Origin: Escherichia coli
GTDB lineage: Bacteria; Pseudomonadota; Gammaproteobacteria; Enterobacterales; Enterobacteriaceae
Assembly (NCBI RefSeq): GCF_051903065.1
Contig: NZ_CP178441.1
Strand: one strand, 5' to 3'
Length of the DNA stretch: 42,047 nt
Part shown: one piece after another, positions 1-42,047 of the stretch
Position numbering within the stretch: the first letter of the stretch is position 1
Layout of the letters: every line of letters starts with the position of its first letter
The notes under the pieces: model-generated
The model's input: the letters and a program-made list of their open reading frames with translations, nothing else
What the model was told of the DNA's origin: nothing
The model's database searches: none
Program-made: the position numbers and the translations under genes

Positions 1-963
1 GATGCTGTGTACCGGTTTGAAGCCTGTATCTGGAAAATGAACGGTAAAACCTTCTTTGGGTGTAATGCCGGTGAACATGAAGCTGCTCATGTTATCAGTG
101 AATATTGCCGTGCTGATGACGGTAGCATTCCTATGTGGGGCCAGCACGGTGATTTTATCATCGAAAGTTTCAGTGGTATGCGAGCAAGGGTTAAGGTCGA
201 AGCCGGATGTATGATGGGTTATCTTTCCACCTCGTTTCATGCCGTTGATTTAAACGCCCCCTTTGTATCCGAAACAGGGTATCGTTCGCATTTTGTACAG
301 CTTTCAGATGTCAAACCTGGAGAAACCGTTGATGCACACGTATCCCGCGTATTTCAAAGCCTGATTGACGCCAGAAAGAAACCTGCTTTTATCTCTGCTG
401 ATTTCCGTGACAGGCTGGCATCTGAGCCTTTGCCTGATTGGTTAAAATCCCTTTCGCCCCCCCCTGATAGAACGCCTCTAACGCTCCCTGACGGCTTTGT
501 TAGGGTTGAGGCGTTATTACCCGCCTCTAAAGCATTTATCGCCCGTAAATGGGCTGTAGCAGCTCAGGAACGCATTACAGCTATTATGCAGAGAGAGCAG
601 GAGGCTGAAAGAGAAACTATGCGGGCCGAAAGCGAACGGCGCAAGCAACTGGCAAAGGAGCGTTCCAAAGAATACAAAGAGCGGATGATTACTGTTCAGC
701 ATTATAAAGAATTTTACGTTGGTGCTCGATGTGAAATCGTGAGTGTGCATCATCCGGTGTTTGCTAAAAATATTGGCACTATTGTAAAAATCGTTACGAT
801 ATACGATTCAGGATGTGTGGAGGCGCATGAAGATAAGCCTATACGTTATCGAATCAACCGTCGCGGAACTCAGGTAGTGGATTTTGACCCTACTTGCGTT
901 CGTACTTTTTACAATATTGATCAACTGAAATTACTGGAAGACAACAAAACAGGTGAATCGTGA
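1..963 (+). CDS. klcB: KlcB-like protein, 3' part (ORF open to window start; ORF track 7..963); carries a KorA-like C-terminal-domain motif
   Basis: Frame is open from nt 1. Internal motif LPDGFVRVEALLPASKAFIARKW matches the KorA/TrbA C-domain motif seen in 2764..3108 and 38389..38793. Position between klcA and korC matches the RK2 kilC operon. Confidence 0.55.
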   Translation, partial: DAVYRFEACIWKMNGKTFFGCNAGEHEAAHVISEYCRADDGSIPMWGQHGDFIIESFSGMRARVKVEAGCMMGYLSTSFHAVDLNAPFVSETGYRSHFVQLSDVKPGETVDAHVSRVFQSLIDARKKPAFISADFRDRLASEPLPDWLKSLSPPPDRTPLTLPDGFVRVEALLPASKAFIARKWAVAAQERITAIMQREQEAERETMRAESERRKQLAKERSKEYKERMITVQHYKEFYVGARCEIVSVHHPVFAKNIGTIVKIVTIYDSGCVEAHEDKPIRYRINRRGTQVVDFDPTCVRTFYNIDQLKLLEDNKTGES

Positions 964-1224
964 ATGCAAACTAAACCCTACCCTGTCTCAATCAGGTCAG
1001 AATGTTTTTTACCCTTTGGTGCGGGATGGGATTGTCCTACGCCAGAAGAAATTCGTACTTTGATGCAGATAGCAGAGCTAACAGGAAGCAAAGCAGCCAC
1101 ACTGACCGGTCTGAAAGACAGCCGAACCGTCAGGCGCTGGGTTGGGGGGGATACACCCATTCCTTTTTCGGCCTGGGCTATTCTGGTTGAATATGCAGGA
1201 TTGGGTAAAATCTGGAAGGTGTGA
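964..1224 (+). CDS. korC: KorC-like small transcriptional repressor (86 aa)
   Basis: ATG overlaps the klcB stop (TGAATG). Size and position match RK2 KorC. Four 17-bp palindromic operators of KorC type occur in the window. Confidence 0.55.
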   Translation: MQTKPYPVSIRSECFLPFGAGWDCPTPEEIRTLMQIAELTGSKAATLTGLKDSRTVRRWVGGDTPIPFSAWAILVEYAGLGKIWKV

Positions 1225-1231
1225 AACAGAT

Positions 1232-1244
1232 TTTAGCTGCTAAA
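1232..1244. promoter_or_regulatory. KorB-type operator (OB) TTTAGCTGCTAAA
   Basis: 13-bp palindrome with the RK2 OB consensus arms TTTAGC/GCTAAA, just upstream of a -35 hexamer. Confidence 0.6.
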
Positions 1245-1245
1245 A

Positions 1246-1275
1246 TTGCAATTATAGGACAATATGTCCTATAAT
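1246..1275 (+). promoter_or_regulatory. Sigma70-like promoter TTGCAA-18-TATAAT overlapped by KorC-type operator TAGGACAATATGTCCTA (1255..1271)
   Basis: Hexamers and spacing read directly. The 17-bp perfect-arm palindrome covers the spacer and -10, as at RK2 kleA/klcA promoters. Confidence 0.6.
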
Positions 1276-1321
1276 ATGCGTAAAGGTTTGGTAAACCACT
1301 TGAATAAAGCAGGAGGCCGGT

Positions 1322-1645
1322 ATGACCAATGTCGTTAAATTTCCTCGTCAAGAGGGAAGTAAACCGCAGCAAATTCGGGCGGTCGAGGATGTCGCTGGTC
1401 CAGCATCAGAAAACACAGTACGTAATATTCTGTATGGTGTCATTGGTGCGGTATACATGGTGCTGGTTATTCTCTGGATTCCTGTTCGCTTCCTGCTGAT
1501 CGCGAACGTTGTCATCCAGTTTTTTAAAATGCTTTTTAAATGGAGTGATGGCCCATTTGCTGCAGCCTGGCCGTTCGTGACCAGTTTCCTTGTACTGGCT
1601 ACTCTCACTTACATTATGGCAACGTGGAAACCCAAAGTGTCATAG
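1322..1645 (+). CDS. small integral membrane protein (kle-position), function unknown
   Basis: AGGAGG RBS 6 nt upstream of ATG. Product has two long hydrophobic helices. Confidence 0.6.
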   Translation: MTNVVKFPRQEGSKPQQIRAVEDVAGPASENTVRNILYGVIGAVYMVLVILWIPVRFLLIANVVIQFFKMLFKWSDGPFAAAWPFVTSFLVLATLTYIMATWKPKVS

Positions 1646-1720
1646 ATAGAATGAATGCGTTGGCATTTCTGATTATATAATGTCAGTTAATTTCTAATTG
1701 TAAATTATAGAGGGTTTAAT

Positions 1721-1972
1721 ATGAGTATGGATCTATCTCATCTGGCCGAAATGACACCTTCTGATGAAGCACGATTTTTTACCGTTTTTGATAGACAACT
1801 TGGATATGATGCAGGTGAAGAAGCCCGTGCCAATCTTCTTAGTGGCGTACCTATTTATTACGCTGAACGAAATACACCAGAAGGGTGTGTTATAAAAGAA
1901 TATCCAGATGGCCGTAAGGAACTGGTGAGTTTCATGACTGGTACAGAAAAAGTAGTTGAGGTTAAGCTCTGA
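1721..1972 (+). CDS. hypothetical 83-aa protein, putative antitoxin partner of the downstream kinase
   Basis: Stop overlaps the start of the next gene (TGATG coupling). AT-rich leader upstream. Confidence 0.5.
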   Translation: MSMDLSHLAEMTPSDEARFFTVFDRQLGYDAGEEARANLLSGVPIYYAERNTPEGCVIKEYPDGRKELVSFMTGTEKVVEVKL

Positions 1973-2562
1973 TGCGTCCTCAACTCTGGGTTATTGCTGG
2001 GCCTAATGGTGCAGGAAAATCTACCCTAGTTAAGCGACATATCCTTGGGAAAATAGAGGTTGTTAACCCTGATGATATTGCGCGGGAACAAGGTATAAGC
2101 AATCGAAAGGCAGGAGAGCAGGCACTTTTTCTGCGCACGGAAAATATCAAAAATAGATGTACTTTCGCTGTAGAAACGACACTCACAGGAATGGGGGAGA
2201 TTAAGTTAATGCAGCTTGCTGCAACTGCAGGTTACAAAATTAATTTAATCTATGTGGGGGTGAAAGATGTAGGAATGTCAGTAGCTCGCGTTAACCAGCG
2301 TGTAAGCCTTGGTGGTCATAATGTGCCTGTTGATGATATTTTCAGACGATACGAGCGTTCTGTAACCAACCTACCTAAAGCTATGGCCGTGGCTGACCGG
2401 GTATGGGTATTTGATAACAGTTATAACAGACGGCGATTACTTTTCCGCACAGAACAAGATAAAACAAAGTTCATTTCTAATGATTTGCCTGATTGGTTTA
2501 AAAAAGTCGCTGGGACAGAGATTGAGCAGGCCAGAATGAAAAAGAAGAAATTAAGTCGTTAG
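1972..2562 (+). CDS. P-loop kinase of zeta-toxin/AAA_33 type (putative toxin)
   Basis: Walker A GPNGAGKST near the N-terminus, followed by a VVNPDD segment and an HNVP...RRYERS segment typical of zeta-like kinases. Translationally coupled to the upstream small ORF. Confidence 0.55.
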   Translation: MRPQLWVIAGPNGAGKSTLVKRHILGKIEVVNPDDIAREQGISNRKAGEQALFLRTENIKNRCTFAVETTLTGMGEIKLMQLAATAGYKINLIYVGVKDVGMSVARVNQRVSLGGHNVPVDDIFRRYERSVTNLPKAMAVADRVWVFDNSYNRRRLLFRTEQDKTKFISNDLPDWFKKVAGTEIEQARMKKKKLSR

Positions 2563-2579
2563 TTAAACGTCCAAGGATA

Positions 2580-2606
2580 AACCGGCTATAAGCCGGTTTT
2601 TTTTTG
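2580..2606 (+). terminator. rho-independent terminator (AACCGGCT-ATA-AGCCGGTT plus T-run)
   Basis: 8-bp perfect stem followed by nine T residues directly after the 1972..2562 stop. Confidence 0.7.
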
Positions 2607-2660
2607 ATAATAGATGAAAAGTGAGTAGTTTTATGTTTCTTTATATCGAAAAAAGTGTAT

Positions 2661-2706
2661 TTTAGCAGCTAAAATTATTGACCTGCATACGTGGTTTAGC
2701 TAAACT
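2661..2706 (+). promoter_or_regulatory. korA-type promoter: OB (2661..2673), -35 TTGACC (2678..2683), KorA operator GTTTAGCTAAAC (2694..2705) overlapping -10 TAAACT
   Basis: Operator sequences and arrangement match the RK2 korA promoter (OA over the -10, OB just upstream of the -35). Confidence 0.7.
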
Positions 2707-2763
2707 TTGTTTGCGGTGTCATTAAGGCGTCTAGTTAAAGGTGTTGAACCGGGAAGTAAATTT

Positions 2764-3108
2764 ATGACGACTGTTAATAATAATGATCCGCATGTTGCCA
2801 AAACGGGCAATGAAAAAAAACGCCTGACTAATGAGGTATTTGCAAGAGTTACCCGAAGCCTGAATGTTGGTAAGCAAACGCTTGATATCGCTTACGGCGT
2901 ACTGGTTGAAGGAAGACCGCAGAAATATTTTGTTGAAACGCTGGATATTTCTCGCGGGGCTGTTTCTCAGGCAGTTAACAGAGTGTGGGATGCCTATAAA
3001 CAAGAAGTACCTGACGGTTTTGTGCGTATTGAAGTAGTGTTACCGGAGCGGCAGGCTTTCATTGTTAAAAAGTGGGCTGACGAGGCAAAACGTAAACAGG
3101 AAGAATAG
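2764..3108 (+). CDS. korA: KorA global repressor (ORF track start 2707 is probably an upstream extension)
   Basis: Strong similarity to recalled RP4 KorA: HTH segment GAVSQAVNRVW and C-terminal VLPERQAFIVKKWADEAKRKQEE. Confidence 0.8.
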   Translation: MTTVNNNDPHVAKTGNEKKRLTNEVFARVTRSLNVGKQTLDIAYGVLVEGRPQKYFVETLDISRGAVSQAVNRVWDAYKQEVPDGFVRIEVVLPERQAFIVKKWADEAKRKQEE

Positions 3109-3110
3109 CG

Positions 3111-3875
3111 ATGGCTATGAAAGTATTGGTTACAGCAAATCAAAAAGGTGGTGTTGGCAAGACTTCCACCCTGGTTCATCTGGCATTTGATTTTTCAGAA
3201 CGAGGCAAGCGGGTTGCTGTAATCGATATGGATACCCAGGGCAACGCCTCTTTTACCCTGAAACAGTTCTCGTCCGGCATTAAAGCGAATGAAATGTGGG
3301 GCGAGATCGAGCCAACTCGCTTTACCCAAATGCCTGAGAGCGGAATTTCTCTCATTGAGTCAGATATTCAACTAGCAAACGTAGAAAAATTAAATCTGCC
3401 GGAAATGGTGAAGCAGTTCCGCCATAACCTGCAGCAGCTGGCGGACAGTGGCTTTGACGTCTGCCTGATTGATACTGCGCCTACGGTTAACAATGCGCTT
3501 ATAGTTGCGCTGGCGAGCGCTGATTTTGTGGTATGCCCTATTGAGCTTGAGGTGTACTCAATTCAGGGTATTAAAAAAATGCTGACCACTTTCACCCAGG
3601 TGAAACGCAAAATGAACAGCAAGCTGGAATTTATTGGTATGGTTCCAAGTAAGGTAGATGGCCGCAATCCTCGCCATGTAAACCACCTGCAGGAGCTGCA
3701 GACGGCCTACCCTACGTTAATGGTTCCTGTGTCTGTCGGGTTGCGAAGCAGCATTGCTGATGCACTGGCTTCACATGTCCCTGTCTGGAAAATCAAGAAG
3801 ACAGCAGCACGTAAAGCCAGCCAGGAAATGAGAGCACTGGCCTGTCATGTTTTTACTAAGATGGAGATTGCATAA
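3111..3875 (+). CDS. incC: IncC / ParA-family partition ATPase
   Basis: Deviant Walker A KGGVGKTS and a ParA-like fold signature. Immediately precedes the ParB homolog, with stop/start overlap. Confidence 0.85.
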   Translation: MAMKVLVTANQKGGVGKTSTLVHLAFDFSERGKRVAVIDMDTQGNASFTLKQFSSGIKANEMWGEIEPTRFTQMPESGISLIESDIQLANVEKLNLPEMVKQFRHNLQQLADSGFDVCLIDTAPTVNNALIVALASADFVVCPIELEVYSIQGIKKMLTTFTQVKRKMNSKLEFIGMVPSKVDGRNPRHVNHLQELQTAYPTLMVPVSVGLRSSIADALASHVPVWKIKKTAARKASQEMRALACHVFTKMEIA

Positions 3876-4888
3876 TGACTAAAAAAAATTCTTCCGGCCT
3901 TGGCCTTGATACCGTTGGTGATCTCTCCGACTTTCTTGATGCGTCTGCAGGTGCTGAGGGTAAACCACTGATGCTGGACGTTGATGCGATTGATCCCGAT
4001 CCTGAACAACCGCGTAAGCAGGACAACCCAGGGTTCTCAGAGGAATCCATTAAGGAGCTGGCTGATACCATTAAAGCGCGTGGTGTGAAAATGCCTGTCT
4101 CCGTTCGCGAGAATCCGGAGCAAGCGGGGCGCTATATTATTAACCATGGAGAACGTCGCTGGCGAGCCAGTAAAGTGGCCGGGAAGAAACAAATTCCCGC
4201 TTTTATCGATAATGACTATAGCGACGATGATCAGGTCATTGAGAACATCCAGCGTAATGACCTGACGGCGCGTGAAATTGCCGTACACATTGGCCGCAAA
4301 CTGGCTGAGGGGGTATCAAAATCTCAGATTGCTAAACGGCTTGGCAAGTCGCCAGCGTTCGTAACCCAACACGCAGCGTTGCTGGACCTGCCGGATTGTA
4401 TAGCAGATGCTTTTAATAAAGGTTCAATCCGTGATGTTACCGTAGTTAATGAGCTGGTAACGGCTTACAAGCAAGACCCGGAAGAAGTTCAAAAACTGCT
4501 TGAAGAGAACGAGGGTGAAGACATTACCCGTAGTGCGGTGAAAGTTTTCCGTGAGTTCCTGGACGAAAAAGAATCCAGCAAGCGTGATCCAGACACCATT
4601 GACGCCTTCAATGGCCGTACCGATTCGGAAGCTGCCGAAGATGATACGGACGGCCACGATGATAACGATGTGACCGATAAGGTCCGTAAGACGCCAGAAA
4701 AGGAAACCGATCCTGATAAATTCAAAAAGGCTATTGTTATCGTTGAGTACCTGGGGGAGCAGGGCCGCCTTATCCTGACCAAGCGCCCAAGTGAAGAAGG
4801 GCTTGCCTGGATTAAGTTTGATTCAACTGGTGTAGAAGAAGAGCTAAATCTCGAAAACGTGAAAATAATTTGCCTTATTGAAGGATAA
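3875..4888 (+). CDS. korB: KorB / ParB-family DNA-binding partition and global regulator protein
   Basis: ParB box HGERRWRAS and HTH segment SKSQIAKRLGKSPAFVTQH. Eleven cognate 13-bp OB palindromes are present on the replicon. Confidence 0.85.
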   Translation: MTKKNSSGLGLDTVGDLSDFLDASAGAEGKPLMLDVDAIDPDPEQPRKQDNPGFSEESIKELADTIKARGVKMPVSVRENPEQAGRYIINHGERRWRASKVAGKKQIPAFIDNDYSDDDQVIENIQRNDLTAREIAVHIGRKLAEGVSKSQIAKRLGKSPAFVTQHAALLDLPDCIADAFNKGSIRDVTVVNELVTAYKQDPEEVQKLLEENEGEDITRSAVKVFREFLDEKESSKRDPDTIDAFNGRTDSEAAEDDTDGHDDNDVTDKVRKTPEKETDPDKFKKAIVIVEYLGEQGRLILTKRPSEEGLAWIKFDSTGVEEELNLENVKIICLIEG

Positions 4889-4909
4889 AAGGTATCAATT
4901 TCCGCTCAG

Positions 4910-4937
4910 AATCCCGCAGTCGCGGGATTTTTTTTAT
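4910..4937 (+). terminator. rho-independent terminator after korB
   Basis: Stem ATCCCGC/GCGGGAT with a 4-nt loop, followed by a run of eight T. Confidence 0.7.
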
Positions 4938-4958
4938 TAATATTATTTATTGCATAAT

Positions 4959-4971
4959 TTTAGCCGCTAAA
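4959..4971. promoter_or_regulatory. KorB-type operator TTTAGCCGCTAAA
   Basis: Perfect OB consensus. A degenerate KorA-like half site TGTAGCTAAACA lies at 4981..4992. Confidence 0.6.
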
Positions 4972-5086
4972 ATGTATAGATGTAGCTAAACAAAATTTAA
5001 CCTGAGGGCTATGTAGTTCCGTCAGGGCAGAGAATTCATGGTTCCTGGCGGCTATTTCCTAAAAACGCATCATTACCGGTGATGTT

Positions 5087-5370
5087 ACTTATGAGTAAGG
5101 TGACGCAGGGAGAGTTAAGAACCATACTCAACATGCAAAACAACATTAGGAATGAGCGGCAAAAACACCAATATCTGTATCAGAGTACTGACATCCTTAT
5201 CAACCTGGCTGGGATGAGGGATTGAGCGTGACACAATAGCTCTTAACTTATCGTAGCTGGAAGAAAGCCCTATCTTGGTCCTTTCGACAAACAGCGCCTG
5301 AAAGAAGCCCACAAACGCATTTTTAACGGCATTTATCCATAGGGCCGGAGAATACCTGGATGATGGTTAA
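5087..5370 (+). pseudogene. possible frame-disrupted gene remnant (Fic-like N-terminal helix motif) in a 0.5-kb ORF-free region
   Basis: Short frames encode ...FDKQRLKEAHKRIFNGIYP(stop) and, one frame over, AGEY.... Deleting one base near 5340 would give IYPWAGEY, which resembles the Fic N-terminal helix. No intact ORF spans 4972..5468. Confidence 0.25.
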
Positions 5371-5468
5371 AGAGTAGTTGGGTAATCAGTTGCCGATTCA
5401 ACTTAAAAATAGCAGTTAGCCCTATCTCAATACAGACGGTTGATGATAACACAAGGAGTAACACCGAC

Positions 5469-5822
5469 ATGAGCAAACAGCGTGTTCTTGTCATGAACGG
5501 CCAGCGAGTGCTGCAAAGCGAAGAAGCTGGAAAATGGAAAAATGACAATGTTGATAGAGCTGGCAGCATAAAGCCAGGCATTTACCCGCTTTATCTGTCC
5601 AAGGGGCCGGATAAAGCCAGCTCTTATAATGGGCCGATTTTACACGCAGATAAGCAATCAGTATATCAGCAGGTAGGTAAGCAGATTTTCAAGCATGATC
5701 GCCAAAATTTCGATAAACTGCCAGAAGTAGGTACGGAAAAAAGTATTTCGTATGACCAGACTTCCGGTAAAGCTCAGGTAGCAGCAGCCACAGAGAAGCA
5801 GGGCCGGAAGTTCTCCAGATAG
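5469..5822 (+). CDS. hypothetical protein (kfr/upf-position)
   Basis: GGAG RBS before the ATG. Position corresponds to the kfr/upf54 block of IncP-1. Confidence 0.5.
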   Translation: MSKQRVLVMNGQRVLQSEEAGKWKNDNVDRAGSIKPGIYPLYLSKGPDKASSYNGPILHADKQSVYQQVGKQIFKHDRQNFDKLPEVGTEKSISYDQTSGKAQVAAATEKQGRKFSR

Positions 5823-5843
5823 CGAATAGCGTAGGAGTCCCGG

Positions 5844-6524
5844 ATGAAGCCAACTACCCCATTTAAAAATCCCGGCGCGGTCCGGGATACCTCCTCCCCT
5901 CATCAGCAGCTTGATATTACACCTGATCTTCTCGCAGAGTCGGAAGCCGTAAATATCCAGGAACAGGTACAGCAACTGCATGACGAACAGCAGCAGTTGA
6001 TCAATGACCCTTCCCATTTGCAGGATTCGCAAACTGACGCCGGTAACATTGAGCAGGAATATAAGGATGCGGTAGAGGCGGCAGTAGCGGATAAAGAAAC
6101 GCAGGCAGAAAACCTTGAAAACCGGCTGGAATCGCTGATAGACAAGCAGGAGGCGGTTCTGCAGCAGATGATGAGTCGTCAGCCTGGGTTTTTGGCTCTG
6201 CCCGGCCAGAAGGCAAAATGGAAGTCACAGGTGCAACAACAACAGTCATTGCTGAGTCGCCTGCAGAACCGGCTGGAAACTGTCAAAGAGATTCATGACG
6301 GGATGGGGTTACATGGCCCGCGTATACACGAACTTGCGACGGCCAAAGTGCGGCATGATAAACCAGAGCTTGCCGAAGGATGGGATGAAATGCGGGCTGC
6401 ACAGCGAGCGCATGAGAATCTCATGCGGAAGCAGGCGAAAGAACAGAAAGAAAAGCTACAAAGAGAGCAGGCTCCATCACTAAGTAAAGGGAATGGTCTG
6501 AGCCTTACACGAACAATAACTTGA
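5844..6524 (+). CDS. Q/E-rich coiled-coil protein (Kfr-like position)
   Basis: AGGAG RBS. Highly charged, Gln/Glu-rich sequence consistent with long alpha-helical coiled coil, in the position where IncP-1 plasmids carry kfr genes. Confidence 0.5.
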   Translation: MKPTTPFKNPGAVRDTSSPHQQLDITPDLLAESEAVNIQEQVQQLHDEQQQLINDPSHLQDSQTDAGNIEQEYKDAVEAAVADKETQAENLENRLESLIDKQEAVLQQMMSRQPGFLALPGQKAKWKSQVQQQQSLLSRLQNRLETVKEIHDGMGLHGPRIHELATAKVRHDKPELAEGWDEMRAAQRAHENLMRKQAKEQKEKLQREQAPSLSKGNGLSLTRTIT

Positions 6525-6534
6525 TCCGCTACAG

Positions 6535-6560
6535 AATCCCCGTCATGCGGGGATTTTTTT
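6535..6560 (+). terminator. rho-independent terminator (AATCCCCG-TCATG-CGGGGATT plus T-run)
   Basis: 8-bp stem followed by seven T residues. Confidence 0.7.
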
Positions 6561-6652
6561 CCGCAACAATTCCTACCCCCTAAAAACAGCGAAACCCCGA
6601 TAAACGGGGTTCAGGCCGGTTGGCGATAAGGCACGCTACAACATAACAAAAT

Positions 6653-6679
6653 TTTAGCCGCTAAAACTTAGCGGCTAAT
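6653..6679. promoter_or_regulatory. tandem KorB-type operators: TTTAGCCGCTAAA (6653..6665) and degenerate CTTAGCGGCTAAT (6667..6679)
   Basis: Two adjacent copies of the OB palindrome immediately past the traM stop. Confidence 0.55.
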
Positions 6680-6681
6680 AG

Positions 6682-7122
6682 TCACTTGTAAAACGTTGCA
6701 ATGAATGCGACGGCAGCAGCCATTAAGGTGATCACCGCCGCCGCCATATTCATCATGGCAAGTTTTCTTGCCCCTTCTATGTGCGCCCGCGATTTTCTGA
6801 TCTCGTCCTGAACTTCCTTTCTGATTATGACAGCGGTTTCTGTGGCGGCAGATGTCAAAACCCGCTCCATTACTTCCGTATTCGCCTTTAGCGCGGCGTT
6901 AAGGATACGGTCAGCCTTATCCTTCGCGCTGTAATCCCATTGCATCAGGGCGCTTTGTAGCTCGGATTTAAACTCATCCAGAATTTCACCCTGTTTCTCC
7001 TGGCTTTCATCCAGCAAATAACGAAGCAGGGTAGGAACGACCATAATCGGATCGGTTTCATCCAGGGCTATACCATGCTTTTTAGCAATGAGCGCAATGA
7101 GTTCTTCCGTCTTATCATCCAT
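6682..7122 (-). CDS. traM: TraM-like transfer protein
   Basis: Last gene of the traK-traL-traM leading-region operon by synteny with RP4. Start overlaps the traL stop. Confidence 0.5.
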   Translation of the reverse strand: MDDKTEELIALIAKKHGIALDETDPIMVVPTLLRYLLDESQEKQGEILDEFKSELQSALMQWDYSAKDKADRILNAALKANTEVMERVLTSAATETAVIIRKEVQDEIRKSRAHIEGARKLAMMNMAAAVITLMAAAVAFIATFYK

Positions 7123-7907
7123 CAGATCACCGTTGCTAAATCAAGCTGTTCGAAAATAAGGGCGCGAACCTGTTTCAGACGCTGGCGAACCATAATAGAT
7201 AATGATTTATCTTCAATGGCCTCATCGAAGGTCTTGTAGTTTTCCAGCATGTCGGCAAAGTCCTGGCCGTGTAACTCCTTTTTGAGTGTAGGCAAACGGA
7301 TAAGCGCATCAACCTTGTCTTTATTCATCAGGTACGCTTCTGATTCTTCGAATGGCACTCCCTGATCGGATTCCACCGCGCCCCAATACGGGTTAAGCCA
7401 GACAACAAAACGGGTTTCTGACGGATACTGCTCCACCATGGCCTTGAACCCCTCGACGGTGTAATCATGTGCCTGCCCCCCCACAATCGAGATATGAATG
7501 ACAAGCTGTTTACCCATTTCATAAAGCAGGGCGGGGATTTGCTGGCTAATCATATAACTTGATAACGGAATAAATGACGGAGCGCCGTTATCGATAATAA
7601 CGTCCCTATCACCGGCTTCATCAATCCACTGGATGAGGGTATCCAGTTTGCGCTGATTAATTTCATCACCTTCCATGATGTTCAGCTGTCGGACGTTCAG
7701 TTTTTCATAATTAGAGAATGTAGGATTGAGCGGATCGGTATCGATGCACAGCGGTAGCTCACCTTTGCTAATCTTGTACATTGCCACCAAAGCGGTGCTA
7801 ACGGATTTACCACAACCACCTTTTCCTTGCTGGGCGCTGTGAACAGCATGGCGTACCGGCACTGATTCAGCTTCACTCTGTTTTTTATTTTTGTCTGCAG
7901 TAGGCAT
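7122..7907 (-). CDS. traL: TraL-like P-loop protein
   Basis: Nucleotide-binding motif GKGGCGKSVSTALVA. Position between traK and traM as in RP4. Confidence 0.55.
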   Translation of the reverse strand: MPTADKNKKQSEAESVPVRHAVHSAQQGKGGCGKSVSTALVAMYKISKGELPLCIDTDPLNPTFSNYEKLNVRQLNIMEGDEINQRKLDTLIQWIDEAGDRDVIIDNGAPSFIPLSSYMISQQIPALLYEMGKQLVIHISIVGGQAHDYTVEGFKAMVEQYPSETRFVVWLNPYWGAVESDQGVPFEESEAYLMNKDKVDALIRLPTLKKELHGQDFADMLENYKTFDEAIEDKSLSIMVRQRLKQVRALIFEQLDLATVI

Positions 7908-8341
7908 TAGTTAGTCCCCTTCTTTTTTCCAGGATTAAAATTGAAAGATGGCAGCTGACTGCCGGTATTCGTAGGCGGCTCTCTTTTGACCGGCGTTCTC
8001 TCCGGGATCACTGTTTCTTTCTTCGGTGACGGACCGGTTTGTTGGCTTTCTTTCTTTACCGTAGCTCCAGCAGGTGTACTTTCGCTAACAGCAGCTGCAC
8101 GTTTTCGTTCATCTATGTATCGCCGGACATGCCGACGAAAAGTTTCGTATGTGGTATTAACACGACCAGTTTCGTGCATGTGTTCCCATATCGTAGTAAG
8201 AGAGTAACCGGCTTCAATCGCATTTCTGACGTCTTCCCGGATTGCCAGGAAGACTACCCTCCCGCTGTTTGCACTCTTGCCGTTCAGCCCCTTTTTCTGC
8301 TTAACCCACTCCTGTAGGTCAGTTAAATAGTCTTTTCCCAT
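7907..8341 (-). CDS. traK: TraK-like oriT-binding relaxosome accessory protein (ORF track start 8455 is probably an extension through the promoter repeats)
   Basis: Transcribed divergently from traJ across oriT. Internal ATG at 8341 (MGKDYLTDL...) is preceded by repeat-rich non-coding-like sequence. Confidence 0.5.
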   Translation of the reverse strand: MGKDYLTDLQEWVKQKKGLNGKSANSGRVVFLAIREDVRNAIEAGYSLTTIWEHMHETGRVNTTYETFRRHVRRYIDERKRAAAVSESTPAGATVKKESQQTGPSPKKETVIPERTPVKREPPTNTGSQLPSFNFNPGKKKGTN

Positions 8342-8354
8342 CCGATAACCTGCG

Positions 8355-8396
8355 TGTGTATTTATGAGGTATTTCTGTGTATTTACGTGTGTATTT
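8355..8396. repeat. three direct repeats of TGTGTATTT (8355..8363, 8376..8384, 8388..8396) between traK and oriT
   Basis: Read directly from the sequence. Location matches the TraK-binding/promoter region of RP4 oriT. Confidence 0.5.
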
Positions 8397-8519
8397 GAGC
8401 AGGATAACAGTTGTAAACCGCCCGGAAAACCTTGGTTTTCCGGTGTATGTGGCATAGTAACGCCGTTTTTTCGTTATATCCACAGTTTTACATCAAAAAA
8501 CACGACATTCCACTTTTCT

Positions 8520-8600
8520 TTGTGTAGACTTTCCTTGGCGTAAACACCGGCGAAAGCCGGGCAGGACATGTAAAGTAGGCCCACCGTAAACGGTGCTTCT
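8520..8600 (-). other. oriT, with nic region on the minus strand (CTTTACATGTCCTG|CCCGGCT; nick predicted between 8562 and 8561) and adjacent hairpin
   Basis: Minus-strand sequence closely matches the recalled RP4 nic region CTTCACCTATCCTG|CCCGGCT, and CCAAGGAAAGTCTACA is identical. A 5-bp stem hairpin lies at 8582..8595. Confidence 0.75.
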
Positions 8601-8688
8601 ACTTTACCTTCCCTTATTCGCAGCGGGGCTGCTCAACGGGAGTCCTGCTCTGCGAGGCTAATCGGCTACCGCCTATATGGAGATCGAG

Positions 8689-9042
8689 ATGACTGACAAT
8701 CAGACGCGGAAAAATTCCACACCGATCAAGGTTTACTGCTTCCCGGAAGAGAAGATGCAGATTGAAGCAAATGCCGCCGCTGCTGGTCTGAGTGTTGCGG
8801 CCTATTTGCGTAAAGTCGGTATGGGTTACGAAGTGGAGTCAATTGTTGATATAGAACAGGTCAAAGAGTTGAGTCGGGTTAATGGAGACTTGGGCCGACT
8901 TGGGGGGTTACTGAAGTTGTGGCTTTCCAATGACGAACGTACCCGGAATTTTTCGCCAGCGTTAATTAATACTCTGCTGGGAAAAATCGACGCCACGCAA
9001 AGCGCCCTTCGTGACGTAATGGACAGGATACTGAGTAAATGA
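8689..9042 (+). CDS. traJ: TraJ relaxosome accessory protein (ORF track start 8677)
   Basis: Strong similarity to recalled RP4 TraJ (PIKVYC..., GDLGRLGGLLKLWL). GGAG RBS before the ATG at 8689. Confidence 0.8.
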   Translation: MTDNQTRKNSTPIKVYCFPEEKMQIEANAAAAGLSVAAYLRKVGMGYEVESIVDIEQVKELSRVNGDLGRLGGLLKLWLSNDERTRNFSPALINTLLGKIDATQSALRDVMDRILSK

Positions 9043-9043
9043 T

Positions 9044-9056
9044 TTTAGCTGCTAAA
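9044..9056. promoter_or_regulatory. KorB-type operator TTTAGCTGCTAAA between traJ and traI
   Basis: 13-bp palindrome two nucleotides after the traJ stop. Confidence 0.55.
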
Positions 9057-9070
9057 ATCCGGGGGGTATT

Positions 9071-11704
9071 GTGATTTCGCGTCACATCCCAATGCGTAAT
9101 GTAAAAAAAAGCAGTTTTTTTAGACTTGCTGAATATTTACAAGATTCGCAGAACAAACAGGAACGAGTTGGCGCTGTTAAGACTACAAACTGTCATCAGG
9201 AAAATATCCTTGATGCTGCTCGTTATGAGATTGAACCAACACAACGACTAAATACGCGTGCTAAGGGGGATAAAACTTATCATTTGGTTATTTCTTTTCG
9301 GCCTGGAGAAAACCCACCACAGGAGGTTTTAGATGTAATAGAAGAACGTATGTGTACAGCGTTAGGTTATGGTGAACATCAACGTGTAAGTGCAGTTCAT
9401 TACGATACAGACAATGTACATATTCAGATCGCAATAAACAAAGTTCATCCCAAAACTCACAACATTCATACTCCTTATAACGATTATAAGATTCGGACAG
9501 CCGTATGTCAGGAACTGGAAAAAGAGTTTGGCCTCGAAAAAGACAATCACCGGGCAAGTAAGACGCGATCCGAAAATAATGCGGCAGATATGGAAAGGCA
9601 TTCCGGCAGAGAAAGTTTGCTTGGCTGGATAAAGAGGGAGTGCGCAGATCAATTAAAGAGTGCGGCTAACTGGCAAGAGTTACATAAGGCAATGCGCCAG
9701 AATGGGCTTGAGTTACGCCAGAAAGGGAATGGATTCGTTATTACTGGTCCCGATGGCCTTGCTGTAAAAGCCAGCTCTGTAGATCGCTCTCTGTCCCGAG
9801 CAGCGCTTGAAAAGAAATTAGGCTCGTTTGAGTCTTCCATACCCGACACGAAACCTTCCAGACTTTCCCCGGAAGCGATTAAACAACGATTCGGTTCAGC
9901 TGTACATGTTAAGCGGCCCGGAGAACGCCCCCCACCAATTCGTGAAAACCGACAGGTTCACCTTGGGGAGATTCCCGTTATGTCGATTAACAATGGTAAA
10001 CGCTATGAGGGCAAACCGCTGGGTTCTCAGGGTGCAAGTACCTCAGTTCTTTACGGGCGCTACCAGAGTGAACAGCAACGGCTTACTGCTGCCCGTAACG
10101 AAGCACTGCGTCTGGCAAAGGTTAAACGTGATCGCCTCATTGAAAATGCCAAAAGGACAGGCCGGTTAAAGCGGGCAGCTATCAAGTTACTGAAAGGACC
10201 AGGCGTGAATAAACGCCATTTATATGGTTTGGCAAGTAAGGCGCTTGGGGAAGAACTTGAACGGGCAAATGCCATTTATAAAAAAGACCGGCAGGCAGCT
10301 TATGACATTCATAAACGCCGTACATGGGCTGACTGGCTGCAGTTCAAAGCCGCAGGTGGTGATGATGAAGCGCTGAAAATTTTACGCCAGCGGAATGCAC
10401 AACAGGCTCGTAAAGAGGCCAACATTCTGCATGGCGATAAAGTCAAAAAAGATGGCCGTATCCCTGGATTGAAACCGGACAGTGTAACGAAGGAAGGGAC
10501 GATTATTTACCGCGTGGGAGAGAGTGCTATCCGTGACGGTGGTAAACGTCTGGATGTATCACGTGATGCTGGTGATGACGGTCTTCATGCCGCACTGCTG
10601 ATGGCTAAACACCGTTACGGAGACAAACTCACCGTTAACGGCAGTTTTGAATTTAAAAAACGCATTGTAGCTGTAGCCGCTGCGCGTGAGCTGGACGTGT
10701 CATTTACCGATCCTGAACTGGAAAAGTTGAGGCAAATTCTGGCTAAGAAAGCGGCCCGCGAGCGTGAATACATCCACATCCCCTTTGAGCAAAGAGGCAA
10801 GGCCCGACAAGCCGGGGCCATGTGGGACACCGAAAAGAAATCCTGGTTTGTCGGTCCTTACGCAACCAGAGATCGGATTGAAAACTTTATCCGAATGAAT
10901 GAGGAAAAAGACAATGAGCAAAGACGACAAAGATATGCCGGAACAGAACGAACTGAGGCAGGACGAGAACGAAGCGGCAATGGCAATGCTACTGGAGCAA
11001 ATGAACCAGGAGTTACAGGACGAAGCCCCTCCGCTGATGCCGGAAACGGATATGGAACTAGCAACAGCGGAAGACGAACTGGCTCAGGCGATGGCGTTAC
11101 TACAGCAGGAAGCCAGCCAGGAAGGAGTGATGACACCCGTACAGGGAGAAGTCGAGCAGCCGAATCAAATGGTGAACGAGGACATCGTAAGCCCAACGTT
11201 GCGCGACCTGGACGCCAGCCGCCGCCCACAGCAAAAAACCGTCTGCGAGCAATGTCCGAACTCGGTATGGTTCGCATCGCCGGAGGAAGTGAAGTGTTAC
11301 TGCCGGGTAATGTTCCTGACCAGTTGGAGCACAAAACAGCCGAACGTACTGATCAACTGCGACGGGATATGGCTGGGGCAGGAGGAATAACAACACCTGC
11401 TGAGGTTAAGAAACCGCTGAGTAGTGCTGAAAAATATATCAATGAACGTGAGCAAAAACGCCTTAAAGGGTTCGATATACCGAAACATAGAGGGTATAAT
11501 TCTACTGATAAAGGTCTGTTTGAGTATGCAGGCCAACGTAAAAGCGGGCTGGAAACGTTAGCCCTGCTAAAACGGGATGATGAAATTGTTGTGATGCCTG
11601 TCAGCGATTACACCGCCCGGAGACTGAGCAATCTTAAAGTCGGGGAGTCAGTCACACTTACCCCTTCCGGTTCAGTTAGGACAACGAAAGGAAGAAGTCG
11701 ATGA
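9071..11704 (+). CDS. traI: TraI relaxase (MOB-P type), GTG start
   Basis: N-terminus matches recalled RP4 TraI, including the catalytic Tyr region (RLAEYLQD) and the His motif HYDTDNVHIQIAINKVHP. C-terminal third is a low-complexity G/S/R-rich linker. Confidence 0.85.
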   Translation: MISRHIPMRNVKKSSFFRLAEYLQDSQNKQERVGAVKTTNCHQENILDAARYEIEPTQRLNTRAKGDKTYHLVISFRPGENPPQEVLDVIEERMCTALGYGEHQRVSAVHYDTDNVHIQIAINKVHPKTHNIHTPYNDYKIRTAVCQELEKEFGLEKDNHRASKTRSENNAADMERHSGRESLLGWIKRECADQLKSAANWQELHKAMRQNGLELRQKGNGFVITGPDGLAVKASSVDRSLSRAALEKKLGSFESSIPDTKPSRLSPEAIKQRFGSAVHVKRPGERPPPIRENRQVHLGEIPVMSINNGKRYEGKPLGSQGASTSVLYGRYQSEQQRLTAARNEALRLAKVKRDRLIENAKRTGRLKRAAIKLLKGPGVNKRHLYGLASKALGEELERANAIYKKDRQAAYDIHKRRTWADWLQFKAAGGDDEALKILRQRNAQQARKEANILHGDKVKKDGRIPGLKPDSVTKEGTIIYRVGESAIRDGGKRLDVSRDAGDDGLHAALLMAKHRYGDKLTVNGSFEFKKRIVAVAAARELDVSFTDPELEKLRQILAKKAAREREYIHIPFEQRGKARQAGAMWDTEKKSWFVGPYATRDRIENFIRMNEEKDNEQRRQRYAGTERTEAGRERSGNGNATGANEPGVTGRSPSADAGNGYGTSNSGRRTGSGDGVTTAGSQPGRSDDTRTGRSRAAESNGERGHRKPNVARPGRQPPPTAKNRLRAMSELGMVRIAGGSEVLLPGNVPDQLEHKTAERTDQLRRDMAGAGGITTPAEVKKPLSSAEKYINEREQKRLKGFDIPKHRGYNSTDKGLFEYAGQRKSGLETLALLKRDDEIVVMPVSDYTARRLSNLKVGESVTLTPSGSVRTTKGRSR
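10899..11390 (+). CDS. out-of-frame gene embedded in traI: acidic N-terminal half (TraH-like) plus Cys-rich C-terminal half
   Basis: 163-aa ORF in an alternative frame, exactly over the low-complexity linker of TraI. RP4 encodes the acidic TraH inside traI. The C-terminus CEQCPNSVWFASPEEVKCYCRV...CDG has a zinc-ribbon-like Cys pattern. Confidence 0.45.
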   Translation: MRKKTMSKDDKDMPEQNELRQDENEAAMAMLLEQMNQELQDEAPPLMPETDMELATAEDELAQAMALLQQEASQEGVMTPVQGEVEQPNQMVNEDIVSPTLRDLDASRRPQQKTVCEQCPNSVWFASPEEVKCYCRVMFLTSWSTKQPNVLINCDGIWLGQEE

Positions 11705-11889
11705 AACAAAATTCCGAAGAATTAGGGCTGTTACTCGCCATGCTAAATACGGGGCATGGTGGTGCATTGGCAGGAAACCCAAACGAAGCCAGCCTGAATA
11801 CAGGCAAGGTTCAACAACTGTTAAACGTGATGGACGTCACCGCTGATGACTGGAACATAAAGGAGCAAGTCCATGAGAAAGCCAAATAA
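11701..11889 (+). CDS. small hypothetical ORF (62 aa) between traI and traG
   Basis: ATG overlaps the traI stop (ATGA). Overlaps the traG start by 17 nt. No recognisable motif. Confidence 0.3.
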   Translation: MKQNSEELGLLLAMLNTGHGGALAGNPNEASLNTGKVQQLLNVMDVTADDWNIKEQVHEKAK

Positions 11890-13816
11890 TGCCGTAGGGC
11901 CGCAGGTCCGTAATAAAAAGAAGGCAGCGAAAGGGAAACTGATCCCGGCGATGGCTATAACTTCACTGGCGGCTGGCATTCAGGCCGCCACACAGTATTT
12001 TGCTTACAGCTTTAATTATCAGGAACTGTTGGGGCCGAACTTTAATCACATCTATGCGCCGTGGTCCTATTTCAAATGGTATTCAGCATGGCATGAGCGC
12101 TTACCTGATGCGTTTTTTGCTGCTGGCAGTGTGGGGGCGGCGGTTGCTGCCGGTGGCCTAGTTCTGACCGCGCTGACAAGTATGATGAAAGCAAATTCAT
12201 CCAAGGCTAACGAATATCTTCATGGCTCTGCAAGATGGGCTGATGAGCAGGATATCAGAGATGCTGGTTTGCTGAATGATGAAGGTGTTTATGTTGGTGC
12301 GTGGGAAGACAAAAACGGTCAGTTGCGGTATCTGCGTCACAACGGCCCGGAACATGTTCTGACGTATGCACCTACCCGTTCTGGCAAAGGTGTCGGCCTG
12401 GTTGTTCCCACCTTGCTTTCCTGGAAACATTCAACGGTAGTGGCTGACCTTAAAGGTGAACTGTGGGCGATGACGGCGGGCTGGCGTAAAGAATATGCCA
12501 AGAATCTGTGTCTGAAATTCGAACCTGCTGCAGCTAATGGTTCCGTCGCCTGGAATCCTCTTGATGAAATCCGTGTGGGCACTGAAAACGAAGTTGGCGA
12601 CGTTCAGAATCTTGCCACGCTGATAGTTGACCCGGACGGTAAAGGACTAAATGACCACTGGCAGAAAACATCCCAGGCGCTTTTAGTCGGTGTGATCCTC
12701 CATGTACTTTACAAGCACAAAAATGAAGGTACGCCAGCAACGCTTCCGTATGTTGACTCCATCATGGCCGACCCGGAAAGAGGGGCAGGGGAATTGTGGA
12801 TGGAAATGACGCAATATAGTCACATAAATGGCGAGAATCATCCGGTGGTGGGGGCTGCCGGTCGTGACATGATGGACCGCCCGGAAGAAGAAGCCGGTTC
12901 CGTGCTGTCTACCGCAAAATCTTATCTCGCCCTTTTCCGTGATCCAGTTGTGGCTCGTAACGTCAGTGAGTCACATTTTAAAATAAAAGACCTGATGAAT
13001 CATGATGATCCGGTTTCGCTGTATATCGTTACTCAGCCTAATGATAAAGCTCGTCTGCGTCCGCTGGTACGAATCATGCTGAACATGATTGTTCGTTTGC
13101 TGGCTGACAAGATGGAATTTGAGCGTGTAGATAACAACCTTACGTTATGGCAGCGTTTTAAACAGGCGTTTGGTTTTTCAGTTCAGGGAACAAAAAGAGT
13201 ACAGACAAAGAAAACCTACAAACATCGTCTTCTGGGAATGATCGATGAGTTTCCAAGTCTGGGTAAACTCGAAATCATTCAGGAATCATTGGCTTTCCTT
13301 GCAGGTTATGGCATCAAGTTCTACCTCATCTGCCAGGATATTAATCAGTTGCGTAGCCGTGAAACAGGTTATGGGCCGGATGAAACAATAACCTCGAACT
13401 GCCATGTGCAGAACGCATATCCACCTAACCGTACTGAGACTGCAGAGCACCTTTCTAAGTTGACCGGACAAACAACGGTTATCAAAGAGCAGATCACAAC
13501 CAGCGGGAAACGTGCCAGTGCGATATTGGGTGGAGTATCCAAAACCATTCAGGAAGTACAGCGCCCACTTCTGACAGTGGATGAATGCCTGCGTATGCCA
13601 GGACCTAAGAAGAATGCTGAAGGTCTGATTACCGAGCGCGGCGACATGGTTATTTATGTGGCAGGTTTTCCGGCTATCTATGGAAAACAGCCGTTGTTTT
13701 TCCAAGATGAGATTTTCTCGCTTCGTGCTTCTGTACCTGCACCAAAAGTTACCGATCGGATTCGAGCTGTAGCTGCCGCGAATGATGACGCCAGTAATGA
13801 GGCTATCGCAATATGA
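11873..13816 (+). CDS. traG: TraG type IV coupling protein (VirD4 family)
   Basis: N-terminus matches recalled RP4 TraG (NNAVGPQ..., LHGSARWAD). Walker A APTRSGKGVG. Confidence 0.85.
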   Translation: MRKPNNAVGPQVRNKKKAAKGKLIPAMAITSLAAGIQAATQYFAYSFNYQELLGPNFNHIYAPWSYFKWYSAWHERLPDAFFAAGSVGAAVAAGGLVLTALTSMMKANSSKANEYLHGSARWADEQDIRDAGLLNDEGVYVGAWEDKNGQLRYLRHNGPEHVLTYAPTRSGKGVGLVVPTLLSWKHSTVVADLKGELWAMTAGWRKEYAKNLCLKFEPAAANGSVAWNPLDEIRVGTENEVGDVQNLATLIVDPDGKGLNDHWQKTSQALLVGVILHVLYKHKNEGTPATLPYVDSIMADPERGAGELWMEMTQYSHINGENHPVVGAAGRDMMDRPEEEAGSVLSTAKSYLALFRDPVVARNVSESHFKIKDLMNHDDPVSLYIVTQPNDKARLRPLVRIMLNMIVRLLADKMEFERVDNNLTLWQRFKQAFGFSVQGTKRVQTKKTYKHRLLGMIDEFPSLGKLEIIQESLAFLAGYGIKFYLICQDINQLRSRETGYGPDETITSNCHVQNAYPPNRTETAEHLSKLTGQTTVIKEQITTSGKRASAILGGVSKTIQEVQRPLLTVDECLRMPGPKKNAEGLITERGDMVIYVAGFPAIYGKQPLFFQDEIFSLRASVPAPKVTDRIRAVAAANDDASNEAIAI

Positions 13817-14346
13817 AAAAAATGACCCGCTATGCCGCCATTGGTGTTATTTCGGCTTCATTGATTGGTGCAGTTGTGTGTTGCTTTGGATATGCCGCCG
13901 GGTTACGCATCAATACCACGAAAAGTATCCCTGTTGGCTTGTACAAAATCAGCCAGAAAGCGCCAGAGAAGGGCGACTATGTAATTTTCTGCCCGCCTGA
14001 AAAGGCTATTTTCTCACTGGCACAGAAGCGTGGTTACATCGGCAGCGGCTTTTGTCCAGGGGGGTATGGCGAGATGATGAAGCGGATTTTAGCGGCTAAA
14101 GGTGATGAAGTTGCTTTTCGTGATGATGGTGTTTACGTCAACGGACAGTTATTGCCTTACAGCAAGCCGTTAAGTGTTGATCCGGGCGGGCGTAAACTGC
14201 CCGCCATTCGTGAAGTATACACGTTGGGTAAATCAGAACTGTTGCTGATGACTGACCGCAGCGCATCTTCATTTGACGGGAGATATTTCGGCGCGGTCAC
14301 AAAGTCACAGATTATTTCTACGATATTACCTGTAATGACCTGGTAA
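13813..14346 (+). CDS. traF: TraF pilin-maturation peptidase (signal peptidase-like)
   Basis: Signal peptide and S26-like motif SFDGRYFG. Synteny after traG. Confidence 0.75.
   Translation: MKKMTRYAAIGVISASLIGAVVCCFGYAAGLRINTTKSIPVGLYKISQKAPEKGDYVIFCPPEKAIFSLAQKRGYIGSGFCPGGYGEMMKRILAAKGDEVAFRDDGVYVNGQLLPYSKPLSVDPGGRKLPAIREVYTLGKSELLLMTDRSASSFDGRYFGAVTKSQIISTILPVMTW
14088..14100. promoter_or_regulatory. KorB-type operator TTTAGCGGCTAAA inside the traF coding sequence
   Basis: Perfect OB consensus located within the CDS (encodes RILAAKG). Confidence 0.55.
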
Positions 14347-14365
14347 AAAGAATAGGGGAATTGAT

Positions 14366-14695
14366 ATGGGGTTATTTCATAAGAGTGCGGAGAAGGAGAA
14401 GTTAGAGGCACTGGAAAAGGTTATTTCAAAAACCAATCGTGGCATTTTTAAACGAATTGATGAAAATCGCGAGCTACTCGAATTGTTATATGAAAAAGCA
14501 CCAGAGCTTATGGATAAATGTTTCTGGATTCGATGCTGGATTGAATCTCAGGATGAATTTTTAAGTAAGTTGGCAGAGATTTCTGGCGTGGAAAATCGAA
14601 CCTATAACCTTACTCCTGATAAACCTTATCCACGTCCTTTTCCGAAAAAACCAGATTGCCTTATGGATTCTTCGAATGAGGATAATGCCGTATGA
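14366..14695 (+). CDS. hypothetical protein (109 aa), inserted between traF and the topoisomerase gene
   Basis: Good RBS (AGGGGA) before the ATG. AT-rich codon usage unlike the flanking transfer genes. Confidence 0.5.
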   Translation: MGLFHKSAEKEKLEALEKVISKTNRGIFKRIDENRELLELLYEKAPELMDKCFWIRCWIESQDEFLSKLAEISGVENRTYNLTPDKPYPRPFPKKPDCLMDSSNEDNAV

Positions 14696-14874
14696 ATACT
14701 CTCATTATGTATGCTTTGAAAACTATTCGTTATCGCAGCCTCATTGCTGAGGCACTTTTGGGTAATTTATCAAAGTGTGAAGATACAAAAAGGCGAAGTG
14801 AAATCATCACGGTTTGTCATCGCTCCGCTGATGTCCTGATAGTGAAGAAATTAAAGTGCTTATGGCAGAAATAG
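14692..14874 (+). CDS. hypothetical small basic protein (60 aa), translationally coupled to the upstream ORF
   Basis: ATGA start/stop overlap with 14366..14695. Confidence 0.45.
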   Translation: MNTLIMYALKTIRYRSLIAEALLGNLSKCEDTKRRSEIITVCHRSADVLIVKKLKCLWQK

Positions 14875-14884
14875 GGAGTGTCAA

Positions 14885-16915
14885 ATGAGAGTATTCATTG
14901 CAGAAAAACCAAGTGTTGCGAAAGCCATCGCTGAAATATTAGGCGCAACCAATAAAAAAGACGGTTACATTGAGTGCGGCAGTGACTATGTGACCTGGTG
15001 TTTTGGTCATATGTTTGAGCAGGCTGAACCTGATGAATATACACCAGACAATGTGCCTCGTAATGAAAGCGGTAAAAAAATCTGGCGAGAAGATGAACTG
15101 CCAATTATCCCCGAAAAATGGATTATTAATCCTCGTGAAGATGCTGAGAAACAGCTGAAAACCATCCGGCATTTGGTTGAGCGAGCTGACACGATTGTAA
15201 ATGCTGGCGATCCAGATCGCGAGGGGCAGTTACTGGTTGATGAAATCCTTGATGACATGGGATGTACTAAACCGGTTCTGCGTTACTGGTGTAATGCGAA
15301 TGATACGGTAAGTGTCACAAGGGCGTTGAAAGGACTTGAGAACAACGATAAATATGTAAATTTTGGACGTGCAGCTCTTGCGCGTGGTCGGGCTGATTGG
15401 TTGGTTGGAATGAACCTTTCAAGAGGATTCACGTTGTCGGCAGCGCGTGGTGGCTCGCGTGTTCTGTTGACGGTCGGGCGAGTTCAGACACCAACGCTGG
15501 CACTTGTTGTTGCCCGCGATCTCGAAATTGAAAACTTCAAACCAATTCCTTATCACAATATTAAAGCTGTCTTTAAACATGACAAAGGAGCGTTTGTTGC
15601 GGCATGGCAGGCCAGAGAAGATCAGCCAGGGCTTGATTCAGAGGGAAGGCTTATTGACACTAAAGAAGCTGATAAGCTAGTAGCGGCTTTAACCGGAAAA
15701 TCCGGTAAGGTTGTTGAATATAAGCAAGAGCCAAAGAAAAAATATCATCCAAAAGCCTATTCTCTTGGCAGTATCACCGCTGTTGCTTCAAGTAAGTTTG
15801 GTTATTCTGGTGAGCAAGTGCTGGCTATATGCCAGTCTCTTTATGAAACGCATAAACTTACCAGTTATCCACGTTCTGATAGTTCTTATTTGCCTGAATC
15901 TCAACACGCAGATGCACCTCAAATTCTGGATTCTCTTCGGGTTACTTATCCGGGAATAGCTGCTCTAATCGATAAGGCTGATCCAAAAGTAAAATCAAAA
16001 ACTTTTGATGACTCTAAGGTTACAGCGCATCACGGCATTATCCCAACGATGCACAAAGGTAACGTTGAAAGGCTTACGCCAGAAGAGCGTAATATTTACG
16101 ACCTTATCGTAAGAACATACCTTGCTCAATTTTATCCAGTACATGAATATAAAGCGACATCAATTATTATTGATGTTAATGGTGAAACATTTGGGGCCGG
16201 TGGCCGCGTAACGACTAAAAATGGATGGAAGGATGTTTATTCAGATGGAGAGGATGAAGAAGAAAAAGAAAATGAGTCTGAACAGACTCTTCCATCAATG
16301 AGAAATGGTGACGAAATTATTTGTGCTCAGGCACAGCGGCAGGATGCTAAAACTAAAGCTCCGCGTCGTTTTAATGACGGTACACTCAACACTGCAATGG
16401 AAAATATTCATAAGTATGTTGAAGACCCGGCTCAGAAAAAATTACTGCGGGAAGGTGATGGTATTGGCACATCAGCTACCCGCGCCACAATAGTTGCTGA
16501 TTTAAAGAAACGTGGTTTTATTGAAAACAAAGGCAAAGACATTATCAGTACCAAGCTGGGAAGGGGGCTGATAGCCATTCTGCCAGAACTGGTTAAAAGC
16601 CCGGTAATGACAGCCATCAACGAACGTATGTTACTGGAAATAGAGCAGGGGAAACGTGACGTTGATTCTTTTGTGAAGATTCAGGAAAAATTTGTACGAG
16701 AGCAGATTAAGGTTATTAATGCCGGAGCTATCAAAGTTGCCGGTGGTGTGCAAATTTCTGACAAGTACAAATGCAAGGTATGTGGTAAAGGACTTATTCG
16801 TCGTCCGTCCAAAAAATCCGGTCACTTCTGGTCTTGCAGTGGTTATCCCAATTGTAAAGAGTCGTACCCAGATATTAAAGGTAGTCCAAACTATAACCCC
16901 ATAAAACGCGCTTAA
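14885..16915 (+). CDS. traE: DNA topoisomerase III (TraE-like)
   Basis: Toprim N-terminus MRVFIAEKPSVAKAIA, topoisomerase IA core, and a C-terminal zinc ribbon (CKVCGK...CSGYPNC). RP4 TraE is a topoisomerase III homolog. Confidence 0.85.
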   Translation: MRVFIAEKPSVAKAIAEILGATNKKDGYIECGSDYVTWCFGHMFEQAEPDEYTPDNVPRNESGKKIWREDELPIIPEKWIINPREDAEKQLKTIRHLVERADTIVNAGDPDREGQLLVDEILDDMGCTKPVLRYWCNANDTVSVTRALKGLENNDKYVNFGRAALARGRADWLVGMNLSRGFTLSAARGGSRVLLTVGRVQTPTLALVVARDLEIENFKPIPYHNIKAVFKHDKGAFVAAWQAREDQPGLDSEGRLIDTKEADKLVAALTGKSGKVVEYKQEPKKKYHPKAYSLGSITAVASSKFGYSGEQVLAICQSLYETHKLTSYPRSDSSYLPESQHADAPQILDSLRVTYPGIAALIDKADPKVKSKTFDDSKVTAHHGIIPTMHKGNVERLTPEERNIYDLIVRTYLAQFYPVHEYKATSIIIDVNGETFGAGGRVTTKNGWKDVYSDGEDEEEKENESEQTLPSMRNGDEIICAQAQRQDAKTKAPRRFNDGTLNTAMENIHKYVEDPAQKKLLREGDGIGTSATRATIVADLKKRGFIENKGKDIISTKLGRGLIAILPELVKSPVMTAINERMLLEIEQGKRDVDSFVKIQEKFVREQIKVINAGAIKVAGGVQISDKYKCKVCGKGLIRRPSKKSGHFWSCSGYPNCKESYPDIKGSPNYNPIKRA

Positions 16916-16930
16916 TTGTAGAGGCACTAT

Positions 16931-17116
16931 ATGACTGATACTAATGCAGTAATTCGCCCTGATGTTAACGACGCAATACAGGAAAAATATCGCGATCTGA
17001 TGACACCGGGATATGTAGTCGAATTTTCACCCGATGAGGCTGATCTTGTGGGGGCATTCGAAGATGATGCGCTGAATGTACGTGACGCATACGAAAGCGC
17101 TTTTGATGCGGAGTAA
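16931..17116 (+). CDS. small strongly acidic protein (61 aa)
   Basis: RBS GAGG before the ATG. Very high Asp/Glu content. Lies immediately upstream of the ArdC-like gene. Confidence 0.45.
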   Translation: MTDTNAVIRPDVNDAIQEKYRDLMTPGYVVEFSPDEADLVGAFEDDALNVRDAYESAFDAE

Positions 17117-17121
17117 GGGCC

Positions 17122-19239
17122 ATGGCAGAAGCTAAAGCGAAAAAACCATTTTATGAGATTGTGGCTGAAAACCTGATAGCCCAGCTTAAAGAGGGGACTG
17201 CTCCATGGCAGAAACCATGGAACCCCGGCGCTCCTGGTGTCGCATTGCCTATGAACCCTACGACGGGTAAACGTTATAAAGGCATTAACGCTATTCACCT
17301 TATGGCGCAGGGTTATAGCGATCAACGTTGGATGACCTATAAGCAGGCGACGGCTGCAAATGCGCAGGTAAGGAGAGGCGAAAAAGGCACGCCGATCCAA
17401 TACTGGAAATTTACTGAGGAACGCATCAAACGCAACGATGATGGTAGCGTTGTGCTCGATAAAGACGATAAACCGGTAAAAGAAACTGTCCAACTGGAGC
17501 GACCGAAGGTATTTAACGCAGTTGTGTTTAATGCGGAGCAGATTGACGGTCTACCGCCGATGGCCGTTCGCCAAGATAAGAGCTGGAACAGTATTGAACG
17601 TGCTGAATCTATTCTCGAAGCCTCTGGCGCGAAAATCTCTCATGACCAGGTTGACCGGGCTTTTTACCGTATGTCTACAGACAGCATTCATTTGCCGCAG
17701 CAGGCTTCCTTTCCAAGTGCTGATCGTTACTATGCCACTGCACTTCATGAATTGAGCCACTGGACAGGTCACGCATCGCGTCTTGATCGTGACCTGTCTC
17801 ATCCTTTTGGAAGTGAAGGTTACGCCAGAGAAGAACTACGCGCAGAGATTGCCAGTATGATCATTGGCGATGAACTGGGGATAGGTCATGACCCTTCCCA
17901 GCATGTTGCCTATGTAAAATCTTGGATTAAAGCCTTACAGGATGATCCGCTGGAAATTTTCCGTGCAGCAGCTGATGCTGAAAAAATCCAGGGGTTCGTG
18001 TTGGGCCTTGAACAACAGAGAATACAGGAACAACCGGTAACTCTGGAAAGAGAGCAGCGCGAAAAAGAGCATAATGAGGTAATGGCTGAGGTACAGCGGC
18101 TGACTAACCCGCAGATTTTCGATGCGGAAACAGCTCAACTCTATCATTTCACATTCATGACACTGGAGCAGACAGCTGAGGAAGCTGGTTACGTTACCTA
18201 TTACAGCCGTGGCACTGGTGAGCTGGGCGAAGAAACTATTCGGGTTAATTACGAAGACAGTAATGGAAATACTATTCCTGTTCATACTGATGTGGTTGGG
18301 CGCGGAAAAGCATTGACATATATCGGTGATGAGCGTGTCCCCGGAACGGGATTTTCATCCGATAATGAATGGCAAAGCAATGCTCTTAAAACCGCTTTCG
18401 CCAGCATGGATAACAACCTAACTTTAGTCGCTAAAAAAGTTCATAGTCAGATTGAAAATATCAGTGGAGACCCGCGAGAGTTACCGCAGGATGTTAAGTT
18501 TCCTAAAAACTGGTGGCCTAATTCCAGTTTTCTGGCGTCGACCCCAAGTGTGGAGAACTCAAAAGCAGCTGCAGAGGCTGATATGACCACTAAAACTGAA
18601 ACGTCTATTACATCAGCGCAGCAGCGCCAGTATCGTGCAGAGAAATTTATTCTTTCGAATCTCGATAGTGGTCTTTCTAAGCACGTTCAGAATATGAACC
18701 GTCGCCAGCTTACGTTGTCACGAAACGTTCTCTATGATGCTCAAAATAGCAATCAGGATAGTGATTTTTGGCAGCGTAACAAGGAATTTCATTCTTCGTT
18801 CAGTCAAAACTGGAATGAGGCTCAGGACAAGATCAAGAGCGCATACCGTGAGATTGATTTTGCATTATCACTTCTACCAGAGCCGAAATATAACATTGTG
18901 GAAAATCCTGGTCAGAATGAGCATGTGAATATAATCATGCAGACCAACAGTGCAGTTAAGGCGCTGGCCGCTGTTAACGAAGGGGATAATCGTTCAATTT
19001 ATGACTCACGTCTCATCAATAACGGTAAGGTCGATCTGAATGACCTGCAGAACAATTTTTATCAAACACTTGAAGCAGAAAAAGCAGCCTTAAAGCAAGG
19101 TATTATCAAGCCTGATGATGAGATTAGCGTGCTCCCACCAAGAGAAGCACAGGAATGGTATCAAGACCGTGTTGAAGGCTTGACGTATAGGAAATTGAAA
19201 AACCAGTCGATACCATTGTCCACGCCTTATGCCACGTGA
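17122..19239 (+). CDS. ardC: ArdC-like antirestriction protein (N-terminal ssDNA-binding domain plus HExxH metalloprotease) with a roughly 400-aa C-terminal extension
   Basis: N-terminal ...APWQKPW... ArdC-type segment and HExxH motif ALHELSHWTGH. Total length 705 aa versus about 300 aa for canonical ArdC. Confidence 0.7.
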   Translation: MAEAKAKKPFYEIVAENLIAQLKEGTAPWQKPWNPGAPGVALPMNPTTGKRYKGINAIHLMAQGYSDQRWMTYKQATAANAQVRRGEKGTPIQYWKFTEERIKRNDDGSVVLDKDDKPVKETVQLERPKVFNAVVFNAEQIDGLPPMAVRQDKSWNSIERAESILEASGAKISHDQVDRAFYRMSTDSIHLPQQASFPSADRYYATALHELSHWTGHASRLDRDLSHPFGSEGYAREELRAEIASMIIGDELGIGHDPSQHVAYVKSWIKALQDDPLEIFRAAADAEKIQGFVLGLEQQRIQEQPVTLEREQREKEHNEVMAEVQRLTNPQIFDAETAQLYHFTFMTLEQTAEEAGYVTYYSRGTGELGEETIRVNYEDSNGNTIPVHTDVVGRGKALTYIGDERVPGTGFSSDNEWQSNALKTAFASMDNNLTLVAKKVHSQIENISGDPRELPQDVKFPKNWWPNSSFLASTPSVENSKAAAEADMTTKTETSITSAQQRQYRAEKFILSNLDSGLSKHVQNMNRRQLTLSRNVLYDAQNSNQDSDFWQRNKEFHSSFSQNWNEAQDKIKSAYREIDFALSLLPEPKYNIVENPGQNEHVNIIMQTNSAVKALAAVNEGDNRSIYDSRLINNGKVDLNDLQNNFYQTLEAEKAALKQGIIKPDDEISVLPPREAQEWYQDRVEGLTYRKLKNQSIPLSTPYAT

Positions 19240-19503
19240 GCCTTTCTGCTTTTCCCACCACTCCGGTGGTTTCCCTCTCTGTATGGTCGATTTTTATACC
19301 GTAACAGGCTGTTTTTTATACTTTCACCGATTCCCGGGCACACTTAGCCTGTGTCAGGCCGGCATATACCTCAGTAGACTGATATCCCGCGCGTTTTTCT
19401 TCAGCCCTGATACATTCAGCCCCGCAATGGCCCGGCGGTATACCATCCGGCAGCCACACAGCACGCATTCGAACGGGTCACGACTCAGGAACTGTTTCAC
19501 CAT

Positions 19504-21291
19504 TTGTGCATAGCACACTTTCGCCACTGGTTCATGGAGGACGCTGACAGCCCGGATGAACTGAAAAGCGCTCTGGATGCGCTTGGCCCAGAACCGGGAG
19601 ATAATGAGGCTGTTTTCCTTGGTGAAGATGGAGGGCGAATTCTTCCAGAATTCAGTCTGAACGTTACGCAGGAAAATACTCCAATCAATGTCCCCTACAA
19701 AGAACGCAATGAAGCTAAAGCGCTTGGGGCAAAATGGGATCGAACCGAACAGACCTGGTTTGTACCAAAAGGTGTATCTCTGGATAAATTTGCAAAATGG
19801 GTTGGTGGGCCAACTGCAGAAAACAATTCATCTGTCGTATCTGTGAAAGAAGTAACGCCAAAAGTGGGTGAGCGTCAGAATCTGGCTGTCCCTTATAAAG
19901 ACCGCGCAGAAGCTAAAGCAGCTGGTGCTAAATGGGACAAAGAGAAAAAAACTTGGTATGCCGAAGCTGGGGCAGATATGCAAAAACTGGCGAAGTGGAA
20001 ACCGGAAAATGTGGTGATCGAACAGTCACCGGCCATGACGCTAAAGGAGGAAGTAGAAACCGCGCTGAAAGATATTGGGTGCATCCTTGATGCCGATACT
20101 GACAAAGGACAGAAACATCCAATTATGGATGGTAAGAAGCATCGGATCACGGTAGAGGGAGACAAGAAAGGGGAAAAGTCAGGTTTTTATATCATCTATA
20201 CTGACGGCCATCCTGCGGGCTTCATGCAGAACAACCGCACCAAAGAAGAGTTACGTTGGTCTTCCAAGGGAAATGTGATGTCCGACGAAGAAAAAGCGCT
20301 CCTGCGGGCGCAGGCTGCTCAGAAACAGGCCGAAAAAGCGGCACAGCAGCAAAAAGACCATGAGTCCTCTGCAAAGCGTGTTCAAAAGCAGCTCGCTAAA
20401 CTCAATGAACCTCAGCAGCAAACTGCTTACCTGAAGAAGAAAGGGCTGCAGGTACATAAAGGTGTGTTCACTGATAAGGACGGACAGAAAACCTTTATTC
20501 CTGCTTATGATGTCCATGGTAAGCAATGGACTATGCAGTACATCAACGAGGACGGCACAAAACGTTTTGCCAAAAATGCTCGCAAAGAGGGATGTTTCCA
20601 TGTCATTGGCGGGCTGGATGCGCTTAAAAAATCTCCGGTGTTGATTGTGGCCGAAGGTTACGCAACGGCAGGGAGCATCACAGAGGCTACTAATATACCA
20701 ACGGTCGCCGCCTTCGATTCAGGTAATCTGGAATCTGTCGCGAAAACGCTTAAAGAAGCCTACCCCGATAAGCCAATCATCATTGCCGGTGATGATGATA
20801 TTTCTCAGTCATGCAAAATGAAGGTGAAGGATAAAGCCAGTGTAAACGTCGGCAGGGAAAAAGCGCTGGAAACAGCGAAAGCTGTCGGCGGTGTGGCTGT
20901 GTTTCCAGTTTTTGCTAAAGGTGAATTACCTGGGAAAGACGAACTCAGCCAGATTAAACCGGCGGCGTATCTTGCACACCAGACCGCCTCGCGCAAACTG
21001 GAGGCCCATACGAGCGGTGATAAGCCACTCTCGGATGCCGAAGTGAAGGTTCTGCAGGCAGCACAGCTATCGGAAAAGCAGCTTGATATTATTCGCCGCG
21101 CTGATCGTTACACTGACTTTAACGATCTGGCCGTAAATAGTTCTCTTGGCCGGGAAGGTGTGGCGATGCAGTTGAAAGCCGTCATTGCTGACCAGCTGAA
21201 TAAAAAACAGCAGCAGTCACAGGTCCAGATCGAAGAGAAGAAACTCGTTCAGGAAAAAGAGAAAAAACGGACCATTCGCCACGCTATGTAA
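19504..21291 (+). CDS. traC: TraC-like DNA primase (Toprim domain); start uncertain (alternative ATG at 19534)
   Basis: Toprim segment VLIVAEGYATAGS...IIIAGDDD. Two N-terminal repeats of the ...AK..GAKWD...K.W motif. Confidence 0.75.
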   Translation: MCIAHFRHWFMEDADSPDELKSALDALGPEPGDNEAVFLGEDGGRILPEFSLNVTQENTPINVPYKERNEAKALGAKWDRTEQTWFVPKGVSLDKFAKWVGGPTAENNSSVVSVKEVTPKVGERQNLAVPYKDRAEAKAAGAKWDKEKKTWYAEAGADMQKLAKWKPENVVIEQSPAMTLKEEVETALKDIGCILDADTDKGQKHPIMDGKKHRITVEGDKKGEKSGFYIIYTDGHPAGFMQNNRTKEELRWSSKGNVMSDEEKALLRAQAAQKQAEKAAQQQKDHESSAKRVQKQLAKLNEPQQQTAYLKKKGLQVHKGVFTDKDGQKTFIPAYDVHGKQWTMQYINEDGTKRFAKNARKEGCFHVIGGLDALKKSPVLIVAEGYATAGSITEATNIPTVAAFDSGNLESVAKTLKEAYPDKPIIIAGDDDISQSCKMKVKDKASVNVGREKALETAKAVGGVAVFPVFAKGELPGKDELSQIKPAAYLAHQTASRKLEAHTSGDKPLSDAEVKVLQAAQLSEKQLDIIRRADRYTDFNDLAVNSSLGREGVAMQLKAVIADQLNKKQQQSQVQIEEKKLVQEKEKKRTIRHAM

Positions 21292-21386
21292 GATGTTCTG
21301 ACTCTGGCCTGCCTGCGGGCCAGTAAATTGCGCTCGCTTTAATGGTAAAATTAAATGCATCAAAAGATTACTTTTAAGGACAGAAA

Positions 21387-21878
21387 ATGAAAAAGATATA
21401 TACCGCAGCGTTTTTATTAATTTTTACCCCTTTAACTTATGCCACCGGATTTCCATGTGCTGGCTGTGGAATTGTTGATAATATGATAAAAGGAAAGGCT
21501 GATGAAACACCAATAATGGTGATGCTAGATACTCCGATTGAAAAAAATGACATTACGCCGAAGGAAATAAACTTAATATCACACGACGATAAATGTCTTT
21601 ACTCTGGTGTACTTACACAGACTCTTTCGAAAAATAAAGACAGCCGTATTATTGATGTCAATAAAAAGGTTTGCGGCTCGAATACTGAAAAGGTGTCTTA
21701 CTCCGTTTTGAGCATTAGTTCCAGCGAGCAATACAGCAAAGGCACACCGCTAAAGCTGTATCATGTCGCCGTAATGACTTCGGCAGGTCCGTTGTTCAGC
21801 GCTGATGTAATGAGCGAAATGATTAAAGATATTGCAGATGCAGTAGAACAGGCTAAGGCAAAAGGACTGACTAAGTGA
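21387..21878 (+). CDS. secreted/periplasmic hypothetical protein
   Basis: N-terminal signal peptide MKKIYTAAFLLIFTPLTYA. AT-rich. RBS AAGGA. Confidence 0.55.
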   Translation: MKKIYTAAFLLIFTPLTYATGFPCAGCGIVDNMIKGKADETPIMVMLDTPIEKNDITPKEINLISHDDKCLYSGVLTQTLSKNKDSRIIDVNKKVCGSNTEKVSYSVLSISSSEQYSKGTPLKLYHVAVMTSAGPLFSADVMSEMIKDIADAVEQAKAKGLTK

Positions 21879-22090
21879 GTCATTCAGATAAAAGGTCCGA
21901 GTTTTTGTATATGTTCCGGCGTTGCAGAACGATAGATACAGTTGAACGCCTTTATGAACATAAGCGGGACATTGTTTCTTCTGAACATCTTAGCGATTTT
22001 CTGAGTGCTTATGATCATCGCAAGGCAGAAATTTATCATGGAAAAATCTGGGATAAGGTTCCTGCGTCTGCCTGGCGGAATGTGAAATAA
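21875..22090 (+). CDS. hypothetical protein (71 aa), coupled to the upstream secreted protein gene
   Basis: GTGA start/stop overlap. Followed by a strong hairpin terminator. Confidence 0.4.
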   Translation: MSHSDKRSEFLYMFRRCRTIDTVERLYEHKRDIVSSEHLSDFLSAYDHRKAEIYHGKIWDKVPASAWRNVK

Positions 22091-22120
22091 AACAGCCGGG
22101 TAAACCCCGGCTGTTGTTAA
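22091..22120. terminator. bidirectional terminator hairpin (AACAGCCGGG-TAAAC-CCCGGCTGTT) between convergent operons
   Basis: 10-bp perfect stem with T-rich and A-rich flanks. Confidence 0.65.
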
Positions 22121-22122
22121 TT

Positions 22123-22135
22123 TTTAGCGGCTAAA
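22123..22135. promoter_or_regulatory. KorB-type operator TTTAGCGGCTAAA
   Basis: Perfect OB consensus between convergent genes. Confidence 0.55.
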
Positions 22136-22146
22136 ATAAATGAACG

Positions 22147-23133
22147 TTAATCATCATGGTCCAAAGGAGCTGAGTTTTTAATAGCTTCAATTTCATCAAG
22201 CAATCTTTTATTACGCTTTATTGCATCTTCAATGCGACGAATCAGCGCCTCATCACCTTTCCAGTAATTAAATTTACCTCTTTGACTTTTATCCCAAATA
22301 TCCTCCCACCACATGCTTTCATTTACACGATAATCCTTGAGAAGCATCAGTGGATAGGCTTGTTCCTCTTCTCTGATTTGCTTATAAGCAGATCGCGGCA
22401 TAAGGTAGCCTTTGACGTTTACATCAAGTTTGACAAAACTCTTGTACAGCGCCCGAAGAGTGACAAAAAAATCAGCCAAATCAGACTCGCCACCGGCTCC
22501 AATGACTTCACTTACGTGTAGGTTTGTCCAGAACGCATCAACATACCGTGTATTTTCAAACTCACGGAGTATCAGAAGTGCTCCTATATCACTATCTTCC
22601 CTTAGCAGCCTGATGTCTGTGACTTTATTACCATCACTATCAGGTCTGAGAAGGTGCTTAACAGCAGCCCGGCCTGTGCCGTGCATTCTGACGCCTGAGT
22701 TCCATTCATACACATCCCCCTCACCGTGAATTAACCAGTCGGCGCGACAACCAAATAACTTGCTTAACCGCTGCAGCTCAGTGAAGGAAGGGAGTACGTC
22801 ACCACTGAACCAGTTGGCGACAAGGCCAAGATCTTCAATCCCCAGCTCTACGGCCACATTGGACGGCACAAGAGGTTTGTAGTTACGGAATTGGTTGGTT
22901 TTCCGCAGAACTGTATTGAGGCGGCCAGACACTTCCTGCCGGTATAGTTCTTCTCCAGAATAAACCTGCTCAGGAGGTGCTATCCATTTCAACAGAGCAT
23001 AGCGGGCCTCACCTTCGACCGAACGTTGATTTTCGTTTGCTAACTGTTCTAGGGCGAAATATGCATCGTCCGGGAAATTTCTGACCTGAAATTTTTTCAT
23101 AACGCACCATTTTGGGAGAATGTGTGGCTTCAT
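22147..23133 (-). CDS. RHH (Arc/CopG-like) plus XRE-HTH-like protein with a large unknown C-terminal domain; start may be the internal ATG at 23100
   Basis: N-terminus KKFQVRNFPDDAYFALEQLANENQRSVEGEARYAL is RHH-like. A mid segment ...LQRLSKLFGCRADWLIHGEG is HTH-like. Downstream of a KorC-operator promoter region. Confidence 0.55.
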   Translation of the reverse strand: MKPHILPKWCVMKKFQVRNFPDDAYFALEQLANENQRSVEGEARYALLKWIAPPEQVYSGEELYRQEVSGRLNTVLRKTNQFRNYKPLVPSNVAVELGIEDLGLVANWFSGDVLPSFTELQRLSKLFGCRADWLIHGEGDVYEWNSGVRMHGTGRAAVKHLLRPDSDGNKVTDIRLLREDSDIGALLILREFENTRYVDAFWTNLHVSEVIGAGGESDLADFFVTLRALYKSFVKLDVNVKGYLMPRSAYKQIREEEQAYPLMLLKDYRVNESMWWEDIWDKSQRGKFNYWKGDEALIRRIEDAIKRNKRLLDEIEAIKNSAPLDHDD

Positions 23134-23207
23134 AATGAGGGCGGTTTGTCTTCATTGAAAGTTTCAAATTAATTCTATATGTATCTATTTGTTTTCAATA
23201 AGATCTA

Positions 23208-23414
23208 TTAAAAACCAATAAGTCTGCATTCATGGCTGACCATTTGGCTCAGGTAACGTGGTATCTGCTCGACCAAGTGGATGTTCGTCTCAGCGAGTTT
23301 TTCAATCTCATCAATGGTAACGGTTGGCAGAGCATGGATGAAATCTGACAGGGAAAGATGCTCCAGTGGCCGTCTGTCATATGATGCTGTTTTGCTATAG
23401 GATATACGGGACAT
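23208..23414 (-). CDS. small hypothetical protein (68 aa), first gene downstream of the KorC operators
   Basis: AAGGAA RBS upstream of the ATG. Confidence 0.5.
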   Translation of the reverse strand: MSRISYSKTASYDRRPLEHLSLSDFIHALPTVTIDEIEKLAETNIHLVEQIPRYLSQMVSHECRLIGF

Positions 23415-23445
23415 TTCAAATTCCTTGCACGGATTTTAGGTGTCG

Positions 23446-23471
23446 GATAGGGAGGTTGCAGCCTCCCTATC
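23446..23471. repeat. perfect 10-bp inverted repeat GATAGGGAGG-N6-CCTCCCTATC
   Basis: Read directly. Lies in the divergent intergenic region next to the KorC-type operators. Confidence 0.6.
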
Positions 23472-23481
23472 ATCCTTTGTA

Positions 23482-23524
23482 TAGGACATTATGTCCTGCA
23501 CCTATGATAGGACATTTTGTCCTA
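23482..23524. promoter_or_regulatory. two KorC-type operators (TAGGACATTATGTCCTG at 23482..23498; TAGGACATTTTGTCCTA at 23508..23524) in a divergent promoter region
   Basis: Same 17-bp palindrome family as at 1255..1271 and 41307..41323. Confidence 0.6.
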
Positions 23525-23567
23525 TTTGCAAGTGATTTTCAAACCGTCTAAGGATTGGGAGTGCGCC

Positions 23568-23678
23568 GTGCTATATATGTTAATCTGCAGTGTTCTGATG
23601 CTGGCACTGGTAAATGGCAAAAGTAAAGATTTGACTAAAGGCATTGATAAGCTGCAGGATGAATTTAAAGATAAATAG
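23568..23678 (+). CDS. possible small hydrophobic peptide (about 36 aa, GTG start)
   Basis: Short ORF with GGGA RBS and a hydrophobic N-terminus (LICSVLMLALV). Below the ORF-track size cutoff. Confidence 0.3.
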   Translation: MLYMLICSVLMLALVNGKSKDLTKGIDKLQDEFKDK

Positions 23679-23692
23679 AAGGAAGAGAATTA

Positions 23693-23890
23693 ATGGAAAT
23701 TTTCTTGAAGCCGCTGGGTATGGGGGCAGTGGCTGTATTTATCGGGATTGTTTTGCTCTGGCTTATTCCTGAATATAAAAAGACGCCCAGGAAAGCGGCT
23801 GTAGCTGTAATTAATATCGGAGTAGCTCTCATGCTCGCGGTGGCAGTAGGAATGATTGCAGTGATGATGATGACGCCAGCAGGAACCTGA
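23693..23890 (+). CDS. small membrane protein (65 aa, two predicted TM helices)
   Basis: AGGAAG RBS. Almost entirely hydrophobic sequence. Confidence 0.5.
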   Translation: MEIFLKPLGMGAVAVFIGIVLLWLIPEYKKTPRKAAVAVINIGVALMLAVAVGMIAVMMMTPAGT

Positions 23891-23898
23891 GAAAACTC

Positions 23899-23911
23899 TT
23901 TAGCGGCTAAA
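23899..23911. promoter_or_regulatory. KorB-type operator TTTAGCGGCTAAA
   Basis: Perfect OB consensus 9 nt after the 23693..23890 stop. Confidence 0.55.
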
Positions 23912-24060
23912 ATCGTAGCCGCTGATTTTACGAAATTTTCTTTTTCTTGGCGTAAATCGCATAGCAAATGACAGTAATCACAGCCCAGCAAATAATAAAA
24001 GGGTAGCTCTAAAAGAAGCCAAAGGGGAAATATAAAAAATAAGAGCAAATATTTTCATGT

Positions 24061-24948
24061 TTAACCCTCACCGTAAAGTAAACGTATTTGTTTGATAACG
24101 TTAGCCGCATCACCATTAACAAGTTTATGAAATTCTACAGCCATATCCTTTAGCTCGCTATCTTTCAGCAGCAGCTGCAGTCTCCCTAAGAAAAGTGACC
24201 ATGGTTTTTCGCTATCCATACGGCGGCCAAGGCGGGTATACGTACCGGCGTGGCATTTAGATTCTTCACCATTATGTACTGCGTTCATGAGCCTCACCAG
24301 TGCAATGAAAGTATCCCAATCATGGCGGGTATCAAATTGCGCGGTTTCACAGGTAAACGCCAGAACAGGAGGGCGGTTATCCTCCGGTGTATCGAAGGAA
24401 TTACTGTCATTTCCCCGGACAATAATCGTAAAGGTCTTGTTCCCAACCGTAAACGAATAATCGACGGATTGGATGCCTACCGGCGCGTGTTCGGTTGCAA
24501 ACGTCCTTCTGGATTCTTCATCACGAATATAGAAGCGATGTGCAAAGCCGAACAGATCCTGATAATAGTTAAGACTGCTTTCTATTAGGGTATTATCGAT
24601 GCGGTCACGTATTGCAAAGTAATCAGGGCCAGCCAAATGTTTGCTATCCAGTTGCTTCCTGGCCGCATCTGTCAAAAAAGCTATTTCAGCGGGAGTCAGA
24701 TCAGCAGGTTCATTTGTATTCCAAGGATCGCAAATTTTGTGATGAAGCCTTGAAAGCGTTTTGACCGGTTCAGCTACAAGCCGTGTAAGTTCATTCTGTG
24801 TTCCGTCATTAGCAATATTGTTTAGTGAGTTCTCTATCAGGTTAACCAGGAAAGCGTTAACTGACAGGTTACTTGCTTTTGCATAGGTTTTGATGCGCTC
24901 GACTTGCTCTCGCGACGTTCGCAATGAAATCTGTGTTAACTCCATCAT
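24061..24948 (-). CDS. RHH-domain protein with large unknown C-terminal domain, apparent paralog of 22147..23133 (ORF track start 25008)
   Basis: N-terminus ISLRTSREQVERIKTYAKASNLSVNAFLVNLIENSL is RHH-like. AGGAG RBS before the ATG at 24948. C-terminal region shows loose similarity to that of the 22147..23133 product. Confidence 0.55.
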   Translation of the reverse strand: MMELTQISLRTSREQVERIKTYAKASNLSVNAFLVNLIENSLNNIANDGTQNELTRLVAEPVKTLSRLHHKICDPWNTNEPADLTPAEIAFLTDAARKQLDSKHLAGPDYFAIRDRIDNTLIESSLNYYQDLFGFAHRFYIRDEESRRTFATEHAPVGIQSVDYSFTVGNKTFTIIVRGNDSNSFDTPEDNRPPVLAFTCETAQFDTRHDWDTFIALVRLMNAVHNGEESKCHAGTYTRLGRRMDSEKPWSLFLGRLQLLLKDSELKDMAVEFHKLVNGDAANVIKQIRLLYGEG

Positions 24949-24958
24949 TTCACTCCTA

Positions 24959-24985
24959 TTGAATGATTTATCATTGAATGATGCT
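24959..24985. promoter_or_regulatory. candidate operator: AATGAT-TT-ATCATT palindrome plus a third AATGAT direct copy, upstream of the RHH gene
   Basis: Repeats read directly in the leader of 24061..24948. RHH regulators commonly autoregulate through such repeats. Confidence 0.35.
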
Positions 24986-25175
24986 ACCACATCTAAAAGT
25001 GATGTCATTTCATTTTTATCACATTAATGGCTTTTTTAAGTTGCCTTGATTGACCTAGCCAGTTTAAGCTGTATTTGCAGTAAAAAAGCCATACACTTAA
25101 CGAGTGGGCTTTTAGGGTATACCTTAATTAACTAGCCTACGCATTTACTTTAAAGGCACTTGAGAAGGAGATTAA

Positions 25176-25541
25176 ATGAATTTTATTGCTTTATGGCCTT
25201 TATTGCTGGCCCAAGTGACAGTGATGTCACTGACAGTGATTTTTCTTGCTGCTGACAGGCGTTTTTTTTCATGGGACTGTTTTGTTGTTTGCACTCTGTC
25301 CATGATGATGGCAGAAGGTATTGTTATTATGAAATATGAACTGTGGCATATCCCTCCTGCCCTGCTGGGTCTGGCAGGAGGGTTGTCATGGTCGCTGCTG
25401 CTACTCCATACAGGATATTTCTCAGGCATATCAGAAGGAGCGCATAAGCGTTTGTGGCTCGCTGTCGCCGCAGTGTTTTCTGGTGCGGGAATGATTATAT
25501 TCTACTGGTTGCTCCATGCATCAGAAAACATAATTAAATAA
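25176..25541 (+). CDS. small integral membrane protein (4 predicted TM helices)
   Basis: GGAG RBS. Hydrophobic throughout. Confidence 0.5.
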   Translation: MNFIALWPLLLAQVTVMSLTVIFLAADRRFFSWDCFVVCTLSMMMAEGIVIMKYELWHIPPALLGLAGGLSWSLLLLHTGYFSGISEGAHKRLWLAVAAVFSGAGMIIFYWLLHASENIIK

Positions 25542-25624
25542 CGAATGGATAATGCGAGAAAGAGACATAACCAGAGAATATTGATAGATGATTGCGTGAT
25601 TGATTTGCTGGGGTATTTTATTAT

Positions 25625-26239
25625 ATGAAAATAGCGCGAATATATTTGCGGGTTAGTACAGACGAACAAGATTTAACCCGGCAAAATGAAATTATTGAAA
25701 ATGCCAGGAATAATGGATTCTATGTTGCCGGTATCTATAAAGAAAAGGCGTCCGGTGCAAGAGCTGACCGCCCGGAACTGCAACGTATGATTGATGATCT
25801 GCAGCTAGACGAAGTAGTTATTGCAGAACATATAGATCGTATCAGTCGTTTACCGCTCGATAGTGCGTTAGCGTTAATAAACTCTATAAAAGAGCGGGGA
25901 GCGAAGCTCGCCATTCCCGGTATTGTGGATCTTACCGAACTGGCAAACGCTCAATCCGGTGTCGCGAAGGTCGTTCTGGAATCTGTTCAGGATATGTTAC
26001 TCAAAGTTGCCCTACAGTTGGCAAGGGATGAGTATGAAAACCGTCGTAAACGCCAGAAAGAGGGTATTGAGCTGGCTAAACGGCAAGGCCGGTATCAGGG
26101 GCGAACTGCAAATCTACGGCTCCATAAACGCATCATTGAGTATCGTTCAAGGAAGACGAGTATTGCGGAAACAGCGAAACTTTGTGAATGTAGCGTTAGT
26201 CTTGTAAAAGCTGTATGGTCTAAACATAAAAATAAGTAA
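25625..26239 (+). CDS. serine recombinase (resolvase/invertase family)
   Basis: Catalytic N-terminal motif YLRVSTDEQDLTRQ and a C-terminal HTH. Typical length of about 200 aa. Confidence 0.85.
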   Translation: MKIARIYLRVSTDEQDLTRQNEIIENARNNGFYVAGIYKEKASGARADRPELQRMIDDLQLDEVVIAEHIDRISRLPLDSALALINSIKERGAKLAIPGIVDLTELANAQSGVAKVVLESVQDMLLKVALQLARDEYENRRKRQKEGIELAKRQGRYQGRTANLRLHKRIIEYRSRKTSIAETAKLCECSVSLVKAVWSKHKNK

Positions 26240-26270
26240 TTAAATTTAAATAATATAAGGTAGAGATTAA

Positions 26271-26639
26271 ATGAGCAAAGAAATTAGAGCGGAAAGAATC
26301 AAGAATGTAATTCTGGAAAACTCGACTTATGAAGAACTGGCCGAGAAGACTGGCATTAGCGTGAGTACGCTGGTCAGGATAGCGTCCGGTAAAACTGAAC
26401 CTAAGTTCAGTGATATTATTAAAATTGCGATGGTGACAGGCGTTGATTTAAATGAATTGGCACATGGAGATATTGTTAATATAAAGGAAGATGCAATGCT
26501 AAAAAATGATAAGCAAAATGACGAAGTTGTTAAGGCTCATAATTTCATCGTCTGGAATATATCCAGTTTAGATAAAAAAGATATATTATCTATATCAAGA
26601 ATAGTTTACGCACTTTCGACTTTGAAAAAAAAGCCCTAA
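26271..26639 (+). CDS. XRE-family HTH transcriptional regulator
   Basis: HTH segment YEELAEKTGISVSTLVRIASGKTEP. AT-rich codon usage. Confidence 0.6.
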   Translation: MSKEIRAERIKNVILENSTYEELAEKTGISVSTLVRIASGKTEPKFSDIIKIAMVTGVDLNELAHGDIVNIKEDAMLKNDKQNDEVVKAHNFIVWNISSLDKKDILSISRIVYALSTLKKKP

Positions 26640-26803
26640 TTATTTAATAATGCATAACAAACGTATAAATGTTTTGGTTTCTAACTTCTTTTATTAAAGG
26701 GTGAGGAATGGTCCCTCCCCGCCCTTAATACGCCAGAACAAAGCAAAAAAGAGGCATAACGACACGACCAGCATTAGCATGTTTTAGACGCTAGACGCAA
26801 AAA

Positions 26804-27577
26804 TCAACGTAGTTTGATATTTCCATATACTGCAGCCAGTGCATCAGCTGCAGCCTTGTTATAACGACCCGGTAGTTGCTGTGTGGGCTGCTGATAGTCA
26901 GCTTTTACGACGCTTTCAACCGGTATTTGTTTTACAGAAGCGGAAAAACCAATAAGTTGATTCGGTGTAGTCGGTGTTACTGTTGTTCCGTCATTTTTGG
27001 GCGGTTCTGTAGCGAGTGTGTCGCTTTGTGCAAGGTTAGTAACCAGTGTAATGTTTTTCCCTGCTCTTTCTTCTGGCGTAACTCCAACCGTCGCCTGTTG
27101 AGGCTGTGGAGTAGTCGTTCCTGCAGGTTTCGTTGTGTCAAACGTATTAAAGCGAGCTTCAATCCAGGTCTGCCATTTAGCTGCTTTTCTGATCAGGTCA
27201 GCACGATATACCTTGTTAAATTGAGGCGTTTTTGAATGATAATTTGCTGCTTTTGTCCAGATATCTCCCTTATCATTTTTGATATGGCCGCGTATACGCC
27301 ACGCAGCCAAATCATACGAATAACAGCCTGGCTGTGCTACATCTTCTTCTGTAATGCCGTATTTTTCCAGATCCTTTAAATAAACCGTATTAAACTGCAT
27401 ACGGCCTATATCATATGTGCCGTTTGAGTTACGGTTTTTATTCTCAAGTCCGGGACGACCACCCTCTTTTTCAGCTATGGCTAACATGATGTTAGCCGGA
27501 ACCTGATATTTTATCGCTGCAGTAATTGAGCAAACTACACGTTCAACCTGAGCCGGTGGAATATCTAAATACGGCAT
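26804..27577 (-). CDS. trbN: TrbN / VirB1-like lytic transglycosylase
   Basis: SLT-domain character (…AEKEGG…, …YDIGRMQFN…). Last gene of the trb operon. Confidence 0.7.
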   Translation of the reverse strand: MPYLDIPPAQVERVVCSITAAIKYQVPANIMLAIAEKEGGRPGLENKNRNSNGTYDIGRMQFNTVYLKDLEKYGITEEDVAQPGCYSYDLAAWRIRGHIKNDKGDIWTKAANYHSKTPQFNKVYRADLIRKAAKWQTWIEARFNTFDTTKPAGTTTPQPQQATVGVTPEERAGKNITLVTNLAQSDTLATEPPKNDGTTVTPTTPNQLIGFSASVKQIPVESVVKADYQQPTQQLPGRYNKAAADALAAVYGNIKLR

Positions 27578-27592
27578 ATTATTTCCCTTTTG

Positions 27593-27901
27593 TCAAAAAA
27601 AGCGTAGACGACCAAATTTATTCTGTATTTTATCTACGTAAGCAGGTGAAGCTGATGGGCAATTATTAGTTAGCCATCCTCTTCTTTTTTTCTCTGTTCG
27701 ACTTGCGCTGAATTTTCCATGCTTGAAGCTGATTTGACTGAAATAGTTGTTCACACTCCCCGAACAACCATCCTGGACACTACCTGTGGCAACCAATCCC
27801 CACATGCATAATACGGGTTGGCATGGATCTGCCGCCTTTGTTGGAATGCTGTAAATACTAATAGATAATGCCATCAATGTAACTGATAGATATTTTTTCA
27901 T
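27593..27901 (-). CDS. small secreted Cys-containing protein in the trbM position (ORF track start 27955)
   Basis: Signal peptide MKKYLSVTLMALSISIYSIPTKA from an internal ATG with GAGG RBS. Lies between trbL and trbN. Confidence 0.5.
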   Translation of the reverse strand: MKKYLSVTLMALSISIYSIPTKAADPCQPVLCMWGLVATGSVQDGCSGSVNNYFSQISFKHGKFSASRTEKKRRGWLTNNCPSASPAYVDKIQNKFGRLRFF

Positions 27902-27911
27902 ATTAATAGCC

Positions 27912-29456
27912 TCAGAACTTTGACTTGTTTTTAAATTGTTCGTATTCATCACCACTTTGTGATGTTTGTGTATCTATAGAACCAGTATTTTCTGTTTGAG
28001 TCGTTGTTTGCTCCTCCCCTCCAAGACTGTCGCCGTTGAACTTGTTACTTGTTGTTATGCTCCCGTAGCCAAAAGATTCTTCTGTGTTGTTCGATTGACG
28101 TTCAACAGTTTGCGAACGGATTTGAGAAGCGAGCTTTCCACCTGGAGTTTGTGCAATGATGTCTCTTGCCGCTCTGACTTTTGAGTCATGCTTGGCTGCA
28201 TTGCGTGCAGCCAGGCCGTTAGCCAAACTATTCGCCATATGCGAAGCCATGCGGCCAGCTCGTGAGAATGATGAAGCAAAGCCCTGGCTTCCTCCACTGG
28301 AACTACCTGTACTGTTCTCTGCAGACGAACCACCGGAACCGCCTGATGGTTGTCCTCCAGAAGTATCTACAGAACCGGTATCCTCCCCACTTCCAAATCC
28401 TCCACCTGAACCGCCTTTACTACCAGTACTAGACTCTTCGGCCATCGCTGCTTGTGCCGATTCAAATGCCGCTTTAAGTGCTGATGCACCTCCGGCAGCA
28501 TTTGCAGCACCTGCTGCCGCAGCAGCGCCAGATGCTGCTATTGCGGCTCCTGCTGCAGCAGCAGCCCCAATAATTGCACCGGCACCAAAGCCACCAATGC
28601 CTTGCATTGAAGCACCGCCTACAATACTGCCAACCATAGGAGGAACTTTATTAACAAGAACCAAAAGAACAATTGAGGCTACAAGCATTACAAACATAGA
28701 TTTCATTTGTACTGCGTCATCGCCCATTGCCTGGTAATACTGGTCTATGAAGGATTTTCCAATACCAACAATTAGAACCATTGTGAACAGCTGCAGGGCA
28801 ATTCCTAGAACTGTTTTGAAGTATGTAATGGCAATATCGGAAGTCCAACGAGCCCCCCCAAAACCGAGTAAGAAAATACCGCCGTAACTTAAAATCCAGC
28901 CGGTAATCAGCAGAAGAAGCATATTCACACCGACAAGTGCTAATACGCATAGAATAACTCCGGCTAAAATCAAGCCGACAGTGGAGTCTGCCGGGGACCA
29001 AATAGAAGACTGGTCAACGACTCTTGATACGATATCAAACCCTATATCTACAATGCCCGAAGGCGAGAATGATTTTGATAAACCAGAAGCATTAGCCGCG
29101 AGTTGACGTAATGAATCCTGAATATCTACCGATATTGCCGGGCCGTTTTTTAGCAGATAGAAGAAAAAACCTAACACAGCAAAAAAACGAACTACTTCCG
29201 CAAGAGCTGCCGATAATCCTTCGCCCTGCATTGCCATCATTGCGAATGTCCATACCATTGAAATTACCGCTAATGACCAAAATATCCAGGTCGCGTAATT
29301 TTGTATGGTTCCAGCCCAGGTGCTGGCAACATTTGCAAAGCGCTTAAGGATATCATCAAGTAACCCAGCACTATCTAATGGCGCAGCCTGTGCCTGTGTG
29401 CTGATTAATATCAGCAACACAGATAAGCAAGGATAAATTAGATGCCTGAATTTCAT
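27912..29456 (-). CDS. trbL: TrbL / VirB6-like polytopic inner-membrane protein with Gly/Ser-rich C-terminal tail (ORF track start 29507)
   Basis: Signal peptide from MKFRHLIYPC, multiple TM helices, and a low-complexity G/S/A-rich C-terminus. Confidence 0.7.
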   Translation of the reverse strand: MKFRHLIYPCLSVLLILISTQAQAAPLDSAGLLDDILKRFANVASTWAGTIQNYATWIFWSLAVISMVWTFAMMAMQGEGLSAALAEVVRFFAVLGFFFYLLKNGPAISVDIQDSLRQLAANASGLSKSFSPSGIVDIGFDIVSRVVDQSSIWSPADSTVGLILAGVILCVLALVGVNMLLLLITGWILSYGGIFLLGFGGARWTSDIAITYFKTVLGIALQLFTMVLIVGIGKSFIDQYYQAMGDDAVQMKSMFVMLVASIVLLVLVNKVPPMVGSIVGGASMQGIGGFGAGAIIGAAAAAGAAIAASGAAAAAGAANAAGGASALKAAFESAQAAMAEESSTGSKGGSGGGFGSGEDTGSVDTSGGQPSGGSGGSSAENSTGSSSGGSQGFASSFSRAGRMASHMANSLANGLAARNAAKHDSKVRAARDIIAQTPGGKLASQIRSQTVERQSNNTEESFGYGSITTSNKFNGDSLGGEEQTTTQTENTGSIDTQTSQSGDEYEQFKNKSKF

Positions 29457-29460
29457 TCTG

Positions 29461-29634
29461 TCACCATTTCTTTTCGGGGCTTTTTGTAAATTCGCCTGAT
29501 TTACCACATTGCGTTTTTTCCTGGTCAGTCATCTTTGATACTGACTTATTGCAATCAACCTGGTTGGGATCGGTTTTTGGGTCGCAAGCAGTGATAAAAA
29601 ACGCCGACAGAATGAGAGGAATGATATATTTCAT
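29461..29634 (-). CDS. trbK: TrbK-like entry-exclusion lipoprotein (57 aa; not in the ORF track because under 60 aa)
   Basis: Manual translation gives MKYIIPLILSAFFITAC... with a lipobox-like signal. Position between trbJ and trbL as in RP4. Confidence 0.55.
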   Translation of the reverse strand: MKYIIPLILSAFFITACDPKTDPNQVDCNKSVSKMTDQEKTQCGKSGEFTKSPEKKW

Positions 29635-29646
29635 AGGAGTACCACC

Positions 29647-30417
29647 TTACCAAGATTGAGCGGGGCTTTTGGTATAAGTCCCTGCCCTAAAAGTTTCTGA
29701 TGCAGCCGCTTGCTGGGCCTCTTTATCGGCCTGAGCCTGCGCCAGTGTAGTTGCAGCGTTTTGCTGGGCAACTAGAAGCGAGCGGATTTGCAGTAACTGG
29801 TTTGTTTGCGCACTGGCAAGCTGGTTAGCGGCCTGAATAGCTTCCATTTGCCCCTGTGCTCCAGTTACTTGAGTTTGTAAGTCAGCAAGGTTATCTGCAT
29901 CTCTTTGCAGTGTTTCTTGCTGTTCATCGAGAACCTTAAAAACGGCGTCATTGGCCTTTTTACGAGCCTCAGAGTTATTTTGTTCAGCTTTACGTAGTGC
30001 GCTAATTTCATCTGCAGTGCATTCAACATTACTGTTAAAGCATGGCGATGAACGGTAGTAATTAATGTCCTGATAACGTTTTAGATATGAGTCAAGACTC
30101 CCGGCCTGATTTTTGTAGTAATTAAGAGTGTCCTGTGCCTGCAATAATTTGTTGATAGTTGAATTGGCCTGATCCCATATATAGGCCGCAGGTGCGACTG
30201 TGTTTCTCAGCATGTTTTCATATTGTTGCAACTGCGTCTGATACTGTTGGATCTGTTTAGCCACAGCCTGAACGTTATTGACAGCGCTGATTGTGGTCTG
30301 CACCACATTAGTAGCATCAAAAACAGGAATACCAGCTTTCGCAGGTAGGGCCATGATTGACGCCACGAAGGAAGCTAGTAACGCTTTTTTAGCGGCTAAA
30401 ACGAAACGTGTATTCAT
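29647..30417 (-). CDS. trbJ: TrbJ / VirB5-like protein
   Basis: Signal peptide and a Q/A-rich coiled-coil body. Synteny. Confidence 0.7.
   Translation of the reverse strand: MNTRFVLAAKKALLASFVASIMALPAKAGIPVFDATNVVQTTISAVNNVQAVAKQIQQYQTQLQQYENMLRNTVAPAAYIWDQANSTINKLLQAQDTLNYYKNQAGSLDSYLKRYQDINYYRSSPCFNSNVECTADEISALRKAEQNNSEARKKANDAVFKVLDEQQETLQRDADNLADLQTQVTGAQGQMEAIQAANQLASAQTNQLLQIRSLLVAQQNAATTLAQAQADKEAQQAAASETFRAGTYTKSPAQSW
30388..30400. promoter_or_regulatory. KorB-type operator TTTAGCGGCTAAA inside the 5' end of trbJ
   Basis: Perfect OB consensus 15-29 nt downstream of the trbJ start codon. Confidence 0.55.
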
Positions 30418-30429
30418 CGTCTTCCCCTA

Positions 30430-31824
30430 TTAGTAATCAAAGGCTTGGTAAGGTTTTGTGAATGCTAAGTCTTTAGTAACCATTATATTGAAGCGATAAC
30501 CCGGTCGAATTTCGAGCGTAGGTGAGATATTCAGGTTTTTTTGTACAACCTGCGCAATAGCTTGGCCGAATACCTGACCCAGCGCTGCACTCATTTCACT
30601 GCTCATGTTCGGAGCTTGATTCGAGTTGTTATTGTTTTGGTTACGATCCTGAGAATAAGCAATTGTCGCGGTGATACCAGATAGCAGTAAGGCATTGCCA
30701 AAAATGCGGAAGTAATGGTTATTAACCTGATCTCGGAAACCAGAGTAACCGGCCATGTCTGCTCCCGGCATGGAACCTAAATCAAGAGCTTTTCCATCTG
30801 GGAACACTAGACGTTGCCAGGCAATCATGACCCCTTCCTGACCATAGGTAATATCACTTGAATATGTACCTATCACACGAGTTCCATGAGGAATAAGAAG
30901 GTATTTGCCTGTTGCTGAGTCATAAACGTCCTGAGCAACCTGACCAATAATCTGCCCTGGAAGATCCGAGTTAATGCCACTAATCATGACGCCAGGAATG
31001 ACCCAACCTGCACGAAGTTCGTATTGGCTATGTGGTGCTGAAATTTGTTCATCCAGTAACCACCTGTCACCCTGCCCTTTCTTACCGAACTGGTTGATGT
31101 CATTATGAGAAACGGATACGCCACCCACTGATGCCAATTGCATACCTGTATCGCTATTGCTATCTGTGACGCCATTCATTGAAGCCCGGATTCTCTGAAC
31201 CTGAGCGTCGTAACTTGCAGTTGCATCGCCAGCGTTGTTCTGTTCCATCTGACGGCGAACGTTAGCAATTTCTTGCAGCATTTCATCGCGGGTTTGTGGT
31301 GTATTACCTGTAGTACTCGAGCGTCCTAGTTGGTTAGGCAAATTGACTTCTGTTTTTGCTTTTACAGCTTCAATAAAATCACGCATTTTATTGCGGCGAA
31401 TCTGGTCTGCTTCTGGATCGTTTGACCGTGACGTTACCGATTGTGGCGGAACGGGGGGCTGATCTGGATCAGCTACTGGAACAATGGGGACCGATGTATA
31501 ATTCGTGCTCTGTTGGGTTTTATTATCCTGTGTCGGAATTTCTGACGGTGCTGTTGGGGCTTCAATAATGCCGGAGGTACTTCCTCCCATAACGTCCATT
31601 GCCATTGCCGAGGTATCTCGGCTGCTCCCACGCTGAATAGTTGTTTCTGCCGTATCTGACATGCCTTGGTTGGCTCGTTTATTGGCAATGTACGCCACGA
31701 GAATGCAGAATAAAGCGAAGCCACCAATAGCAATGTACATTGGTCTTTTATTAACGCGGCGTACACCAGTTTTGTTTGCGACGCCAGGAGACGCGTCGGG
31801 GGACATTTTATCTTGTTCTGCCAT
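30430..31824 (-). CDS. trbI: TrbI / VirB10
   Basis: N-terminal TM segment, Pro-rich linker, conserved VirB10 C-terminal domain. Synteny. Confidence 0.8.
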   Translation of the reverse strand: MAEQDKMSPDASPGVANKTGVRRVNKRPMYIAIGGFALFCILVAYIANKRANQGMSDTAETTIQRGSSRDTSAMAMDVMGGSTSGIIEAPTAPSEIPTQDNKTQQSTNYTSVPIVPVADPDQPPVPPQSVTSRSNDPEADQIRRNKMRDFIEAVKAKTEVNLPNQLGRSSTTGNTPQTRDEMLQEIANVRRQMEQNNAGDATASYDAQVQRIRASMNGVTDSNSDTGMQLASVGGVSVSHNDINQFGKKGQGDRWLLDEQISAPHSQYELRAGWVIPGVMISGINSDLPGQIIGQVAQDVYDSATGKYLLIPHGTRVIGTYSSDITYGQEGVMIAWQRLVFPDGKALDLGSMPGADMAGYSGFRDQVNNHYFRIFGNALLLSGITATIAYSQDRNQNNNNSNQAPNMSSEMSAALGQVFGQAIAQVVQKNLNISPTLEIRPGYRFNIMVTKDLAFTKPYQAFDY

Positions 31825-31827
31825 CTT

Positions 31828-32271
31828 TTATTCCTCGCGAGTCCATGGGCCAGCCGGGTATGCCTTGCCGTCTGTTGCCAAAACGAATCCCCGGCTTAAT
31901 TTGACGTCGCCCACAAATGCTGTGACTTGGTAGAGATTGGGAACGATAGTGTTCACAACATAACCAAGAGGTGTCCCTGAGGTGCTCTGAGGTTTGCCGT
32001 CTTTCGTGAACTCGATGACAGCATAACCGCGTGAACGCAAACGCTGAACAAGTGCTGAACCGAAAGGATCTTTAGCAGGTTGTTTCATCGTGAATGTTGT
32101 ACGTCCAGGAGGATACAGCGTTGCCAGATTAACAACGGTGTTATCAGCCATGCTTGCAGAGGCAAACATGTTAGCATTCGAATAGTTTCCATAACTCGAA
32201 GATACACAGCCAGTCGTTAACAGGCTTGCGATTAGCACCATAACGGAGGTTAATTTCATTGCTGCTTTCAT
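31828..32271 (-). CDS. trbH: TrbH lipoprotein (VirB7-like position)
   Basis: Lipoprotein signal ...LLTTGC. Position between trbG and trbI. Confidence 0.6.
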   Translation of the reverse strand: MKAAMKLTSVMVLIASLLTTGCVSSSYGNYSNANMFASASMADNTVVNLATLYPPGRTTFTMKQPAKDPFGSALVQRLRSRGYAVIEFTKDGKPQSTSGTPLGYVVNTIVPNLYQVTAFVGDVKLSRGFVLATDGKAYPAGPWTREE

Positions 32272-32273
32272 TA

Positions 32274-33164
32274 TTATCCCCTTGTGATAGTCACTTTTTC
32301 TTGGCTCGAACCGACACCAATAACCAGATATGCCTTGTCAAAAAGACCATCGACAATAGTTCTATCTCCTTGGGTTCGCAGATTAACCATTTGTGTTTCA
32401 TCTTTAGAGAACAGTCCGCCTTCTTTACGCACGACCAGAAGGATTGGGGTTTCGCCAGAAGAAATTGTTTTAGGGAATTGGATAATAGTTTTAACCCCAT
32501 CGTTATATACCCGAACGGGTTTCCAACTGGCAGAACCGCTTATTTTATAGTTGAAATCCAGATTTCCCAGGTATTCACCAGTTTGAGGAATTGTGTTATC
32601 ACGCAATTGTTTGGCTTCACGCGTCCGAATTGCATCCCATTTAGCCTTGGCATCTTCCGGGTAGGTAAAAGACACATATGGCATAAATTTGGTGCGGCTG
32701 GTTTTAACACGCATACGATACGTACGACGGTCAGTTGTCACTACTAGGGAAGTATCAAGTCCCACATCAAGTGGCTTTATAATTAGATGCAATTGCTGTG
32801 TGGCACCAGAACCAGTGATTGAAGGAGATACCGTTACGCGTGGATCACCAACATCAATGTTGTTGACGTTTTCTCCGGGTTGTAAAGCGATGTCACACAG
32901 TTGCAGTACAGCACAGACAATTTGTGTCTGCCCTGTTGTATATACGTAACTGATAGCACCGTCTGGTCCAGCAAATGGTTTACTTGTTACGCTACCAGCA
33001 CCAGTCTGCCATTTTTGGCCTATTCCGATGGCGGCTTGTTCCTGCGGTGTGAGGGATGGTTCATTATTAGAGAAATATTGATCAGCCAGCGGATCACTTC
33101 CAGGAGCCGCATTAGCCAGAAGCGGTAAGCTCAAAATTAACGCTGAGATAATTGACTTTTTCAT
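32274..33164 (-). CDS. trbG: TrbG / VirB9
   Basis: Signal peptide MKKSIISALILSLPLLANA. Synteny. Confidence 0.8.
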   Translation of the reverse strand: MKKSIISALILSLPLLANAAPGSDPLADQYFSNNEPSLTPQEQAAIGIGQKWQTGAGSVTSKPFAGPDGAISYVYTTGQTQIVCAVLQLCDIALQPGENVNNIDVGDPRVTVSPSITGSGATQQLHLIIKPLDVGLDTSLVVTTDRRTYRMRVKTSRTKFMPYVSFTYPEDAKAKWDAIRTREAKQLRDNTIPQTGEYLGNLDFNYKISGSASWKPVRVYNDGVKTIIQFPKTISSGETPILLVVRKEGGLFSKDETQMVNLRTQGDRTIVDGLFDKAYLVIGVGSSQEKVTITRG

Positions 33165-33179
33165 GTTTCGGCCCCGAAT

Positions 33180-33887
33180 TTACAGTTGTTTTGACCAGTT
33201 AAAATCTTTAATGAAAATACGATGTGGGTTTATCACGTCATTGTTTTCTTTAATATTTGCGTTCAAGTCAGTGTTCTGATAAAGATTGACCAGTGCTCTC
33301 ATTCGAACCGGTGGATTTTTTAACGTACCGTCGCGGTTACGTGTTGTCTCAATCCAGTCAACCTGCCAGGTGTCAGGTGTTTGCTGCAGAACGGAAATTA
33401 GCTCATTGCTAACCATTTCCGTTTTTGCTCGGGTGAAAGGATTACGTTCTTTCGAACTATTCAAATATTCATTCGCTTTTTTTGTGGCCGGATCATCCGG
33501 GGATAAAAATGCGTAGGTGCGTAATACGGCTTTACGTTGTAGTTCGCCATCTGGCGTAACCATTCTTATGTTATCGATAAAGTTCCATACAGCGGTACGG
33601 TAGTCGTCGATTTTGGCTGGAGACAAGCGGTCTGCCCTTGTCAGGCTGATATAGTTACCAGCCCTGTCCTGTTCATAGACCATCGGGATGATTTTCGATT
33701 GGCTTCCGATATAGGTAATTCCCCCCACAGCAGCCAGACCAATAAGCAGGCCCGCTACGCCAATGAAAATACCCAGCGTCCCGAACTGCTGCACATGTCC
33801 CATATGGATATTCCATGAACGACGTGCGTTGAGATACGGATTAGGGCTATCAGGTTGAGGGGTTTTTTTATTGTTAAAAAGTTTCAT
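33180..33887 (-). CDS. trbF: TrbF / VirB8
   Basis: Single N-terminal TM helix followed by a periplasmic domain. Synteny. Confidence 0.75.
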   Translation of the reverse strand: MKLFNNKKTPQPDSPNPYLNARRSWNIHMGHVQQFGTLGIFIGVAGLLIGLAAVGGITYIGSQSKIIPMVYEQDRAGNYISLTRADRLSPAKIDDYRTAVWNFIDNIRMVTPDGELQRKAVLRTYAFLSPDDPATKKANEYLNSSKERNPFTRAKTEMVSNELISVLQQTPDTWQVDWIETTRNRDGTLKNPPVRMRALVNLYQNTDLNANIKENNDVINPHRIFIKDFNWSKQL

Positions 33888-36427
33888 GCAGCAACCTCAT
33901 ACTCGTAATCATTTAAGTCCAGTCCCTTAGTGCGTAGCCATTCATCAACCCAGCCATCACCGTATGTTTCAGACAGTTGTTTAATTGTTGCGATTGAATC
34001 GGGATCTGTGGCTCCTACAAATGCCAACGCAAGTGGCCCTAGTGCAAGCTGATACAGGCGACGACCTTGTTCGGATACATAGTAGTAATCGCGTTTTGGT
34101 ACAGCTGACGCGATGATTTCAATTTGGCGGCGATTAAGCCCCATATTGATATACAGAGACATAGCTTCTTCCTGCAGGGCATTGCCGTTTGGCAAGAAAA
34201 ATCTGGAGGCAGTTGACTCAATAATGACATCAAGAATGCCAGAATTGGCCGCATCACTAAGCTGCTGAGTTGCCATAAGAACAGCGCAGTTTTTCTTCGC
34301 CATGGATTTAAGCCAGTCGCGGATTTTTCCCCTGAATTCTGGATGACCCAGCATGAGCCAAGCCTCATCAAGAATGATGAGTGTAGGATTACCATCCAGA
34401 GATTCTTCAATGCGACGAAAGAGATAGAGCAGCACAGGTAGTGCGTATTTCTGATCCATGTTCATAAGGTGTTCAATCTCGAACGTCATGAAATCAGAAA
34501 TATCAAGACCATCTTCCTCTGCATCAAGCAGATGCCCCATGTTGCCATCAATGGTGTATTGTTTGAGCGCCTCACGAATAACATTGTTCTGTACCGTGAC
34601 TGTAAATTCAGACAGGGTTTTGGAATGAGTCTCAGACATACTCTTAATAGCATCAGCTATAGAGTTGCGCATAGGTGCGTCAACATTGACCCCATTTAGG
34701 ATCAGAATGGCTTCAATCCATTCCATCGCCCATGTGCGGCGAGTAGGGGTATCAAGGCGTGATAAAGGTGCAAACGCCAGTTGGTTATCATCACCGGCAA
34801 TCGTGAAATGTTTTCCACCTACAGCCTTGCAGGTTGCAAACATCGACAGTCCTTTATCGAAAGTGAAAATTCGCGAATTAGAGTAACGACGCCACTGCAT
34901 AGCGGTTAACGCCAGGTGGGTAGACTTACCTGCACGGGTTGGCCCAAACATGAAAGCGTGGCCGAGATCACGAACATGTAGGTTAAGTCTGAACGGAGTG
35001 TTTCCAGAAGTAACGCAGTGTGTTAATGGCGGTGCACCTACTTCGAATAGCGGACTTGGGGCTTTATTTTCGCCCGGCCAGATAGTGCTGGTTGGCATCA
35101 GATCGGCAAGGTTAAGAGTGTTTACCAGCGGTCGCCGTACGTTTTCAACACCGTGGCCTGGTAAGGAACCAAAGTAGGCATCCACCGTATTTACTGTTTC
35201 AATTCTCGCAGCGAAGCCAGTATTGTTAACAGCCTTGCGCATAAACTCTGCGGCATCCTCGACCTTCTGGCGGTCCTCATTCATCAGGACAATGACACTG
35301 GTTATATAACCTTGGCTGACTAAACCAGAGTTAGTTTCTGCAATAGCGGAAGATGCATCGTTGACCATGGACAAGGCGTCTTCATCAACGTAACCGTTAT
35401 TGGTATTGAATAGCTGGGACATAAAGCCGCGTACTTTCTGTTTCCATTTCCTGCGGAATGCCGTCAGTTTTGATATGGCTTCGTGAGAATCAAGGAAAAT
35501 AAAGCGCGTAGACCAGCGGTATTCACATGGCTGCTCGGCCAGCTTGCTGAGAATGCCTGGATAAGATTCAGAGGGGTAGCCTTCAATCGCCACAACCTGA
35601 ATGAAGTTTTTCCCGATACGTGGCGTGATGCCAGGAATAAACTCCTGACCACCAATGAGGCTATCCAGATAAATAGGATTGTTTGGCAGACGTATAGGAT
35701 GTTGCAGCCCCGTAATGCAATACTGCAGGTACTCCAGCTGCTGATCCATCGTTGCAACGGAGCCGTCTTCCTGTTCGATTTTCACGCCGTTCAGTCGTTC
35801 AATCGAAACAGCCTGCGAAAGGTTTGCCTGAATTATGCTGATCTCATGCTTAAATTTTTCAATGAGATTCAGCGTAGTGTCTTTATCGGTAGAAACTTCG
35901 CGTTCATCATCAAACATCAGTTCCGTGAATTTACTTTCCGCCAGTGCAGGTGGAAACCAGGTGAACGTAACGATAAAGCAGCCTTCGTACAGTTGCCCCA
36001 GCTTTTCAAACAGGCGGCGACGTTCTTCATCCACGGCAGCGGAAACTCGATCAGGAAAGTGTGAAGCGTTTCGGTCACTGTATGACGGAGCCGGATTGCG
36101 AATCGCATCAACGTGCATCATCCAGCCGTTGCCGAGTCTGCCAATTGCCTTATTAATACGAAATGAGACAAGCTCTCTTTCCTGGTCTGTCGCACTCGCG
36201 TTGTCTGCACCTTTAAAAAAGAAAGACGCCATAAAAGAACCGTTCTTACATACGATTACACCATCATCAACAACAGCGGCGTAATTAAGCATGTCGGCGA
36301 AGGATTCATCCTTTGAGCGATATTTTTTAAGGTGATATTCCTTCACCATACGCTGATAGTAAGCCAGCATCATGCCAAGCAAGATCAGCCCTATCAGCGC
36401 AACTAAAACAGGAATTGCGGTATTCAT
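33884..36427 (-). CDS. trbE: TrbE / VirB4 ATPase
   Basis: Walker A GPTRAGKSTHL. 847 aa. Synteny. Confidence 0.9.
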   Translation of the reverse strand: MNTAIPVLVALIGLILLGMMLAYYQRMVKEYHLKKYRSKDESFADMLNYAAVVDDGVIVCKNGSFMASFFFKGADNASATDQERELVSFRINKAIGRLGNGWMMHVDAIRNPAPSYSDRNASHFPDRVSAAVDEERRRLFEKLGQLYEGCFIVTFTWFPPALAESKFTELMFDDEREVSTDKDTTLNLIEKFKHEISIIQANLSQAVSIERLNGVKIEQEDGSVATMDQQLEYLQYCITGLQHPIRLPNNPIYLDSLIGGQEFIPGITPRIGKNFIQVVAIEGYPSESYPGILSKLAEQPCEYRWSTRFIFLDSHEAISKLTAFRRKWKQKVRGFMSQLFNTNNGYVDEDALSMVNDASSAIAETNSGLVSQGYITSVIVLMNEDRQKVEDAAEFMRKAVNNTGFAARIETVNTVDAYFGSLPGHGVENVRRPLVNTLNLADLMPTSTIWPGENKAPSPLFEVGAPPLTHCVTSGNTPFRLNLHVRDLGHAFMFGPTRAGKSTHLALTAMQWRRYSNSRIFTFDKGLSMFATCKAVGGKHFTIAGDDNQLAFAPLSRLDTPTRRTWAMEWIEAILILNGVNVDAPMRNSIADAIKSMSETHSKTLSEFTVTVQNNVIREALKQYTIDGNMGHLLDAEEDGLDISDFMTFEIEHLMNMDQKYALPVLLYLFRRIEESLDGNPTLIILDEAWLMLGHPEFRGKIRDWLKSMAKKNCAVLMATQQLSDAANSGILDVIIESTASRFFLPNGNALQEEAMSLYINMGLNRRQIEIIASAVPKRDYYYVSEQGRRLYQLALGPLALAFVGATDPDSIATIKQLSETYGDGWVDEWLRTKGLDLNDYEYEVAA

Positions 36428-36750
36428 TTTTTCACCCTTTCATAACGTTTGCCTTGGGTTCCTGTATTTTTGCGGAACGGCGTGGCACGGGGCGCATAAT
36501 ACGGCTGGTTGTATTTGAGGCTACGTAGATAAACATGACGTAACATCGGATCTGATTTAGCCATTTTCCTTAACAGGAAAAGTGATCCCCCCCACATCAC
36601 TATGCCTATACCAACAGCGATCCAGTCTTGTGACATAAAGATAAGGACCGCTGCCAGTAGGATTGAAAACATAACCAATTCACGGTCCCCGCCCATGAAG
36701 AGGTTCGTTCTTGAAGCCGCCCTACGAATGGGGATCGTGCGTAATGCCAT
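36424..36750 (-). CDS. trbD: TrbD / VirB3
   Basis: Small membrane protein overlapping the trbE start. Synteny. Confidence 0.75.
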   Translation of the reverse strand: MALRTIPIRRAASRTNLFMGGDRELVMFSILLAAVLIFMSQDWIAVGIGIVMWGGSLFLLRKMAKSDPMLRHVYLRSLKYNQPYYAPRATPFRKNTGTQGKRYERVKK

Positions 36751-36752
36751 GG

Positions 36753-37136
36753 TTATGCCGCTCCCCCAGTTTTAGAACCAGTCAGCATTGCTACCAGTTC
36801 GGCCCCCTGCCCTGTGATTGCAGACAAAGTGTTTTGTGCTGCAACTAGAAAGCTAAGAACAAGAACGATGAAAATCAGAGTGCGAAGGAATCCGTTCATA
36901 TCACCGCCAAAGATCAACATCGCACCTGCACCGACAATGCCGATAATGGAAGCGGTAAATGCAAATGGTCCTGTAATAGAAGTACGGATATTGGTCATCC
37001 AGTCATCGAACGGCAAGCCACCGCCTGATGTGTTTGACGCCAGAGCAGGTTCAGCTGCCATGAGGAACAGCATGGCACCTAAAAATGCAATAAAGGCGTG
37101 CTTGCTCAGATTGAAGTGGAATAAACCTGTTTTCAT
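36753..37136 (-). CDS. trbC: TrbC pilin precursor (VirB2 family)
   Basis: Core closely matches recalled RP4 pilin (LIFGG..N.F.RTLIF.VLV..LV.AQN), with a cleavable C-terminal tail. Confidence 0.85.
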   Translation of the reverse strand: MKTGLFHFNLSKHAFIAFLGAMLFLMAAEPALASNTSGGGLPFDDWMTNIRTSITGPFAFTASIIGIVGAGAMLIFGGDMNGFLRTLIFIVLVLSFLVAAQNTLSAITGQGAELVAMLTGSKTGGAA

Positions 37137-37249
37137 TAAATAACCCCTTATAAAGGTTGTTCTGGAATGATTTGAATTAGGTTGAGCTTTATGGCCTGCT
37201 CAATGGCCTGAGTTTCGTTGCTGTGTGTAGTAGATATGCCCTCCATGTT

Positions 37250-38206
37250 TTAAGCCGCAATGAGTTGGGAAATATATTCCCCGTTTTCATAACCCTGAAT
37301 CTCGCGAATTTCTTTAATCCGGCGACCCTCAGAAGTTTTAGATATCTGAACGATCACGTTGACCGCTTCGCCAATTACCGGCTCAATTTCTCGCGGAGCA
37401 AAGGGGTTACGTGAGATTAAAGAACGCAGACGCGTGAGAGCAGAAAGTGTGTTGTTGGCGTGAAGTGAGGCCGCGCCGCCCTCATGACCGGTGTTCCAGG
37501 CGTCAAGCATATCGAGAGCTTCTGGACCGCGAGTCTCGCCTACGAAAATACGGTCAGGTCGCATACGCAGGATCAGACGAAGAATGTCAGTCATAGTGAC
37601 ATTAATGGTGGTGTGATATTGAACAAAATTCAGCGCGGCGCACTGCAGTTCGCCCGTATCTTCGATAATGCAGATGCGCTCGTCTGGAAACTGACGAACT
37701 ATTTCAGCAATGATGGCGTTTAACAGCGTTGTTTTTCCTGAACCAGTACCACCAATAACTAAAATATTTTTATGAGCGGCAATTGCGCGACAAATAAAAT
37801 CAGCCTGCACCCTGGTCATTACGCCTTTATCTACATATTCATCCAGAAGGAAAATACGTGAGGCTTTCTTACGAATAGCAAAGGTTGGACCTGCAACCAG
37901 TGGCGGCAGTTGACCAGCAAAACGGGAACCGTCAATAGGGAGTTCACATTCAAGAAATGGCGAGTTGGAATCGATAATCTTTTTGTGAAAGCCCGCGATA
38001 GTTTGAATAATGGTTTTTGAACGTTGTACAGGCACAGTTCCCATGCAGAACATGGGTTGACCGAATTTTTCACGCCATAACTTACCATCTGGATTCAGCA
38101 TTATTTCTAGTGTTTCAGGATCTTCTAACGCTTCCATTAGGCTTCGTCCCATGTCCCTTTTGAGCTTTTCTATCGCTCTTAAATCGACGGAATCTACAGT
38201 GTCCAT
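37250..38206 (-). CDS. trbB: TrbB / VirB11 secretion ATPase
   Basis: Walker A GGTGSGKTTLLNA. Synteny. Confidence 0.9.
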   Translation of the reverse strand: MDTVDSVDLRAIEKLKRDMGRSLMEALEDPETLEIMLNPDGKLWREKFGQPMFCMGTVPVQRSKTIIQTIAGFHKKIIDSNSPFLECELPIDGSRFAGQLPPLVAGPTFAIRKKASRIFLLDEYVDKGVMTRVQADFICRAIAAHKNILVIGGTGSGKTTLLNAIIAEIVRQFPDERICIIEDTGELQCAALNFVQYHTTINVTMTDILRLILRMRPDRIFVGETRGPEALDMLDAWNTGHEGGAASLHANNTLSALTRLRSLISRNPFAPREIEPVIGEAVNVIVQISKTSEGRRIKEIREIQGYENGEYISQLIAA

Positions 38207-38341
38207 AATTCATCCTTTATTTTTACTGCGTTTATAATAGGAATTACGACAAACGATATAACGAAACAAGTTTTCAGGCAATAGTTAAGCAAGCATTAAA
38301 GTGAAATTATTGGTAGTTCGAAGACGGGAAAGGGGATGTTT

Positions 38342-38354
38342 TTTAGCGGCTAAA
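38342..38354. promoter_or_regulatory. KorB-type operator TTTAGCGGCTAAA in the trbB promoter region
   Basis: Perfect OB consensus between trbA and trbB, as in RK2. Confidence 0.6.
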
Positions 38355-38388
38355 ATCTGCATCCCTGCAGTCCCATTCCTTTTTGGCG

Positions 38389-38793
38389 TTAACTGTTTTT
38401 CTTTTCTTGCATGATCTCCAGCATTGCTTTGGCTTCTTGCTCTAACTTCTGACGTGTATGTTCACTCCACATTCGTACCCGAAAGGCTTGCTGTTCAGAA
38501 AGAATTACGGACACTCTTACATATCCAGGAGGGAGACTTTTTACAGGTTTTCCATCAGCCATAAGCATAAGACTGTGTTCATCAAGGTCAGTTGTTTCAA
38601 GGAGAACGGGAAGGGCTACATCGAGGGCATTAGCAATGGATTCCATCACCCTTAAAGATGGGTTCGCTTTTCCATTTGTTAGGTCCGACAAAAAAGAGAT
38701 TGAAACCCCAGCTTTTTGGGATAGTTCCTGCTTTGTCATGTCTCTTTCTTCAAGAAGTCTGAGGATGTTAGTAAAAAAAATTAGGTTGTACAC
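38389..38793 (-). CDS. trbA: TrbA repressor (XRE HTH plus KorA-like C-terminal domain); likely GTG start
   Basis: HTH MTKQELSQKAGVSISFLSDLTNGK and C-terminal PPGYVRVSVILSEQQAFRVRMW, which matches the KorA C-domain motif. Confidence 0.75.
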   Translation of the reverse strand: MYNLIFFTNILRLLEERDMTKQELSQKAGVSISFLSDLTNGKANPSLRVMESIANALDVALPVLLETTDLDEHSLMLMADGKPVKSLPPGYVRVSVILSEQQAFRVRMWSEHTRQKLEQEAKAMLEIMQEKKNS

Positions 38794-38818
38794 GATACGC
38801 TTACGCCTCGATGTAAAT

Positions 38819-38863
38819 TTTAGCGGCTAAAATATTGACCGAATTAAATTGTTTAGCTAAACT
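38819..38863 (+). promoter_or_regulatory. ssb-trfA promoter region: OB (38819..38831), -35 TTGACC (38835..38840), KorA operator GTTTAGCTAAAC (38851..38862) overlapping -10 TAAACT
   Basis: Same operator/hexamer geometry as the korA promoter at 2661..2706. Corresponds to the RK2 trfA promoter, divergent from trbA. Confidence 0.7.
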
Positions 38864-38897
38864 CTGTATTCCTTAGTCACAGAAATAGAGACTGCAT

Positions 38898-39272
38898 ATG
38901 AAAAATCTTAATCGTTTTCAGTTTATCGGAAATCTAACAAAAGACACAGAGTTACGGTATACAGCAAAAAGCACACCAATCGCAATTTTCGATATAGCGG
39001 TTAACGGGAGCTATAAAGATCAGGAAACCGGTGAAATTAAGGAATATACCGACTTTTTCCGCATCAAGGTATGGGGTAAGGCTGCAGAAAACGCTGCAAA
39101 GTTCCTAGGGAAAGGCTCGCAGGTCTTTGTAGAAGGTTCTATGCGTAACACCCAGTATGAATCAAACGGCCAAAAAGTGTATGGCATCGATTACATTGCA
39201 GAGAATATTCAGTATTTAAATATAAAATCCCCGGCAAGCAGTTCCGCAGTTGCAGGTAAGAAAACTGATTGA
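38898..39272 (+). CDS. ssb: single-stranded DNA-binding protein (OB fold, no acidic tail)
   Basis: SSB-like OB-fold sequence. Position upstream of trfA as in RK2. Confidence 0.75.
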   Translation: MKNLNRFQFIGNLTKDTELRYTAKSTPIAIFDIAVNGSYKDQETGEIKEYTDFFRIKVWGKAAENAAKFLGKGSQVFVEGSMRNTQYESNGQKVYGIDYIAENIQYLNIKSPASSSAVAGKKTD

Positions 39273-39295
39273 TGGGGCAAGATGGTATAGAATGG

Positions 39296-39318
39296 AAGGC
39301 CCGATGAGGGCCTTTTCT
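39296..39318 (+). terminator. hairpin/attenuator between ssb and trfA (AAGGCCC-GATGA-GGGCCTT then TTCT)
   Basis: 7-bp stem with a short T-rich tail. Confidence 0.4.
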
Positions 39319-39346
39319 CAATGCGCTTCAAAGCGGTGAGGCACTT

Positions 39347-40225
39347 ATGAAGAATGACAATAATAATTCTGAACTTGAAAAGCTAAAAAAGGCAGCGCTT
39401 GATCAGCGCTCCAGAATGGCGAATGAAGGGCAGACAGAGAAGCAACTGACGCTATTTGACATTGCACCATGGCCGGATTCGATGCGGGCATTACCTAACG
39501 ATTATGCTCGTTCTGCTCTGTTTACTGTCAAGAATAAACGTCAGCCCCGTGAAGCACTGCAGAAGAAAGAGATTTTCCACATTAATAAAGATGTGCGGAT
39601 CACCTATACCGGGCTTGAGTTACGTGCTGATGACGATGAACTTGTGTGGCAGCAGGTTCTTGAATACGCCAAAAGGAAACCAATGGGTGAACCTATTACC
39701 TTCACGTTTTACGAACTTTGCCAGGATCTAGGCTGGTCTTATAATGGTCGTTATATAGAAAAGGCCGAGGAGTGCCTAACACGCCTACAGGCAACAGCCA
39801 TGCAATTTATTTCTGAGCGTGTCGGTCAACTGGAGTCTGTTTCATTGATTGGTCGCTTTCGCGTTCTTGACCGTGGGAAACGGTCGTCAAGATGTGAAGT
39901 CATCATTGATAAAGAGATGGTTTTGCTTTTTGCAGGTGAGCACTATTCAAAGTTTGTGTGGGAGAAATACCGTAAACTTTCACCTACAGCTCGCCGCCTC
40001 TTTGATTACTTTGGTTCTCACCGGGAGCCATATCCTATGAAATTAGATACATTCAAGATGATGTGTGGCTCGGAATCCGACCGCCTGAAAAAGTGGCGAG
40101 AGCAGGTTAATAAAGCATGTGCTGAGCTTAAAGATAGTGGGTTAATTCATAGTGCTTGGATAGATAAAGATCGTATTCATTGCAAACGAACTAACGATGC
40201 CGCAGCGAGGAATGGTGACACTTGA
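39347..40225 (+). CDS. trfA: TrfA replication initiator (iteron-binding Rep)
   Basis: Very close to recalled RK2 TrfA (LFDIAPWPD, ITFTFYELCQDLGW, KYRKLSPTARR). Cognate iterons follow immediately. Confidence 0.9.
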   Translation: MKNDNNNSELEKLKKAALDQRSRMANEGQTEKQLTLFDIAPWPDSMRALPNDYARSALFTVKNKRQPREALQKKEIFHINKDVRITYTGLELRADDDELVWQQVLEYAKRKPMGEPITFTFYELCQDLGWSYNGRYIEKAEECLTRLQATAMQFISERVGQLESVSLIGRFRVLDRGKRSSRCEVIIDKEMVLLFAGEHYSKFVWEKYRKLSPTARRLFDYFGSHREPYPMKLDTFKMMCGSESDRLKKWREQVNKACAELKDSGLIHSAWIDKDRIHCKRTNDAAARNGDT

Positions 40226-40540
40226 GGGGCACATATTTTTTTTATGACAGTTGAGGGGCGCTTTATTGCGCCCTTCTTTGTTTAGGACGAGTTTAGCCCG
40301 CACGAAATTTTGTTTAGGCGTATAGAGCTTAACCAGACGTTAGAATTATCCCCTTAATTTGTGGATAAGTCTGTTAATATCCCGGTAAAGATACGACATT
40401 TAAGGGGCGGAAAGGTGACACTTGAGGGGCGCTATTATGACATATGAAGGGCGCTATCATGATATTTGAGGGGCGGAAAGGTGACACTTGAGGGGCGCTA
40501 TTATGACATATGAAGGGCACTATCATGACATTTGAGGGGC
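40216..40540 (+). repeat. oriV iterons: nine copies of TGACA-N-TTGAGGGGC-like 15-17-mers (two at 40216..40259; seven at exact 22-bp spacing from 40394 to 40540)
   Basis: Repeat sequence matches the RK2 iteron consensus. 22-bp periodicity read directly. The first iteron overlaps the trfA stop codon. Confidence 0.85.
40360..40368 (-). promoter_or_regulatory. DnaA box (TTATCCACA on the minus strand); a second near-consensus box at 40544..40552
   Basis: Exact 9-mer consensus read between the two iteron groups. Confidence 0.55.
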
Positions 40541-40680
40541 GCTTGTGGATATGATTTTCCATGTTTTTCATATTGATACAGTTGTTTTCCACAACCCTCT
40601 AACCAGATCTTAACCGATCTTTTAACCGATCTTTTAACCATTTCTAACCAAAAGAAATAACCTGTTATTTTAACCGGCGT
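40541..40680. other. oriV A+T-rich region with tandem AACCGATCTTTT-like repeats (candidate DNA unwinding element)
   Basis: Approximately 12-13-bp direct repeats between 40601 and 40672, immediately after the iterons. Confidence 0.5.
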
Positions 40681-40800
40681 CATAGACGCCCCCGAAGGGG
40701 GGAAACCCCCCTTCTCAATCCCACCCGGCCGCAAGCGGCCTCCCATCCCCCCAGGGGCAAGCCCCTCGACCGCAAGCGGTCTTCACCCCAAATTTTTCTC
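40681..40800. other. oriV G+C-rich segment with G/C runs and two copies of CCGCAAGCGG
   Basis: Read directly. RK2 oriV has an analogous G+C-rich block after the A+T-rich region. Confidence 0.45.
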
Positions 40801-41298
40801 ACTCGCTTCGCGAGCTTAGGCCGCTTCGCTCTGCCAGAGATAAATCTCTGGCCAACCACACCAACCAACGTGCAAAACATTCAATTCTTAAAAATTCCTC
40901 ACCAAAACAGCTTGATAAGTACTCGCTTGAATTACCAAGCACACTTCGAAATTCCGTATTCGCTATAAACTCGAAAAGTTTTACACCAAGGAAAAGCCGT
41001 TTAAGGGGTTCCAAGCCGGAAACGGGGTTTGAGGGCCAACCGTACGAAAACGTACGGTAAGGGGGCCGCTTGGCATTCGGAAAATAAACCACGTTAAGAC
41101 TATTTTTTAGCCAAAAGACTTTTAGAAATCGCCAGAATGGCGGGACAACAGCAGTTTTGGTGTCCGAAATCGTACAATTTTTACGTTCAGTAAGTTAGCT
41201 GGCCTGGATGTAACCATCCGTTCAACTCAATTCTCTTGGCGTGGGAAAATTTCCGAATTCCAAGCTGATCCCTGCTACGGCTCCATCAATAATAATGC

Positions 41299-41327
41299 TT
41301 GAACAATAGGACAAAATGTCCTATTAT
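41299..41327 (+). promoter_or_regulatory. klcA promoter TTGAAC-17-TATTAT overlapped by KorC-type operator TAGGACAAAATGTCCTA (41307..41323)
   Basis: Hexamers plus a perfect-arm 17-bp palindrome. Same geometry as the promoter at 1246..1275. Confidence 0.6.
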
Positions 41328-41376
41328 GTGTTTGAAGGCCGAGTATATCACTCAGGTCAAATACCGGAGAACTCCG

Positions 41377-41844
41377 ATGAATAATGAAGTTATCGTTACT
41401 GCTCGTAAACTTACAGATTATGAAGAACGCCTGATGTTTATGCCGAAATTCTTCGGCCAATATTGGCTTTTTGTGGAAAACCACACTTATAACTGGATGC
41501 GTAAATTAAGTCCTGAAAATAAAAGCCAATATTTAAGTAGTGCGCTGGATAAAATTGAAGCCCATTACGATGGTGGTGAGTGGGATTTTTATGAACTTTC
41601 AAATGGTGGTTATTTTATGGCACCAAACAGCCGTGAACATTACCGTATTTCTGTCCAGGGTAATTACTTTGACGGTTTGTTAAGCGCAGAAGCTGCAGGT
41701 ATGGTGGCAACCAGTTTTGTGCTGGCCCAGCTTGCTAATTCTAATCTGCCATTTTCAGAAAAATGCTGTGCTTATTATCATCAGCTGTTTGATTACGCCA
41801 GCGGGCATCAAGAATATGCGCAGTTCCGTGCTGCCATCGATTAA
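41377..41844 (+). CDS. klcA: KlcA (ArdB/KlcA-family antirestriction protein); ORF track start 41299 is an extension through the promoter
   Basis: Similarity to recalled RK2 KlcA (...YELSNGGYFMAP..., AEAAGMVATSFVLAQLA). GGAGA RBS before the ATG at 41377. Confidence 0.8.
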   Translation: MNNEVIVTARKLTDYEERLMFMPKFFGQYWLFVENHTYNWMRKLSPENKSQYLSSALDKIEAHYDGGEWDFYELSNGGYFMAPNSREHYRISVQGNYFDGLLSAEAAGMVATSFVLAQLANSNLPFSEKCCAYYHQLFDYASGHQEYAQFRAAID

Positions 41845-41854
41845 GTGAGTCTTT

Positions 41855-41880
41855 ATCCCCTGCTCTGCAGGGGATTTTTC
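41855..41880 (+). terminator. hairpin plus T-run after klcA (ATCCCCTGC-TCT-GCAGGGGAT TTTT)
   Basis: 9-bp perfect stem followed by T-run. May act as an attenuator before klcB. Confidence 0.6.
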
Positions 41881-41891
41881 AGGGGGTTAAT

Positions 41892-42047
41892 ATGTCCAAA
41901 CATTATCCTGGCGATGACTCTCGCGATCAGCAAATGGAAGCCATTGCGCAGCAACTGCCGGACGACCATCGCATTCTTGACGTGGCATACTCAGCGCTAA
42001 TTGATTTGAATAAAGCCTGTATGACCGGCGATCCGCAACAGCGTCAT
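41892..42047 (+). CDS. klcB: 5' part of the klcB-like gene (runs off the window end; in frame with 1..963 if the molecule is circular)
   Basis: AGGGGG RBS and ATG at 41892. ORF is open to the last base of the window with an exact number of codons. Confidence 0.5.
   Translation, partial: MSKHYPGDDSRDQQMEAIAQQLPDDHRILDVAYSALIDLNKACMTGDPQQRH

Follow-up and report, generated by a model that had tools for sequence, protein, structure and literature searches.

The window, by which we mean the whole 42,047-bp stretch of DNA that was analysed, carries the genes and sites listed in Table 1, and the gene order read in the earlier note (oriV-klcA-klcB-korC ... trbA-ssb-trfA-oriV) proved correct. The products of the central control operon contain the Pfam domains KORA; AAA_31/ParA; and ParB_N, KorB and KorB_C. 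TrfA aligned with profile positions 26–282 of the 282 in the Pfam TrfA model (E 1.2e-144), and is 94% identical to TrfA of pDS1 (KC170283) and 64.5% identical to that of pBP136 (NC_008459). Nine matches to the RK2-type iteron TGACAnTTGAGGGGC were located at 40216–40540 (0.28 expected), two of them at 40216–40259 and seven at 40394–40540 with a spacing of 22 bp, and DnaA boxes were found at 40360, 40544 and 40585. Operator mapping revealed 12 OB (KorB), two OA (KorA) and four OC-like (KorC) sites, against about zero expected; OB sites at 22123 and 23899 and KorC-like operators at 23482 and 23508 fall within the tra-trb junction block, which is partly common to an mcr-1-carrying relative. The Tra1/Tra2 set is complete and follows the order seen in pBP136 and pDS1, and near-identical records are typed as MOBP relaxase and MPF_T. 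The zeta-toxin-family pair of the window has no counterpart in pDS1 or pBP136. The ParA-type resolvase is 83.5% identical to ParA of pDS1 and, on sequence comparison, is counted as part of the backbone.

Table 1. Features of the 42,047-bp window (coordinates from its first base; a dot marks features given without a strand).
Feature	Coordinates	Strand	Details
klcB 3' part, codons 53–372 and stop	1..963	+	TGA at 961..963
korC, 86 aa	964..1224	+	65% identity to pDS1 KorC, 55% to pBP136 korC
KorB operator, KorC-like operator	1232..1271	.	1232–1244 and 1255–1271; precede kleE
kleE	1322..1645	+	Pfam KleE, E 1.5e-13
Accessory pair: 83-aa ORF and 196-aa zeta-toxin-family P-loop protein	1721..2562	+	Pfam Zeta_toxin, E 2.1e-9
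Central control operon	2661..4888	+	OB/OA operators 2661–2705, korA 2764–3108, incC 3117–3875, korB 3875–4888
kfrB, kfrC	5469..6524	+	PGAP names of identical proteins; 82%/73% identity to pDS1 KfrB/KfrC
traM, traL, traK	6682..8341	-	annotation of near-identical records, pDS1/pBP136 comparison
oriT/traJ leader region	8342..8688	.	traJ-II RNA motif 8559–8659, Rfam RF01760, 97.4 bits, E 4e-18
traJ, traI (relaxase), 62-aa ORF, traG (coupling protein), traF, 109-aa ORF, traE (topoisomerase III), traD	8689..17116	+	
traC N-terminal fragment	17122..19239	+	687 native residues (ArdC-N, zincin peptidase), 18-aa insert-derived tail, stop
IS1294-type (IS91-family) oriIS-proximal fragment, 351 bp	19183..19533	-	last 59 codons of tnpA, 19354–19533, minus
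traC C-terminal part	19534..21291	+	two DUF5710 domains and Toprim primase domain; severed from start codon
tra-trb junction block	21387..25541	.	7 small/hypothetical ORFs incl. Hha 21911–22090 and 317-aa protein with RHH N-terminus
ParA-type serine resolvase, HTH regulator	25625..26639	+	25625–26239, Pfam Resolvase E 1.1e-22; 26271–26639, HTH_3
Tra2 mating-pair formation: trbN, M, L, K, J, I, H, G, F, E, D, C, B	26804..38137	-	
trbA and divergent promoter region	38389..38862	-	trbA 38389–38793, OB 38819, OA 38851; operator mapping, comparison
ssb, trfA	38898..40225	+	ssb 38898–39272; trfA 39347–40225, 292 aa, short form only; Pfam TrfA
oriV	40216..40800	.	nine iterons TGACAnTTGAGGGGC, DnaA boxes, A+T-rich repeat zone, then G+C-rich stretch
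Putative Tn3-family-derived miniature inverted-repeat element, ~212 bp	41061..41272	.	between oriV and klcA
KorC-like operator, klcA antirestriction gene	41307..41844	+	41307–41323; 41377–41844, Pfam Antirestrict, E 1.4e-25
klcB 5' part, codons 1–52	41892..42047	+	ATG at 41892, runs off window end, in frame with nt 1

Homology and the known biology of RK2/RP4 suggest how these parts would work together. Short-form TrfA would bind the nine 17-bp oriV iterons to initiate replication, partition would be carried out by IncC/KorB, and KorA, KorB, KorC and TrbA would repress the backbone operons via the mapped operators. In transfer, TraJ/TraI/TraK would process oriT, and TraG with TrbB-TrbN would move the DNA; the oriT/traJ leader region appears to resemble the RP4 nick region. 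Restriction in the recipient would be countered by KlcA and by TraC through its ArdC-like N-terminus.

The earlier note had proposed that the window is a full replicon linearised inside klcB, and the evidence at the two ends upholds this. The 156 nt at the 3' end make up exactly 52 codons, and when fused to nt 1 the frame stays open up to the TGA at 961..963 to give a single protein of 372 aa, whereas both other frames across the 42047/1 junction contain stops. The fused KlcB matches that encoded by pCFSA664-2 (WP_023352240.1) at 100% identity and is 42% identical to KlcB of R751 (371 aa) over residues 7–364 of 372 (E 1e-83), in an alignment that spans the junction gap-free. The Pfam copy used has no model for KlcB; 89 homologues, many of them named klcB, were found, and those of 357–374 aa include R751 KlcB. 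The neighbours of the gene are klcA on one side and korC on the other. A 3,000-bp junction query, made in silico from the last 1,500 and the first 1,500 bp of the window, gave a single unbroken match with 100% identity to each of four circular plasmids of 41,696 bp, and matched seven further plasmids at 99.6–99.9%. In one reference circle (L001) bases 42047 and 1 of the window correspond to the neighbouring positions 23846 and 23847, and the window is collinear with this and a second reference circle (L003), apart from 4 SNPs and a 351-bp insert. No terminal repeat of 10–500 bp was found at the window ends, and they join without overlap or gap; the window is therefore exactly one circle unit, that of a known 42-kb enterobacterial plasmid of the pCFSA664-2 type. 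Since the record begins 156 nt into klcB, the splitting of this gene is an artefact of linearisation and not biology. The case for circularity rests on comparison with circular relatives, by which the window represents a whole IncP-1-type plasmid, circularly permuted so that it opens within klcB. It is highly improbable that the assembler or the windowing cut this unit out of a larger molecule, be it a multimer, a cointegrate or a chromosomally integrated copy: a related backbone does sit within a 205-kb cointegrate record (NZ_CP117189.1), but in the reference circles the two terminal bases of the window lie directly side by side, a foreign flank is absent, and the backbone is common to about 60–70 free circular plasmids of 40–47 kb.

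The label IncP-1 requires some qualification. The window has TrfA, clustered 17-bp iterons at 22-bp spacing near trfA, korA-incC-korB with their operators, and Tra1/Tra2 in canonical order. It also differs by only 4 SNPs from pCFSA664-2, encodes only the short trfA2 form of TrfA (292 aa) and has a GC content of 45.4%, features that by sequence place it in the low-GC "clade II" branch of IncP-1. pCFSA664-2 was assigned to IncP/P-1 clade II, which clusters it with pDS1 and pMCR_1511 (Hayakawa et al., 2022; PMC9499019), and had been listed as a 41,696-bp plasmid of 45.4% GC with an 'IncP-1-like trfA' that PlasmidFinder left untyped (PMC6675977). The host range of clade II is limited to Enterobacteriaceae, with no replication in Pseudomonas (PMC9499019); the close matches to the window all come from Escherichia, Salmonella, Shigella or Klebsiella. 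One could argue that the plasmid is not IncP-1 at all, and represents a separate enterobacterial family merely sharing IncP-1 ancestry. Its GC content against the 65.1% of pBP136, the untyped status of pCFSA664-2 (PMC6675977), the MOB-suite assignment to rep_cluster_2175 and not IncP, and the failure of clade II to replicate in Pseudomonas together with the compatibility of some of its mini-replicons, though not mini-pDS1, with clade I mini-replicons (PMC9499019) would all fit that proposal. We consider it improbable, given the full backbone synteny, the RK2-type iterons, the OA/OB operators, the 64.5% identity of TrfA to that of pBP136, and the incompatibility of mini-pDS1, whose TrfA is 94% identical to that of the window, with mini-pBP136 (PMC9499019). 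Because PlasmidFinder left pCFSA664-2 untyped and the GC content is 45% versus 65% in pBP136, 'IncP-1' holds for this plasmid, on these sequence grounds, in the broad phylogenetic sense only. The earlier IncP-1 label stands as far as homology and synteny go, with the correction that it denotes the Enterobacteriaceae-restricted clade II and not the classical broad-host-range group of 60–65% GC.

No resistance or catabolic cargo, intact transposase or integrase was found in the 42,047-bp window, and the PLSDB tables of near-identical records contain no AMRFinder rows, i.e. no predicted resistance genes, in agreement with the earlier note. Its statement that transposases and integrases are lacking is accurate for intact genes, but a tnpA remnant and a serine recombinase are present. 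Likewise, its description "backbone-only" is right in that the plasmid is cargo-free, and has to be amended for the 351-bp IS1294-type fragment in traC, the ParA-type resolvase and a putative Tn3-derived mini-element. The last is apparently an internally deleted copy, as judged from sequence: positions 41057–41179 are ~93.5% identical to a ~288-bp element present in many IncF plasmids, and inverted repeats that are 73% complementary over 45 nt are present. Tn3-derived miniature elements (TIME/IMU-like) are marked by 38-bp terminal repeats of Tn3-family type (GGGG...ACGTTAAG), the lack of a transposase and a 5-bp target duplication. Neither a 5-bp target duplication nor an empty site was found for this element.

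The insert in traC is an IS fragment and not a member element of the IS91 family: of the intact HUH transposase and the genuine terIS with a subterminal palindrome that mark such a member, it has neither, retaining only the last 59 tnpA codons. It is 100% identical to nt 1–351 of a 1,688-bp IS in NZ_CP055103.1, the ends of which read CTTG/ACGTATAGG... and ...CCGTGGTTC (slash, element boundary). The fragment adjoins the 3' side of a CTTG target (19179–19182), with the left junction GGCTTG/ACGTATAGGAAATTG..., and ends in ...CACTGGTTC, which includes the sole GTTC found on that strand up to nt 944. The traC sequence resumes to the base right after the insert, and a target-site duplication is absent. 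GTTC is the IS1294 terIS cleavage tetranucleotide and the targets of the family are CTTG/GTTC (PMC13181058). The terminal TGGTTC of the fragment is the same hexamer as the true terIS end (IS positions 346–351 and 1683–1688, respectively); the hairpin 5' of the internal GTTC is weak (5 bp, -3.8 kcal/mol, z -0.34) compared with that of the true terIS (-10.9 kcal/mol, z -1.49). The same GTTC also forms the end of an unrelated IS1294-like remnant that lies next to tsh in plasmids of ColV type. The fragment was absent from this site of traC throughout the 72,556 plasmids and the 5,426 genomes of E. coli that were searched.

How the fragment arose is a matter of competing accounts. Our tentative preference, held with less than even confidence, is that rolling-circle transposition of IS1294 produced the segment directly, coming to a premature end at a pseudo-terIS inside the element, the TGGTTC at nt 346–351; transposition would most likely have started at oriIS and stopped at the first internal GTTC, inside a hexamer matching the real terIS end. 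An account that we regard as rather doubtful holds that a full-length IS1294 inserted into traC and that slippage between the TGGTTC hexamers subsequently deleted 1,337 bp. The hexamers are identical direct repeats, such a deletion would yield the identical sequence, and the hairpin at the pseudo-terminus is weak, all of which suits slippage; yet the same plasmid and genome collections yielded no relative in which the full-length IS occupies the site (0 of 72,556 and 0 of 5,426), a second, independent remnant stops at the same GTTC, and this tetranucleotide is a known cleavage site of the transposase (PMC13181058). An assembly artefact, whether from IS1294 reads spliced in from another replicon or from the collapse of a full IS, is decidedly unlikely even though some 2,600 plasmid records contain IS1294-type elements, which are often co-resident with this backbone, for the left edge is the exact oriIS end at CTTG, the right edge restores the target exactly, and the internal and terminal ends share 6 bp only, too short for graph collapse.

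The insert leaves a 705-aa ArdC-like product and parts the primase half of TraC, which is encoded intact as 1272 aa in pCFSA664-2, from its start codon; this copy may lack TraC primase through the IS1294 fragment. If early termination at the pseudo-terIS is the true origin, IS91-family elements can shed 'mini' insertions of sub-unit length besides over-length one-ended products, and TraC would here have been divided between an ArdC-like antirestriction protein that stands alone and a primase that is not expressed. Since the segment retains oriIS and a cleavable GTTC, it might then be mobilised again in trans by the transposase of a resident IS1294.

Taken as a whole, we hold with high confidence that the window is a complete, circular, self-transmissible and cargo-free IncP-1 clade II unit, a near-identical sibling of pCFSA664-2, the IS-fragment account included. 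The plasmid itself is unremarkable and has been described before; only the IS-fragment allele had no counterpart in the collections that were searched, and the fragment is a small curiosity that bears on the termination of IS91-family transposition. The practical gain is accurate annotation: the window can be entered as a complete plasmid of IncP-1 clade II, conjugative and free of resistance genes, and the split klcB should not be listed as two truncated genes. Relatives of this backbone carry mcr-1 and blaCMY-42, and members of the lineage elsewhere bear blaKPC-2 or blaIMP-8 (PMC9499019). The lineage is the empty chassis of these cargo-bearing plasmids, and its cargo-free members therefore help to define the backbone and the insertion hot spots.

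Among known systems, the aberrant products described for the IS91 family overrun terIS (one-ended transposition), whereas the insert in the window falls short of it. With IS1294/IS1294b, IS91-family elements with a rolling-circle HUH transposase, the insert shares the oriIS-proximal 351 nt, the CTTG target and the GTTC end. The closest plasmid is pCFSA664-2 (CP033354) from Salmonella Indiana, which has the same circle, gene order and GC content and has siblings of identical length in NZ_AP027835.1, CP057780.1 and NZ_CP127008.1. Without the 351-bp IS1294-type fragment in traC, which brings the window to 42,047 bp, the two differ across 41,696 bp by the 4 SNPs only; of the 47 annotated proteins, 46 are identical, KlcB among them. 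pDS1, a 40,596-bp cryptic IncP-1eta plasmid of clade II, is collinear with the window at 75.6% nucleotide identity over 33.9 kb, with 37 of the window's proteins syntenic; both are cargo-free, have a low GC content (47.1% in pDS1), encode the short TrfA only and lack kfrA. KlcB is only 64% identical between them, and pDS1 has trbP, parB, higBA and a TlpA-domain gene, in place of which the window carries the zeta-like pair, Hha and further small ORFs. pBP136, the archetypal backbone-only IncP-1beta plasmid (41,268 bp), is of similar size and likewise cargo-free, and encodes 34 of the window's proteins in the same order at 30–75% identity. It and RK2/R751 have in common with the window the iteron core TGACAnTTGAGGGGC, the OB operator TTTAGCSGCTAAA and the OA operator GTTTAGCTAAAC, and differ from it in the KorC operator, which in the window is TAGGACAnnnTGTCCTA; pBP136 also has the long form of TrfA (407 aa), kfrA and kleA.

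The window measures 42,047 bp with a GC content of 45.4%, and the earlier note had proposed that it is a complete circle opened inside klcB. The ORF at its 3' end starts with ATG and comprises 156 nt, i.e. exactly 52 codons; when base 42047 was joined to base 1, the open frame continued without interruption to a TGA at 961–963, giving a product of 372 aa, and the other two reading frames were closed across the join region. No repeats of 10–500 bp were common to both window ends. An artificial junction of 3,000 bp, consisting of the last 1,500 and the first 1,500 bp of the window, matched four circular plasmids of 41,696 bp (NZ_CP033354.2, CP057780.1, NZ_AP027835.1 and NZ_CP127008.1) in one piece and with 100% identity, and seven further plasmids of 41–41.5 kb at 99.6–99.9%. 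Whole-window BLAST revealed full collinearity with NZ_AP027835.1 and pCFSA664-2 (NZ_CP033354.2), and window bases 42047 and 1 mapped side by side in the reference. Once a 351-bp insert is removed, the window has the same length as these two plasmids (41,696 bp) and differs from them at four positions (3590, 11662, 17799 and 23499); 46 of the 47 annotated pCFSA664-2 proteins, end-joined KlcB included, have an identical translation in the window. Judged by this comparison with relatives, as evidenced by the collinearity, the adjacent ends and the identical proteins, the window represents exactly one circular permutation, which confirms the proposed circle and the core of its interpretation.

A local copy of Pfam gave no match for KlcB or KorC, and homology of KlcB was established by database search and pairwise alignment instead. 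The fused ORF yielded, as anticipated, a single KlcB-like protein with 89 homologues, many of them named klcB at source, with a typical length of 357–374 aa. R751 KlcB (371 aa) showed 42% identity over residues 7–364, with an alignment that is gap-free at the junction (residues 52/53), and pDS1 KlcB was 64% identical. Hence, full-length KlcB homologues exist and the ends appear contiguous in circular relatives, so that neither of the outcomes named in the earlier note as contrary to a circle was encountered. A tblastn search placed the KlcB of the window at 5904–6926 of pBP136, across two annotated ORFs (5895–6023 and 6174–6959); in pBP136, klcB may therefore be interrupted, or its annotation may be divided over two ORFs.

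Pfam recognized TrfA (E 1.2e-144) as well as KorA, IncC (ParA-type), KorB (ParB_N, KorB and KorB_C), KleE and KlcA (Antirestrict). The oriV region starts where trfA ends. The RK2-type iteron TGACAnTTGAGGGGC occurs in it nine times (chance expectation 0.28), with seven copies at 22-bp spacing, and the region also contains the only perfect DnaA box of the window and two near-perfect ones; beyond the boxes, an A+T-rich repeat zone followed by a G+C-rich stretch could be read from the sequence. A window-wide enrichment of DnaA boxes was rejected (18 found vs 10.6 expected), leaving the three oriV boxes as the relevant ones. Twelve KorB operators, two KorA operators (at the korA promoter and at the trfA/trbA promoter) and four KorC-like palindromes TAGGACAnnnTGTCCTA were predicted in the window, each against approximately none by chance. 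The traJ leader matched the Rfam traJ-II RNA motif with 97.4 bits, and this motif overlaps a sequence that we take to be much like the nick region of the RP4 oriT. On sequence grounds, TrfA, the iterons, the operators, traJ-II and synteny place the plasmid in the IncP-1 family. The 580-bp gap between korB and kfrB contains no annotated gene, and harbors a hairpin resembling a terminator as well as a KorB operator (position 4959); at this position, which is that of kfrA in reference IncP-1 plasmids, pBP136 possesses a gene for a DNA-binding protein, and pDS1 is also without a gene.

No resistance genes were predicted in the PLSDB tables of near-identical records, and no foreign island was apparent by GC, which is even along the window (39–51% per kb). 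PADLOC and NCBIfam searches of ten accessory ORFs identified no defence system and no resistance family, and returned only sub-threshold P-loop/HTH noise. The description of the gene set as backbone-only hence stands with respect to resistance and catabolic cargo; the backbone itself is not untouched, since it carries an IS fragment in traC and a second small mobile remnant.

Positions of the features discussed, and their status relative to pDS1 and pBP136
Feature	Coordinates	Status vs pDS1 and pBP136
83-aa ORF and zeta-toxin-family P-loop protein (196 aa)	1721..2562	lineage-specific
korB-kfrB gap	4889-5468	
traJ-II RNA motif	8559-8659	
IS fragment in traC	19183..19533	
tra-trb junction block, Hha included	21387..25541	lineage-specific
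Predicted KorB operators, tra-trb block	22123-22135; 23899-23911	
Tandem KorC-like pair, tra-trb block	within 23482-23524	
ParA resolvase	25625..26239	
HTH regulator	26271..26639	lineage-specific
oriV-klcA spacer		lineage-specific
Tn3-family-type inverted-repeat pair	~41061..41272	
5' part of klcB	41892..42047	

In the kle region, the stop of the 83-aa ORF overlaps the start of the zeta-like gene; the pair, absent from both reference plasmids, could constitute a kinase module or one similar to toxin-antitoxin systems. The tra-trb junction block contains predicted KorB operators and a tandem KorC-like pair, and part of it also occurs in an mcr-1 plasmid of 93% identity. The block hence has the appearance of a clade-specific section of the backbone that is integrated into the central regulon, and not of recent cargo, and the operators suggest that its hypothetical genes are under the plasmid's central control. 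The difference at 23499, one of the four vs pCFSA664-2, is located one base past the first KorC-like site. Two ORFs of ~315 aa in this block were considered as paralogues and found not to be. The neighboring recombinase is the backbone ParA resolvase, 83.5% identical to ParA of pDS1.

The earlier note had seen no transposase and only small accessory blocks interrupting the backbone, and missed the 351 extra bases within traC, a 1272-aa gene with ArdC-N, zincin peptidase, two DUF5710 and Toprim domains. These bases match nt 1–351 of a 1,688-bp IS91-family element of the IS1294 type with 100% identity; the full form of this element is present between oriV and klcA in the sibling plasmid NZ_CP055103.1, where it follows CTTG, begins with ACGTATAGGAAATTG and ends with CCGTGGTTC. 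The fragment likewise follows CTTG and begins with ACGTATAGGAAATTG, ends with CACTGGTTC, and is succeeded directly by undisturbed traC; its last bases are the first GTTC on that strand, inside a TGGTTC hexamer identical to the true terminus. In IS1294, cleavage at terIS takes place at the tetranucleotide GTTC, and insertion usually targets CTTG or GTTC (PMC13181058). Judging from the boundary match with the full element, the fragment begins at a genuine oriIS end next to the family target CTTG and stops at that GTTC. The insert amounts to 117 codons with an in-frame stop, and TraC is therefore predicted to be shortened to 687 native plus 18 insert-derived residues, retaining the ArdC-like and peptidase domains, with the primase half of traC cut off from its start codon. 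From the biology of RP4, loss of the TraC primase should not abolish transfer from E. coli to E. coli.

Our preferred account of the fragment, held tentatively and with less than even confidence, is a rolling-circle transposition that ended early at the pseudo-terminus TGGTTC. A full-length insertion followed by slippage between the two TGGTTC repeats predicts the same sequence and is considered slightly less likely. A full-length element at the traC site was found neither among 72,556 plasmids nor among 5,426 complete genomes of E. coli, an absence that favors early termination; these collections did not contain the 351-bp-insert allele either. What counts against early termination, and hence for slippage, is the weakness of the hairpin 5' of the internal GTTC, since DNA folding of this end gave no hairpin that convincingly resembles the one at terIS.

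Early termination is also favored by a diverged IS1294-like remnant near tsh in ColV-type plasmids that has the same GTTC end. Remnants ending at nt 351 constituted one class in a spread BLAST sample of plasmids, comprising IS nt 194–351 in the plasmid records L006 and L007 (2442–2598 in both) and L009 (1501–1544). All three copies examined are located upstream of tsh/hbp in ColV-type IncF plasmids, at one tsh-linked locus, so they look like one ancestral locus and represent at most one independent event, not many. Exact-pattern scans of genome contigs and metagenome contigs returned no other copies ending at this GTTC; the positive control matched only one full IS copy (genome contigs), so these negatives say little.

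A Tn3-family-type inverted-repeat pair (~212 bp, left arm GGGGGCCGCTTGGCATTCGGAAAATAAACCACGTTAAG) was observed in the oriV-klcA spacer. This miniature element is ~93.5% identical to a ~288-bp element of many IncF plasmids (e.g. positions 3003–3288 of the plasmid record L010; ~700 plasmids, as extrapolated from a spread sample), compared to which the copy in the window is without ~70 internal bp. Because the spacer of a relative lacking the element is entirely different, neither an empty site nor a target duplication was definable by that comparison. In the sibling plasmid L002, a full IS1294 sits within the left repeat of the miniature element.

A total of 34 proteins of the backbone-only IncP-1beta plasmid pBP136 (NC_008459, compared in place of AB237782) have homologues in the window, in the same order and with 30–75% identity; its TrfA is 64.5% identical to that of the window, and its GC content is 65.1% vs 45.4%. 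pDS1, an IncP-1eta plasmid with expert annotation, shows collinearity with the window (75.6% identity at the nucleotide level across 33.9 kb), and has a TrfA that is 94% identical and a GC content of 47.1%. Hu et al. described pCFSA664-2 as a PlasmidFinder-untypeable plasmid of 41,696 bp and 45.4% GC with an "IncP-1-like trfA" (PMC6675977), and Hayakawa et al. assigned it to IncP/P-1 "clade II" together with pDS1, pMCR_1511, pHS102707 and pEN3600; members of this clade possess only the short trfA2 form and an E. coli-like nucleotide composition, occur in Enterobacteriaceae, and do not replicate in Pseudomonas (PMC9499019). With pCFSA664-2 and clade II already in the literature, the plasmid type is therefore known, and the plasmid belongs to an ordinary, previously described lineage.

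What the first reader, a model, noticed from the sequence alone, without database searches (positions are those of the whole stretch)
1232..41323. Complete three-tier Kor operator network readable from sequence (11 KorB, 2 KorA, 4 KorC sites)
The 13-bp TTTAGC-N-GCTAAA palindrome occurs 11 times. Four copies have a central T/A rather than the G/C of the RK2 consensus. GTTTAGCTAAAC overlaps the -10 hexamer at exactly two promoters (korA and ssb-trfA), with identical spacing to a -35 TTGACC and an OB just upstream. A 17-bp palindrome TAGGACA-N3-TGTCCTA occurs four times, overlapping the -10 hexamer at the two promoters where hexamers could be read (1246..1275, 41299..41327). This allows regulon prediction, including for the accessory locus.
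Basis: partly seen in the sequence, partly recalled or inferred. Interest (0 to 1): 0.5.

Follow-up and report, generated by a model that had tools for sequence, protein, structure and literature searches.

The report
IncP-1 plasmid Kor repressor operator network

Summary
The motifs are real and far above chance. There are 11 exact TTTAGC-N-GCTAAA sites, 2 GTTTAGCTAAAC sites, and 3 exact plus 1 one-mismatch TAGGACA-N3-TGTCCTA sites; shuffles give about 0. The window is a whole circular plasmid, 100% identical to pCFSA664-2-type IncP/P-1 "clade II" plasmids. It encodes KorA, IncC, KorB, KorC and TrbA, 55-65% identical to those of R751.

The operator sequences equal those of R751 and sit at the same places: korAp, trfAp, kle and klcA promoters, trbA-trbB, traJ-traI, and inside traF and trbJ. 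The flanks have diverged to background.

Corrections:
- Only 3 KorB sites, not 4, have a central A/T.
- The network has four tiers, not three. TrbA-type sites lie at the trbB, traG and traK promoters.
- It is not complete as listed. A 12th KorB site in traC has one mismatch, and a degenerate KorA site follows the KorB site downstream of korB.
- The "accessory" KorC promoter fires on the minus strand into orf68-orf328. It is conserved in pDS1 with that plasmid's own operator variant.

Verdict: a new member of a known system, of low to moderate interest.

The parts
991..1224 (+). korC (KorC repressor gene; last gene of the klcA-klcB-korC operon)
   Evidence: 56% identical to R751 KorC and 98% to the protein annotated KorC in L003.
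2764..3108 (+). korA (KorA repressor)
   Evidence: Matches RK2 KorA/TrfB structures 2w7n and 8qa9 at E = 1e-29. Recognition helix RGAVSQAV.RVW is conserved. The position of Y84 is F, so the aromatic is kept. 59% identical to R751 KorA.
3111..3875 (+). incC (ParA partner of KorB; short form only)
   Evidence: 55% identical to R751 IncC. No upstream in-frame extension appears in the ORF list.
3875..4888 (+). korB (ParB-family CTPase clamp, repressor and partition protein)
   Evidence: Matches RK2 KorB structures 8qa8 and 1r71 at E = 1e-91. The GERRWR box is present, and the residues aligned to T211, R240 and F249 are conserved. NCBIfam parB_part scores 182 bits.
   Evidence: NCBIfam TrbA equivalog scores 188.6 bits against a cut-off of 96. 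65% identical to R751 TrbA. The KorA-like C-terminal motif with the invariant aromatic (QQAF) is present.
1232..1244 (.). OB, central T; 1 nt upstream of the -35 hexamer of the kleE promoter
   Evidence: Orthologous OB in R751 (6444), pDS1 (35447) and L003 (18157).
1246..1275 (+). kleE promoter, TTGCAA-18-TATAAT; drives kleE, orf83 and a zeta-toxin-like ATPase gene
1255..1271 (.). OC (KorC operator) filling the kleE promoter spacer and the first 2 nt of the -10 hexamer
   Evidence: Same position as OC in R751, and as the TAGGTCT variant in pDS1.
2661..2673 (.). OB, central A; 4 nt upstream of the -35 hexamer of korAp
2678..2706 (+). korA promoter, TTGACC-17-TAAACT
2694..2705 (.). OA (KorA operator) overlapping the -10 hexamer of korAp
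   Evidence: Identical in R751 (4757), pDS1 (34447) and L003 (19590).
4959..4971 (.). OB downstream of korB (position of the kfrA-type promoter)
   Evidence: The arrangement of OB followed by an OA-like site is conserved in R751, pDS1 and L003.
4980..4991 (.). Degenerate OA-like site ATGTAGCTAAAC (10 of 12 bases)
   Evidence: In L003 and pDS1 the adjacent -10 hexamer is TATAAT; here it has decayed to TATAGA and the downstream ORF is broken.
6653..6665 (.). OB between the convergent kfrC and traM genes (no promoter nearby; candidate centromere or loading site)
6667..6679 (.). Second, degenerate OB (CTTAGCGGCTAAT) abutting the site at 6653
   Evidence: Also present in L003.
8470..8480 (+). OT-like site (TTCGTTATATC) in the oriT / traK-traJ divergent promoter region
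   Evidence: The same motif lies at the same distance from traK in pDS1 and L003.
9044..9056 (.). OB, central T, in the traJ-traI intergenic gap
   Evidence: In RP4 the OB at this position (OB4) represses traGp (PMC7314908).
11471..11500 (+). Putative traG promoter, TTCGAT-18-TATAAT, with an OT-like site (TTCGATATACC) over the -35 hexamer
   Evidence: The same motif lies upstream of traG in R751 (49020), pDS1 (26085) and L003 (29473).
14088..14100 (.). OB inside traF
   Evidence: Conserved inside traF of R751, pDS1 and L003.
18423..18435 (.). One-mismatch OB (TTTAGTCGCTAAA) inside traC
   Evidence: Exact at the same position in pDS1 and L003; one mismatch in R751.
22123..22135 (.). OB next to the bidirectional terminator between hha-like and orf328
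23208..23414 (-). orf68, first gene of the third KorC-controlled transcription unit
   Evidence: 65-69% identical homologues lie behind OC promoters in pDS1 and L003.
22147..23133 (-). orf328, a DNA-binding protein (RHH + cI/XRE-type HTH + uncharacterised C-terminal domain) downstream of orf68
23504..23531 (-). orf68 promoter, TTGCAA-16-TATCAT, on the minus strand
   Evidence: pDS1 has TTGCAA-16-TACTAT.
23508..23524 (.). OC over the spacer and -10 hexamer of the orf68 promoter
23482..23498 (.). Second OC (one mismatch) over the predicted transcription start and early leader
   Evidence: Identical in L003.
23899..23911 (.). OB in the accessory region, after orf65
   Evidence: The L003 equivalent is at 44749.
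30388..30400 (.). OB inside the 5' end of trbJ
   Evidence: Conserved in R751, pDS1 and L003.
38255..38265 (-). OT-like site (TTCGTTATATC) about 49 nt upstream of trbB
   Evidence: R751 has CGATATATCG at the equivalent place.
38342..38354 (.). OB in the trbA-trbB gap, 77 nt upstream of the OT-like site
38819..38831 (.). OB 3 nt upstream of the -35 hexamer of the ssb-trfA promoter (divergent from trbA)
38835..38863 (+). ssb-trfA promoter, TTGACC-17-TAAACT
38851..38862 (.). OA overlapping the -10 hexamer of the trfA promoter
41299..41327 (+). klcA promoter, TTGAAC-17-TATTAT; drives klcA-klcB-korC, so KorC regulates itself
41307..41323 (.). OC in the klcA promoter

Best explanation
The window is an entire 42,047-bp circular IncP/P-1 'clade II' plasmid of the pCFSA664-2 type. 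The palindromes are the operators of its IncP-1-type global repression circuit.

KorB is a ParB-family CTPase. It loads at the 13-bp OB sites: 11 exact, plus a one-mismatch copy in traC.
- At three promoters (korAp, trfAp, kleEp) OB abuts the -35 hexamer.
- At the others KorB would reach the promoter by sliding as a CTP-closed clamp. It is then locked in place by KorA bound at OA over the -10 hexamer (korAp, trfAp), or by TrbA bound at OT-like sites (trbBp, traGp, traKp).

KorC binds the 17-bp OC sites, which fill the spacer and -10 hexamer of three promoters. These are klcAp (its own operon), kleEp, and a minus-strand promoter for orf68-orf328 that carries two tandem OC sites.

Shown here: the sites, their non-random placement, the presence and conservation of the repressors, and the orthology of site positions. 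Inferred from RK2/RP4 experiments: binding, clamp sliding and repression in this plasmid.
For: Motif counts versus shuffles.

Identity of the plasmid:
- 100% identical to CP057780.1 and NZ_CP033354.2 (pCFSA664-2).
- pCFSA664-2 is listed in the unidentified-subgroup clade, and pMCR_1511-type plasmids are described as clade II (PMC9499019).
- klcB wraps across the window ends.

Repressors:
- KorA, IncC, KorB, KorC and TrbA are 55-65% identical to those of R751.
- KorB and KorA match the RK2 crystal structures, with the DNA-contact and KorA/KorB-interface positions kept.

Operators:
- The R751 operators I scanned are the same sequences: OB, OA and TAGGACAAAATGTCCTA.
- Sites are 92-100% conserved at ten orthologous positions, while ungapped flanks fall to 23-40% identity against R751. 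This includes the sites inside traF and trbJ.
- pDS1 carries TAGGTCT-N3-AGACCTA at the same three promoters. This is a symmetric change, and it coincides with a T-to-Q change in the KorC helix.
- 9 of 11 OB sites lie in the 11% non-coding DNA, P = 1.2e-7.

Mechanism in RK2:
- PMC11790492 for the KorB clamp and the KorA lock.
- bioRxiv 10.64898/2026.05.27.728120 for the TrbA lock.
- PMC7314908 for 7 OA and 12 OB sites, OB4 in the traJ-traI gap, and TrbA at the tra promoters.
Against: - No binding or expression data exist for this plasmid or its clade in the material I could search.
- Promoter hexamers were read by consensus only, and promoter-like sites are no more frequent than in shuffles.
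- The OT motif (TTCGWTATAYC) was derived partly from the sites it then finds, so its statistic in the window is circular. Only its recurrence at traGp and traKp of R751, pDS1 and L003 is semi-independent.
- The KorA regulon is much smaller here (2 strong sites) than the 7 reported for RP4. klcAp lacks the OB and OA present in R751. The circuit is therefore not a simple copy.
- Whether A/T-centred OB sites bind KorB equally well is untested.
Confidence: 0.9

Rival explanations
1. Most OB sites are mainly centromere-like (parS-type) loading sites for IncC/KorB plasmid partition, or transcription roadblocks at operon ends, rather than promoter operators. This applies to the sites inside traF, trbJ and traC and those at convergent gene ends (6653, 22123, 23899).
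For: - KorB is a ParB-family protein encoded next to a ParA (IncC).
- Five or six sites have no readable promoter within about 100 nt.
- Three sit at convergent gene ends or beside terminators.
- From my own knowledge of RK2 (Williams et al. 1998, not checked here), one OB (OB3) suffices for partition.
Against: - This is not exclusive with the operator role.
- In RK2, distal OB sites repress promoters up to 1.5 kb away through clamp sliding (PMC11790492).
- In RP4 the traJ-traI OB represses traGp (PMC7314908).
- Three OB sites abut -35 hexamers.
Confidence: 0.35
2. The third KorC-controlled unit and the two OB sites around it (22123-23911) are a recently acquired accessory cassette. It happens to carry look-alike palindromes and is not integrated into the Kor circuit.
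For: - orf328 and the neighbouring genes are absent from R751. Homologues of orf328 occur on more than 1000 unrelated Klebsiella and E. coli plasmids.
- Gene content in this region varies among relatives.
Against: - The promoter, both OC sites and orf68 are conserved in L003.
- pDS1 has the same promoter and orf68 with its own OC variant (TAGGTCTAAAAGACCTA). The operator therefore tracks the resident KorC.
- Chance expectation for OC is about 0 to 0.1.
Confidence: 0.07
3. The palindromes are chance or compositional repeats with no function.
For: None beyond the general caveat that consensus matches alone do not prove function.
Against: - 0 of 100 shuffles reach the observed counts.
- Sites are strongly enriched in intergenic DNA.
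- Sites are perfectly conserved at orthologous positions against diverged flanks.
Confidence: 0.01

Closest known systems
R751 (IncP-1 beta) global regulatory network: KorA, KorB, KorC, TrbA
   Same: - Same operator sequences: TTTAGC(G/C)GCTAAA, GTTTAGCTAAAC and TAGGACA-N3-TGTCCTA.
- Same OB to -35 to OA layout at korAp and trfAp; the OB-to-OA offset is 33 nt in R751 against 33 and 32 nt here.
- OB at the korC-kle gap, downstream of korB, in the trbA-trbB gap, inside traF and inside trbJ.
- OC fills the spacer of klcAp and the kle promoter.
   Different: - The proteins are only 55-65% identical, and G+C is about 45%.
- Here klcAp has OC only; R751 has OB, OA-like and OC.
- The kle promoter has OB directly at the -35 hexamer and no OA-like site.
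- kfrA, kleA and kleB are absent.
- There is a third OC-controlled promoter (orf68).
- Three OB sites have an A/T centre.
- Only the short forms of TrfA and IncC are encoded.
RK2/RP4 (IncP-1 alpha) KorB clamp with KorA/TrbA lock
   Same: - KorB keeps the CTP-binding box and the residues aligned to T211, R240 and F249.
- KorA and TrbA keep the aromatic at the Y84 and F104 positions.
- OA overlaps the -10 hexamer.
- OB lies in the traJ-traI gap, as OB4 does in RP4.
   Different: - RP4 has 7 OA and 12 OB sites (PMC7314908). This plasmid has 2 strong OA sites (plus 1 degenerate) and 11 exact OB sites (plus 1 near-exact).
- From memory, and not verified here, the RK2 KorC operator is TAGGGCATAATGCCCTA, a third arm variant.
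- No experiments exist for this clade.
pDS1 (IncP-1 eta) and mcr-1 IncP plasmids (pMCR_1511 / pHKSHmcr1_P2_p1 type), IncP/P-1 clade II
   Same: - Same backbone order.
- 11-13 OB sites at the same positions, and A/T-centred OB sites also occur in pDS1.
- An orf68 promoter under KorC control.
- OT-like sites at traGp and traKp.
   Different: - pDS1 uses TAGGTCT-N3-AGACCTA as its KorC operator, and its trfAp OA has one mismatch.
- L003 and pDS1 keep an exact OB in traC and one after trbN, both degenerate here.
- L003 has an extra OB/OA pair near 23668-23693.
RA3 (IncU) KorA/KorB/KorC stability-module regulators
   Same: Same protein names and the same general logic of global repressors with palindromic operators (papers listed).
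   Different: Not compared here. It is a different plasmid family, and I did not test its operator sequences.

Membership tests
IncP-1 (RK2/R751-type) global Kor regulon | A korA-incC-korB central control operon encoding homologues of KorA, IncC (ParA) and KorB (ParB) | tested here: met
   59%, 55% and 58% identical to the R751 proteins. Matches RK2 KorB and KorA crystal structures at E = 1e-91 and 1e-29.
IncP-1 (RK2/R751-type) global Kor regulon | KorB keeps its CTP-binding box, the DNA-contact residues (T211, R240) and the aromatic F249 that docks KorA/TrbA | tested here: met
   Alignment to 8qa8 and 1r71: GERRWR, RDVTVVNEL, ITRSAV and FREFLDEK. The residue numbering was derived by me from my recollection that the 1r71 chain starts at residue 117. 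F249 is named; T211 and R240 are from memory of Khare et al. 2004.
IncP-1 (RK2/R751-type) global Kor regulon | Multiple 13-bp OB palindromes TTTAGC-N-GCTAAA, at promoters and at distal positions | tested here: met
   11 exact and 1 one-mismatch site. Positions are orthologous to those in R751, pDS1 and L003.
IncP-1 (RK2/R751-type) global Kor regulon | OA GTTTAGCTAAAC overlapping the -10 hexamer of korAp and trfAp, with OB just upstream of the -35 hexamer | tested here: met
IncP-1 (RK2/R751-type) global Kor regulon | KorC, and 17-bp OC palindromes at the klcA and kle promoters | tested here: met
   KorC is 56% identical to that of R751. OC lies at klcAp and kleEp in the same register as in R751.
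IncP-1 (RK2/R751-type) global Kor regulon | TrbA, and its operators at the trbB, traG and traJ/traK promoters | tested here: inconclusive
   The TrbA protein is clearly present. OT-like motifs lie at the three expected places and recur in R751, pDS1 and L003. However, the motif was defined post hoc and I could not retrieve the published OT consensus.
IncP-1 (RK2/R751-type) global Kor regulon | Repressors bind the sites and repress the promoters | not testable with these tools
   Needs EMSA, ChIP-seq or reporter fusions.
IncP/P-1 plasmid group, clade II (Hayakawa et al. 2022) | trfA-ssb replicon with TGACA..TGAGGGGC iterons, short TrfA2 only, and a backbone matching the reference members | tested here: met
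   - TrfA is 70% identical to the C-terminal part of R751 TrfA and is 292 aa long.
- There are 9 iterons at 22-bp spacing.
- The window is 100% identical to pCFSA664-2, CP033354.
- That plasmid is listed in the unidentified-subgroup clade together with pMCR_1511, and those plasmids are called clade II in PMC9499019.

The most novel reading that the evidence does not exclude
In the Enterobacteriaceae-restricted clade II of IncP-1 the circuit has been rewired rather than merely inherited.
- KorA control has shrunk to the two core promoters.
- KorC has gained a third, double-operator promoter. It drives a conserved 68-aa protein and, in this lineage, a cI-like RHH-HTH DNA-binding protein that is widespread on Klebsiella plasmids. 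That protein could be a fifth regulatory tier or a link to co-resident plasmids.
- The KorC operator and its recognition helix have co-varied between subgroups (ACA with Thr, TCT with Gln).
- The deep conservation of OB sites inside traF, trbJ and traC across 40% protein divergence would be natural evidence that 'promoter-less' OB sites are selected as clamp-loading sites.
Probability: 0.3. Interest if true: 0.45.

Novelty: new member of a known kind. Interest (0 to 1): 0.25.

Why it matters
Plasmids of this clade carry mcr-1, blaKPC, blaIMP and CMY genes in Enterobacteriaceae. No paper in the searched library describes their regulatory map. An operator map gives a testable regulon for replication, partition, transfer and establishment genes.

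The comparison with R751 and pDS1 also provides natural variants that could be used with the recent KorB sliding-clamp model:
- A/T-centred OB sites.
- A co-varying KorC/OC pair.
- Loss of OA at most promoters.

The system itself is textbook, so this adds a member and some variation, not a new principle.

Tried and rejected
- RK2 (BN000925) and pHS102707 (KF701335) are not in the plasmid collection. R751 and pDS1 were used instead.
- The pMCR_1511 paper (PMC5278755) is not held.
- An exhaustive list of repeated perfect palindromes (arms of 6-8 nt, gaps of 0-6 nt) found only OB, OA and OC plus trivial cases. No further perfect-palindrome operator family exists.
- The other OA-like two-mismatch hit (26566) and the two-mismatch OB-like hit at 29149 were rejected as chance. 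Expected chance matches at that stringency are about 2-3.
- PADLOC and NCBIfam gave nothing for the accessory ORFs apart from an Hha homologue.
- Structure prediction of orf328 gave only generic cI/XRE HTH matches. The C-terminal domain remains uncharacterised.
- I could not assign confident -35 and -10 hexamers to trbBp or to the promoter at OB 4959.
- Literature searches for the operator sequences and for clade II regulation found no description of this clade's operators.

Full report

Yes, with small errors.

KorB sites (OB):
- TTTAGCNGCTAAA occurs exactly 11 times, at the coordinates implied by the finding. The mean in 100 dinucleotide-preserving shuffles is 0.01.
- Only three sites have a central A/T (1232 T, 2661 A, 9044 T).

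KorA sites (OA):
- GTTTAGCTAAAC occurs twice, at 2694 and 38851, and never in shuffles.
- Both promoters read TTGACC-17 nt-TAAACT, with OA in the same register.
- The upstream OB is 4 nt from the -35 hexamer at one promoter and 3 nt at the other.

KorC sites (OC):
- TAGGACANNNTGTCCTA is exact three times (1255, 23508, 41307).
- The fourth copy, at 23482, ends in G, one mismatch.
OC mostly fills the spacer and touches only two bases of the -10 hexamer.

Placement: 88.8% of the plasmid is coding, yet 9 of 11 OB sites and every OA and OC site are intergenic (P = 1.2e-7 for OB).

**2. What is the sequence?**

- The window is a whole circular plasmid. klcB starts at 41892 and continues at 1..963.
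- It is 100% identical, apart from one insertion, to E. coli pRHB15-C18_3 (CP057780.1) and to Salmonella pCFSA664-2 (NZ_CP033354.2).
- Hayakawa et al. 2022 (PMC9499019) list pCFSA664-2 with pMCR_1511, pEN3600 and pHS102707 in an unidentified-subgroup clade. They describe those plasmids as IncP/P-1 'clade II': low in G+C, restricted to Enterobacteriaceae, and encoding only TrfA2.
- That paper lists korA, korB, korC and trbA among 28 conserved genes but never uses the word 'operator'.
- G+C is about 45%.
- oriV carries nine TGACAYWTGAGGGGC iterons at 22-bp spacing.

**3. Are the repressors there?**

- KorA, IncC, KorB, KorC and TrbA are 59, 55, 58, 56 and 65% identical to the R751 proteins.
- KorB aligns to the RK2 KorB crystal structures 8qa8 and 1r71 at E = 1e-91. 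It keeps the GERRxR box and the residues I align to T211, R240 and F249.
- KorA aligns to 2w7n and 8qa9 at E = 1e-29. Its recognition helix is conserved, and an aromatic (F) sits at the Y84 position.
- TrbA passes the NCBIfam equivalog cut-off, 188.6 against 96 bits. It keeps the aromatic in the KorA-like C-terminal motif.
- F249, Y84 and F104 are the interface residues reported for RK2.

**4. Are the sites operators?**

I scanned R751 directly. It uses the same three sequences, including TAGGACAAAATGTCCTA for KorC.

I then compared the window with R751, pDS1 (IncP-1 eta) and an mcr-1 IncP plasmid (L003, about 90% identical). OB sites occupy the same ten positions:
- korAp and trfAp
- the korC-kle gap
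- downstream of korB
- the kfrC/traM junction
- the traJ-traI gap
- the trbA-trbB gap
- inside traF, inside the 5' end of trbJ, and inside traC

The sites themselves are 92-100% identical. Ungapped flanks fall to 23-40% identity against R751. This is a clear phylogenetic footprint, and it includes sites embedded in coding sequence.

At klcAp and the kle promoter, OC sits in the same register in all four plasmids. In pDS1 it reads TAGGTCT-N3-AGACCTA, a change mirrored on both arms. The pDS1 KorC helix reads SRQVRRW, against SRTVRRW in the window and DRTIRRW in R751. I infer co-variation of protein and site; this is not tested.

**5.

(a) A fourth tier.
- IncP-1 plasmids have four global repressors, and TrbA is encoded here.
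- R751 has CGATATATCG in its trbA-trbB gap. The window has CGTTATATCG at the matching place, 77 nt downstream of OB 38342 and about 49 nt upstream of trbB.
- A motif built from these, TTCGWTATAYC, hits three places in the window: that site, 11471 and 8470. At 11471 it forms the -35 hexamer of a TTCGAT-18-TATAAT promoter 400 nt upstream of traG. The site at 8470 is in the oriT / traK-traJ region.
- The same motif lies upstream of traG in R751, pDS1 and L003, and upstream of traK in pDS1 and L003.
- These are the promoters where TrbA acts in RP4. Because the motif was defined after the fact, I rate the individual sites as probable, not proven.

(b) Near-consensus sites at conserved positions.
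- TTTAGTCGCTAAA inside traC (18423) is exact in pDS1 and L003.
- CTTAGCGGCTAAT (6667) abuts OB 6653.
- A two-mismatch remnant after trbN (26783) is exact in pDS1 and L003.
- ATGTAGCTAAAC (4980) lies 8 nt after OB 4959, an OB-plus-OA pairing also seen in R751, pDS1 and L003.
- In L003 and pDS1 that last promoter has a TATAAT box and a short ORF. In the window the box is TATAGA and the ORF is broken, so the unit looks decayed.

(c) The accessory locus.
- The two OC sites at 23482 and 23508 belong to a minus-strand promoter, TTGCAA-16-TATCAT (23531..23504).
- One OC covers the spacer and -10 hexamer. The other covers the predicted start site.
- The unit encodes orf68 (23414..23208) and orf328 (23133..22147). 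It ends at a bidirectional terminator beside OB 22123.
- L003 keeps the promoter and both OC sites.
- pDS1 has the same promoter and an orf68 homologue, with its own OC variant. This is therefore a conserved KorC target of clade II, not a chance resemblance in a cassette.
- R751 has no orf68 homologue in the 50 kb I held.

**6. Predicted regulon (inference)**

- KorA plus KorB: korA-incC-korB and ssb-trfA. Possibly also the decayed promoter after korB.
- KorC: klcA-klcB-korC (self-regulation) and orf68-orf328.
- KorC with KorB at the -35 hexamer: kleE, orf83 and the zeta-like ATPase gene.
- TrbA plus KorB: trbB onwards, traG onwards, and traK/traJ.
- No promoter is readable near the OB sites in traF, trbJ and traC, or near those at 6653, 22123 and 23899.

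**7. Mechanism**

I carry the mechanism over from RK2.
- KorB binds OB and closes as a CTP-dependent clamp. It slides for up to about 1.5 kb and is latched at promoters by KorA bound at OA, which excludes RNA polymerase (PMC11790492).
- TrbA is reported to use the same interface.
- The conservation of the interface residues here makes the same mechanism likely, but it has not been shown for this plasmid.
- The partition role of KorB/IncC is a parallel function of the same sites, not an alternative to repression.

**8. Differences from R751 and RP4**

- Two strong OA sites, against 7 reported for RP4.
- klcAp has OC only, whereas R751 has OB, an OA-like site and OC.
- The kle promoter has OB 1 nt from the -35 hexamer and no OA-like site.
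- A third KorC-controlled promoter exists.
- A/T-centred OB sites occur here and in pDS1 but not in L003, so the central base appears free to vary.
- Only the short forms of TrfA and IncC are encoded.

**9. Verdict**

The finding is a correct recognition of a textbook system in a clade where, in the library I could search, it has not been written up. It is a new member of a known kind. Interest is low to moderate. The useful residue is the comparative variation and the conserved orf68 promoter.

Noticed in passing
window 19184-19530: A 347-bp insertion relative to CP057780.1 splits the traC primase gene into two ORFs (17122..19239 and 19504..21291). The insert matches IS91-family transposase regions on about 2900 plasmids, so it is an IS91-family remnant. 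It also explains the thousands of hits in the first similarity search.
   Followed up: partly
window 5000-5250; L003 21928-22233: kfrA is absent between korB and kfrB. The gap holds broken reading frames that look, by eye, like a VbhA/FicA-type antitoxin and the N-terminus of a Fic protein. Examples are ...SLRLEGMD... and MSDKKDPYLYPGTDTLINNAGIRD in L003, and ...STDILINLAGMRD in the window. This suggests a decayed fic toxin-antitoxin pair once driven by the OB/OA-like promoter. No family search was run on these frames.
   Followed up: partly
window 23446-23471 (minus-strand leader of orf68); L004 16474-16502: A 10-bp-stem hairpin (GATAGGGAGG-N6-CCTCCCTATC) lies in the orf68 5' leader. pDS1 has a different sequence that still pairs (GTGGTGAGG-N6-CCTCACCAC) at the same place. 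This suggests a conserved RNA or DNA structure of unknown role.
   Followed up: partly
window 41331-41379; also R751 klcA and kleA leaders and the L003 kleB leader: The leader between OC and the start codon (GAAGGCCGGGTA...CAGGTCAA.TACCGGAGAA.TCCGATG) is almost invariant from R751 to this plasmid, despite about 40% protein divergence. It is predicted to form two hairpins, the second pairing the GGAG Shine-Dalgarno sequence. There is too little variation to test covariation.
   Followed up: partly
window 21875-22090 and 21387-21878: An Hha/YmoA-family nucleoid-associated modulator gene (NCBIfam E = 4e-18) follows a KfrB-domain ORF after traC. It ends at a strong bidirectional terminator (22091-22115).
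   Followed up: no
window 1721-2562: Downstream of kleE, and so predicted to be under KorB/KorC control, are an 83-aa ORF (phrog_21003) and a 196-aa P-loop protein annotated 'zeta toxin family'. This may be an epsilon/zeta-like addiction pair inside the Kor regulon.
   Followed up: no
window 8559-8659: Rfam traJ-II RNA (RF01760, 97 bits) lies in the traJ leader / oriT region.
   Followed up: no
window 2636-2650; L003 19531-19541: Just upstream of the korAp OB, L003 has an exact OT-like TTCGTTATATC. The same TTTTTTCGTTATATCC run also occurs at traKp. The window has a degenerate TTTCTTTATATCG and pDS1 has TTCGTTATAAAC. This may be TrbA input at korAp, or only a terminator tail.
   Followed up: no
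window 25112-25127: The palindrome TTAGGGTATACCTTAA lies in the divergent gap between orf294/315 (which has an RHH motif) and the orf121-resolvase-HTH operon. It is a candidate local operator outside the Kor network.
   Followed up: no
window 40209-40540: The oriV iterons are TGACAYWTGAGGGGC: seven in a 22-bp-spaced array, plus two upstream that overlap the end of trfA. AT-rich repeats and G+C-rich repeats follow (40605-40782).
   Followed up: partly

Follow-up and report, generated by a model that had tools for sequence, protein, structure and literature searches.

Two overlapping genes on a conjugative plasmid from Escherichia coli, in the interval from kleE to the korA promoter, probably act as a type II toxin-antitoxin (addiction) module and so favour the persistence of this low-cargo plasmid, with a short kinase as the predicted toxin and a small protein encoded just upstream as the predicted antitoxin. 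The whole stretch of DNA that we analysed (the window, 42,047 nucleotides) is an essentially complete 41-kb IncP-1-like conjugative plasmid. The reading draws on the structure of the gene pair, the families to which its products belong, the conservation of the pairing, the fusion of the small domain to other antitoxin-type domains, the operators upstream and a predicted complex of the two proteins.

The small ORF (1721-1972, + strand) starts with ATG and encodes a protein of 83 amino acids with an acidic pI of 4.6, and the kinase ORF (1972-2562, + strand), also with an ATG start, encodes a protein of 196 amino acids with a basic pI of 10.2. The two ORFs overlap by 1 base (TGATG); the junction reads AAG CTC TGA TGC GT, so that the A at 1972 ends the TGA stop codon of the small ORF and begins the ATG of the kinase. 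Shine-Dalgarno-like sequences precede both genes, GAGGG at 1710-1714, 6 nt 5' of the small-ORF ATG, and GAGG at 1958-1961, 10 nt 5' of the kinase ATG. Two small, co-oriented, overlapping genes with one acidic and one basic product that co-occur across lineages form the generic type II toxin-antitoxin layout, and the charge pattern found here is typical for such pairs. That the pair is not a chance arrangement of ORFs follows from the many homologues of both families and from their conserved adjacency. A sequence-only reading of this DNA had proposed a Walker A protein translated from behind an overlapping small ORF in a toxin-antitoxin architecture; both ORFs lie where it placed them, its GPNGAGKST motif forms residues 10-18 of the kinase, and the architecture is borne out by the coupled, co-oriented genes, their conserved pairing and the charges of the products.

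By its sequence, the kinase is a member of the zeta/PNK-like kinase superfamily. Pfam gives two weak, partial matches of equal score, one to Zeta_toxin (PF06414; i-E 7.4e-6, 26 bits, residues 54-150 against model positions 87-188) and one to AAA_33 (9e-6, residues 5-97). The RefSeq name of the protein is "zeta toxin family protein" and the JGI name of its relatives "predicted ABC-type ATPase". There are at least 499 homologues. Of 72,556 plasmid records, 673 carry a relative, and Acinetobacter, Lactiplantibacillus, Agrobacterium and Enterococcus are among the hosts of these plasmids. NCBIfam and PADLOC scans of both proteins returned P-loop-level matches only, with no named family or defence system, and a search of the literature on COG4185 and on the RefSeq accessions of the two proteins found nothing.

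The Walker A motif GxxGxGK[ST] is present in the kinase as GPNGAGKS at residues 10-17 (G10-S17), and in an alignment of 39 homologues (40-89% identity) its residues G10, N12, G13, G15 and K16 are invariant. Also invariant are N32, D34, E68, T70, R106, R110, G114, G115, H116, R126, D148 and N149; with the Walker A motif, the first six of these and H116 are the key residues of the enzyme. N32 and D34 belong to a VNPDD motif that would supply the catalytic Asp, and their positions match N34 and D36 of Rv0366c from Mycobacterium tuberculosis, which the authors of that work aligned to D67 of zeta and D66 of PezT. Since the window kinase carries all of the invariant catalytic-type residues, nothing points to a dead enzyme. 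Its fold is that of the zeta-type phosphotransferases, and polynucleotide kinases match it about as well as zeta toxins do, which makes it no guide to the molecule phosphorylated.

The Pfam match, the RefSeq name, a fold similar to those of zeta and PezT, and the conserved Walker A motif and catalytic Asp position would all suit a canonical zeta toxin, one that phosphorylates the 3'-OH of UDP-N-acetylglucosamine and blocks peptidoglycan synthesis until the cell lyses, as in epsilon/zeta and PezAT. We consider this unlikely for the window kinase. The UNAG-binding GTxR motif (zeta G117-T121) is absent, the sequence at this place being E68-T-T-L-T-G with no Arg at the equivalent position, and across the kinase family E116-G-T-x-R-T of zeta is replaced by an invariant E-T-T-L-(T/S)-G, a loss shared by Rv0366c. 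The Arg-x3-Arg spacing of the lid differs from that of zeta (R158...R171), and the protein is ~75 residues shorter than zeta and the PezT of Streptococcus pneumoniae. Searches of the PDB with the kinase sequence or its family profile gave no chain of zeta, PezT or AvrRxo1; they yielded only P-loops and a single extended match of the profile, a weak one to Pnkp1 (E 0.012). Other family members also use other substrates, NAD/NAAD in the case of AvrRxo1 from Xanthomonas and several UDP-sugars, at the 4'-OH, in the case of ng_zeta1. Because the GTxR motif is absent and the kinase is no closer to zeta than to PNK, UDP-GlcNAc kinase activity is not to be assumed, and the motifs suggest that the substrate is probably a different molecule. 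The R-x3-R lid and the E/D-T-x-L motif presumably resemble those of polynucleotide kinases. Given the likeness of the family to these enzymes, its very basic charge and the missing UNAG site, the substrate could be a hydroxyl group of RNA or tRNA, or NAD, in place of a cell-wall precursor.

AvrRxo1-Arc1 and ng_epsilon1/ng_zeta1 resemble the window pair in that zeta-superfamily kinases with non-canonical substrates are joined there to partners other than epsilon, and the gonococcal ng_epsilon1/ng_zeta1 pair is likewise carried by an IncP-1-type conjugative plasmid. Their kinases, however, are far larger (330-400 aa) than that of the window, their partners are unrelated to the 83-aa family, and the gonococcal genes lie in a cargo region and not in the kle/kor control region.

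A closer likeness is found in mycobacteria. From the motifs we infer that the window kinase belongs to a short, ~195-aa zeta-like branch together with Rv0366c and a kinase of Mycobacterium sp. MHSD3, the kinship with Rv0366c resting on published motif positions and on partners shared by intermediate relatives. Rv0366c (197 aa) has 9-GPNGAGKS-16, N34, D36, E75, R116 and H122 and no GTxR. The window kinase has N32/D34, E68 and R110...H116 at the corresponding places, shares the R-x5-H lid and likewise lacks GTxR, and the ~195-197-aa length, the identical GPNGAGKS P-loop and the order of the genes, antitoxin first and toxin second, are common to the mycobacterial systems and the window. Rv0366c is bacteriostatic and is rescued by the ParD_like protein Rv0367c encoded upstream, a result of two independent studies, one by Tandon et al. 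2019 and one by the TASmania authors (PMC6362051, PMC6504116). In E. coli, the 195-aa homologue from MHSD3 arrests growth and reduces CFU, and its ParD_like partner of 119 aa relieves the toxicity (PMC5728571). A 2023 review of PezAT describes the target of this branch as unknown. The kinase itself is thus not new, having a zeta name in RefSeq and belonging to a branch validated as a toxin in mycobacteria. The window partner, in contrast, has only 83 aa and carries neither a ParD_like/RHH domain nor any Pfam match, corresponding to just the C-terminal module that is fused behind ParD_like in some relatives, and the window pair instead resides on plasmids of Enterobacteriaceae, where it appears to be part of the Kor regulon.

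The 83-aa protein belongs to a widespread family that is described in no database. An exhaustive profile search at E <= 1e-3 identified 297 cluster representatives, most of them 70-95 aa in length, with a consensus in which a variable, helical N-terminal half is followed by a conserved C-terminal half (G-x-P-I-Y-Y-x-E-x-D-T-P-x-G-x-V-I-K-E-Y-P-D-G-R-x-E-L-V). Neither the window protein nor 64 diverse family members have a Pfam match, and the only named family matched by the former is phrog_21003, of "unknown function". Modelled alone, the protein has a predicted alpha-alpha-beta fold (pLDDT 77) with no structural match in the PDB. It shows no profile match to the epsilon antitoxin (PF08998) or to the C-terminal domain of PezA, and no three-helix bundle of the kind that epsilon and PezA possess. 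The earlier suspicion that the partner is unlike epsilon and may represent a new antitoxin type therefore gains from the missing Pfam match, the unmatched fold and the undescribed family. The sole PDB sequence match, to the repeat-like beta-hairpin of the CPAP/Tcp10 G-box, was judged to be a motif-level resemblance and was discarded.

The two families are consistently found side by side. In all five kinase relatives that were looked up (43-60% identity; from Photorhabdus, a plasmid-like contig of Burkholderia multivorans, Regiella, Tistrella and Achromobacter) the gene directly upstream encodes a homologue of the small protein. Four of these pairs overlap by 4 bases (ATGA), and in the fifth the choice of start codon gives either an 11-nt gap or a 4-base overlap. 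Among 80 genome loci with the kinase, the family HMM places the small protein ahead of the eight kinases closest to that of the window (37-60% identity), with weaker detection at two more distant loci; across the five look-ups and eight further loci the overlap is nearly always the 4-base ATGA. Further hosts with the small gene directly upstream of the kinase are Sphingomonas, Cupriavidus and Azospirillum, as well as Zymomonas plasmids, in which the small gene is unannotated. Sampling in the reverse direction, a kinase with a 4-base overlap follows three of five representatives of the small family, the remaining two being solo. Other toxin-antitoxin genes (PaaA2, HigB, Doc, MazEF, HigA) are present at related loci.

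Kinases below ~40% identity have other upstream partners, and 18 of 30 partners of these more distant kinases carry an N-terminal ParD_like (PF11903) domain. In one ParD_like subclass the C-terminus, P-x-P-H-Y-E...P-G-L-L-V-R-I-x-x-D-G-x-R-T, is similar to the conserved half of the 83-aa protein. When profiles were compared with each other, the small family gave a borderline match to the class-b ParD_like partners (probability 53%, E 1.4e-4, 33 columns) and none to the class-a partners, so the link to ParD_like antitoxins rests on fusion proteins. Longer members of the small family carry antitoxin-type domains at the N-terminus: the small domain is joined to ParD_like in P0197 and P0200, which have the N-terminal RHH domain that the 83-aa protein lacks, to MqsA_antitoxin in P0214, to DUF433 in P0237 and to a HigA-type 'antidote' domain in P0231. 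The gene for P0197 lies directly upstream of a Zeta_toxin/AAA_33 gene. Type II antitoxins typically consist of a DNA-binding module and a toxin-binding module. The fusions to DNA-binding modules therefore indicate that the small domain is the toxin-binding module and that the 83-aa protein is this module alone. A wider proposal, which we put forward tentatively and regard as rather unlikely in its full extent, is that the 83-aa family is a widespread kinase-neutralising domain, used alone or on interchangeable DNA-binding modules (ParD_like, MqsA, DUF433, HigA-type), and that the kinase it accompanies has a new target.

The kinase could instead be a harmless housekeeping or repair enzyme, such as a nucleotide, NAD or polynucleotide 5'-OH kinase, with the small protein as its adaptor, chaperone or substrate, and the Pnkp1 match of the family profile, the very basic pI of 10.2, the frequent occurrence of the small protein without the kinase and the presence of a gene for NAD-dependent DNA ligase beside the pair in two contexts that are unrelated could be read in this way. 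We find this improbable, given that three studies show toxicity and rescue for this branch of kinases, that the small domain occurs in fusions with antitoxin-type DNA-binding domains of four kinds, and that the pair is patchy in distribution, mobile and located in toxin-antitoxin islands. The kinase domains of Clostridium thermocellum Pnkp, Pnkp1 and T4 Pnk (the AAA_33 group) are of similar size; the window kinase, unlike these polynucleotide kinases, has no phosphatase or ligase partner domain and is set in a two-gene module resembling a toxin-antitoxin system. Adjacency to DNA ligase was also considered as a functional clue in its own right and was dropped as a probable coincidence, being seen in two lineages only.

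Structure prediction is in agreement with a toxin and its antitoxin. The two proteins are confidently predicted to form a complex in an AlphaFold2 model of 309 residues, in which the small protein was fused to the kinase through an artificial (GGGGS)6 linker and the alignment held, besides the query, 10 rows of paired homologues and unpaired rows of the kinase or the partner alone. The mean pLDDT is 91.3 and the pTM 0.89, values that include the disordered linker (30 of the 309 residues). With a pTM near 0.9 and a kinase that accounts for only 196 of the 309 residues, both proteins must be confidently placed in one frame. The pLDDT of the small protein rises from 77 alone to ~95 in the fusion, in which it gains a fourth strand.

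The genomic setting of the pair suggests how it may be controlled. A korC-like ORF is followed by kleE, the small ORF, the kinase gene, a terminator, the korA promoter, korA, incC and korB, with the gene for the KorC-like protein at 964-1224 and kleE, annotated 'KleE stable inheritance protein' in pCFSA664-2 and the first gene of the probable operon, at 1322-1645 (+ strand). The korA promoter region (2661-2706, + strand), which bounds the slot and lies outside the pair, contains a KorB operator at 2661-2673, promoter-like hexamers at 2678-2706 and the KorA operator GTTTAGCTAAAC at 2694-2705. With kleE upstream and the KorB and KorA operators downstream, the position that the sequence-only reading had assigned to the pair, among the kle genes and ahead of the korA promoter, holds. 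This is the kleF/klaC slot in the central control region of IncP-1 plasmids, which follows kleE and precedes the korA promoter, and the pair is probably in the same KorB/KorC-controlled operon; it has no homology to kle proteins and shares with the kle genes position alone. In sister IncP plasmids (~89% identity) the kleE-korA slot is occupied by an unrelated 213-aa gene annotated 'klaC', which identifies the pair as a swappable accessory module; it is replacement cargo in the slot and not a homologue of a kle gene. The 1.9-kb stretch around the pair is 100% identical, over the stretch compared, to the Salmonella plasmid pCFSA664-2, and ~28 near-identical plasmids of E. coli, Salmonella, Klebsiella and Shigella share it; these plasmids have a MOBP relaxase and an MPF_T transfer system. 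Another plasmid, pSTEC639_3, was considered as a case without an annotated kinase and was discarded as a poorly annotated and probably error-rich assembly.

Promoter and operon assignments here come from consensus scans. A probable promoter for kleE, the small ORF and the kinase (TTGCAA-18-TATAAT, 10/12 in the promoter scan) lies at 1246-1275 on the + strand. A KorB operator, TTTAGCTGCTAAA, at 1232-1244 abuts its -35, and the pattern TTTAGCNGCTAAA of this operator has 12 matches in the window against 0.19 expected by chance. Within the spacer of the promoter, at 1255-1271, lies the palindrome TAGGACAATATGTCCTA, a likely KorC-type operator, whose family has 4 sites in the window against 0.02 expected and to which the KorC-like protein encoded nearby probably binds. 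From these sites we infer that the kleE promoter is active and is repressed. The terminator scan found no terminator-like site on the + strand between kleE and the small ORF, and a strong intrinsic terminator at 2579-2607 (+ strand; terminator scan, which gave 2579-2599, and sequence), with a 9-bp stem followed by a T run, ends the probable operon. There may be a weak internal promoter between kleE and the small ORF, where a candidate has a 9/12 consensus match. An antitoxin that binds DNA and represses its own operon, as in generic type II systems, is not what the 83-aa protein appears to be, its Pfam search and predicted fold having revealed no DNA-binding domain; transcription is therefore probably controlled through KorB/KorC and not by autoregulation. 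The operators point to a kleE/antitoxin/toxin operon that is probably under global Kor control at the kleE promoter. There is a parallel in omega-epsilon-zeta, in which epsilon has no DNA-binding domain and a separate repressor, omega, is present, a part probably taken here by KorB/KorC; the global Kor repressors thus appear to govern the pair as omega governs epsilon/zeta.

Under an addiction model, the free 196-aa kinase would phosphorylate an essential cellular molecule, with ATP as donor, and thereby stop growth. The 83-aa protein, made just before the kinase from the same mRNA by coupled translation, would bind it 1:1 and hold it inactive. In a daughter cell that had lost the plasmid, the antitoxin would presumably be degraded faster than the toxin, leading to arrest. 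The antitoxin would in this scheme be a bare neutralising domain, with KorB/KorC at the kleE promoter probably setting transcription, and the role would be the one known for epsilon/zeta of pSM19035, plasmid stability.

The same toxin-antitoxin biochemistry could also serve abortive infection, anti-phage defence or the exclusion of competing plasmids in place of post-segregational killing. Many toxin-antitoxin modules act against phage, some distant kinases (at loci L032 and L036) come just after genes whose C-terminal sequence appears to resemble a type I restriction S subunit, the family of the small protein is represented among the PHROGs (phrog_21003), and solo antitoxin-like copies on tiny plasmids could be anti-addiction genes. 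PADLOC, on the other hand, matches no family beyond the P-loop, and a tblastn search of 50,697 phage records with the small protein found no match despite the PHROG entry. The plasmid annotation lists no resistance gene and no further toxin-antitoxin system; this lack of another addiction system, and the location in the stability and control region, favour maintenance. We therefore judge a defence or exclusion role to be distinctly unlikely and retain plasmid addiction as the preferred function.

If so, the pair would be the sole addiction system on a 41-kb conjugative backbone of wide distribution, known from E. coli, Salmonella, Klebsiella and Shigella. Kinases of the short zeta-like type are common and their branch is proven toxic in mycobacteria, and to our knowledge no member of the branch has a solved structure. 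As an E. coli-native, two-gene and easily manipulated example, with an antitoxin that appears cut down to the bare neutralising domain, the pair would offer a convenient entry to the identification of the substrate and to the structure of a toxin-antitoxin complex. Should the 83-aa family prove to be an antitoxin domain, several hundred "hypothetical proteins" could be named by annotation pipelines. Copies of the small gene without the kinase are found as well: pGOX5, a plasmid of 2.7 kb, enterobacterial plasmids of 7-9 kb and two of the five contigs sampled carry them. Such solo genes fit orphan antitoxins and also fit an independent function; if the family is indeed an antitoxin domain, the orphan genes on small plasmids may be anti-addiction genes directed against kinases of this type.

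What stands between kleE and korA, where this plasmid has the pair (the predicted antitoxin of 83 aa and the zeta-like predicted kinase toxin), varies among related plasmids. In sister IncP plasmids of 47-60 kb and ~89% identity, the pair is replaced by a 213-aa gene annotated as 'klaC' (1881-2522 in NZ_KX580713.1), and the kleE-korA slot is thus a hot spot at which accessory genes are exchanged. The promoter upstream of kleE contains, within its spacer (1255-1271), the palindrome TAGGACA-N3-TGTCCTA, which occurs at three further sites in the window (23482-23498, 23508-23524 and 41307-41323), four in all against 0.02 expected; these sites are probably the operator set of the KorC-like repressor encoded at 964-1224.

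The two members of the pair do not always travel together. Homologues of the 83-aa protein with no kinase gene close by were found on the 2.7-kb Gluconobacter plasmid pGOX5 (NC_006676.1, 919-1164, minus strand), on NZ_CP063520.1 (1240-1593) and at two further loci, L096 (1501-1758) and L097 (1501-1749). On pGOX5 the remaining genes are only repL and mazEF, and on E. coli, Citrobacter and Klebsiella plasmids of 7-9 kb the solo homologues adjoin higA. Such solo copies could be antitoxins that have lost their toxin or could serve against addiction systems, and a second function of the domain is another possibility. The small domain also occurs twice in tandem in some proteins (P0136, 163 aa; P0146, 129 aa). 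In Photorhabdus caribbeanensis (locus L011), the intact pair is closely preceded by an additional small-protein gene (616-954) and, after it, a kinase fragment (992-1141), an arrangement suggestive of duplication with subsequent decay.

A gene for NAD-dependent DNA ligase lies directly 3' of the pair at three loci (L002, 4118-5860; L011, 4819-5589; L100, 2406-3249), representing two settings, Photorhabdus and an unrelated metagenomic contig. This adjacency probably arose by chance from where the insertions took place, though it is still notable because the kinase resembles polynucleotide kinases and its relative AvrRxo1 is NAD-directed.

Distant relatives of the kinase have other upstream partners. 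At five loci (L019, L034, L052, L075 and L085) the partner is an unannotated helical protein of ~60 aa, with the motif E-P-T-D-E-E-L-x-x-V-M and no Pfam match, whose gene in most cases overlaps the start of the kinase gene or directly adjoins it. At two cyanobacterial loci (L032, 1116-2486; L036, 488-1621) the upstream gene overlaps the kinase start by 4 bases and its product terminates in KQGMMQELLTGRTRLV, a stretch reminiscent of the C-terminal end of the specificity subunit in type I restriction-modification systems, hinting at a defence-island setting for some of these relatives; L050 and L074 possibly have the same type of upstream gene.

Judged over its whole length from the annotation of the Salmonella plasmid pCFSA664-2, the window plasmid consists of a conjugative backbone only and carries no resistance genes. 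Amid its transfer genes lie a gene for topoisomerase III, a gene for a 1,272-aa protein with a zincin-like metallopeptidase domain and a Hha/YmoA-family gene.

Follow-up and report, generated by a model that had tools for sequence, protein, structure and literature searches.

The stretch between positions 4972 and 5468, for which RefSeq holds no annotation, is very probably (about 0.93) a dead type II toxin-antitoxin locus in which a VbhA/Fic gene pair has decayed. It belongs to a window of 42,047 nucleotides of Escherichia coli DNA (contig NZ_CP178441.1), and all coordinates below refer to this window. The initial annotation had proposed a possible decayed gene with a Fic-like N-terminus behind operators of the KorB/KorA type. 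Homology, lesions and the presence of intact relatives support this proposal, with two refinements: not a single gene but two, the antitoxin and the toxin, have decayed, and the decay ends at a domain boundary. As a pseudogene, the locus is an ordinary, unannotated example of a well-known kind, and an annotation as a pair of vbhA and fic pseudogenes can now be given to the stretch.

The local gene order is korA-like, incC/parA, korB, the stretch 4972-5468, kfrB, kfrC, traM-traL-traK (on the other strand) and traJ-traI. Conjugative MOBP/MPF_T plasmids of ~41 kb from E. coli, Salmonella and Shigella are essentially identical to the window, and pYDC107_41 is 100% identical over the region. The KorB protein of the window is identical to WP_000162907.1 of pYDC107_41, pMCR_1511 and pHS102707. 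The closest sequenced relatives, pMNCG082-1, pHS102707, pMCR_1511 and pEN3600, share backbone genes with 96-99% nucleotide identity. These relatives are members of IncP/P-1 "clade II", with a narrower host range and with kfrA mostly absent (Hayakawa et al. 2022, PMC9499019). The following features were placed on the window:

3875-4888, + strand: korB, 337 aa, with ParB_N, KorB and KorB_C domains, directly upstream of the stretch
4908-4938, + strand: intrinsic terminator-like hairpin (4908-4931) and T-run, 3' of korB
4950-4978, + strand: putative vbhA-fic-kfrB-kfrC promoter, with TTGCAT (4950-4955), a 17-nt spacer containing OB, and TGTATA
4959-4971, no strand assigned: predicted KorB operator OB, the perfect 13-bp palindrome TTTAGCCGCTAAA, from a motif scan
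4980-4991, no strand assigned: putative, degenerate KorA-operator-like site ATGTAGCTAAAC, 10/12 against GTTTAGCTAAAC
5011-5155, + strand: vbhA antitoxin remnant, from a codon-by-codon lesion map and tblastn
5152-5403, + strand: N-terminal remnant of fic (VbhT-like FicT), codons 1 to ~96, from the lesion map and tblastn
5403-5404, + strand: junction of a 304-bp deletion; Fic residues ~97-198 are gone, including the catalytic motif HPFREGNSRTLR
5404-5468, + strand: former Fic-KfrB linker, now the kfrB leader (Fic residues 199-219), with a Shine-Dalgarno sequence AAGGAG at 5453-5458
5469-5822, + strand: kfrB, a 117-aa KfrB-domain (OB-fold) ORF corresponding to residues 221-337 of the ancestral Fic::KfrB
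5844-6524, + strand: kfrC-family gene, the last gene of the operon

Remnants of an antitoxin and a toxin gene

No intact ORF is present over these ~500 bp, as had been noted initially: the longest ORF between 4972 and 5468 encodes 48 aa on the + strand, and the longest ones on the - strand encode 65 and 82 aa. A Pfam search of the ORFs at 5079-5225 (+), 5115-5312 (-) and 5333-5581 (-) gave no match. The small ORFs were rejected as genes; the one on the + strand joins out-of-frame vbhA sequence to the N-terminus of Fic.

The two Fic-like motifs that had been recognized in the letters alone, separated by a frame slip, were both found. Positions 5310-5339 encode HKRIFNGIYP, with TAG behind it, and AGEY follows one frame over at 5344-5355. 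Near position 5340, the alignment fits a TGG to TAG change plus a 1-bp insertion, which corresponds to the "one-base slip" of the initial annotation. In tblastn searches with the intact Fic protein of a relative, residues 4-91 align to the stretch in three frames, with stops (E 5e-16 for residues 4-70), while the VbhA query matches with its C-terminal half, up to KRIITGDVTYE and the stop codon (E 2e-8). Furthermore, blastn of the stretch against PLSDB retrieved vbhA/fic loci in 79 plasmids, with E-values down to 6e-75. Judged by these alignments, the Fic-like motifs are the product of real homology and not of chance.

In pMNCG082-1, this site is occupied by an annotated vbhA gene (65 aa) and a fic gene of 337 aa. 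Both ORFs are also uninterrupted in five further relatives (pMB3565_2, OW848976, pEN3600, pHS102707 and pMTY18780-4). By blastn, positions 5404-6643 of the window correspond to 4954-6193 of pMNCG082-1 with 97.3% nucleotide identity, and positions 4800-5392 correspond to 3951-4631 with 75.8% identity in a gapped alignment. About 320 bp of pMNCG082-1 between these two blocks are absent from the window, and the intergenic distance is 955 bp in the window vs. 1354 bp in the relative. About ten deletions (2, 6, 34, 14, 1, 20, 1, 10, 7 and 304 bp), with a sum of 399 bp, and no insertions were mapped in total, the exact placing of some small indels, such as the one near 5340, being ambiguous in the alignment.

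In the vbhA remnant, the ATG is directly followed by TAG (5011-5016), and stops in register are found at 5096 and 5147. Two deletions of 34 and 14 bp affect this gene; the larger one, near 5030, takes out the inhibitory motif SLRLEG. The ATGA overlap between vbhA and fic is retained. The fic remnant is interrupted by frameshifting deletions of 1, 20, 1, 10 and 7 bp and by stops at 5254, 5340 and 5375, which brings the number of stops to six, i.e., five in register and the ATG-TAG at the start of vbhA. A functional FicTA/VbhTA module is recognized by the active-site motif HxFx(D/E)GNGRxxR, by the antitoxin motif (S/T)xxxE(G/N) and by uninterrupted frames for both proteins. The first falls inside the 304-bp deletion, the second is absent from the window, and neither frame is open. 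Descent from such a module is indicated by homology to vbhA and to the FIC N-terminus at the syntenic site of the intact genes. With at least 99% identity, the remnant recurs in 29 PLSDB records and 34 complete E. coli genomes, which come from many hosts and countries, and hence it is no assembly error or artefact.

The distribution of the substitutions differs between the remnants and their neighbours. Compared with the relative, the differences at codon positions 1/2/3 are 16/11/16 in the vbhA remnant and 9/8/14 in the N-terminal remnant of fic. The corresponding figures are 0/1/7 for kfrB, 0/0/7 for korB and 4/3/10 for kfrC, the latter with 97.5% identity. On this pattern, substitutions in the remnant are spread evenly over the codon positions, and kfrB continues to evolve under purifying selection. 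Where the window departs from a state shared by all relatives, the change runs more often from GC to AT (54) than from AT to GC (29), and the GC content fell from 47% to 43%.

The remnant is diverged by 13-29% substitutions in a patchy way: ~23% at 4939-5238, ~5% at 5239-5338 and ~17% at 5339-5438. In comparison, the third codon positions of the flanking korB, kfrB and kfrC are diverged by 2-6%. Judged by these rates, drift at the pace of the backbone does not explain the divergence of the remnant. No closer intact allele was found in PLSDB or among the loci with Fic::KfrB variants of 85-92% identity. The excess is possibly due to a pseudogene older than a backbone homogenised by recombination, or to a patch acquired from an unsampled lineage.

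The ancestral module and the survival of kfrB

The order korA-incC-korB-vbhA-fic::kfrB-kfrC is also found in metagenomic plasmids that share only ~74-78% backbone identity with the window, and Fic::KfrB proteins with both Pfam domains were found down to 44% identity. By this distribution, the intact fusion and the toxin-antitoxin pair are ancestral and the state of the window is derived. The intact Fic of the relative matches VbhT (3ZCB) with an E-value of 2.7e-32 and carries HPFREGNSRTLR. Its VbhA contains SLRLEG, an SxxxEG motif, and matches weakly both the VbhA of the PDB and the Pfam VbhA family (18.9 bits, with a cut-off of 25.9 bits). From the VbhT match and the SxxxEG motif, the ancestor is assigned to the FicTA/VbhTA type. 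VbhT and other FicT toxins inhibit growth by AMPylating GyrB and ParE and are neutralised by the antitoxin (PMC5675462); by analogy, the ancestral toxin would have been an AMPylating one.

The downstream ORF scores 65.1 bits on Pfam KfrB (PF18790), above the gathering cut-off of 25 bits. Since residues 199-337 of the intact Fic are 97% identical at the amino acid level to the linker and the KfrB ORF of the window, this "KfrB" is, by sequence, the C-terminal domain of that ancestral toxin, and it has survived. In four intact fusions, three of them divergent, ..AGGAGT(N9-10)ATG directly precedes Met221. Arg is encoded by the rare AGG in all four, and the adjacent codons vary. In the window, AAGGAG lies 10 nt 5' of the kfrB ATG. 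Moreover, most proteins of the KfrB family are standalone, ~105-125 aa in size, and start exactly at the start of this ORF. This conservation suggests that kfrB is probably translated separately even inside the fusion gene. With a ribosome-binding site and a start codon of its own, it would remain expressed after a deletion of the FIC part. The zeta-toxin gene of the window was also considered as a relative of kfrB and discarded, as no similarity was found between the two.

The KfrB part was retained in all 108 related PLSDB records (at least 95% identity, full length) and the middle or core of fic in 31 of them, counts that are affected by the sampling of clonal resistance plasmids. Intermediate states are also found. 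Plasmids of the pMCR_1511 type have a different, out-of-frame fic deletion of 402 bp, with vbhA still open, and pPN143 combines this same fic deletion with a 70-bp vbhA deletion. A variant of 287 aa has an in-frame deletion of 50 aa that takes only the catalytic motif. By these counts and alleles, loss of the toxin is recurrent among the relatives. Together, the alleles form a natural series that runs from the intact module over a deleted toxin and a deleted antitoxin to full decay, with the KfrB domain kept throughout. From this series, we infer that the toxin was lost first and the antitoxin afterwards; on this view, a successful enterobacterial plasmid backbone would have shed an addiction module beginning with its toxin.

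The following history is proposed. The ancestor had a single operon 3' of korB, behind OB and a KorA-like site, composed of vbhA, fic::kfrB and kfrC, which takes the place of the classical kfrA-kfrB-kfrC. In the lineage of the window, the catalytic core of the toxin would have been deleted first. As the antitoxin would no longer be needed once this core was lost, it would then have decayed together with the N-terminus of the toxin, through small deletions, nonsense mutations and a drift from GC to AT. The kfrB gene would stay as a separate 117-aa protein by means of its own ribosome-binding site and start codon. The stretch would presently encode no protein; most likely, it contributes a predicted KorB-binding site and, if the damaged promoter fires, a transcribed leader of ~480 nt for kfrB-kfrC. 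This leader might conceivably have gained a new function.

Control signals ahead of the stretch and alternative readings

The terminator of korB and the two operators that had been indicated behind it could all be located. The stem of the terminator hairpin, CCCGC/GCGGG, is kept in relatives with only ~75% backbone identity, and its loop is variable. The OB site matches the 13-bp palindrome TTTAGCSGCTAAA perfectly, and korB is present on the plasmid, so that OB is a site predicted by sequence; the window contains eight perfect copies, with none expected. Every relative has this OB, changed at most by the permitted C/G swap at its centre, in the midst of flanks that are ~23% diverged, and the site appears to be under selection.

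The OA-like site is more degenerate, with both mismatches to GTTTAGCTAAAC in the left half. With up to two mismatches, four such sites are found in the window vs. 1.9 expected, so that this count by itself is not beyond chance. Its position and its right half-site are kept in all relatives, including the divergent ones, as ATATAGCTAAAC. The two perfect OA sites of the plasmid, at 2694 and 38851, are part of classical OB-(-35)-OA promoters.

Upstream of vbhA, all intact relatives, including the divergent ones, share the arrangement TTGCAT-N-TTTAGCSGCTAAAA-TAYTATAAT-(AT)n-ATAGCTAAAC. When the upstream regions are aligned, the -10 region reads TATTATAAT in the intact relatives and TGTATAGAT in the window. 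The TATAAT of the relatives is altered to ATAGAT/TATAGA, and OB and the OA-like half-site are retained. A scan with the sigma-70 consensus detected no promoter in either the window or the intact relative, and a relaxed scan gave weak candidates only. Hence, we infer the promoter from conservation, with a -10 box that is probably degraded in the window.

The stretch lies 3' of this regulated promoter region and 5' of kfrB, so it is probably transcribed. This would suit a structured 5' leader that has its own function, or a small regulatory RNA, the latter being one of the alternatives that had been raised for it. Such an RNA is very improbable. An Rfam 15 E-value scan of positions 4700-5700 gave best scores of 15-20 bits, against gathering thresholds of 50-72, with the matches over the korB terminator and none inside 4995-5468. 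The predicted minimum free energy (-118.3 kcal/mol) is close to that of shuffled sequences (-117.0 kcal/mol, z -0.21). Moreover, the sequence is wholly accounted for as decayed coding sequence.

The other alternative raised initially, a single-strand promoter or initiation structure (Frpo/ssi-like) acting early on the incoming T-strand, depends on the direction of transfer. A nic-like sequence, TGTCCTGCCC, is present at 8559-8568 on the - strand, between traK and traJ. With the nic reference sequence and the transfer direction of RP4 taken as a guide, the - strand would be the transferred strand. Plausibly, traK-traL-traM-kfrC-kfrB and the remnant would enter the recipient first, with the remnant ~3.1-3.6 kb after the nick. 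This places the stretch on the side of the leader operon, and the genes on the + strand would have the presumed T-strand as template. However, the unusually stable hairpin on the transferred strand that such an element calls for is absent. The DNA fold of the - strand does not differ from shuffles (-49.3 vs. -49.3 kcal/mol, z -0.01), and that of the + strand has a z of -1.29. Only short, imperfect inverted repeats were found, with arms of 10-15 nt that are 80-90% complementary, and they bear no likeness to the long hairpins of known single-strand promoters. This reading is even less probable than the RNA.

The least credible alternative, a gene that functions through programmed frameshifting or readthrough, or frameshifts that are sequencing errors, has nothing in its favour beyond the Fic-like peptide fragments in three frames, and it is contradicted by the physical absence of Fic residues ~97-198, with HPFREGNSRTLR, and of the antitoxin motif, by at least nine frame-disrupting lesions and six stops, and by the identical sequence of at least 25 plasmids that were sequenced independently and originate from different hosts and countries.

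Comparison with known systems

The closest known counterpart of the ancestral module is VbhA/VbhT of the Bartonella schoenbuchensis plasmid pVbh (PMC5675462), whose toxin is the one matched by the FIC domain of the relatives. In both, the gene of a small SxxxEG antitoxin precedes the toxin gene with an overlap, and both modules reside on a conjugative plasmid beside transfer genes. The window keeps recognisable pieces of both genes, both dead. VbhT is delivered to recipients through its C-terminal BID signal, and repeated fusions of toxins to T4SS substrates have been argued for (Harms et al. 2017, PMC5675462). In contrast to VbhT with its BID extension, the clade II Fic ends in a KfrB domain. 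It also has a serine in place of one motif glycine (GNSR vs. GNGR), and its operon stands under IncP KorB/KorA-type operators.

In the classical IncP-1 plasmids RK2 and R751, the kfrA-kfrB-kfrC operon is controlled by KorA and KorB (PMC7783346). The window agrees with this operon in the position 3' of korA-incC-korB, in the gene order kfrB-kfrC and in having OB and an OA-like site ahead of the genes. No kfrA is found between korB and kfrB in the window. This autoregulating gene comes first in the classical operon, whereas its place is occupied by vbhA-fic in the relatives and by their wreck in the window. In addition, OB is placed here between -35 and -10 of the putative promoter, and the OA-like site agrees at only 10 of 12 positions.

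A toxin-antitoxin toxin with a C-terminal OB-fold KfrB domain is also known from the ng_epsilon1/zeta1 system of gonococcal conjugative plasmids (6EPG/6EPH; PMC5923241), where this OB domain was taken as nearly unique. By phmmer, residues 2-104 of the KfrB ORF of the window match the OB domain of ng_zeta1 (E 5e-4), and a close relative of zeta1 scores 43 bits on Pfam KfrB, above threshold. Unlike the clade II toxin, ng_zeta1 is a UNAG/UNAM kinase and not a FIC AMP-transferase, and no decay is seen there. KfrB also resembles the OB fold that follows FIC in the FIC-OB-(BAS/BID) effectors of Bartonella (BepA, 2JK8; Bep1, 7ZBR), with ~60-70 residues aligned at 8-13% identity, be it by homology or by convergence. 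In contrast to these effectors, the KfrB protein lacks both a BID and a BAS domain.

Of 150 representative homologues of KfrB, ~20 are longer proteins that end in this domain and the N-terminal parts of which match Fic, Zeta_toxin, AbiEii or LPD7 in Pfam. KfrB could conceivably be a portable OB-fold module, placed on the C-terminus of unrelated toxins (FicT, Zeta, AbiEii) and perhaps related to the OB fold of VbhT and the Bep effectors, that couples a toxin to the transfer or partition machinery. We regard this as speculative and rather unlikely. The coupling may run through recognition by the T4SS or its coupling protein, or through binding of the transferred strand or of a KorB/KfrC complex. 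A literature search for KfrB together with Fic returned no paper linking the two, and the main text of the polyvalent-protein paper does not mention KfrB. If the idea were true, the Fic::KfrB of clade II would act between bacteria, as an effector that travels with the plasmid, and the lineage of the window, like ~70% of the sequenced relatives, would have dropped the toxin and kept the module. With KfrB fused to three toxin families, and with its likeness to the Bep OB fold, the role of C-terminal domains on plasmid toxins becomes testable.

The annotation of the relatives is a related matter. In these plasmids, the intact toxin gene of 337 aa is annotated by PGAP as two features, a "Fic pseudogene" and "KfrB". 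A toxin that is predicted to be functional is thereby hidden on plasmids with mcr-1, KPC and other resistance genes.

Divergence and putative promoter of the vbhA/fic remnant

The patch at window 4939-5560 diverges from its relatives far more than the flanking genes do, even when their third codon positions are taken as the reference. The divergence is uneven inside the patch, and drift at the backbone rate does not explain it. In a comparison of window 4973-4981 with the regions upstream of vbhA in five intact relatives (L001, L003, L009, L011 and L012), the TATAAT box common to all of them is mutated in the window. The adjoining KorB operator (OB) and KorA-operator-like site are retained, and the operon promoter of the window may be weakened or dead.

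fic and kfrB in related plasmids

The fic gene has been inactivated independently in other lineages (the korB-kfrB interval of pMCR_1511 and pPN143; protein P0007). One lineage carries a 402-bp out-of-frame deletion in fic and, in vbhA, a 9-bp C-run insertion; another has an additional 70-bp deletion in vbhA; and in a 287-aa Fic variant, an in-frame 50-aa deletion has removed the catalytic motif. Some intact genes are masked by annotation: RefSeq/PGAP splits the uninterrupted 337-aa Fic::KfrB ORF into a "Fic/DOC pseudogene, missing C-terminus" and a separate "KfrB domain-containing protein", concealing an apparently intact toxin gene.

L015 (pMTY18780-4) 1261-2274, - strand: mis-split Fic::KfrB ORF; likewise in relative loci L003 and L008

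Four divergent lineages keep, at the FIC/KfrB boundary of their intact fic::kfrB genes, the Shine-Dalgarno sequence AGGAG, which makes use of the rare Arg codon AGG, and an ATG.

L001 (pMNCG082-1) 4954-5372: stretch with the internal Shine-Dalgarno and ATG of kfrB; likewise in the fic::kfrB genes of L009, L011 and L012
Window 5453-5471: Shine-Dalgarno and ATG of kfrB

Because these signals are conserved within intact fic::kfrB genes, they suggest that kfrB is also translated separately, as a nested in-frame cistron like that of trfA1/trfA2.

Neighboring operators, nic-like site and second putative toxin-antitoxin pair

At 6653-6690, directly 3' of kfrC, lies a perfect OB with the partial repeat TTTAGCCGCTAAAACTTAGCGGCTAA immediately behind it; four OB variants with one mismatch occur in the window (at 1232, 2661, 9044 and 18423). 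The traK-traJ intergenic region contains, on the - strand, a nic-like sequence, ACATGTCCTGCCCGGC (8548-8568), resembling the IncP nick region. It implies that the traK-L-M, kfrC and kfrB side would enter the recipient first.

Two overlapping ORFs at window 1721-2562 form a second putative TA pair.

1721-1972: 83-aa ORF
1972-2562: 196-aa "zeta toxin family" ORF, overlapping the former

In the 196-aa ORF, neither a KfrB domain nor similarity to kfrB was found; within the Zeta_toxin model of Pfam, its match is limited to the C-terminal half.

Follow-up and report, generated by a model that had tools for sequence, protein, structure and literature searches.

The DNA analysed here, a stretch of 42,047 nucleotides referred to as the window, carries between traK and traJ-traI (8342-8688) what is very probably the oriT of an IncP-1 clade II plasmid, working as the RP4 oriT does and differing from it next to the nick in ways that are mostly compensatory. 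Homology, synteny, covariation, conservation and an Rfam match support the assignment. Its layout is ordinary, it is of a known kind and its novelty is modest. The original prediction of an RP4-like oriT holds, since gene order, homology, the 8-nt distance between an inverted repeat and the nick, and a match to the Rfam family traJ-II all agree; the sequence strings that it quoted were all found where it had placed them. No analysis or dissection of a clade II oriT was found in the literature searched. Clade II IncP plasmids are carriers of the resistance genes KPC, IMP, mcr-1 and mcr-3 and spread efficiently in the gut, and a defined nick with its accessory sites would allow to predict which plasmids and islands they can mobilise.

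The oriT of the window is 100% identical to that of pCFSA664-2 and of ten other plasmids of 41-43 kb. Plasmids of the pCFSA664-2 type have been classed as IncP/P-1 clade II (PMC9499019; PMC12728208). Judged by its sequence, i.e. near-identity to these references and a network of KorB operators (12 in the window against 0.06 expected), the window is an Enterobacteriaceae plasmid of IncP-1 clade II (PTU-P2). The range of clade II plasmids is limited to Enterobacterales, and anaerobiosis influences how they transfer (PMC12728208).

The genes around the oriT follow the order traM-traL-traK, oriT, traJ-traI-traG, and all family models scored above their cut-offs. As in IncP-type (MOBP11) systems, traK on one side of the oriT and traJ-traI on the other are transcribed divergently. 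On the minus strand traK (7907..8341) encodes a relaxosome accessory protein of 144 aa (Pfam DUF5338, E = 1.5e-23), and its copy in pCFSA664-2, the identical plasmid, is annotated as belonging to the TraK family. On the plus strand traJ (8689..9042) encodes an oriT-binding protein of 117 aa (NCBIfam TraJ equivalog NF010451, 169.5 bits against a cut-off of 134; Pfam NikA-like). It is followed by a KorB operator, TTTAGCTGCTAAA (9044..9056, plus strand), which separates traJ from traI in the same place as OB4 in RP4, a position taken from PMC7314908. The adjacent, cognate traI (9071..11704, plus strand) encodes a MOBP relaxase of 877 aa (525 bits with NCBIfam TraI_MobP_relax, whose cut-off is 250). 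This relaxase has the catalytic tyrosine, Tyr22, and the histidine motif III, which reads HYDTDNVHIQ, i.e. HIQ rather than HIH, with Gln119 (codon 9425-9427) where RP4 has His118. All 11 window-type plasmids share this HIQ stretch without a difference.

For comparisons with RP4 we used the RP4-type plasmid pSP21 (L002) together with the published RP4 oriT oligonucleotide GGGCCTACTTCACCTATCCTGCCCGGCTGA (PMC3772185). The RP4 nick sequence given in the original prediction is correct: pSP21 reads CTTCACCTATCCTGCCCGGCT and contains the same 16-mer CCAAGGAAAGTCTACA. RP4/RK2 (IncP-1 alpha) shares the layout of the window, with divergent traK and traJ-traI operons and a KorB operator between traJ and traI. 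Over about 155 bp (8519-8673) the window aligns with the RP4-type oriT at 81.6% identity (E = 1e-31), far beyond chance, and alignments show that the core is also homologous to the oriTs of R751, Xylella and Xanthomonas. TCCTG/CCCGGCT (the slash marks nic), the CCAAGGAAAGTCTACA box and the blocks GCGAATAAGGG and GCCTCGCAGAGCAGGA are identical in RP4/RK2 and the window. By contrast, the whole 180 bp on the traK side are unrelated. The proteins are 55% (TraI), 59% (TraJ) and 49% (TraK, first 76 aa) identical to their RP4-type counterparts.

The nick region CTTTACATGTCCTG/CCCGGCT (full string CTTTACATGTCCTGCCCGGCT) lies on the minus strand at 8575..8555, with the core hexamer GTCCTG at 8567..8562. 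By analogy with RP4, TraI would use Tyr22 to cut this strand between 8562 and 8561, such that the traK side would enter the recipient first. In RP4 the inverted repeat lies 8 nt from nic (PMC7314908). Likewise, the proximal arm (8570-8586) of a 17-nt inverted repeat in the window (8570..8607, distal arm 8591-8607) ends 8 nt 5' of nic. As in RP4, this repeat would be bound by TraJ, and it would also form a hairpin in the T-strand. Its predicted DNA fold has -16 kcal/mol (z = -3.2). Across the aligned sequences 83.7% of the cells are paired, compared with 33-44% when the partners are slid against each other. The arms differ from those of RP4/RK2, which are 19 nt long and contain CTTCAC and GTGAAG where the 17-nt arms of the window have CTTTAC and GTAAAG.

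The plus strand of the oriT would form the leader of the traJ mRNA and fold as the traJ-II motif. The corresponding Rfam model, RF01760 (Weinberg et al. 2010, PMC2864571), matches the plus strand at 8559..8659 over its full length (model positions 1-104) with all three helices, scoring 97.4 bits where the gathering threshold is 40 (E = 1.4e-19); 30 nt separate the end of the match from the start of traJ. The helices are an outer stem (8559-8567/8642-8650), the hairpin of the inverted repeat and a small hairpin (8620-8632). One arm of the outer stem is the nick core itself: C8567, which is position -6 of the nick strand, pairs with G8642 at a distance of 80 nt. This overlap of the nick core with a compensated stem shows that a single stretch of DNA is under two constraints, one on the DNA site and one on the RNA structure. 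In the inverted repeat and the small hairpin G.T wobbles number 16 versus 6, mildly favouring the nick strand, while the pairing in the outer stem favours the traJ-sense strand as the folding strand.

Three nick-proximal bases differ from RP4, at -11, -8 and -6, and the original prediction held that altered bases could affect relaxase specificity. For -11 and -8 this is not the best reading. The -11 difference is matched by a compensating one in the distal repeat arm, the pair being G-C in 15 sequences and A-T in the 3 clade II sequences. The A at -8 is also found in IncP-1 beta, and this linker position varies and does not pair. The -6 change (ATCCTG to GTCCTG; A in RP4/RK2, G in the window) is the only one of the three to touch the core, and it would preserve structure as well, through G8642 in the outer stem. 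The last outer-stem pair is U-A in the RF01760 consensus and C-G in the window, which is the -6 change seen on the RNA side. Among 37 distinct sequences, read as the distal partner followed by the -6 base of the nick strand, we found T with A in 28, C with G in 6, C with A (a G.U wobble in the traJ-sense RNA) in 2 and A with A in 1; T with G did not occur (0/37). G at -6 was thus in every case accompanied by its compensating partner. This compensation probably reflects very few independent events, since the window type, type B (see below) and the chromosomal islands share traJ-side ancestry.

The base at -6 is A in 18/20 lineages, with G only in the window type and the pA2483imp/pKPC2 type. 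GTCCTG as such is confined to these two clade II sublineages and to related chromosomal mobilizable islands. The sequences had been selected by requiring TCCTGCCC with the -6 base left free; the constancy of TCCTGCCC is therefore not independent evidence. A genome-wide 16-mer scan gave mostly chance matches, and only stretches that also contained GCGAATAAGG and TCCTGCCC were kept. In the JGI metagenomes scanned no genuine C or T at -6 was found; the two matches were both due to chance.

Within clade II (pHS102707, pMCR_1511-type, pKPC2_sg1, pA2483imp-1) the traK side, including a repeat array and TraK itself (94-100% identical), is the same as in the window. On the traJ side there are three types, with TraJ 71-77% and TraI 66-88% identical; type A, to which pHS102707 belongs, retains ATCCTG, and pKPC2 is of type B. 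The breakpoint is at nic or close to it. Two sequences (L129, L130) combine TraK, TraL and TraM of the window with a type B TraJ.

Chromosomal islands with the same core were found in E. coli at tRNA-Thr/proA, in about 4% of the complete genomes. They carry traJ-trbJ-trbL and resemble the PIME-type elements that exploit IncP plasmids (bioRxiv 10.64898/2026.01.12.698999). Their trailing oriT half is nearly identical to the window in inverted repeat, GTCCTG and the CAGGAC partner. They differ from it in lacking traI and traK, in an unrelated leading side and in a TraJ that is just 73% identical. PIME1 EcRHB23-C07 sits at guaA (bioRxiv 10.64898/2026.01.12.698999), while the islands described here sit at tRNA-Thr. 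A 93-aa ORF of the islands was considered as a TraK analogue and discarded, as it has no similarity to TraK; by eye it resembles an AlpA/excisionase-type HTH protein.

The repeat array on the traK side (8355..8396, plus strand) consists of TGTGTATTT at 8355-8363, 8376-8384 and 8388-8396 and a degenerate copy, GAGGTATTT, at 8366-8374. Its GTATTT cores start at 8358, 8369, 8379 and 8391, with spacings of 11, 10 and 12 bp. These four units are in phase with the helix and specific to the lineage. Within 8342-8561, GTGTA occurs five times on the array strand (+) against 0.29 expected, and is absent from the opposite strand. Twelve clade II plasmids, whose TraK is 94-100% identical even though TraJ and TraI diverge as given above, all carry the array unchanged, and it was not found in the other IncP lineages compared. 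Its invariance is weak evidence of selection, because the traK side as a whole is 95-100% identical in all clade II plasmids. Plasmids of the beta type have short repeats of their own in the same region, three copies of TAGCG.

The TraK-binding site of RP4 is a curved stretch, about 200 bp long and situated downstream of the traK promoter (PMC7314908). The block that aligns with this promoter lies at 8453..8484 on the minus strand of the window, where the putative -10 element TACTAT (ATAGTA on the plus strand, 8455-8460) aligns with TATAAT of RP4 and TGTGGATATAACGAAAAAACG is conserved upstream. The traJ promoter would lie in the conserved box at 8521..8538 (plus strand; the 16-mer CCAAGGAAAGTCTACA reads on minus 8538..8523), which is identical in RP4, with the -10 element TAGACT (8525-8530). 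Transcription of traJ in RP4 starts at a G 24 nt upstream of nic (PMC7314908), and G8538, 24 nt upstream of the nick in the window, would be the equivalent start. Both promoters are assigned by alignment and homology, as a consensus promoter scan of 8200-8800 returned no sigma-70-like site. The array is located 14-55 bp upstream of the traK ATG, downstream of the aligned traK promoter and on the leading side of nic. The original prediction that the repeats sit where TraK binds in RP4 is thus upheld as a statement of position within the traK leader, based on the RP4 alignment. In a wedge model with provisional parameters, predicted curvature reached the 93rd-99.6th percentile at 8360-8500 (93rd-97th for the array), with a flat traJ side. 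The RP4 control behaved similarly but more weakly; the rise, only moderate in the window, was confined to the traK side in both.

If TraK acts as in RP4, it would coat and bend the DNA that separates traK from its promoter, which would help relaxosome assembly and repress the two divergent promoters. The TGTGTATTT array could well be the sequence-specific part of this binding region, a candidate recognition or bend element, although the case falls somewhat short of even. A role as operator of a plasmid-wide regulator was discarded, with no further copies in the window and KorB operators that differ in sequence. It is possible, if rather less expected, that the array is not a TraK site but an array for a host factor (e.g. 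a winged-helix response regulator), a phased A/T-tract bend or an element of the traK 5'-UTR. Direct repeats phased by 10-12 bp are typical of sites of the OmpR/PhoB family, whose winged-helix response regulators bind at 10-11 bp, and the phasing of the array fits this pattern. The restriction of clade II to Enterobacterales and the response to anaerobiosis mentioned above also agree with a host factor, and the array lies within the transcribed traK leader. Furthermore, a similar (T)GTGTA array with spacings of 11, 10 and 11 bp adjoins nic in the islands, which have no traK and are otherwise unrelated there; its GTGTA units lie at nic+24 to +60 on the opposite strand relative to the window. 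These island arrays could equally be mimics that recruit TraK of a helper plasmid. Against a reading without TraK stand the position of the array, which corresponds to the TraK region of RP4, and the absence of the motif elsewhere on the plasmid: the exact 9-mer TGTGTATTT has no other copy in 42 kb, and copies with one mismatch are at chance level (14 versus 13.8 expected).

For the nick core, the consensus (C/T)ATCCTG(C/T) has been given (PMC3772185), which the window sequence TGTCCTGC matches at 7/8 positions, the first core base being G. The T-DNA border recognised by VirD2 and other MOBP nick regions share the TCCTG/C core with the window but have A at the first core position and a different context (PMC3772185). 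ATCCTG is reportedly required by RP4 TraI and VirD2 in vitro, according to a secondary statement in the same paper. On the other hand, the clade II plasmid pKPC2_sg1, which has the identical nick-proximal 21-mer ACTTTACATGTCCTGCCCGGC and the identical repeat array, conjugates in vitro about as efficiently as RP4 (PMC12728208), indicating that GTCCTG works with its cognate relaxase. By this comparison GTCCTG is an unusual form of the core and one that works with the relaxase of its own plasmid. Paired with a relaxase that has HIQ for HIH, it offers a natural variant for gauging how strict recognition by MOBP relaxases is.

A further reading, which we regard as unlikely, is that GTCCTG in the core and CTTTAC in the repeat arms jointly confer a separate relaxosome specificity, without cross-processing with clade I relaxases in either direction. 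In its favour, besides the reported ATCCTG requirement and the unusual motif III of the window relaxase, G at -6 occurs only where TraI is 53-63% identical to the non-clade II IncP-type TraIs compared (first 200 aa), and C or T at -6 was not genuinely seen in the metagenomes. A PIME1 oriT with a 17-bp inverted repeat, possibly of another type than the window, could be mobilised neither by pB10 nor by pKJK5, both of clade I (bioRxiv 10.64898/2026.01.12.698999), and the E. coli islands with a window-type oriT half also have 17-nt arms. The same preprint, however, suspects TraJ and the inverted repeats rather than the nick core behind the failed mobilisation. The -6 base is A or G in otherwise near-identical islands (L141 versus L145), type A plasmids combine ATCCTG with the same CTTTAC arms, and compensation in the RNA stem fully explains the -6 change. 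Moreover, specificity in IncP systems is generally ascribed to TraJ and the inverted repeat.

More broadly, the window-type oriT with GTCCTG, CTTTAC arms and phased GTGTA might define a distinct relaxosome recognition group common to clade II plasmids and the traJ-trbJ-trbL islands, a proposal that we consider tentative and rather doubtful. If it were true, clade II plasmids would be the missing helpers for PIME1-type islands, which are induced but not mobilised by clade I IncP plasmids. The GTGTA arrays would then be the first sequence motif defined for a protein of the TraK family (DUF5338), and the islands would have copied them to attract the TraK of their helper.

That the real nick is instead the canonical TATCCTG/C at 8405..8398 on the same strand (TATCCTGC), with the GTCCTG site as a degenerate relic, is highly improbable: this motif matches the consensus at 8/8 positions, lies inside the oriT on the nick strand and is kept in all clade II plasmids examined, but no inverted repeat ends 8 nt upstream of it, and it is out of register with the mapped RP4 nick in the alignment and, with nine copies of the 7-mer ATCCTGC in the window on both strands, is only mildly unexpected within the oriT, while it is the GTCCTG site that lies in the block conserved across all lineages with a covarying repeat.

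Finally, an inverted-repeat search showed that the traK leader contains, at 8422..8443, a perfect 10-bp palindrome with the sequence CCGGAAAACC-aa-GGTTTTCCGG. At the aligned position RP4 has an unrelated inverted repeat.

The DNA belongs to a plasmid family that is already sequenced and classified. The region 8200-8800 is 100% identical in pCFSA664-2 and ten other plasmids of 41–43 kb from E. coli, E. fergusonii, Salmonella and Shigella, and ~100 further plasmids match it at 92–95% identity. pCFSA664-2 has been assigned to the IncP/P-1 'clade II', a clade confined to Enterobacteriaceae (PMC9499019) that was later named PTU-P2 (PMC12728208). The genes follow the order traM, traL, traK (traK at 7907-8341 on the minus strand, Pfam DUF5338); past the traK-traJ intergenic region lie traJ (8689-9042), traI (9071-11704) and traG. 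TraJ, TraI, TraM and TraG all passed the NCBIfam cut-offs. Operators for KorB (TTTAGCSGCTAAA, at most one mismatch) occur 12 times in the window versus 0.06 expected, and the one between traJ and traI (9044-9056) has the same position as OB4 of RP4.

The predicted RP4-like oriT is a genuine IncP-type oriT with a core that falls within a curated Rfam family. The nick-region string CTTTACATGTCCTGCCCGGCT was found at 8575..8555 and the 16-mer CCAAGGAAAGTCTACA, said to be identical to RP4, at 8538..8523, both on the minus strand. The same 16-mer occurs in the RP4-type plasmid pSP21, whose nick region CTTCACCTATCCTGCCCGGCT bore out the RP4 sequence given for comparison; the published RP4 oriT oligonucleotide reads GGGCCTACTTCACCTATCCTGCCCGGCTGA (PMC3772185). 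By homology the nick would be located at 8562/8561 on the minus strand. We aligned the traK-traJ intergenic regions of the window and two further clade II plasmids with those of alpha, beta, pYKBR041, Xanthomonas and Xylella plasmids. The conserved core extends from the traJ side across the nick to the CCAAGGAAAGTCTACA box, while conservation of the 180 bp on the traK side is limited to clade II.

A 17-nt inverted repeat (arms 8570-8586 and 8591-8607) stops 8 nt short of the nick, the same distance as for the inverted repeat of the RP4 TraJ site (PMC7314908). Its arms covary: 83.7% of the cells were paired compared to 33–44% with the partners slid, and 45 cells were changed on both sides compared to 16.6 in shuffles. 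For the T-strand hairpin a fold of −16 kcal/mol (z = −3.2) was predicted. The RP4 traJ transcript starts at a G 24 nt upstream of nic (PMC7314908). Its counterpart here is likely G8538, with TAGACT (8525-8530) as putative −10 element. The CCAAGGAAAGTCTACA box may be conserved because the traJ −10 and start would fall there. On the other side, TACTAT (8460..8455, minus strand) aligns with the RP4 traK −10 TATAAT; a consensus promoter scan of 8200-8800 gave no match. The aligned traK promoter is closely followed by a perfect 10-bp palindrome (8422-8443); at the aligned position the inverted repeat of RP4 is a different one.

The nick-proximal bases had been described as diverged from RP4, and these differences are real: they comprise positions −11, −8 and −6 on the nick strand, counted 5' of nic. 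To place them we scanned a genome collection for the conserved 16-mer, filtered for true oriT cores and added the plasmid loci, which gave 20 distinct lineages. Selection required TCCTGCCC and the 16-mer but left −6 and its partner free, such that the constancy of the two required strings is no independent result. At −11 the C of RP4 is replaced by T in 3/3 clade II sequences, the window included, and in the same 3/3 the distal-arm partner is A instead of G; the pair is G-C (15 sequences) or A-T (3 sequences). At −8, an unpaired linker position in the Rfam structure, the window has A instead of C, as do the beta-type and other lineages. At −6, 18/20 lineages have A like RP4; the only ones with G are the window and the pA2483imp type. 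This last change alters the ATCCTG hexamer, which RP4 TraI and VirD2 were reported to require (PMC3772185).

The −6 base also takes part in an RNA structure. The Rfam family RF01760 (traJ-II) matches 8559-8659 on the plus strand with 97.4 bits at a gathering score of 40. The motif was rated a cis-regulatory RNA in traJ leaders by Weinberg et al. (PMC2864571), and in RP4 it coincides with oriT (PMC6206304). In its outer stem GGGCAGGAC (8559-8567, complementary to the nick core) pairs with GUCCUGCUC (8642-8650), and the partner of the −6 base is therefore position 8642. Among 37 distinct sequences, T at the distal partner was combined with A at −6 (nick strand) in 28, C with G in 6, C with A in 2 and A with A in 1; T with G did not occur (0/37). 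A G at −6 is thus always accompanied by the compensating C. In the 2 sequences with C and A the pair is a G.U wobble in the traJ-sense strand but a mismatch on the T-strand, and another outer-stem position is A.C on the nick strand, i.e. G.U in traJ sense, in 37/37 sequences. Together these three patterns favour selection on the traJ mRNA as what would maintain the outer stem. The number of independent −6 compensation events is probably small, since the window type, type B (see below) and the chromosomal islands share common ancestry on this side. The nick-proximal differences are best explained as compensated changes, the GTCCTG nick region being one sequence that is constrained both as DNA site and as RNA structure. 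The traJ-II model also contains a small hairpin, GCAGC-ggg-GCTGC (8620-8632), flanked by the conserved blocks CTCAACGGG and CCCTTATTCGC. Its covariation across lineages is clear; one pair is G-C (10 sequences) or A-T (8 sequences).

On the traJ side three types can be distinguished among eleven clade II plasmids, for which TraI identity to the window was taken over the first 300 aa: the window type (the window plus ten records identical to it; −6 G, 100%), type B (pA2483imp-1, pHDC161-KPC and others; −6 G, 88%) and type A (pHS102707, pEN3600 and mcr plasmids; −6 A, 66–70%). TraK is 94–100% identical across all three. In pHDC161-KPC and pKC25-20925_40.6kb the TraK, TraL and TraM proteins equal those of the window exactly while TraJ and TraI are of type B, which places the breakpoint of a recombination at nic or close to it. 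The type B plasmid pKPC2_sg1 (NZ_MN542377.1), whose ACTTTACATGTCCTGCCCGGC and repeat array are both identical to those of the window, conjugates at about RP4 efficiency in vitro and at higher efficiency in the mouse gut (PMC12728208). This shows the rare GTCCTG core to be functional with its own relaxase. The window TraI has Tyr22, and its motif III reads HYDTDNVHIQIAINK with Gln119 (codon 9425-9427) in place of His118 of RP4. The resulting HIQ contrasts with HIH in every other IncP-type lineage compared, including types A and B; the 11 window-type plasmids, which come from four species, do not differ in the motif III stretch.

Comparison of 8555-8660 revealed an almost identical oriT trailing half, up to nic+3, in four IMG/VR contigs (L140-L142, L145) and in chromosomal islands of 229/5,426 complete E. 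coli genomes (e.g. NZ_LR134082.1, NZ_AP027704.1). The sole difference between the L145 and L141 cores is an A at −6 in L145. The islands examined are located at the tRNA-Thr adjoining proA and carry traJ (73% identical), trbJ, trbL and defence genes, with an integrase in island locus L144; neither traI nor traK was found in them. They resemble PIME1-type mobilizable elements. For one of these, with a 17-bp inverted repeat, the clade I plasmids pB10 and pKJK5 caused induction but no mobilisation (bioRxiv 10.64898/2026.01.12.698999). The plasmid type of the window could be the helper of the islands. Their leading side is unrelated to the plasmid. In the island loci L140/L144 and L142/L143 (T)GTGTA occurs on the nick strand at nic+24, 35, 45 and 56 (spacing 11, 10 and 11 bp), and the cores are kept in two variants with differing spacers. 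These units (nic+24 to +60) adjoin nic, where RP4 has the traJ promoter; their motif is that of the plasmid array, but they lie on the opposite strand and their distance differs. A recognition group common to clade II plasmids and widespread E. coli mobilizable islands is a possibility.

The plasmid array was found as predicted, with TGTGTATTT occurring on the plus strand three times (8355, 8376 and 8388). The exact 9-mer has no further copy in the window; copies with one mismatch are as frequent as expected by chance. With a fourth, degenerate unit the GTATTT cores start at 8358, 8369, 8379 and 8391 (spacing 11, 10 and 12 bp). Between traK and nic GTGTA occurs five times on one strand and zero times on the other, versus 0.29 expected. 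The array is located between the aligned traK promoter and the traK ATG, 14–55 bp upstream of the latter. By alignment this agrees with the predicted location at the TraK site of RP4, where TraK binds a ~200-bp curved region and represses both promoters (PMC7314908). The most economical reading is a candidate TraK recognition element. The array may instead be a host-factor site or a plain bend. Curvature predicted with a wedge model was raised on the traK side only, similar to the RP4 control. Invariance of the array in 12/12 clade II plasmids examined says little on selection, because the entire traK side is 95–100% identical. The other lineages compared lack the TGTGTATTT motif and carry short repeats of their own there, e.g. 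TAGCG three times in beta-type plasmids. The array is a lineage-specific element of putative function located at the TraK site. In pGDZJ002-1 (NZ_MH043623.1) the array is doubled to six exact TGTGTATTT copies through a tandem duplication of 93 bp in the traK leader. Adjoining the array, a perfect canonical nick-core motif TATCCTGC is found at 8398-8405 on the minus (nick) strand, 157 nt downstream of the presumed nick; it is conserved in clade II, and the string that contains it, GAGCAGGAT, repeats in inverted orientation the conserved GAGCAGGAC box (8642-8650).

Follow-up and report, generated by a model that had tools for sequence, protein, structure and literature searches.

Within the conjugative relaxase gene traI of an Escherichia coli plasmid, a second reading frame stays open over 163 codons, which raises the question of whether this frame is a gene of its own and, if so, what its product does. 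The window, i.e. the whole stretch of DNA that was analysed (42,047 nt, contig NZ_CP178441.1), had been the subject of a preliminary description, which had pointed to a 163-aa out-of-frame ORF embedded in the relaxase gene. This ORF is present on the plus strand at positions 10899–11390, where it runs from an ATG to a TAA codon in frame +1 relative to traI; its start was moved to position 10914. Taken together, the results make it highly probable that the ORF is the traH gene of an IncP-type relaxosome, that its translation begins at the ATG at 10914 behind a Shine-Dalgarno motif of its own, and that it encodes a relaxosome stabiliser composed of an acidic N-terminal part and a Cys domain that probably binds zinc.

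The window is a complete conjugative plasmid of ~42 kb and IncP/P-1-like. The region tested is identical to that of plasmids from E. coli, Salmonella and Shigella, e.g. CP073612.1 and pCFSA664-2 (CP033354), and the plasmid was placed in the pCFSA664-2 clade of IncP/P-1. In an identical plasmid the IncP-like gene set is complete, with traK/L/M, traJ, traI, traG, traF and the trb genes, and traJ is annotated as such in identical records. NCBIfam matches for TraJ, TraI and TraG gave the gene order traJ-traI(traH)-traG on an IncP-like backbone. The features of this region are compiled in Table 1. The offset of traH against traI, (10914 − 9071) mod 3, is 1, and traH fills a gap between the recognised domains of TraI.

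Table 1 Features of the relaxase operon and of the embedded traH gene in the window
Feature	Position (nt)	Strand	Basis and details
traJ, relaxosome protein that binds oriT, heads the relaxase operon	8677–9042	+	NF010451 TraJ, E 1.7e-50
traI, MOBP relaxase, 877 aa, host gene of the overlap	9071–11704	+	NF041893 TraI_MobP, 525 bits
Pfam domains of TraI (residues)			Relaxase 22-155, TraI_middle 168-255, LPD7 470-556, DUF5710 565-606, TraI-like_C 786-870
Upstream in-frame ATG plus 5 codons (MRKKT)	10899–10913	+	start assumed in the preliminary description
Shine-Dalgarno motif GAGGA, 8 nt before the traH ATG at 10914	10901–10905	+	sequence
traH coding sequence, 158 aa plus stop, over TraI residues 615-773	10914–11390	+	ORF, homologues, match to RP4 TraH
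TraH N-terminal half, aa 1-92, acidic, fast-evolving, over a Gly/Ser/Arg-rich TraI linker	10914–11189	+	composition, AF2, alignment
TraH Cys module, aa 93-158 (66 residues), conserved	11190–11387	+	SPTL..L.xSRRPxxxTV-C111-xx-C114-PNSVWF...K-C128-Y-C130-RVM...C149-DG
Small ORF between traI and traG	11701–11889		
traG, coupling protein, downstream of traI	11873–13816	+	NF010453 TraG, 1123 bits

The position of the start codon was settled by comparison. Upstream of the ATG at 10899 a Shine-Dalgarno motif was looked for and not found, and this codon is probably not the start of traH. The gene was placed at 10914–11390 because its homologues begin with MSK(D/E)D, a sequence that starts at the second ATG, because the relative L013 lacks the upstream ATG, because the GAGGA motif precedes the second ATG and because public protein collections contain the 158-aa form; the 163-aa form was looked for in the protein collection and not found. 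The second ATG, giving a protein of 158 aa, is almost certainly the traH start. The product is a small acidic protein of 18 kDa with a pI of 4.05 and 32 D+E versus 10 K+R residues. The proposed division into an acidic N-terminal and a Cys-rich C-terminal half was borne out, as 24 D+E face only 3 K+R in the first 92 residues and all five cysteines lie within the final 48 residues.

The preliminary description had suggested a counterpart of the TraH protein of plasmid RP4, and the search results agree with it. In a BLASTP comparison with RP4 TraH, 49 of 67 residues (73%) at the C-terminal end were identical (E 1e-38); the reference, read from pRP4 (L003, positions 2348–2707), has 119 aa and its C-terminal end is ...TVCERCPNSVWFASPAELKCYCRVMFLVTWSSKEPNQLTHCDGEFLGQEEG. 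On sequence grounds this comparison identifies the ORF as orthologous to RP4 TraH, i.e. as a member of the IncP TraH family. A wider homology search returned 218 proteins, several of which are titled 'TraH conjugative transfer protein, relaxosome stabilization', and the best Foldseek matches in AFDB50 were all UniProt TraH entries. The exact 158-aa product has an NCBI entry, HFK4013827.1, titled 'conjugal transfer protein TraH [Escherichia coli]'. With this entry and the homologues so named, traH is an already known gene. Scanning the family libraries Pfam, NCBIfam, PHROGs and PADLOC with TraH matched no family.

The gene resembles TraH of RP4/RK2 (IncP-1alpha) in being small and acidic, in its +1 position in traI, in its own Shine-Dalgarno motif and ATG and in the arrangement traJ-traI(traH)-traG. 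The host relaxases differ, since TraI has 877 aa in the window and 732 aa in RP4, the former with DUF5710 inserted just upstream of traH. The IncP-1beta TraH of the R751 type (pMH0621-02Tc, LC623884; annotated as 'relaxosome stabilization protein') shares the embedding, the frame and the Cys module, but it has 130 aa and its N-terminus is Pro/Ala-rich instead of strongly acidic and helical. Moreover, TraH-like ORFs were recognised, all of them unannotated, on a Neisseria gonorrhoeae conjugative plasmid, on Xylella pXFAS01, in mobP1 of Campylobacter pTet and on a 7.4-kb E. coli plasmid. These have the same Cys module at 35-60% identity; they always lie in +1 to the surrounding relaxase frame and have a start codon preceded by a Shine-Dalgarno motif. 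The host relaxase family differs, however, as it is PF03432 in Campylobacter, where the module lies at the 3′ end of mobP1, and PF03389 (MobA/MobL) in the 7.4-kb plasmid, where it lies inside the relaxase gene. These host relaxases also differ in where the TraH-like ORF lies with respect to the LPD7 domain. MobB of the IncQ plasmids RSF1010/R1162 is likewise a small accessory gene in the +1 frame of a relaxase gene, mobA, and is reportedly a relaxosome stabiliser. The MobB sequence of an IncQ1 plasmid is free of cysteines, and its C-terminal segment is hydrophobic and of membrane type; lacking the Cys module, the protein was rejected as a TraH homologue and is an analogue rather than a relative.

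What these proteins have in common is the C-terminal module. Searched with a profile, 1.84 billion representatives yielded 657 clusters at 50% identity, nearly all of them of 70-180 aa and with the module at the C-terminus. Among 146 representatives with a pairwise identity of at most 50%, C111, C114, W119 and C130 were present in every one, C149-D-G in 140 of 141 and C128 in 129. The alignments characterise the Cys module as the sole strongly conserved part of the TraH family and the acidic N-terminus as variable. A comparison of five diverged plasmids (the window, RP4, the R751-type plasmid, Xylella and Neisseria) gave 70% identity for the module when read as TraH and 50% when read as TraI, against 55% for the catalytic region of the relaxase (first 260 residues) in the same five plasmids. 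The module thus surpasses the catalytic domain of the relaxase in conservation.

Four invariant cysteines in the arrangement C-x2-C...C...C within a small cytoplasmic beta-rich domain are the most frequent hallmark of structural zinc sites. The spacing in TraH, C-x2-C-x15-C-x18-C, is of this CxxC type with four ligands. A Cys4 site was assigned since four of the cysteines are essentially invariant and C128 is less so; judged from this conservation, C111, C114, C130 and C149 most likely hold one zinc ion. Alternatively, the gene may be traH with cysteines that serve without zinc, in an Fe-S cluster, with another metal or as redox disulfides, or with a product of different role, such as ssDNA binding or coupling of TraI to TraG or to the recipient. 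The module, although modelled confidently (pLDDT 93), matched nothing in PDB, Pfam or NCBIfam, including folds and profiles of known zinc domains, and a profile search of PDB by sequence gave nothing below E = 1. Two of the 146 family members had a marginal match, at noise level (E ~0.03), to the profile of the endonuclease III Fe-S domain. Reports of metal binding by any TraH were not found in the literature searched. Against these observations stands the Cys4 pattern itself, and we consider the reading without zinc or with another role, taken as a whole, unlikely.

The question of the role is approached best from RP4, where acidic TraH, encoded in another frame inside traI, stabilises TraJ's interaction with TraI at oriT (PMC7314908), in agreement with a second source (PMC10521675). 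For the TraH of the window plasmid, experiments were not found in the literature searched. We propose that traH would be translated within the traJ-traI mRNA from its own Shine-Dalgarno motif and ATG, in +1 to the relaxase. By analogy with RP4, the product most likely binds the TraJ-TraI complex at oriT via protein-protein contacts and would stabilise the relaxosome in this way. The Cys4 domain could dock on the relaxase complex as a protein-interaction module stabilised by zinc, and clade-specific contacts may be added by the acidic helices; we infer this assignment of TraH parts to contacts with TraI or TraJ. TraH-like ORFs follow the relaxase gene whatever genes adjoin it and occur also on plasmids typed as mobilizable rather than conjugative; a role in DNA processing therefore fits. 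The higher conservation of the module compared with the catalytic domain of the relaxase suggests a role beyond the modest one usually ascribed to TraH and in this respect favours a different function, whereas relaxosome stabilisation is the only role reported from experiments (PMC7314908).

A broader reading is that the core of TraH is a structurally uncharacterised, metal-binding Cys4 mini-domain, kept as a +1 cassette in at least two relaxase families (PF03432 and PF03389) and acting as a core component of the relaxosome. We put this forward tentatively, as a possibility somewhat short of probable. If true, TraH would be an under-appreciated core component of the relaxosome and not a dispensable, IncP-specific helper. 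Such cassettes span a range from IncP-1 to Neisseria, Xylella and Campylobacter plasmids. In the older RP4 literature, traH mutants are said to be only mildly impaired in transfer, if at all, in E. coli. This phenotype is at odds with the very strong conservation seen here.

An open +1 frame might also follow as a by-product from the residues that make up the TraI linker and be untranslated in this plasmid. When traI was reshuffled synonymously with the TraI protein kept fixed, the +1 frame remained stop-free over 10899–11387 in ~5% of the trials, and a stop-free +1 run of at least 163 codons occurred anywhere in traI in 7%. At 5-7% under synonymous reshuffling, the length of the ORF was rejected as weak proof of a gene. 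In addition, the annotation pipeline PGAP leaves the ORF unannotated in identical records. The decisive support for a gene is comparative and lies in homology and in the substitution pattern rather than in the open frame. Substitutions were assigned to codon positions in six sequences of the window's clade with 73-97% DNA identity. In the traI flanks outside the overlap, TraI position 3 was the most variable (0.34 and 0.33 versus 0.11-0.16 at positions 1 and 2). Within the overlap the peak of variation shifted to TraI position 1, which is position 3 of the TraH codons: the values at TraI positions 1, 2 and 3 were 0.36, 0.25 and 0.27 over the N-terminal half, where the peak is thus still at TraH position 3, and 0.22, 0.08 and 0.09 over the Cys module. 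The TraH frame evolves as protein-coding sequence under purifying selection.

The same result was obtained over larger distances, with 19 loci examined from related and distant plasmids, three of them metagenomic contigs. The TraH frame was open and in +1 within the relaxase gene at all 16 loci with an intact annotated relaxase frame, i.e. RP4, the R751 type and 14 others share the offset. A purine-rich Shine-Dalgarno motif of the GGAG/GAGG type was found 6-10 nt before an ATG or GTG at 17 of 17 loci checked. With both frames compared across relatives, as had been recommended initially, the alternative frame was without stop codons in every relative examined. The shift of periodicity into the TraH frame, the higher conservation of this frame than of the TraI frame, the Shine-Dalgarno motif and start codon kept at 17 loci, the 657 homologous clusters and the status of RP4 TraH as a characterised relaxosome protein (PMC7314908) all speak against a by-product, which we regard as very improbable. 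The earlier suggestion of a genuine overprinted gene was right: these comparisons show traH to be an independently initiated, selected gene embedded in +1 in the relaxase operon. The metagenomic contigs were also considered as carriers of stand-alone TraH genes, and this was rejected, as a TraI-type frame runs on without stops through TraH in two of these three contigs, the remaining one being an assembly of low coverage with many frameshifts.

The overlap had been described as coinciding exactly with a Gly/Ser/Arg linker of TraI. This is correct for the N-terminal 92 codons of traH, beneath which TraI residues 615-706 are of low complexity, with 48% G+S+R compared to 26% in the whole protein. 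It does not apply to the Cys module, since the TraI residues 707-773 beneath it are of ordinary composition and align with RP4 TraI. Much of the conservation of the TraI frame beneath the module is forced by TraH; for example, C-E-x-C in TraH is read as L-R-x-(M/L) in TraI. TraH position 3 is less variable than an ordinary wobble position (0.43 versus 0.64). Moreover, the TraI motif xVxRPGxxPPPxxxNR...I..G recurs at TraI 279-309, in a stretch whose +1 frame does not resemble TraH; this repeat scored 63, compared with 27 ± 5 for shuffled sequences, and none of 5000 shuffles reached 63. The damped position 3 and the recurrence of the motif suggest that the TraI frame bears some constraint of its own. 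As TraH codon position 2 is the wobble position of TraI, mutants affected in TraH only can easily be designed, several of the changes being silent in TraI. These include the conversion of the traH ATG to ACG (T10915C, with Asn615 kept) and Cys-to-Ser replacements at C111, C128, C130 and C149.

Over the N-terminal half, the alignment is rich in indels and poorly conserved, with (T)EDELIxAALAALD as a loose common motif. Helices were predicted by AF2 at TraH residues 12-35 and 47-68, the confidence being low to moderate. An internal duplication of the acidic helix gave P = 0.06 in a shuffle test; a second copy in the window's clade is suggestive at this value, which is not significant, and is not claimed. 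The window protein is 39 residues longer than RP4 TraH (158 versus 119 aa), and a zinc module gained in addition to RP4 TraH, with a new function, as the preliminary description had it, would account for a longer protein, but the idea is refuted by the RP4 TraH sequence itself, which has all five cysteines in its 73%-identical C-terminal 67 residues, and with the added length wholly in the acidic N-terminus and the module also present in the R751-type, Neisseria, Xylella and Campylobacter homologues as the core of the family, its probability is close to nil.

As traH is already known, what is new is only its missing annotation and a published absence call. Besides the identical records, most records of the pCFSA664-2-like clade leave the gene unannotated. 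A known conjugation gene is hence missing from the standard annotation of a clinically common clade that is related to the mcr-1 IncP plasmids. Neither a profile family nor a structure exists for TraH, whose conserved part is probably a zinc domain; a Pfam/NCBIfam model and a structure would let pipelines recover traH and make its role in relaxosome assembly testable. In a published comparison, traH was scored absent in pCFSA664-2 and its neighbours (PMC9499019, Table 2). Contrary to that table, an ORF identical to the traH of the window is present in pCFSA664-2.

The gene traH was scored as absent from several related plasmids, among them pCFSA664-2, pMCR-1511, pHS102707, pEN3600 and pEMT3 (PMC9499019, Table 2). 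In pCFSA664-2 (CP033354), an open reading frame identical to the traH of the window is located at positions 1915-2391 of the compared locus L025, and a match to TraH was obtained by tblastn in pEMT3 (JX469827). Hence, the reported absence is an annotation artefact for at least these two plasmids. A tblastn search placed the Cys module of TraH in 743 plasmid records, 207 of which were from Campylobacter. Distant relaxase genes likewise contain, in the +1 frame, intact but unannotated TraH-like reading frames that carry this Cys module (see table); one of these relaxases has a MobA/MobL-type catalytic domain (PF03389) instead of PF03432. In a few database proteins an N-terminal relaxase part is fused in-frame to the C-terminal TraH module. 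These fusions most likely represent frameshift errors or pseudogenes.

Location of TraH-like reading frames, relaxase-TraH module fusions, TraI repeat copies and the ORF between traI and traG
Feature	Source	Coordinates	Remark
TraH-like ORF	CP090278.1 (plasmid locus L009)	2414-2692	
TraH-like ORF	Campylobacter pTet (plasmid locus L006)	2483-2755	
TraH-like ORF	Neisseria gonorrhoeae pConj (plasmid locus L005)	2378-2776	
Relaxase-TraH module fusion	database protein P0157		640 aa
Relaxase-TraH module fusion	database protein P0190		637 aa
Relaxase-TraH module fusion	database protein P0163		302 aa
TraI repeat copy 1	window	9905-9997	aa 279-309
TraI repeat copy 2	window	11195-11287	aa 709-739
62-codon ORF	window	11701-11889	overlaps traI stop and traG start

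The motif xVxRPGxxPPPxxxNR......E.....I..G occurs twice within TraI, with an alignment score of 63 compared to 27 ± 5 for shuffled sequences, none of which scored as high in 5000 trials. Copy 2 is overlain by the Cys module of TraH. Copy 1 lies within 45 aa that are inserted relative to RP4 TraI, and the +1 frame over it is not TraH-like, which suggests an independent function for the motif in the TraI frame. Directly upstream of traH, a DUF5710 domain was recognized in TraI (aa 565-606, window 10763-10888, E 2e-10). This domain has no counterpart in RP4 TraI and explains part of the size difference between the two proteins (877 versus 732 aa).

The 62-codon ORF, for which there is no gene at the corresponding position in RP4, is labelled as hypothetical protein in identical plasmids and had no match in NCBIfam or PHROG. 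Related plasmids carry a shorter version, which bears the annotation T4SS DNA-transfer family protein.

The traC-like primase gene is a single 3.8-kb CDS in CP073612.1, whereas in the window it is broken into two ORFs (17122-19239 and 19504-21291) by a 347-bp segment at 19184-19530. This segment is missing from CP073612.1, elsewhere 99.9% identical to the window, and matches part of IS1294/IS91-family elements at 100%; these elements are present in 2,935 plasmid records. Another difference from CP073612.1 lies at 21329-22068, where the window is identical to plasmids of the pCFSA664-2 type; in their records, a hypothetical protein and an Hha/YmoA-family regulator are annotated at this position. 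At 40395-40541, on the downstream side of the replication initiator gene, two overlapping 81-bp matches of 95% identity each reveal a tandem repeat (period ~66 bp), which possibly represents oriV iterons.

Follow-up and report, generated by a model that had tools for sequence, protein, structure and literature searches.

KorB operators (OB) without a promoter within ~1 kb are assigned to class III, the promoter-distal class, and Kostelidou and Thomas are said to have described such sites in RK2/RP4 and R751 in 2000; those in traF and trbJ we take to be OB5 and OB8 in the Pansegrau 1994 numbering. Scattered centromere sites that serve as operators too are found in other replicons, such as prophage N15, whose SopB binds four of them. 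KorB itself is a CTP-dependent sliding clamp which, when locked by KorA, represses from an OB 1.5 kb away (PMC11790492), and TrbA likewise locks KorB for repression from an OB 1.6 kb away (bioRxiv 10.64898/2026.05.27.728120). In RK2 KorB, R117 binds CTP and F249 lies at the interface with KorA and TrbA (bioRxiv 10.64898/2026.05.27.728120), and the specificity contacts are made by Thr and Arg residues outside the HTH (PMC5016525). The chromosomal ParB of Pseudomonas aeruginosa, which binds parS and half-parS sites (PMC5961200), offers an analogy only, as does N15 SopB: in both cases a ParB-family protein meets scattered short palindromes and gene expression is affected, but the proteins and motifs differ from those of KorB.

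The window, meaning the whole 42-kb stretch of DNA analysed here, is a complete IncP/P-1 “clade II” plasmid and a circular permutation of pCFSA664-2. Like RK2/RP4 and R751, it encodes the regulators KorB, IncC, KorA and TrbA. The korB gene (3875..4888, plus strand) specifies a ParB-family CTPase with the Pfam domains ParB_N, KorB and KorB_C, 57-63% identical to the KorB of R751 and RK2-type plasmids, in which a GxRRxR motif with the R117 equivalent is present and the RK2 positions R117, T211, R240 and F249 are conserved. The ParA ATPase is encoded by incC (3111..3875, plus strand), a Pfam KORA protein with Phe at the RK2 Tyr84 position by korA (2764..3108, plus strand), and an HTH regulator with a KorA-like C-terminal domain and Phe at the RK2 Phe104 position by trbA (38389..38793, minus strand). 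All three proteins of the clamp-and-lock system (McLean et al. 2025, PMC11790492; 2026 preprint) are thus encoded, each with an aromatic residue (F) at the interface position (KorB F249, KorA Y84, TrbA F104).

Scanned for the parS-like 13-bp palindrome TTTAGC(G/C)GCTAAA, the window holds eight perfect sites (TTTAGCSGCTAAA) in 42 kb, against 0.00 expected from 100 shuffles, together with three copies that have T or A at the centre and three decayed copies; perfect matches begin at 14088, 30388 and 6653, and the copy at 6667 has two outer mismatches. The perfect sites show no clear tendency to be more evenly spaced round the circle than randomly placed ones (P = 0.09-0.16). At korAp, an OB with an A centre (2661..2673) is followed by TTGACC and then by the OA GTTTAGCTAAAC (2694-2705), and the equally promoter-proximal OB of the divergent trfAp/trbAp (38819..38831) has its OA at 38851-38862; the distance from OB to these canonical OA sites is 32-33 bp centre to centre at korAp and trfAp, a spacing shared with RK2/RP4 and R751. 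Upstream of trbB (trbBp), an OB at 38342..38354 is accompanied by the OT-like CGATATAACG at 38254-38263. The OB downstream of korB (4959..4971), with the OA-like ATGTAGCTAAAC at 4980-4991, occupies the kfrAp position (cf. PMC9499019, Table 2), and no kfrA gene follows it. A further OB, with T at its centre, precedes kleE (1232..1244).

Two perfect operators (TTTAGCGGCTAAA) lie inside coding sequence, as the sequence-only reading had proposed and the motif scan bears out. That in traF (13813-14346, plus strand) extends over 14088..14100, starting at the third base of codon 92 and running through codon 96 (nt 276-288), and is read ATT-TTA-GCG-GCT-AAA, I-L-A-A-K, inside the signal-peptidase motif KR-ILAAK-GD; that in trbJ (29647-30417, minus strand, ATG 30417-30415) lies at 30388..30400 and is read GTT-TTA-GCC-GCT-AAA, V-L-A-A-K, a stretch that belongs to the N-terminal part of the signal peptide; it spans nt 18-30 of the gene, a small correction to the 15-29 nt given before. 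The attribution of these sites and of a further pair after traM to KorB agrees with the presence of korB and, for the traF and trbJ sites, with positional orthologues in R751 and an RK2-type IncP-1alpha plasmid, and we regard all of them as predicted KorB operators. The traF operator occupies the same codons in 10 IncP-1-type lineages (nt 276-288 also in R751, nt 273-285 in the IncP-1alpha plasmid pBS228) and the trbJ operator an orthologous position in 7 (nt 15-27 in R751, 24-36 in pBS228), each keeping its codons in all the IncP-1 lineages examined, over a GC range of 45-64%. The traF site is kept down to 48% TraF identity and is absent where identity is 36-41%, in Neisseria gonorrhoeae pConj, Photobacterium pWMD-P3-2 and a Vibrio plasmid. 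As counterparts of the known promoter-distal KorB operators in RK2-type and R751 plasmids, the two sites are largely ordinary. Earlier they had been taken as a curiosity of one sequence; they are instead a conserved family feature.

Further promoter-distal operators, overlooked before, begin at 9044, 22123 and 23899, with decayed copies at 18423 and 26783. The first (TTTAGCTGCTAAA, T centre, 9044..9056) sits at the traJ/traI junction, after the traJ stop (9040-9042) and ahead of the traI start (9071), and recurs there in R751, pBS228, p7ME01, pP9014, pMNBL056, pPN150, pL21564-1, pBAR1 and N. gonorrhoeae pConj. Both perfect sites of the accessory region mark convergent gene ends, one directly after a terminator-like hairpin (22123..22135) and the other at a place where the sister plasmid pPN150 has the same site (23899..23911). 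The decayed copy in traC (TTTAGTCGCTAAA, 18423..18435) reads L-V-A-K, and pPN150 has a perfect operator in the same codons, read L-A-A-K; the one 9 nt downstream of trbN (TTTAGACGCTAGA, 26783..26795) is perfect at the equivalent spot in pPN150 and pBS228. With these two promoter-distal sites decayed in the present plasmid, individual sites are therefore dispensable.

Overall, positional orthology with the operators of R751 and pBS228 extends to traF, trbJ, traJ/traI, korAp, trfAp and trbBp. The plasmid shares with RK2/RP4 and R751 an identical 13-bp OB, the same traF and trbJ codons and the same traJ/traI junction, but differs from them in belonging to the low-GC, Enterobacteriaceae-restricted clade II (PMC9499019), in the decay of the traC and trbN-distal sites, in its three OB with a T or A centre, and in having neither kfrA nor an operator between kfrB and kfrC, with a pair after kfrC instead.

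That pair has no such positional orthology with the reference plasmids: in 7 other lineages the operator is placed at the kfrB/kfrC junction, and the window has none there, only aaTAGCGTAGGAG being left. An OB3-type RK2 centromere, recognised by an operator between kfrB and kfrC that is sufficient for partition together with incC and korB, was accordingly not found in the window. The tandem lies in the convergent kfrC/traM intergenic region and, as previously described and now borne out by the motif scan, consists of a perfect OB (TTTAGCCGCTAAA, 6653..6665) and a degenerate OB (CTTAGCGGCTAAT, 6667..6679) whose two mismatches are both at the outermost positions, the inner 11 bp being intact. 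One nucleotide separates the two (14 bp centre to centre), and the tandem ends 2 nt from the traM stop codon (6682-6684, minus strand). Sister-clade homology ends exactly at the outer edge of the perfect OB (6652/6653), and pPN150, from the sister clade, keeps the tandem, degenerate copy included. We suggest that it represents a perfect and a weakened operator 14 bp apart in a plasmid that lacks the kfrB/kfrC operator.

The terminator-like scan and the MFE structures further reveal a hairpin formed by the two adjacent palindromes (6654..6678, minus strand), a feature of the traM end that had escaped the sequence-only reading. It has an 11-bp perfect stem with 5 GC pairs and a 3-nt loop, begins 3 nt downstream of the traM stop, is followed by AAAAUUUUGUU, which starts with four A, and has MFE z-scores of -5.0 and -3.3. 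On our reading, the tandem would form this hairpin at the traKLM 3' end as a by-product or second function. That the degenerate copy exists for the RNA hairpin, as a traKLM terminator, and not as a second KorB site is possible, though we hold it to be on the unlikely side. The perfect stem so close to the stop codon with AAAAUUUUGUU behind it, the complementary centre bases (C and G), and the location of both mismatches to the OB consensus outside the stem all speak for such a purpose; against it, a better terminator with a GC-rich stem and U5 lies 40 nt further on (6612-6592), and a hairpin of this kind is automatic for any two adjacent palindromic operators. Moreover, upstream of trbB in pP9014 two perfect OB have this 14-bp spacing too, in a position that would be senseless for a terminator, and the sole inter-clade substitution falls in the loop, so that there is no evidence of covariation.

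For operators so far from obvious promoters, long-range silencing, centromere-like function and internal promoters had been put forward, and the first of these is best supported by the published KorB/KorA/TrbA mechanism. We lean towards the view that KorB-CTP clamps load at the traF and trbJ sites and act in TrbA- or KorA-locked long-range repression and possibly in partition. The traF, trbJ, traJ/traI and decayed traC sites are the plasmid's counterparts of promoter-distal IncP-1 KorB operators, at which KorB dimers would load, take CTP, close to a clamp and slide off; the scattered sites would in this way feed sliding KorB to two long transfer operons poor in intergenic space, and TrbA at OT or KorA at OA would capture the clamp and lock it over a promoter. 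KorB bound in this way may also contribute to the partition complex of IncC and KorB.

Candidate targets for such locking are trbBp, the oriT promoters and an OT-like site that precedes traG by 400 bp. The last, the decamer CGATATACCG in traI (11473..11482), is a candidate TrbA operator of a traG promoter; with OB on both flanks, it lies 2.4 kb from the operator at 9044 and 2.6 kb from that in traF, to which it is the nearest OT-like site. An OT-like decamer is found 216-400 bp upstream of traG in 8 of 8 lineages examined, and upstream of trbB in 7 of 7. The window contains three OT-like matches against 0.77 expected, a number reached in 6 of 100 shuffles with a short consensus that we presume to be that of OT. 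The vicinity of trbJ yielded neither an OT-like nor an OA-like site. As in the clamp-and-lock system, the proteins with their aromatic interface residues are in place and the operators stand kilobases from the promoters that may be their targets; the mechanism itself was demonstrated for RK2 proteins and reporters with OB up to 1.5-1.6 kb away, and would here be extended to native intragenic sites. The OT-to-OB distances of 2.4-2.6 kb for the traF and traJ/traI operators exceed that experimentally tested range.

It is unlikely that the intragenic operators are auxiliary centromeres only, recruiting KorB for IncC partition without effect on transcription. KorB is indeed a ParB homologue with a ParA encoded next door, dispersed OB serve as a cis-acting partition motif in IncP-1beta plasmids (PMC3614916), and neither intragenic operator has a promoter or co-repressor site close by, but any OB allows KorB to repress at a distance (PMC11790492). 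In RK2, moreover, partition requires only OB3 and the other sites form destabilising complexes without it, if the title of Williams et al. 1998 is followed. The two transfer operons contain three sites in their interior, the replication and stability genes none, a pattern that points to transfer control.

A more ambitious joint reading seems to us quite doubtful. Under it, the intragenic OB would be obligatory clamp-loading stations that wrote LAAK into TraF, TrbJ and TraC and flank the otherwise operator-less traG promoter from ~2.5 kb on each side, and the post-traM pair would be a KorB loading site (centromere) plus terminator at which the kfr and traKLM units converge, coupling transcription stop to KorB loading.

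OB-bound KorB could also hinder elongating RNA polymerase, either as a roadblock or as an attenuator, tuning expression from traF onward and from trbJ onward. Most promoter-distal OB do occur at intra-operon gene boundaries (kfrB/kfrC in other lineages, traJ/traI, trbI/trbJ+18, trbN/trbO), and RP4 zygotic induction declines along both operons (Table, PMC7314908). We nevertheless consider this improbable: CTP-bound KorB slides off OB instead of staying as a static block (PMC11790492), the traF and traC sites are mid-gene, and a search for direct evidence of a roadblock found none.

Internal promoters under direct KorB repression, on the pattern of korAp, are very improbable. Although OB directly precedes the -35 hexamer at korAp and trfAp, promoter-like matches within ~1.3 kb of either intragenic site are fewer than in shuffles, and the consensus scan, which cannot prove absence, finds none adjoining the traF or trbJ operator. 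The sequence just past the trbJ operator varies among lineages with no conserved -35/-10, and there is no OA nearby.

On either strand, two of the palindrome's three frames contain a stop (TAG or TAA), only T-TTA-GCN-GCT-AAA being stop-free, and an intragenic OB can therefore exist only in this form, imposing Leu-Ala-Ala-Lys. The traF and trbJ sites always read xxT-TTA-GCN-GCT-AAA in every lineage examined, and the LAAK frame is used by every intragenic OB observed, whatever the lineage (traF, trbJ and traC; traJ and traE in Neisseria). In R751, where TTA has a probability of 0.002 among Leu codons, the chance of an OB-coded xLAAK is ~9e-7; each backbone proteome nevertheless has two LAAK peptides, both OB-coded, and no others. 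A single codon is kept in all lineages at 41 of 512 invariant degenerate amino-acid columns of traF, trbJ and traG, and 7 of those 41 are among the 8 OB codons (Fisher P = 1e-7). By these codon statistics, selection is maintaining the traF and trbJ sites as DNA, not as peptide. The idea that they are a by-product of a conserved LAAK peptide, suggested by the position of the traF OB in the conserved K-R-x5-G-D signal-peptidase motif, has next to no chance of being right and is already refuted by the same statistics, with codons invariant over 45-64% GC (including TTA, 0.2% of R751 Leu codons), LAAK confined to operators, and VAGIP, IIAME or IVATS at these positions in TraF proteins without the operator. 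The sites were presumably placed where LAAK is tolerated: in TrbJ this is the signal peptide, in TraF the variable spacer of the K-R-x5-G-D motif. The one-frame rule, a neat case of a DNA-binding site dictating a peptide, explains the placement of intragenic sites.

In Enterobacteriaceae, clade II IncP/P-1 plasmids carry mcr-1, mcr-3, blaKPC and blaIMP (PMC9499019). The present member retains the whole KorB/KorA/TrbA control circuit and operator map, and results from RK2 should therefore transfer to clade II plasmids. With the sliding-clamp model, the role of promoter-distal operators can be tested directly, since the operators can be removed by synonymous changes that keep LAAK.

The conjugative plasmid of N. 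gonorrhoeae (PMC2848598) carries the same 13-bp motif in 6 copies; one OB lies where traJ ends (3' end) and one within a gene of Tra1, and each of these two is in the LAAK frame. It differs in having its Tra1-internal site in traE, not in traF, and no site in trbJ; judging from these sequences, the need for a Tra1-internal site appears to be conserved, and its exact place not.

A whole circular plasmid makes up the window, which end-to-end alignment shows to be a circular permutation of pCFSA664-2 from Salmonella enterica (NZ_CP033354.2) at 99.98-100% identity, with a 347-bp insertion at 19184-19530 as the sole difference. pCFSA664-2 is listed among the IncP/P-1 "clade II" plasmids, a low-GC group found only in Enterobacteriaceae and lacking kfrA (Hayakawa et al., PMC9499019); the GC content of the window is ~45%. 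Its backbone follows the usual IncP-1 order: kle, korA-incC-korB, kfrB-kfrC, traM-L-K, oriT and traJ-I-G-F-E-C, then accessory genes, followed by trbN to trbB, trbA, ssb-trfA and oriV. The 347-bp piece, absent from pCFSA664-2, exactly matches the terminal part of an IS91-family element and breaks the reading frame of the primase gene traC. Downstream of trfA, a 22-bp unit (GACATTTGAGGGGCG...) is repeated ~6.7 times (40395-40542), presumably representing the oriV iterons.

KorB operators (OB) are present in this plasmid far beyond chance, with eight copies of TTTAGCSGCTAAA vs 0.00 expected. Allowing any centre base adds sites at 1232, 2661 and 9044, and allowing mismatches adds 18423 (one mismatch) as well as 6667 and 26783 (two each). 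The sequence-only reading had placed perfect operators inside traF (14088-14100) and near the start of trbJ (30388-30400), and a perfect plus degenerate tandem after traM (6653-6679); these coordinates were correct on re-checking, and only the offset within trbJ required amendment, from 15-29 to nucleotides 18-30 of the gene. The sites at 1232, 2661 and 9044, together with one at 19355 in the Pseudomonas plasmid pL21564-1, carry T or A at the centre, a position given only as G or C in the published consensus. Two operators in the accessory region, at 22123 and 23899, are placed like the 6653 pair, where converging genes end, and a terminator-like hairpin immediately precedes the first of them. 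Even spacing of operators around the circle as a sign of plasmid-wide coverage was rejected, evenness being non-significant for perfect sites (P = 0.09-0.16) and marginal with decayed sites counted (CV P = 0.03).

Both intragenic operators have counterparts in the plasmids used as references for operator mapping, R751 (IncP-1beta) and pBS228 (IncP-1alpha, RK2-type), at nucleotides 276-288 and 273-285 of traF and at nucleotides 15-27 and 24-36 of trbJ, respectively; likewise, the traJ|traI junction holds an operator in both. Codon alignments of seven lineages spanning 45-64% GC (the window, pPN150, R751, pBS228, p7ME01, pP9014 and pMNBL056) place the traF and trbJ operators at identical aligned codons. 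The traF operator is also carried by three further plasmids, Pseudomonas pL21564-1, Sphingomonas pBAR1 and one from Variovorax, and among all carriers TraF identity to the window falls as low as 48%; at 36-41% identity it is absent from Neisseria gonorrhoeae pConj, Photobacterium pWMD-P3-2 and a Vibrio plasmid. The Neisseria plasmid nevertheless contains six copies of this operator motif (PMC2848598). Judged by alignment, the traF and trbJ sites are orthologues of operators at equal positions in reference IncP-1 plasmids and not a local oddity. The traC site of the window has decayed to encode L-V-A-K and the operator downstream of trbN carries two mismatches; the former is perfect in pPN150, a member of the sister clade, and the latter in both pPN150 and pBS228. 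The decay of these two promoter-distal sites indicates that individual operators are dispensable.

A conserved peptide might in principle leave such sites as a by-product, a reading ruled out by codon statistics. On each strand, two frames of the operator palindrome are closed by a stop codon, TAG in one and TAA in the other, which leaves only T|TTA|GCN|GCT|AAA open. This frame encodes Leu-Ala-Ala-Lys and puts the centre base at the wobble position of an Ala codon. It is used by all intragenic operators found, namely those in traF and trbJ, the traC sites of both kinds, and those in traJ and traE of the Neisseria plasmid. The K-R-x5-G-D signal-peptidase motif of TraF has a variable spacer, which this peptide fills and which reads VAGIP, IIAME or IVATS in operator-free TraF proteins; in TrbJ the peptide falls within the signal peptide, in its N-terminal part. 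TTA accounts for 0.2% of Leu codons in R751, and an xLAAK peptide would be operator-coded with a probability of 9e-7 there and 4e-3 in the window plasmid; LAAK occurs just twice per backbone proteome, operator-coded both times in each backbone. Across traF, trbJ and traG, 41 of 512 invariant degenerate amino-acid columns retain one codon in all lineages, and seven of these 41 lie within the eight operator codons (Fisher P = 1e-7). These patterns show that the traF and trbJ operators are selected as DNA.

Long-range repression is the likely role proposed for the promoter-distal sites, and the proteins it would need are encoded. KorB of the window comprises ParB_N, KorB and KorB_C domains and keeps the RK2 positions R117, T211, R240 and F249, while its KorA and TrbA both have Phe at the KorB-contacting position. 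As in RK2 (PMC2680271), a canonical KorA operator (GTTTAGCTAAAC) overlaps a -10 element at korAp and trfAp, here 32-33 bp from OB. Loaded at OB, KorB forms a sliding, CTP-dependent clamp, which KorA can lock at a promoter as much as 1.5 kb from the operator (PMC11790492); TrbA locks it likewise from an OB 1.6 kb distant (preprint 10.64898/2026.05.27.728120). KorB loaded at an intragenic operator could slide until locked by TrbA at a candidate TrbA operator (OT) upstream of traG. Our search for such sites used CGATATATCG, which we take to be the TrbA operator core. In all seven lineages whose trbB-upstream region was examined, a copy with one mismatch is found 53-127 bp upstream of trbB. A second such copy, the OT-like decamer CGRTATAYCG, falls within traI at 216-400 bp upstream of traG and occurs in 8/8 lineages examined there (window 11473-11482; pP9014 12913; pPN150 3782; and, in further compared plasmids, L002 49019, L005 27766, L006 29713, L008 14554 and L011 8554). 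In the window, 2.4 kb separate this site from the operator at traJ|traI and 2.6 kb from that in traF. Its equivalent in the Neisseria plasmid sits between the operators in traJ and traE, so that an operator inside distal Tra1 seems to be needed though its exact place varies. This OT-based reading is suggestive only, the motif being short and 2.4-2.6 kb exceeding the experimentally tested distances, and the search with this core found nothing similar near trbJ. Internal promoters at the traF and trbJ operators, also proposed from sequence, gain no support: scans near both sites gave fewer promoter-like matches than shuffles, none adjoining an operator. An RNA-level role for a single operator would depend on a 5-bp A/U-rich stem, probably too weak.

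The tandem after traM pairs a perfect operator (6653-6665) with a degenerate one (6667-6679), 14 bp centre to centre, and because two adjacent palindromes necessarily pair, it forms a hairpin with an 11-bp perfect stem and 3-nt loop, 3 nt past the traM stop; a stronger terminator-like hairpin lies further on (6612-6592). The same 14-bp spacing separates two perfect operators, accompanied by a further half-site, upstream of trbB in pP9014 (27751-27777). In pPN150 the tandem is kept with one change, in the loop. The outer boundary of the perfect operator is the very point at which homology between the clades stops; the sister clade there has an additional 0.4-1.5 kb, at whose end lie a second operator and a KorA-operator-like site (pPN150 9552-9590). 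This boundary (window 6643-6653; pPN150 8611-9700) is an insertion hot spot, with ~0.4, 0.46, 0.8 and 1.1 kb of extra DNA in relatives. Recombination between two operators as the origin of the kfrC-traM arrangement was rejected: the window also lacks ~140 bp beyond the sister's second operator, for which one clean event does not account.

Seven other lineages carry an operator between kfrB and kfrC, a position we take to be OB3 of RK2. At this junction in the window (5822-5844) there is no operator, just aaTAGCGTAGGAG, possibly its remnant. OB3 is reported to suffice for RK2 partition (Williams 1998); given its absence here, the pair after kfrC may stand in its place. Upstream, at 4959-5468, an operator and a KorA-operator-like site are arranged as at kfrAp and followed by ~480 bp without kfrA, containing only ORFs of 36-82 aa, and this kfrAp-like promoter probably now serves kfrB-kfrC.
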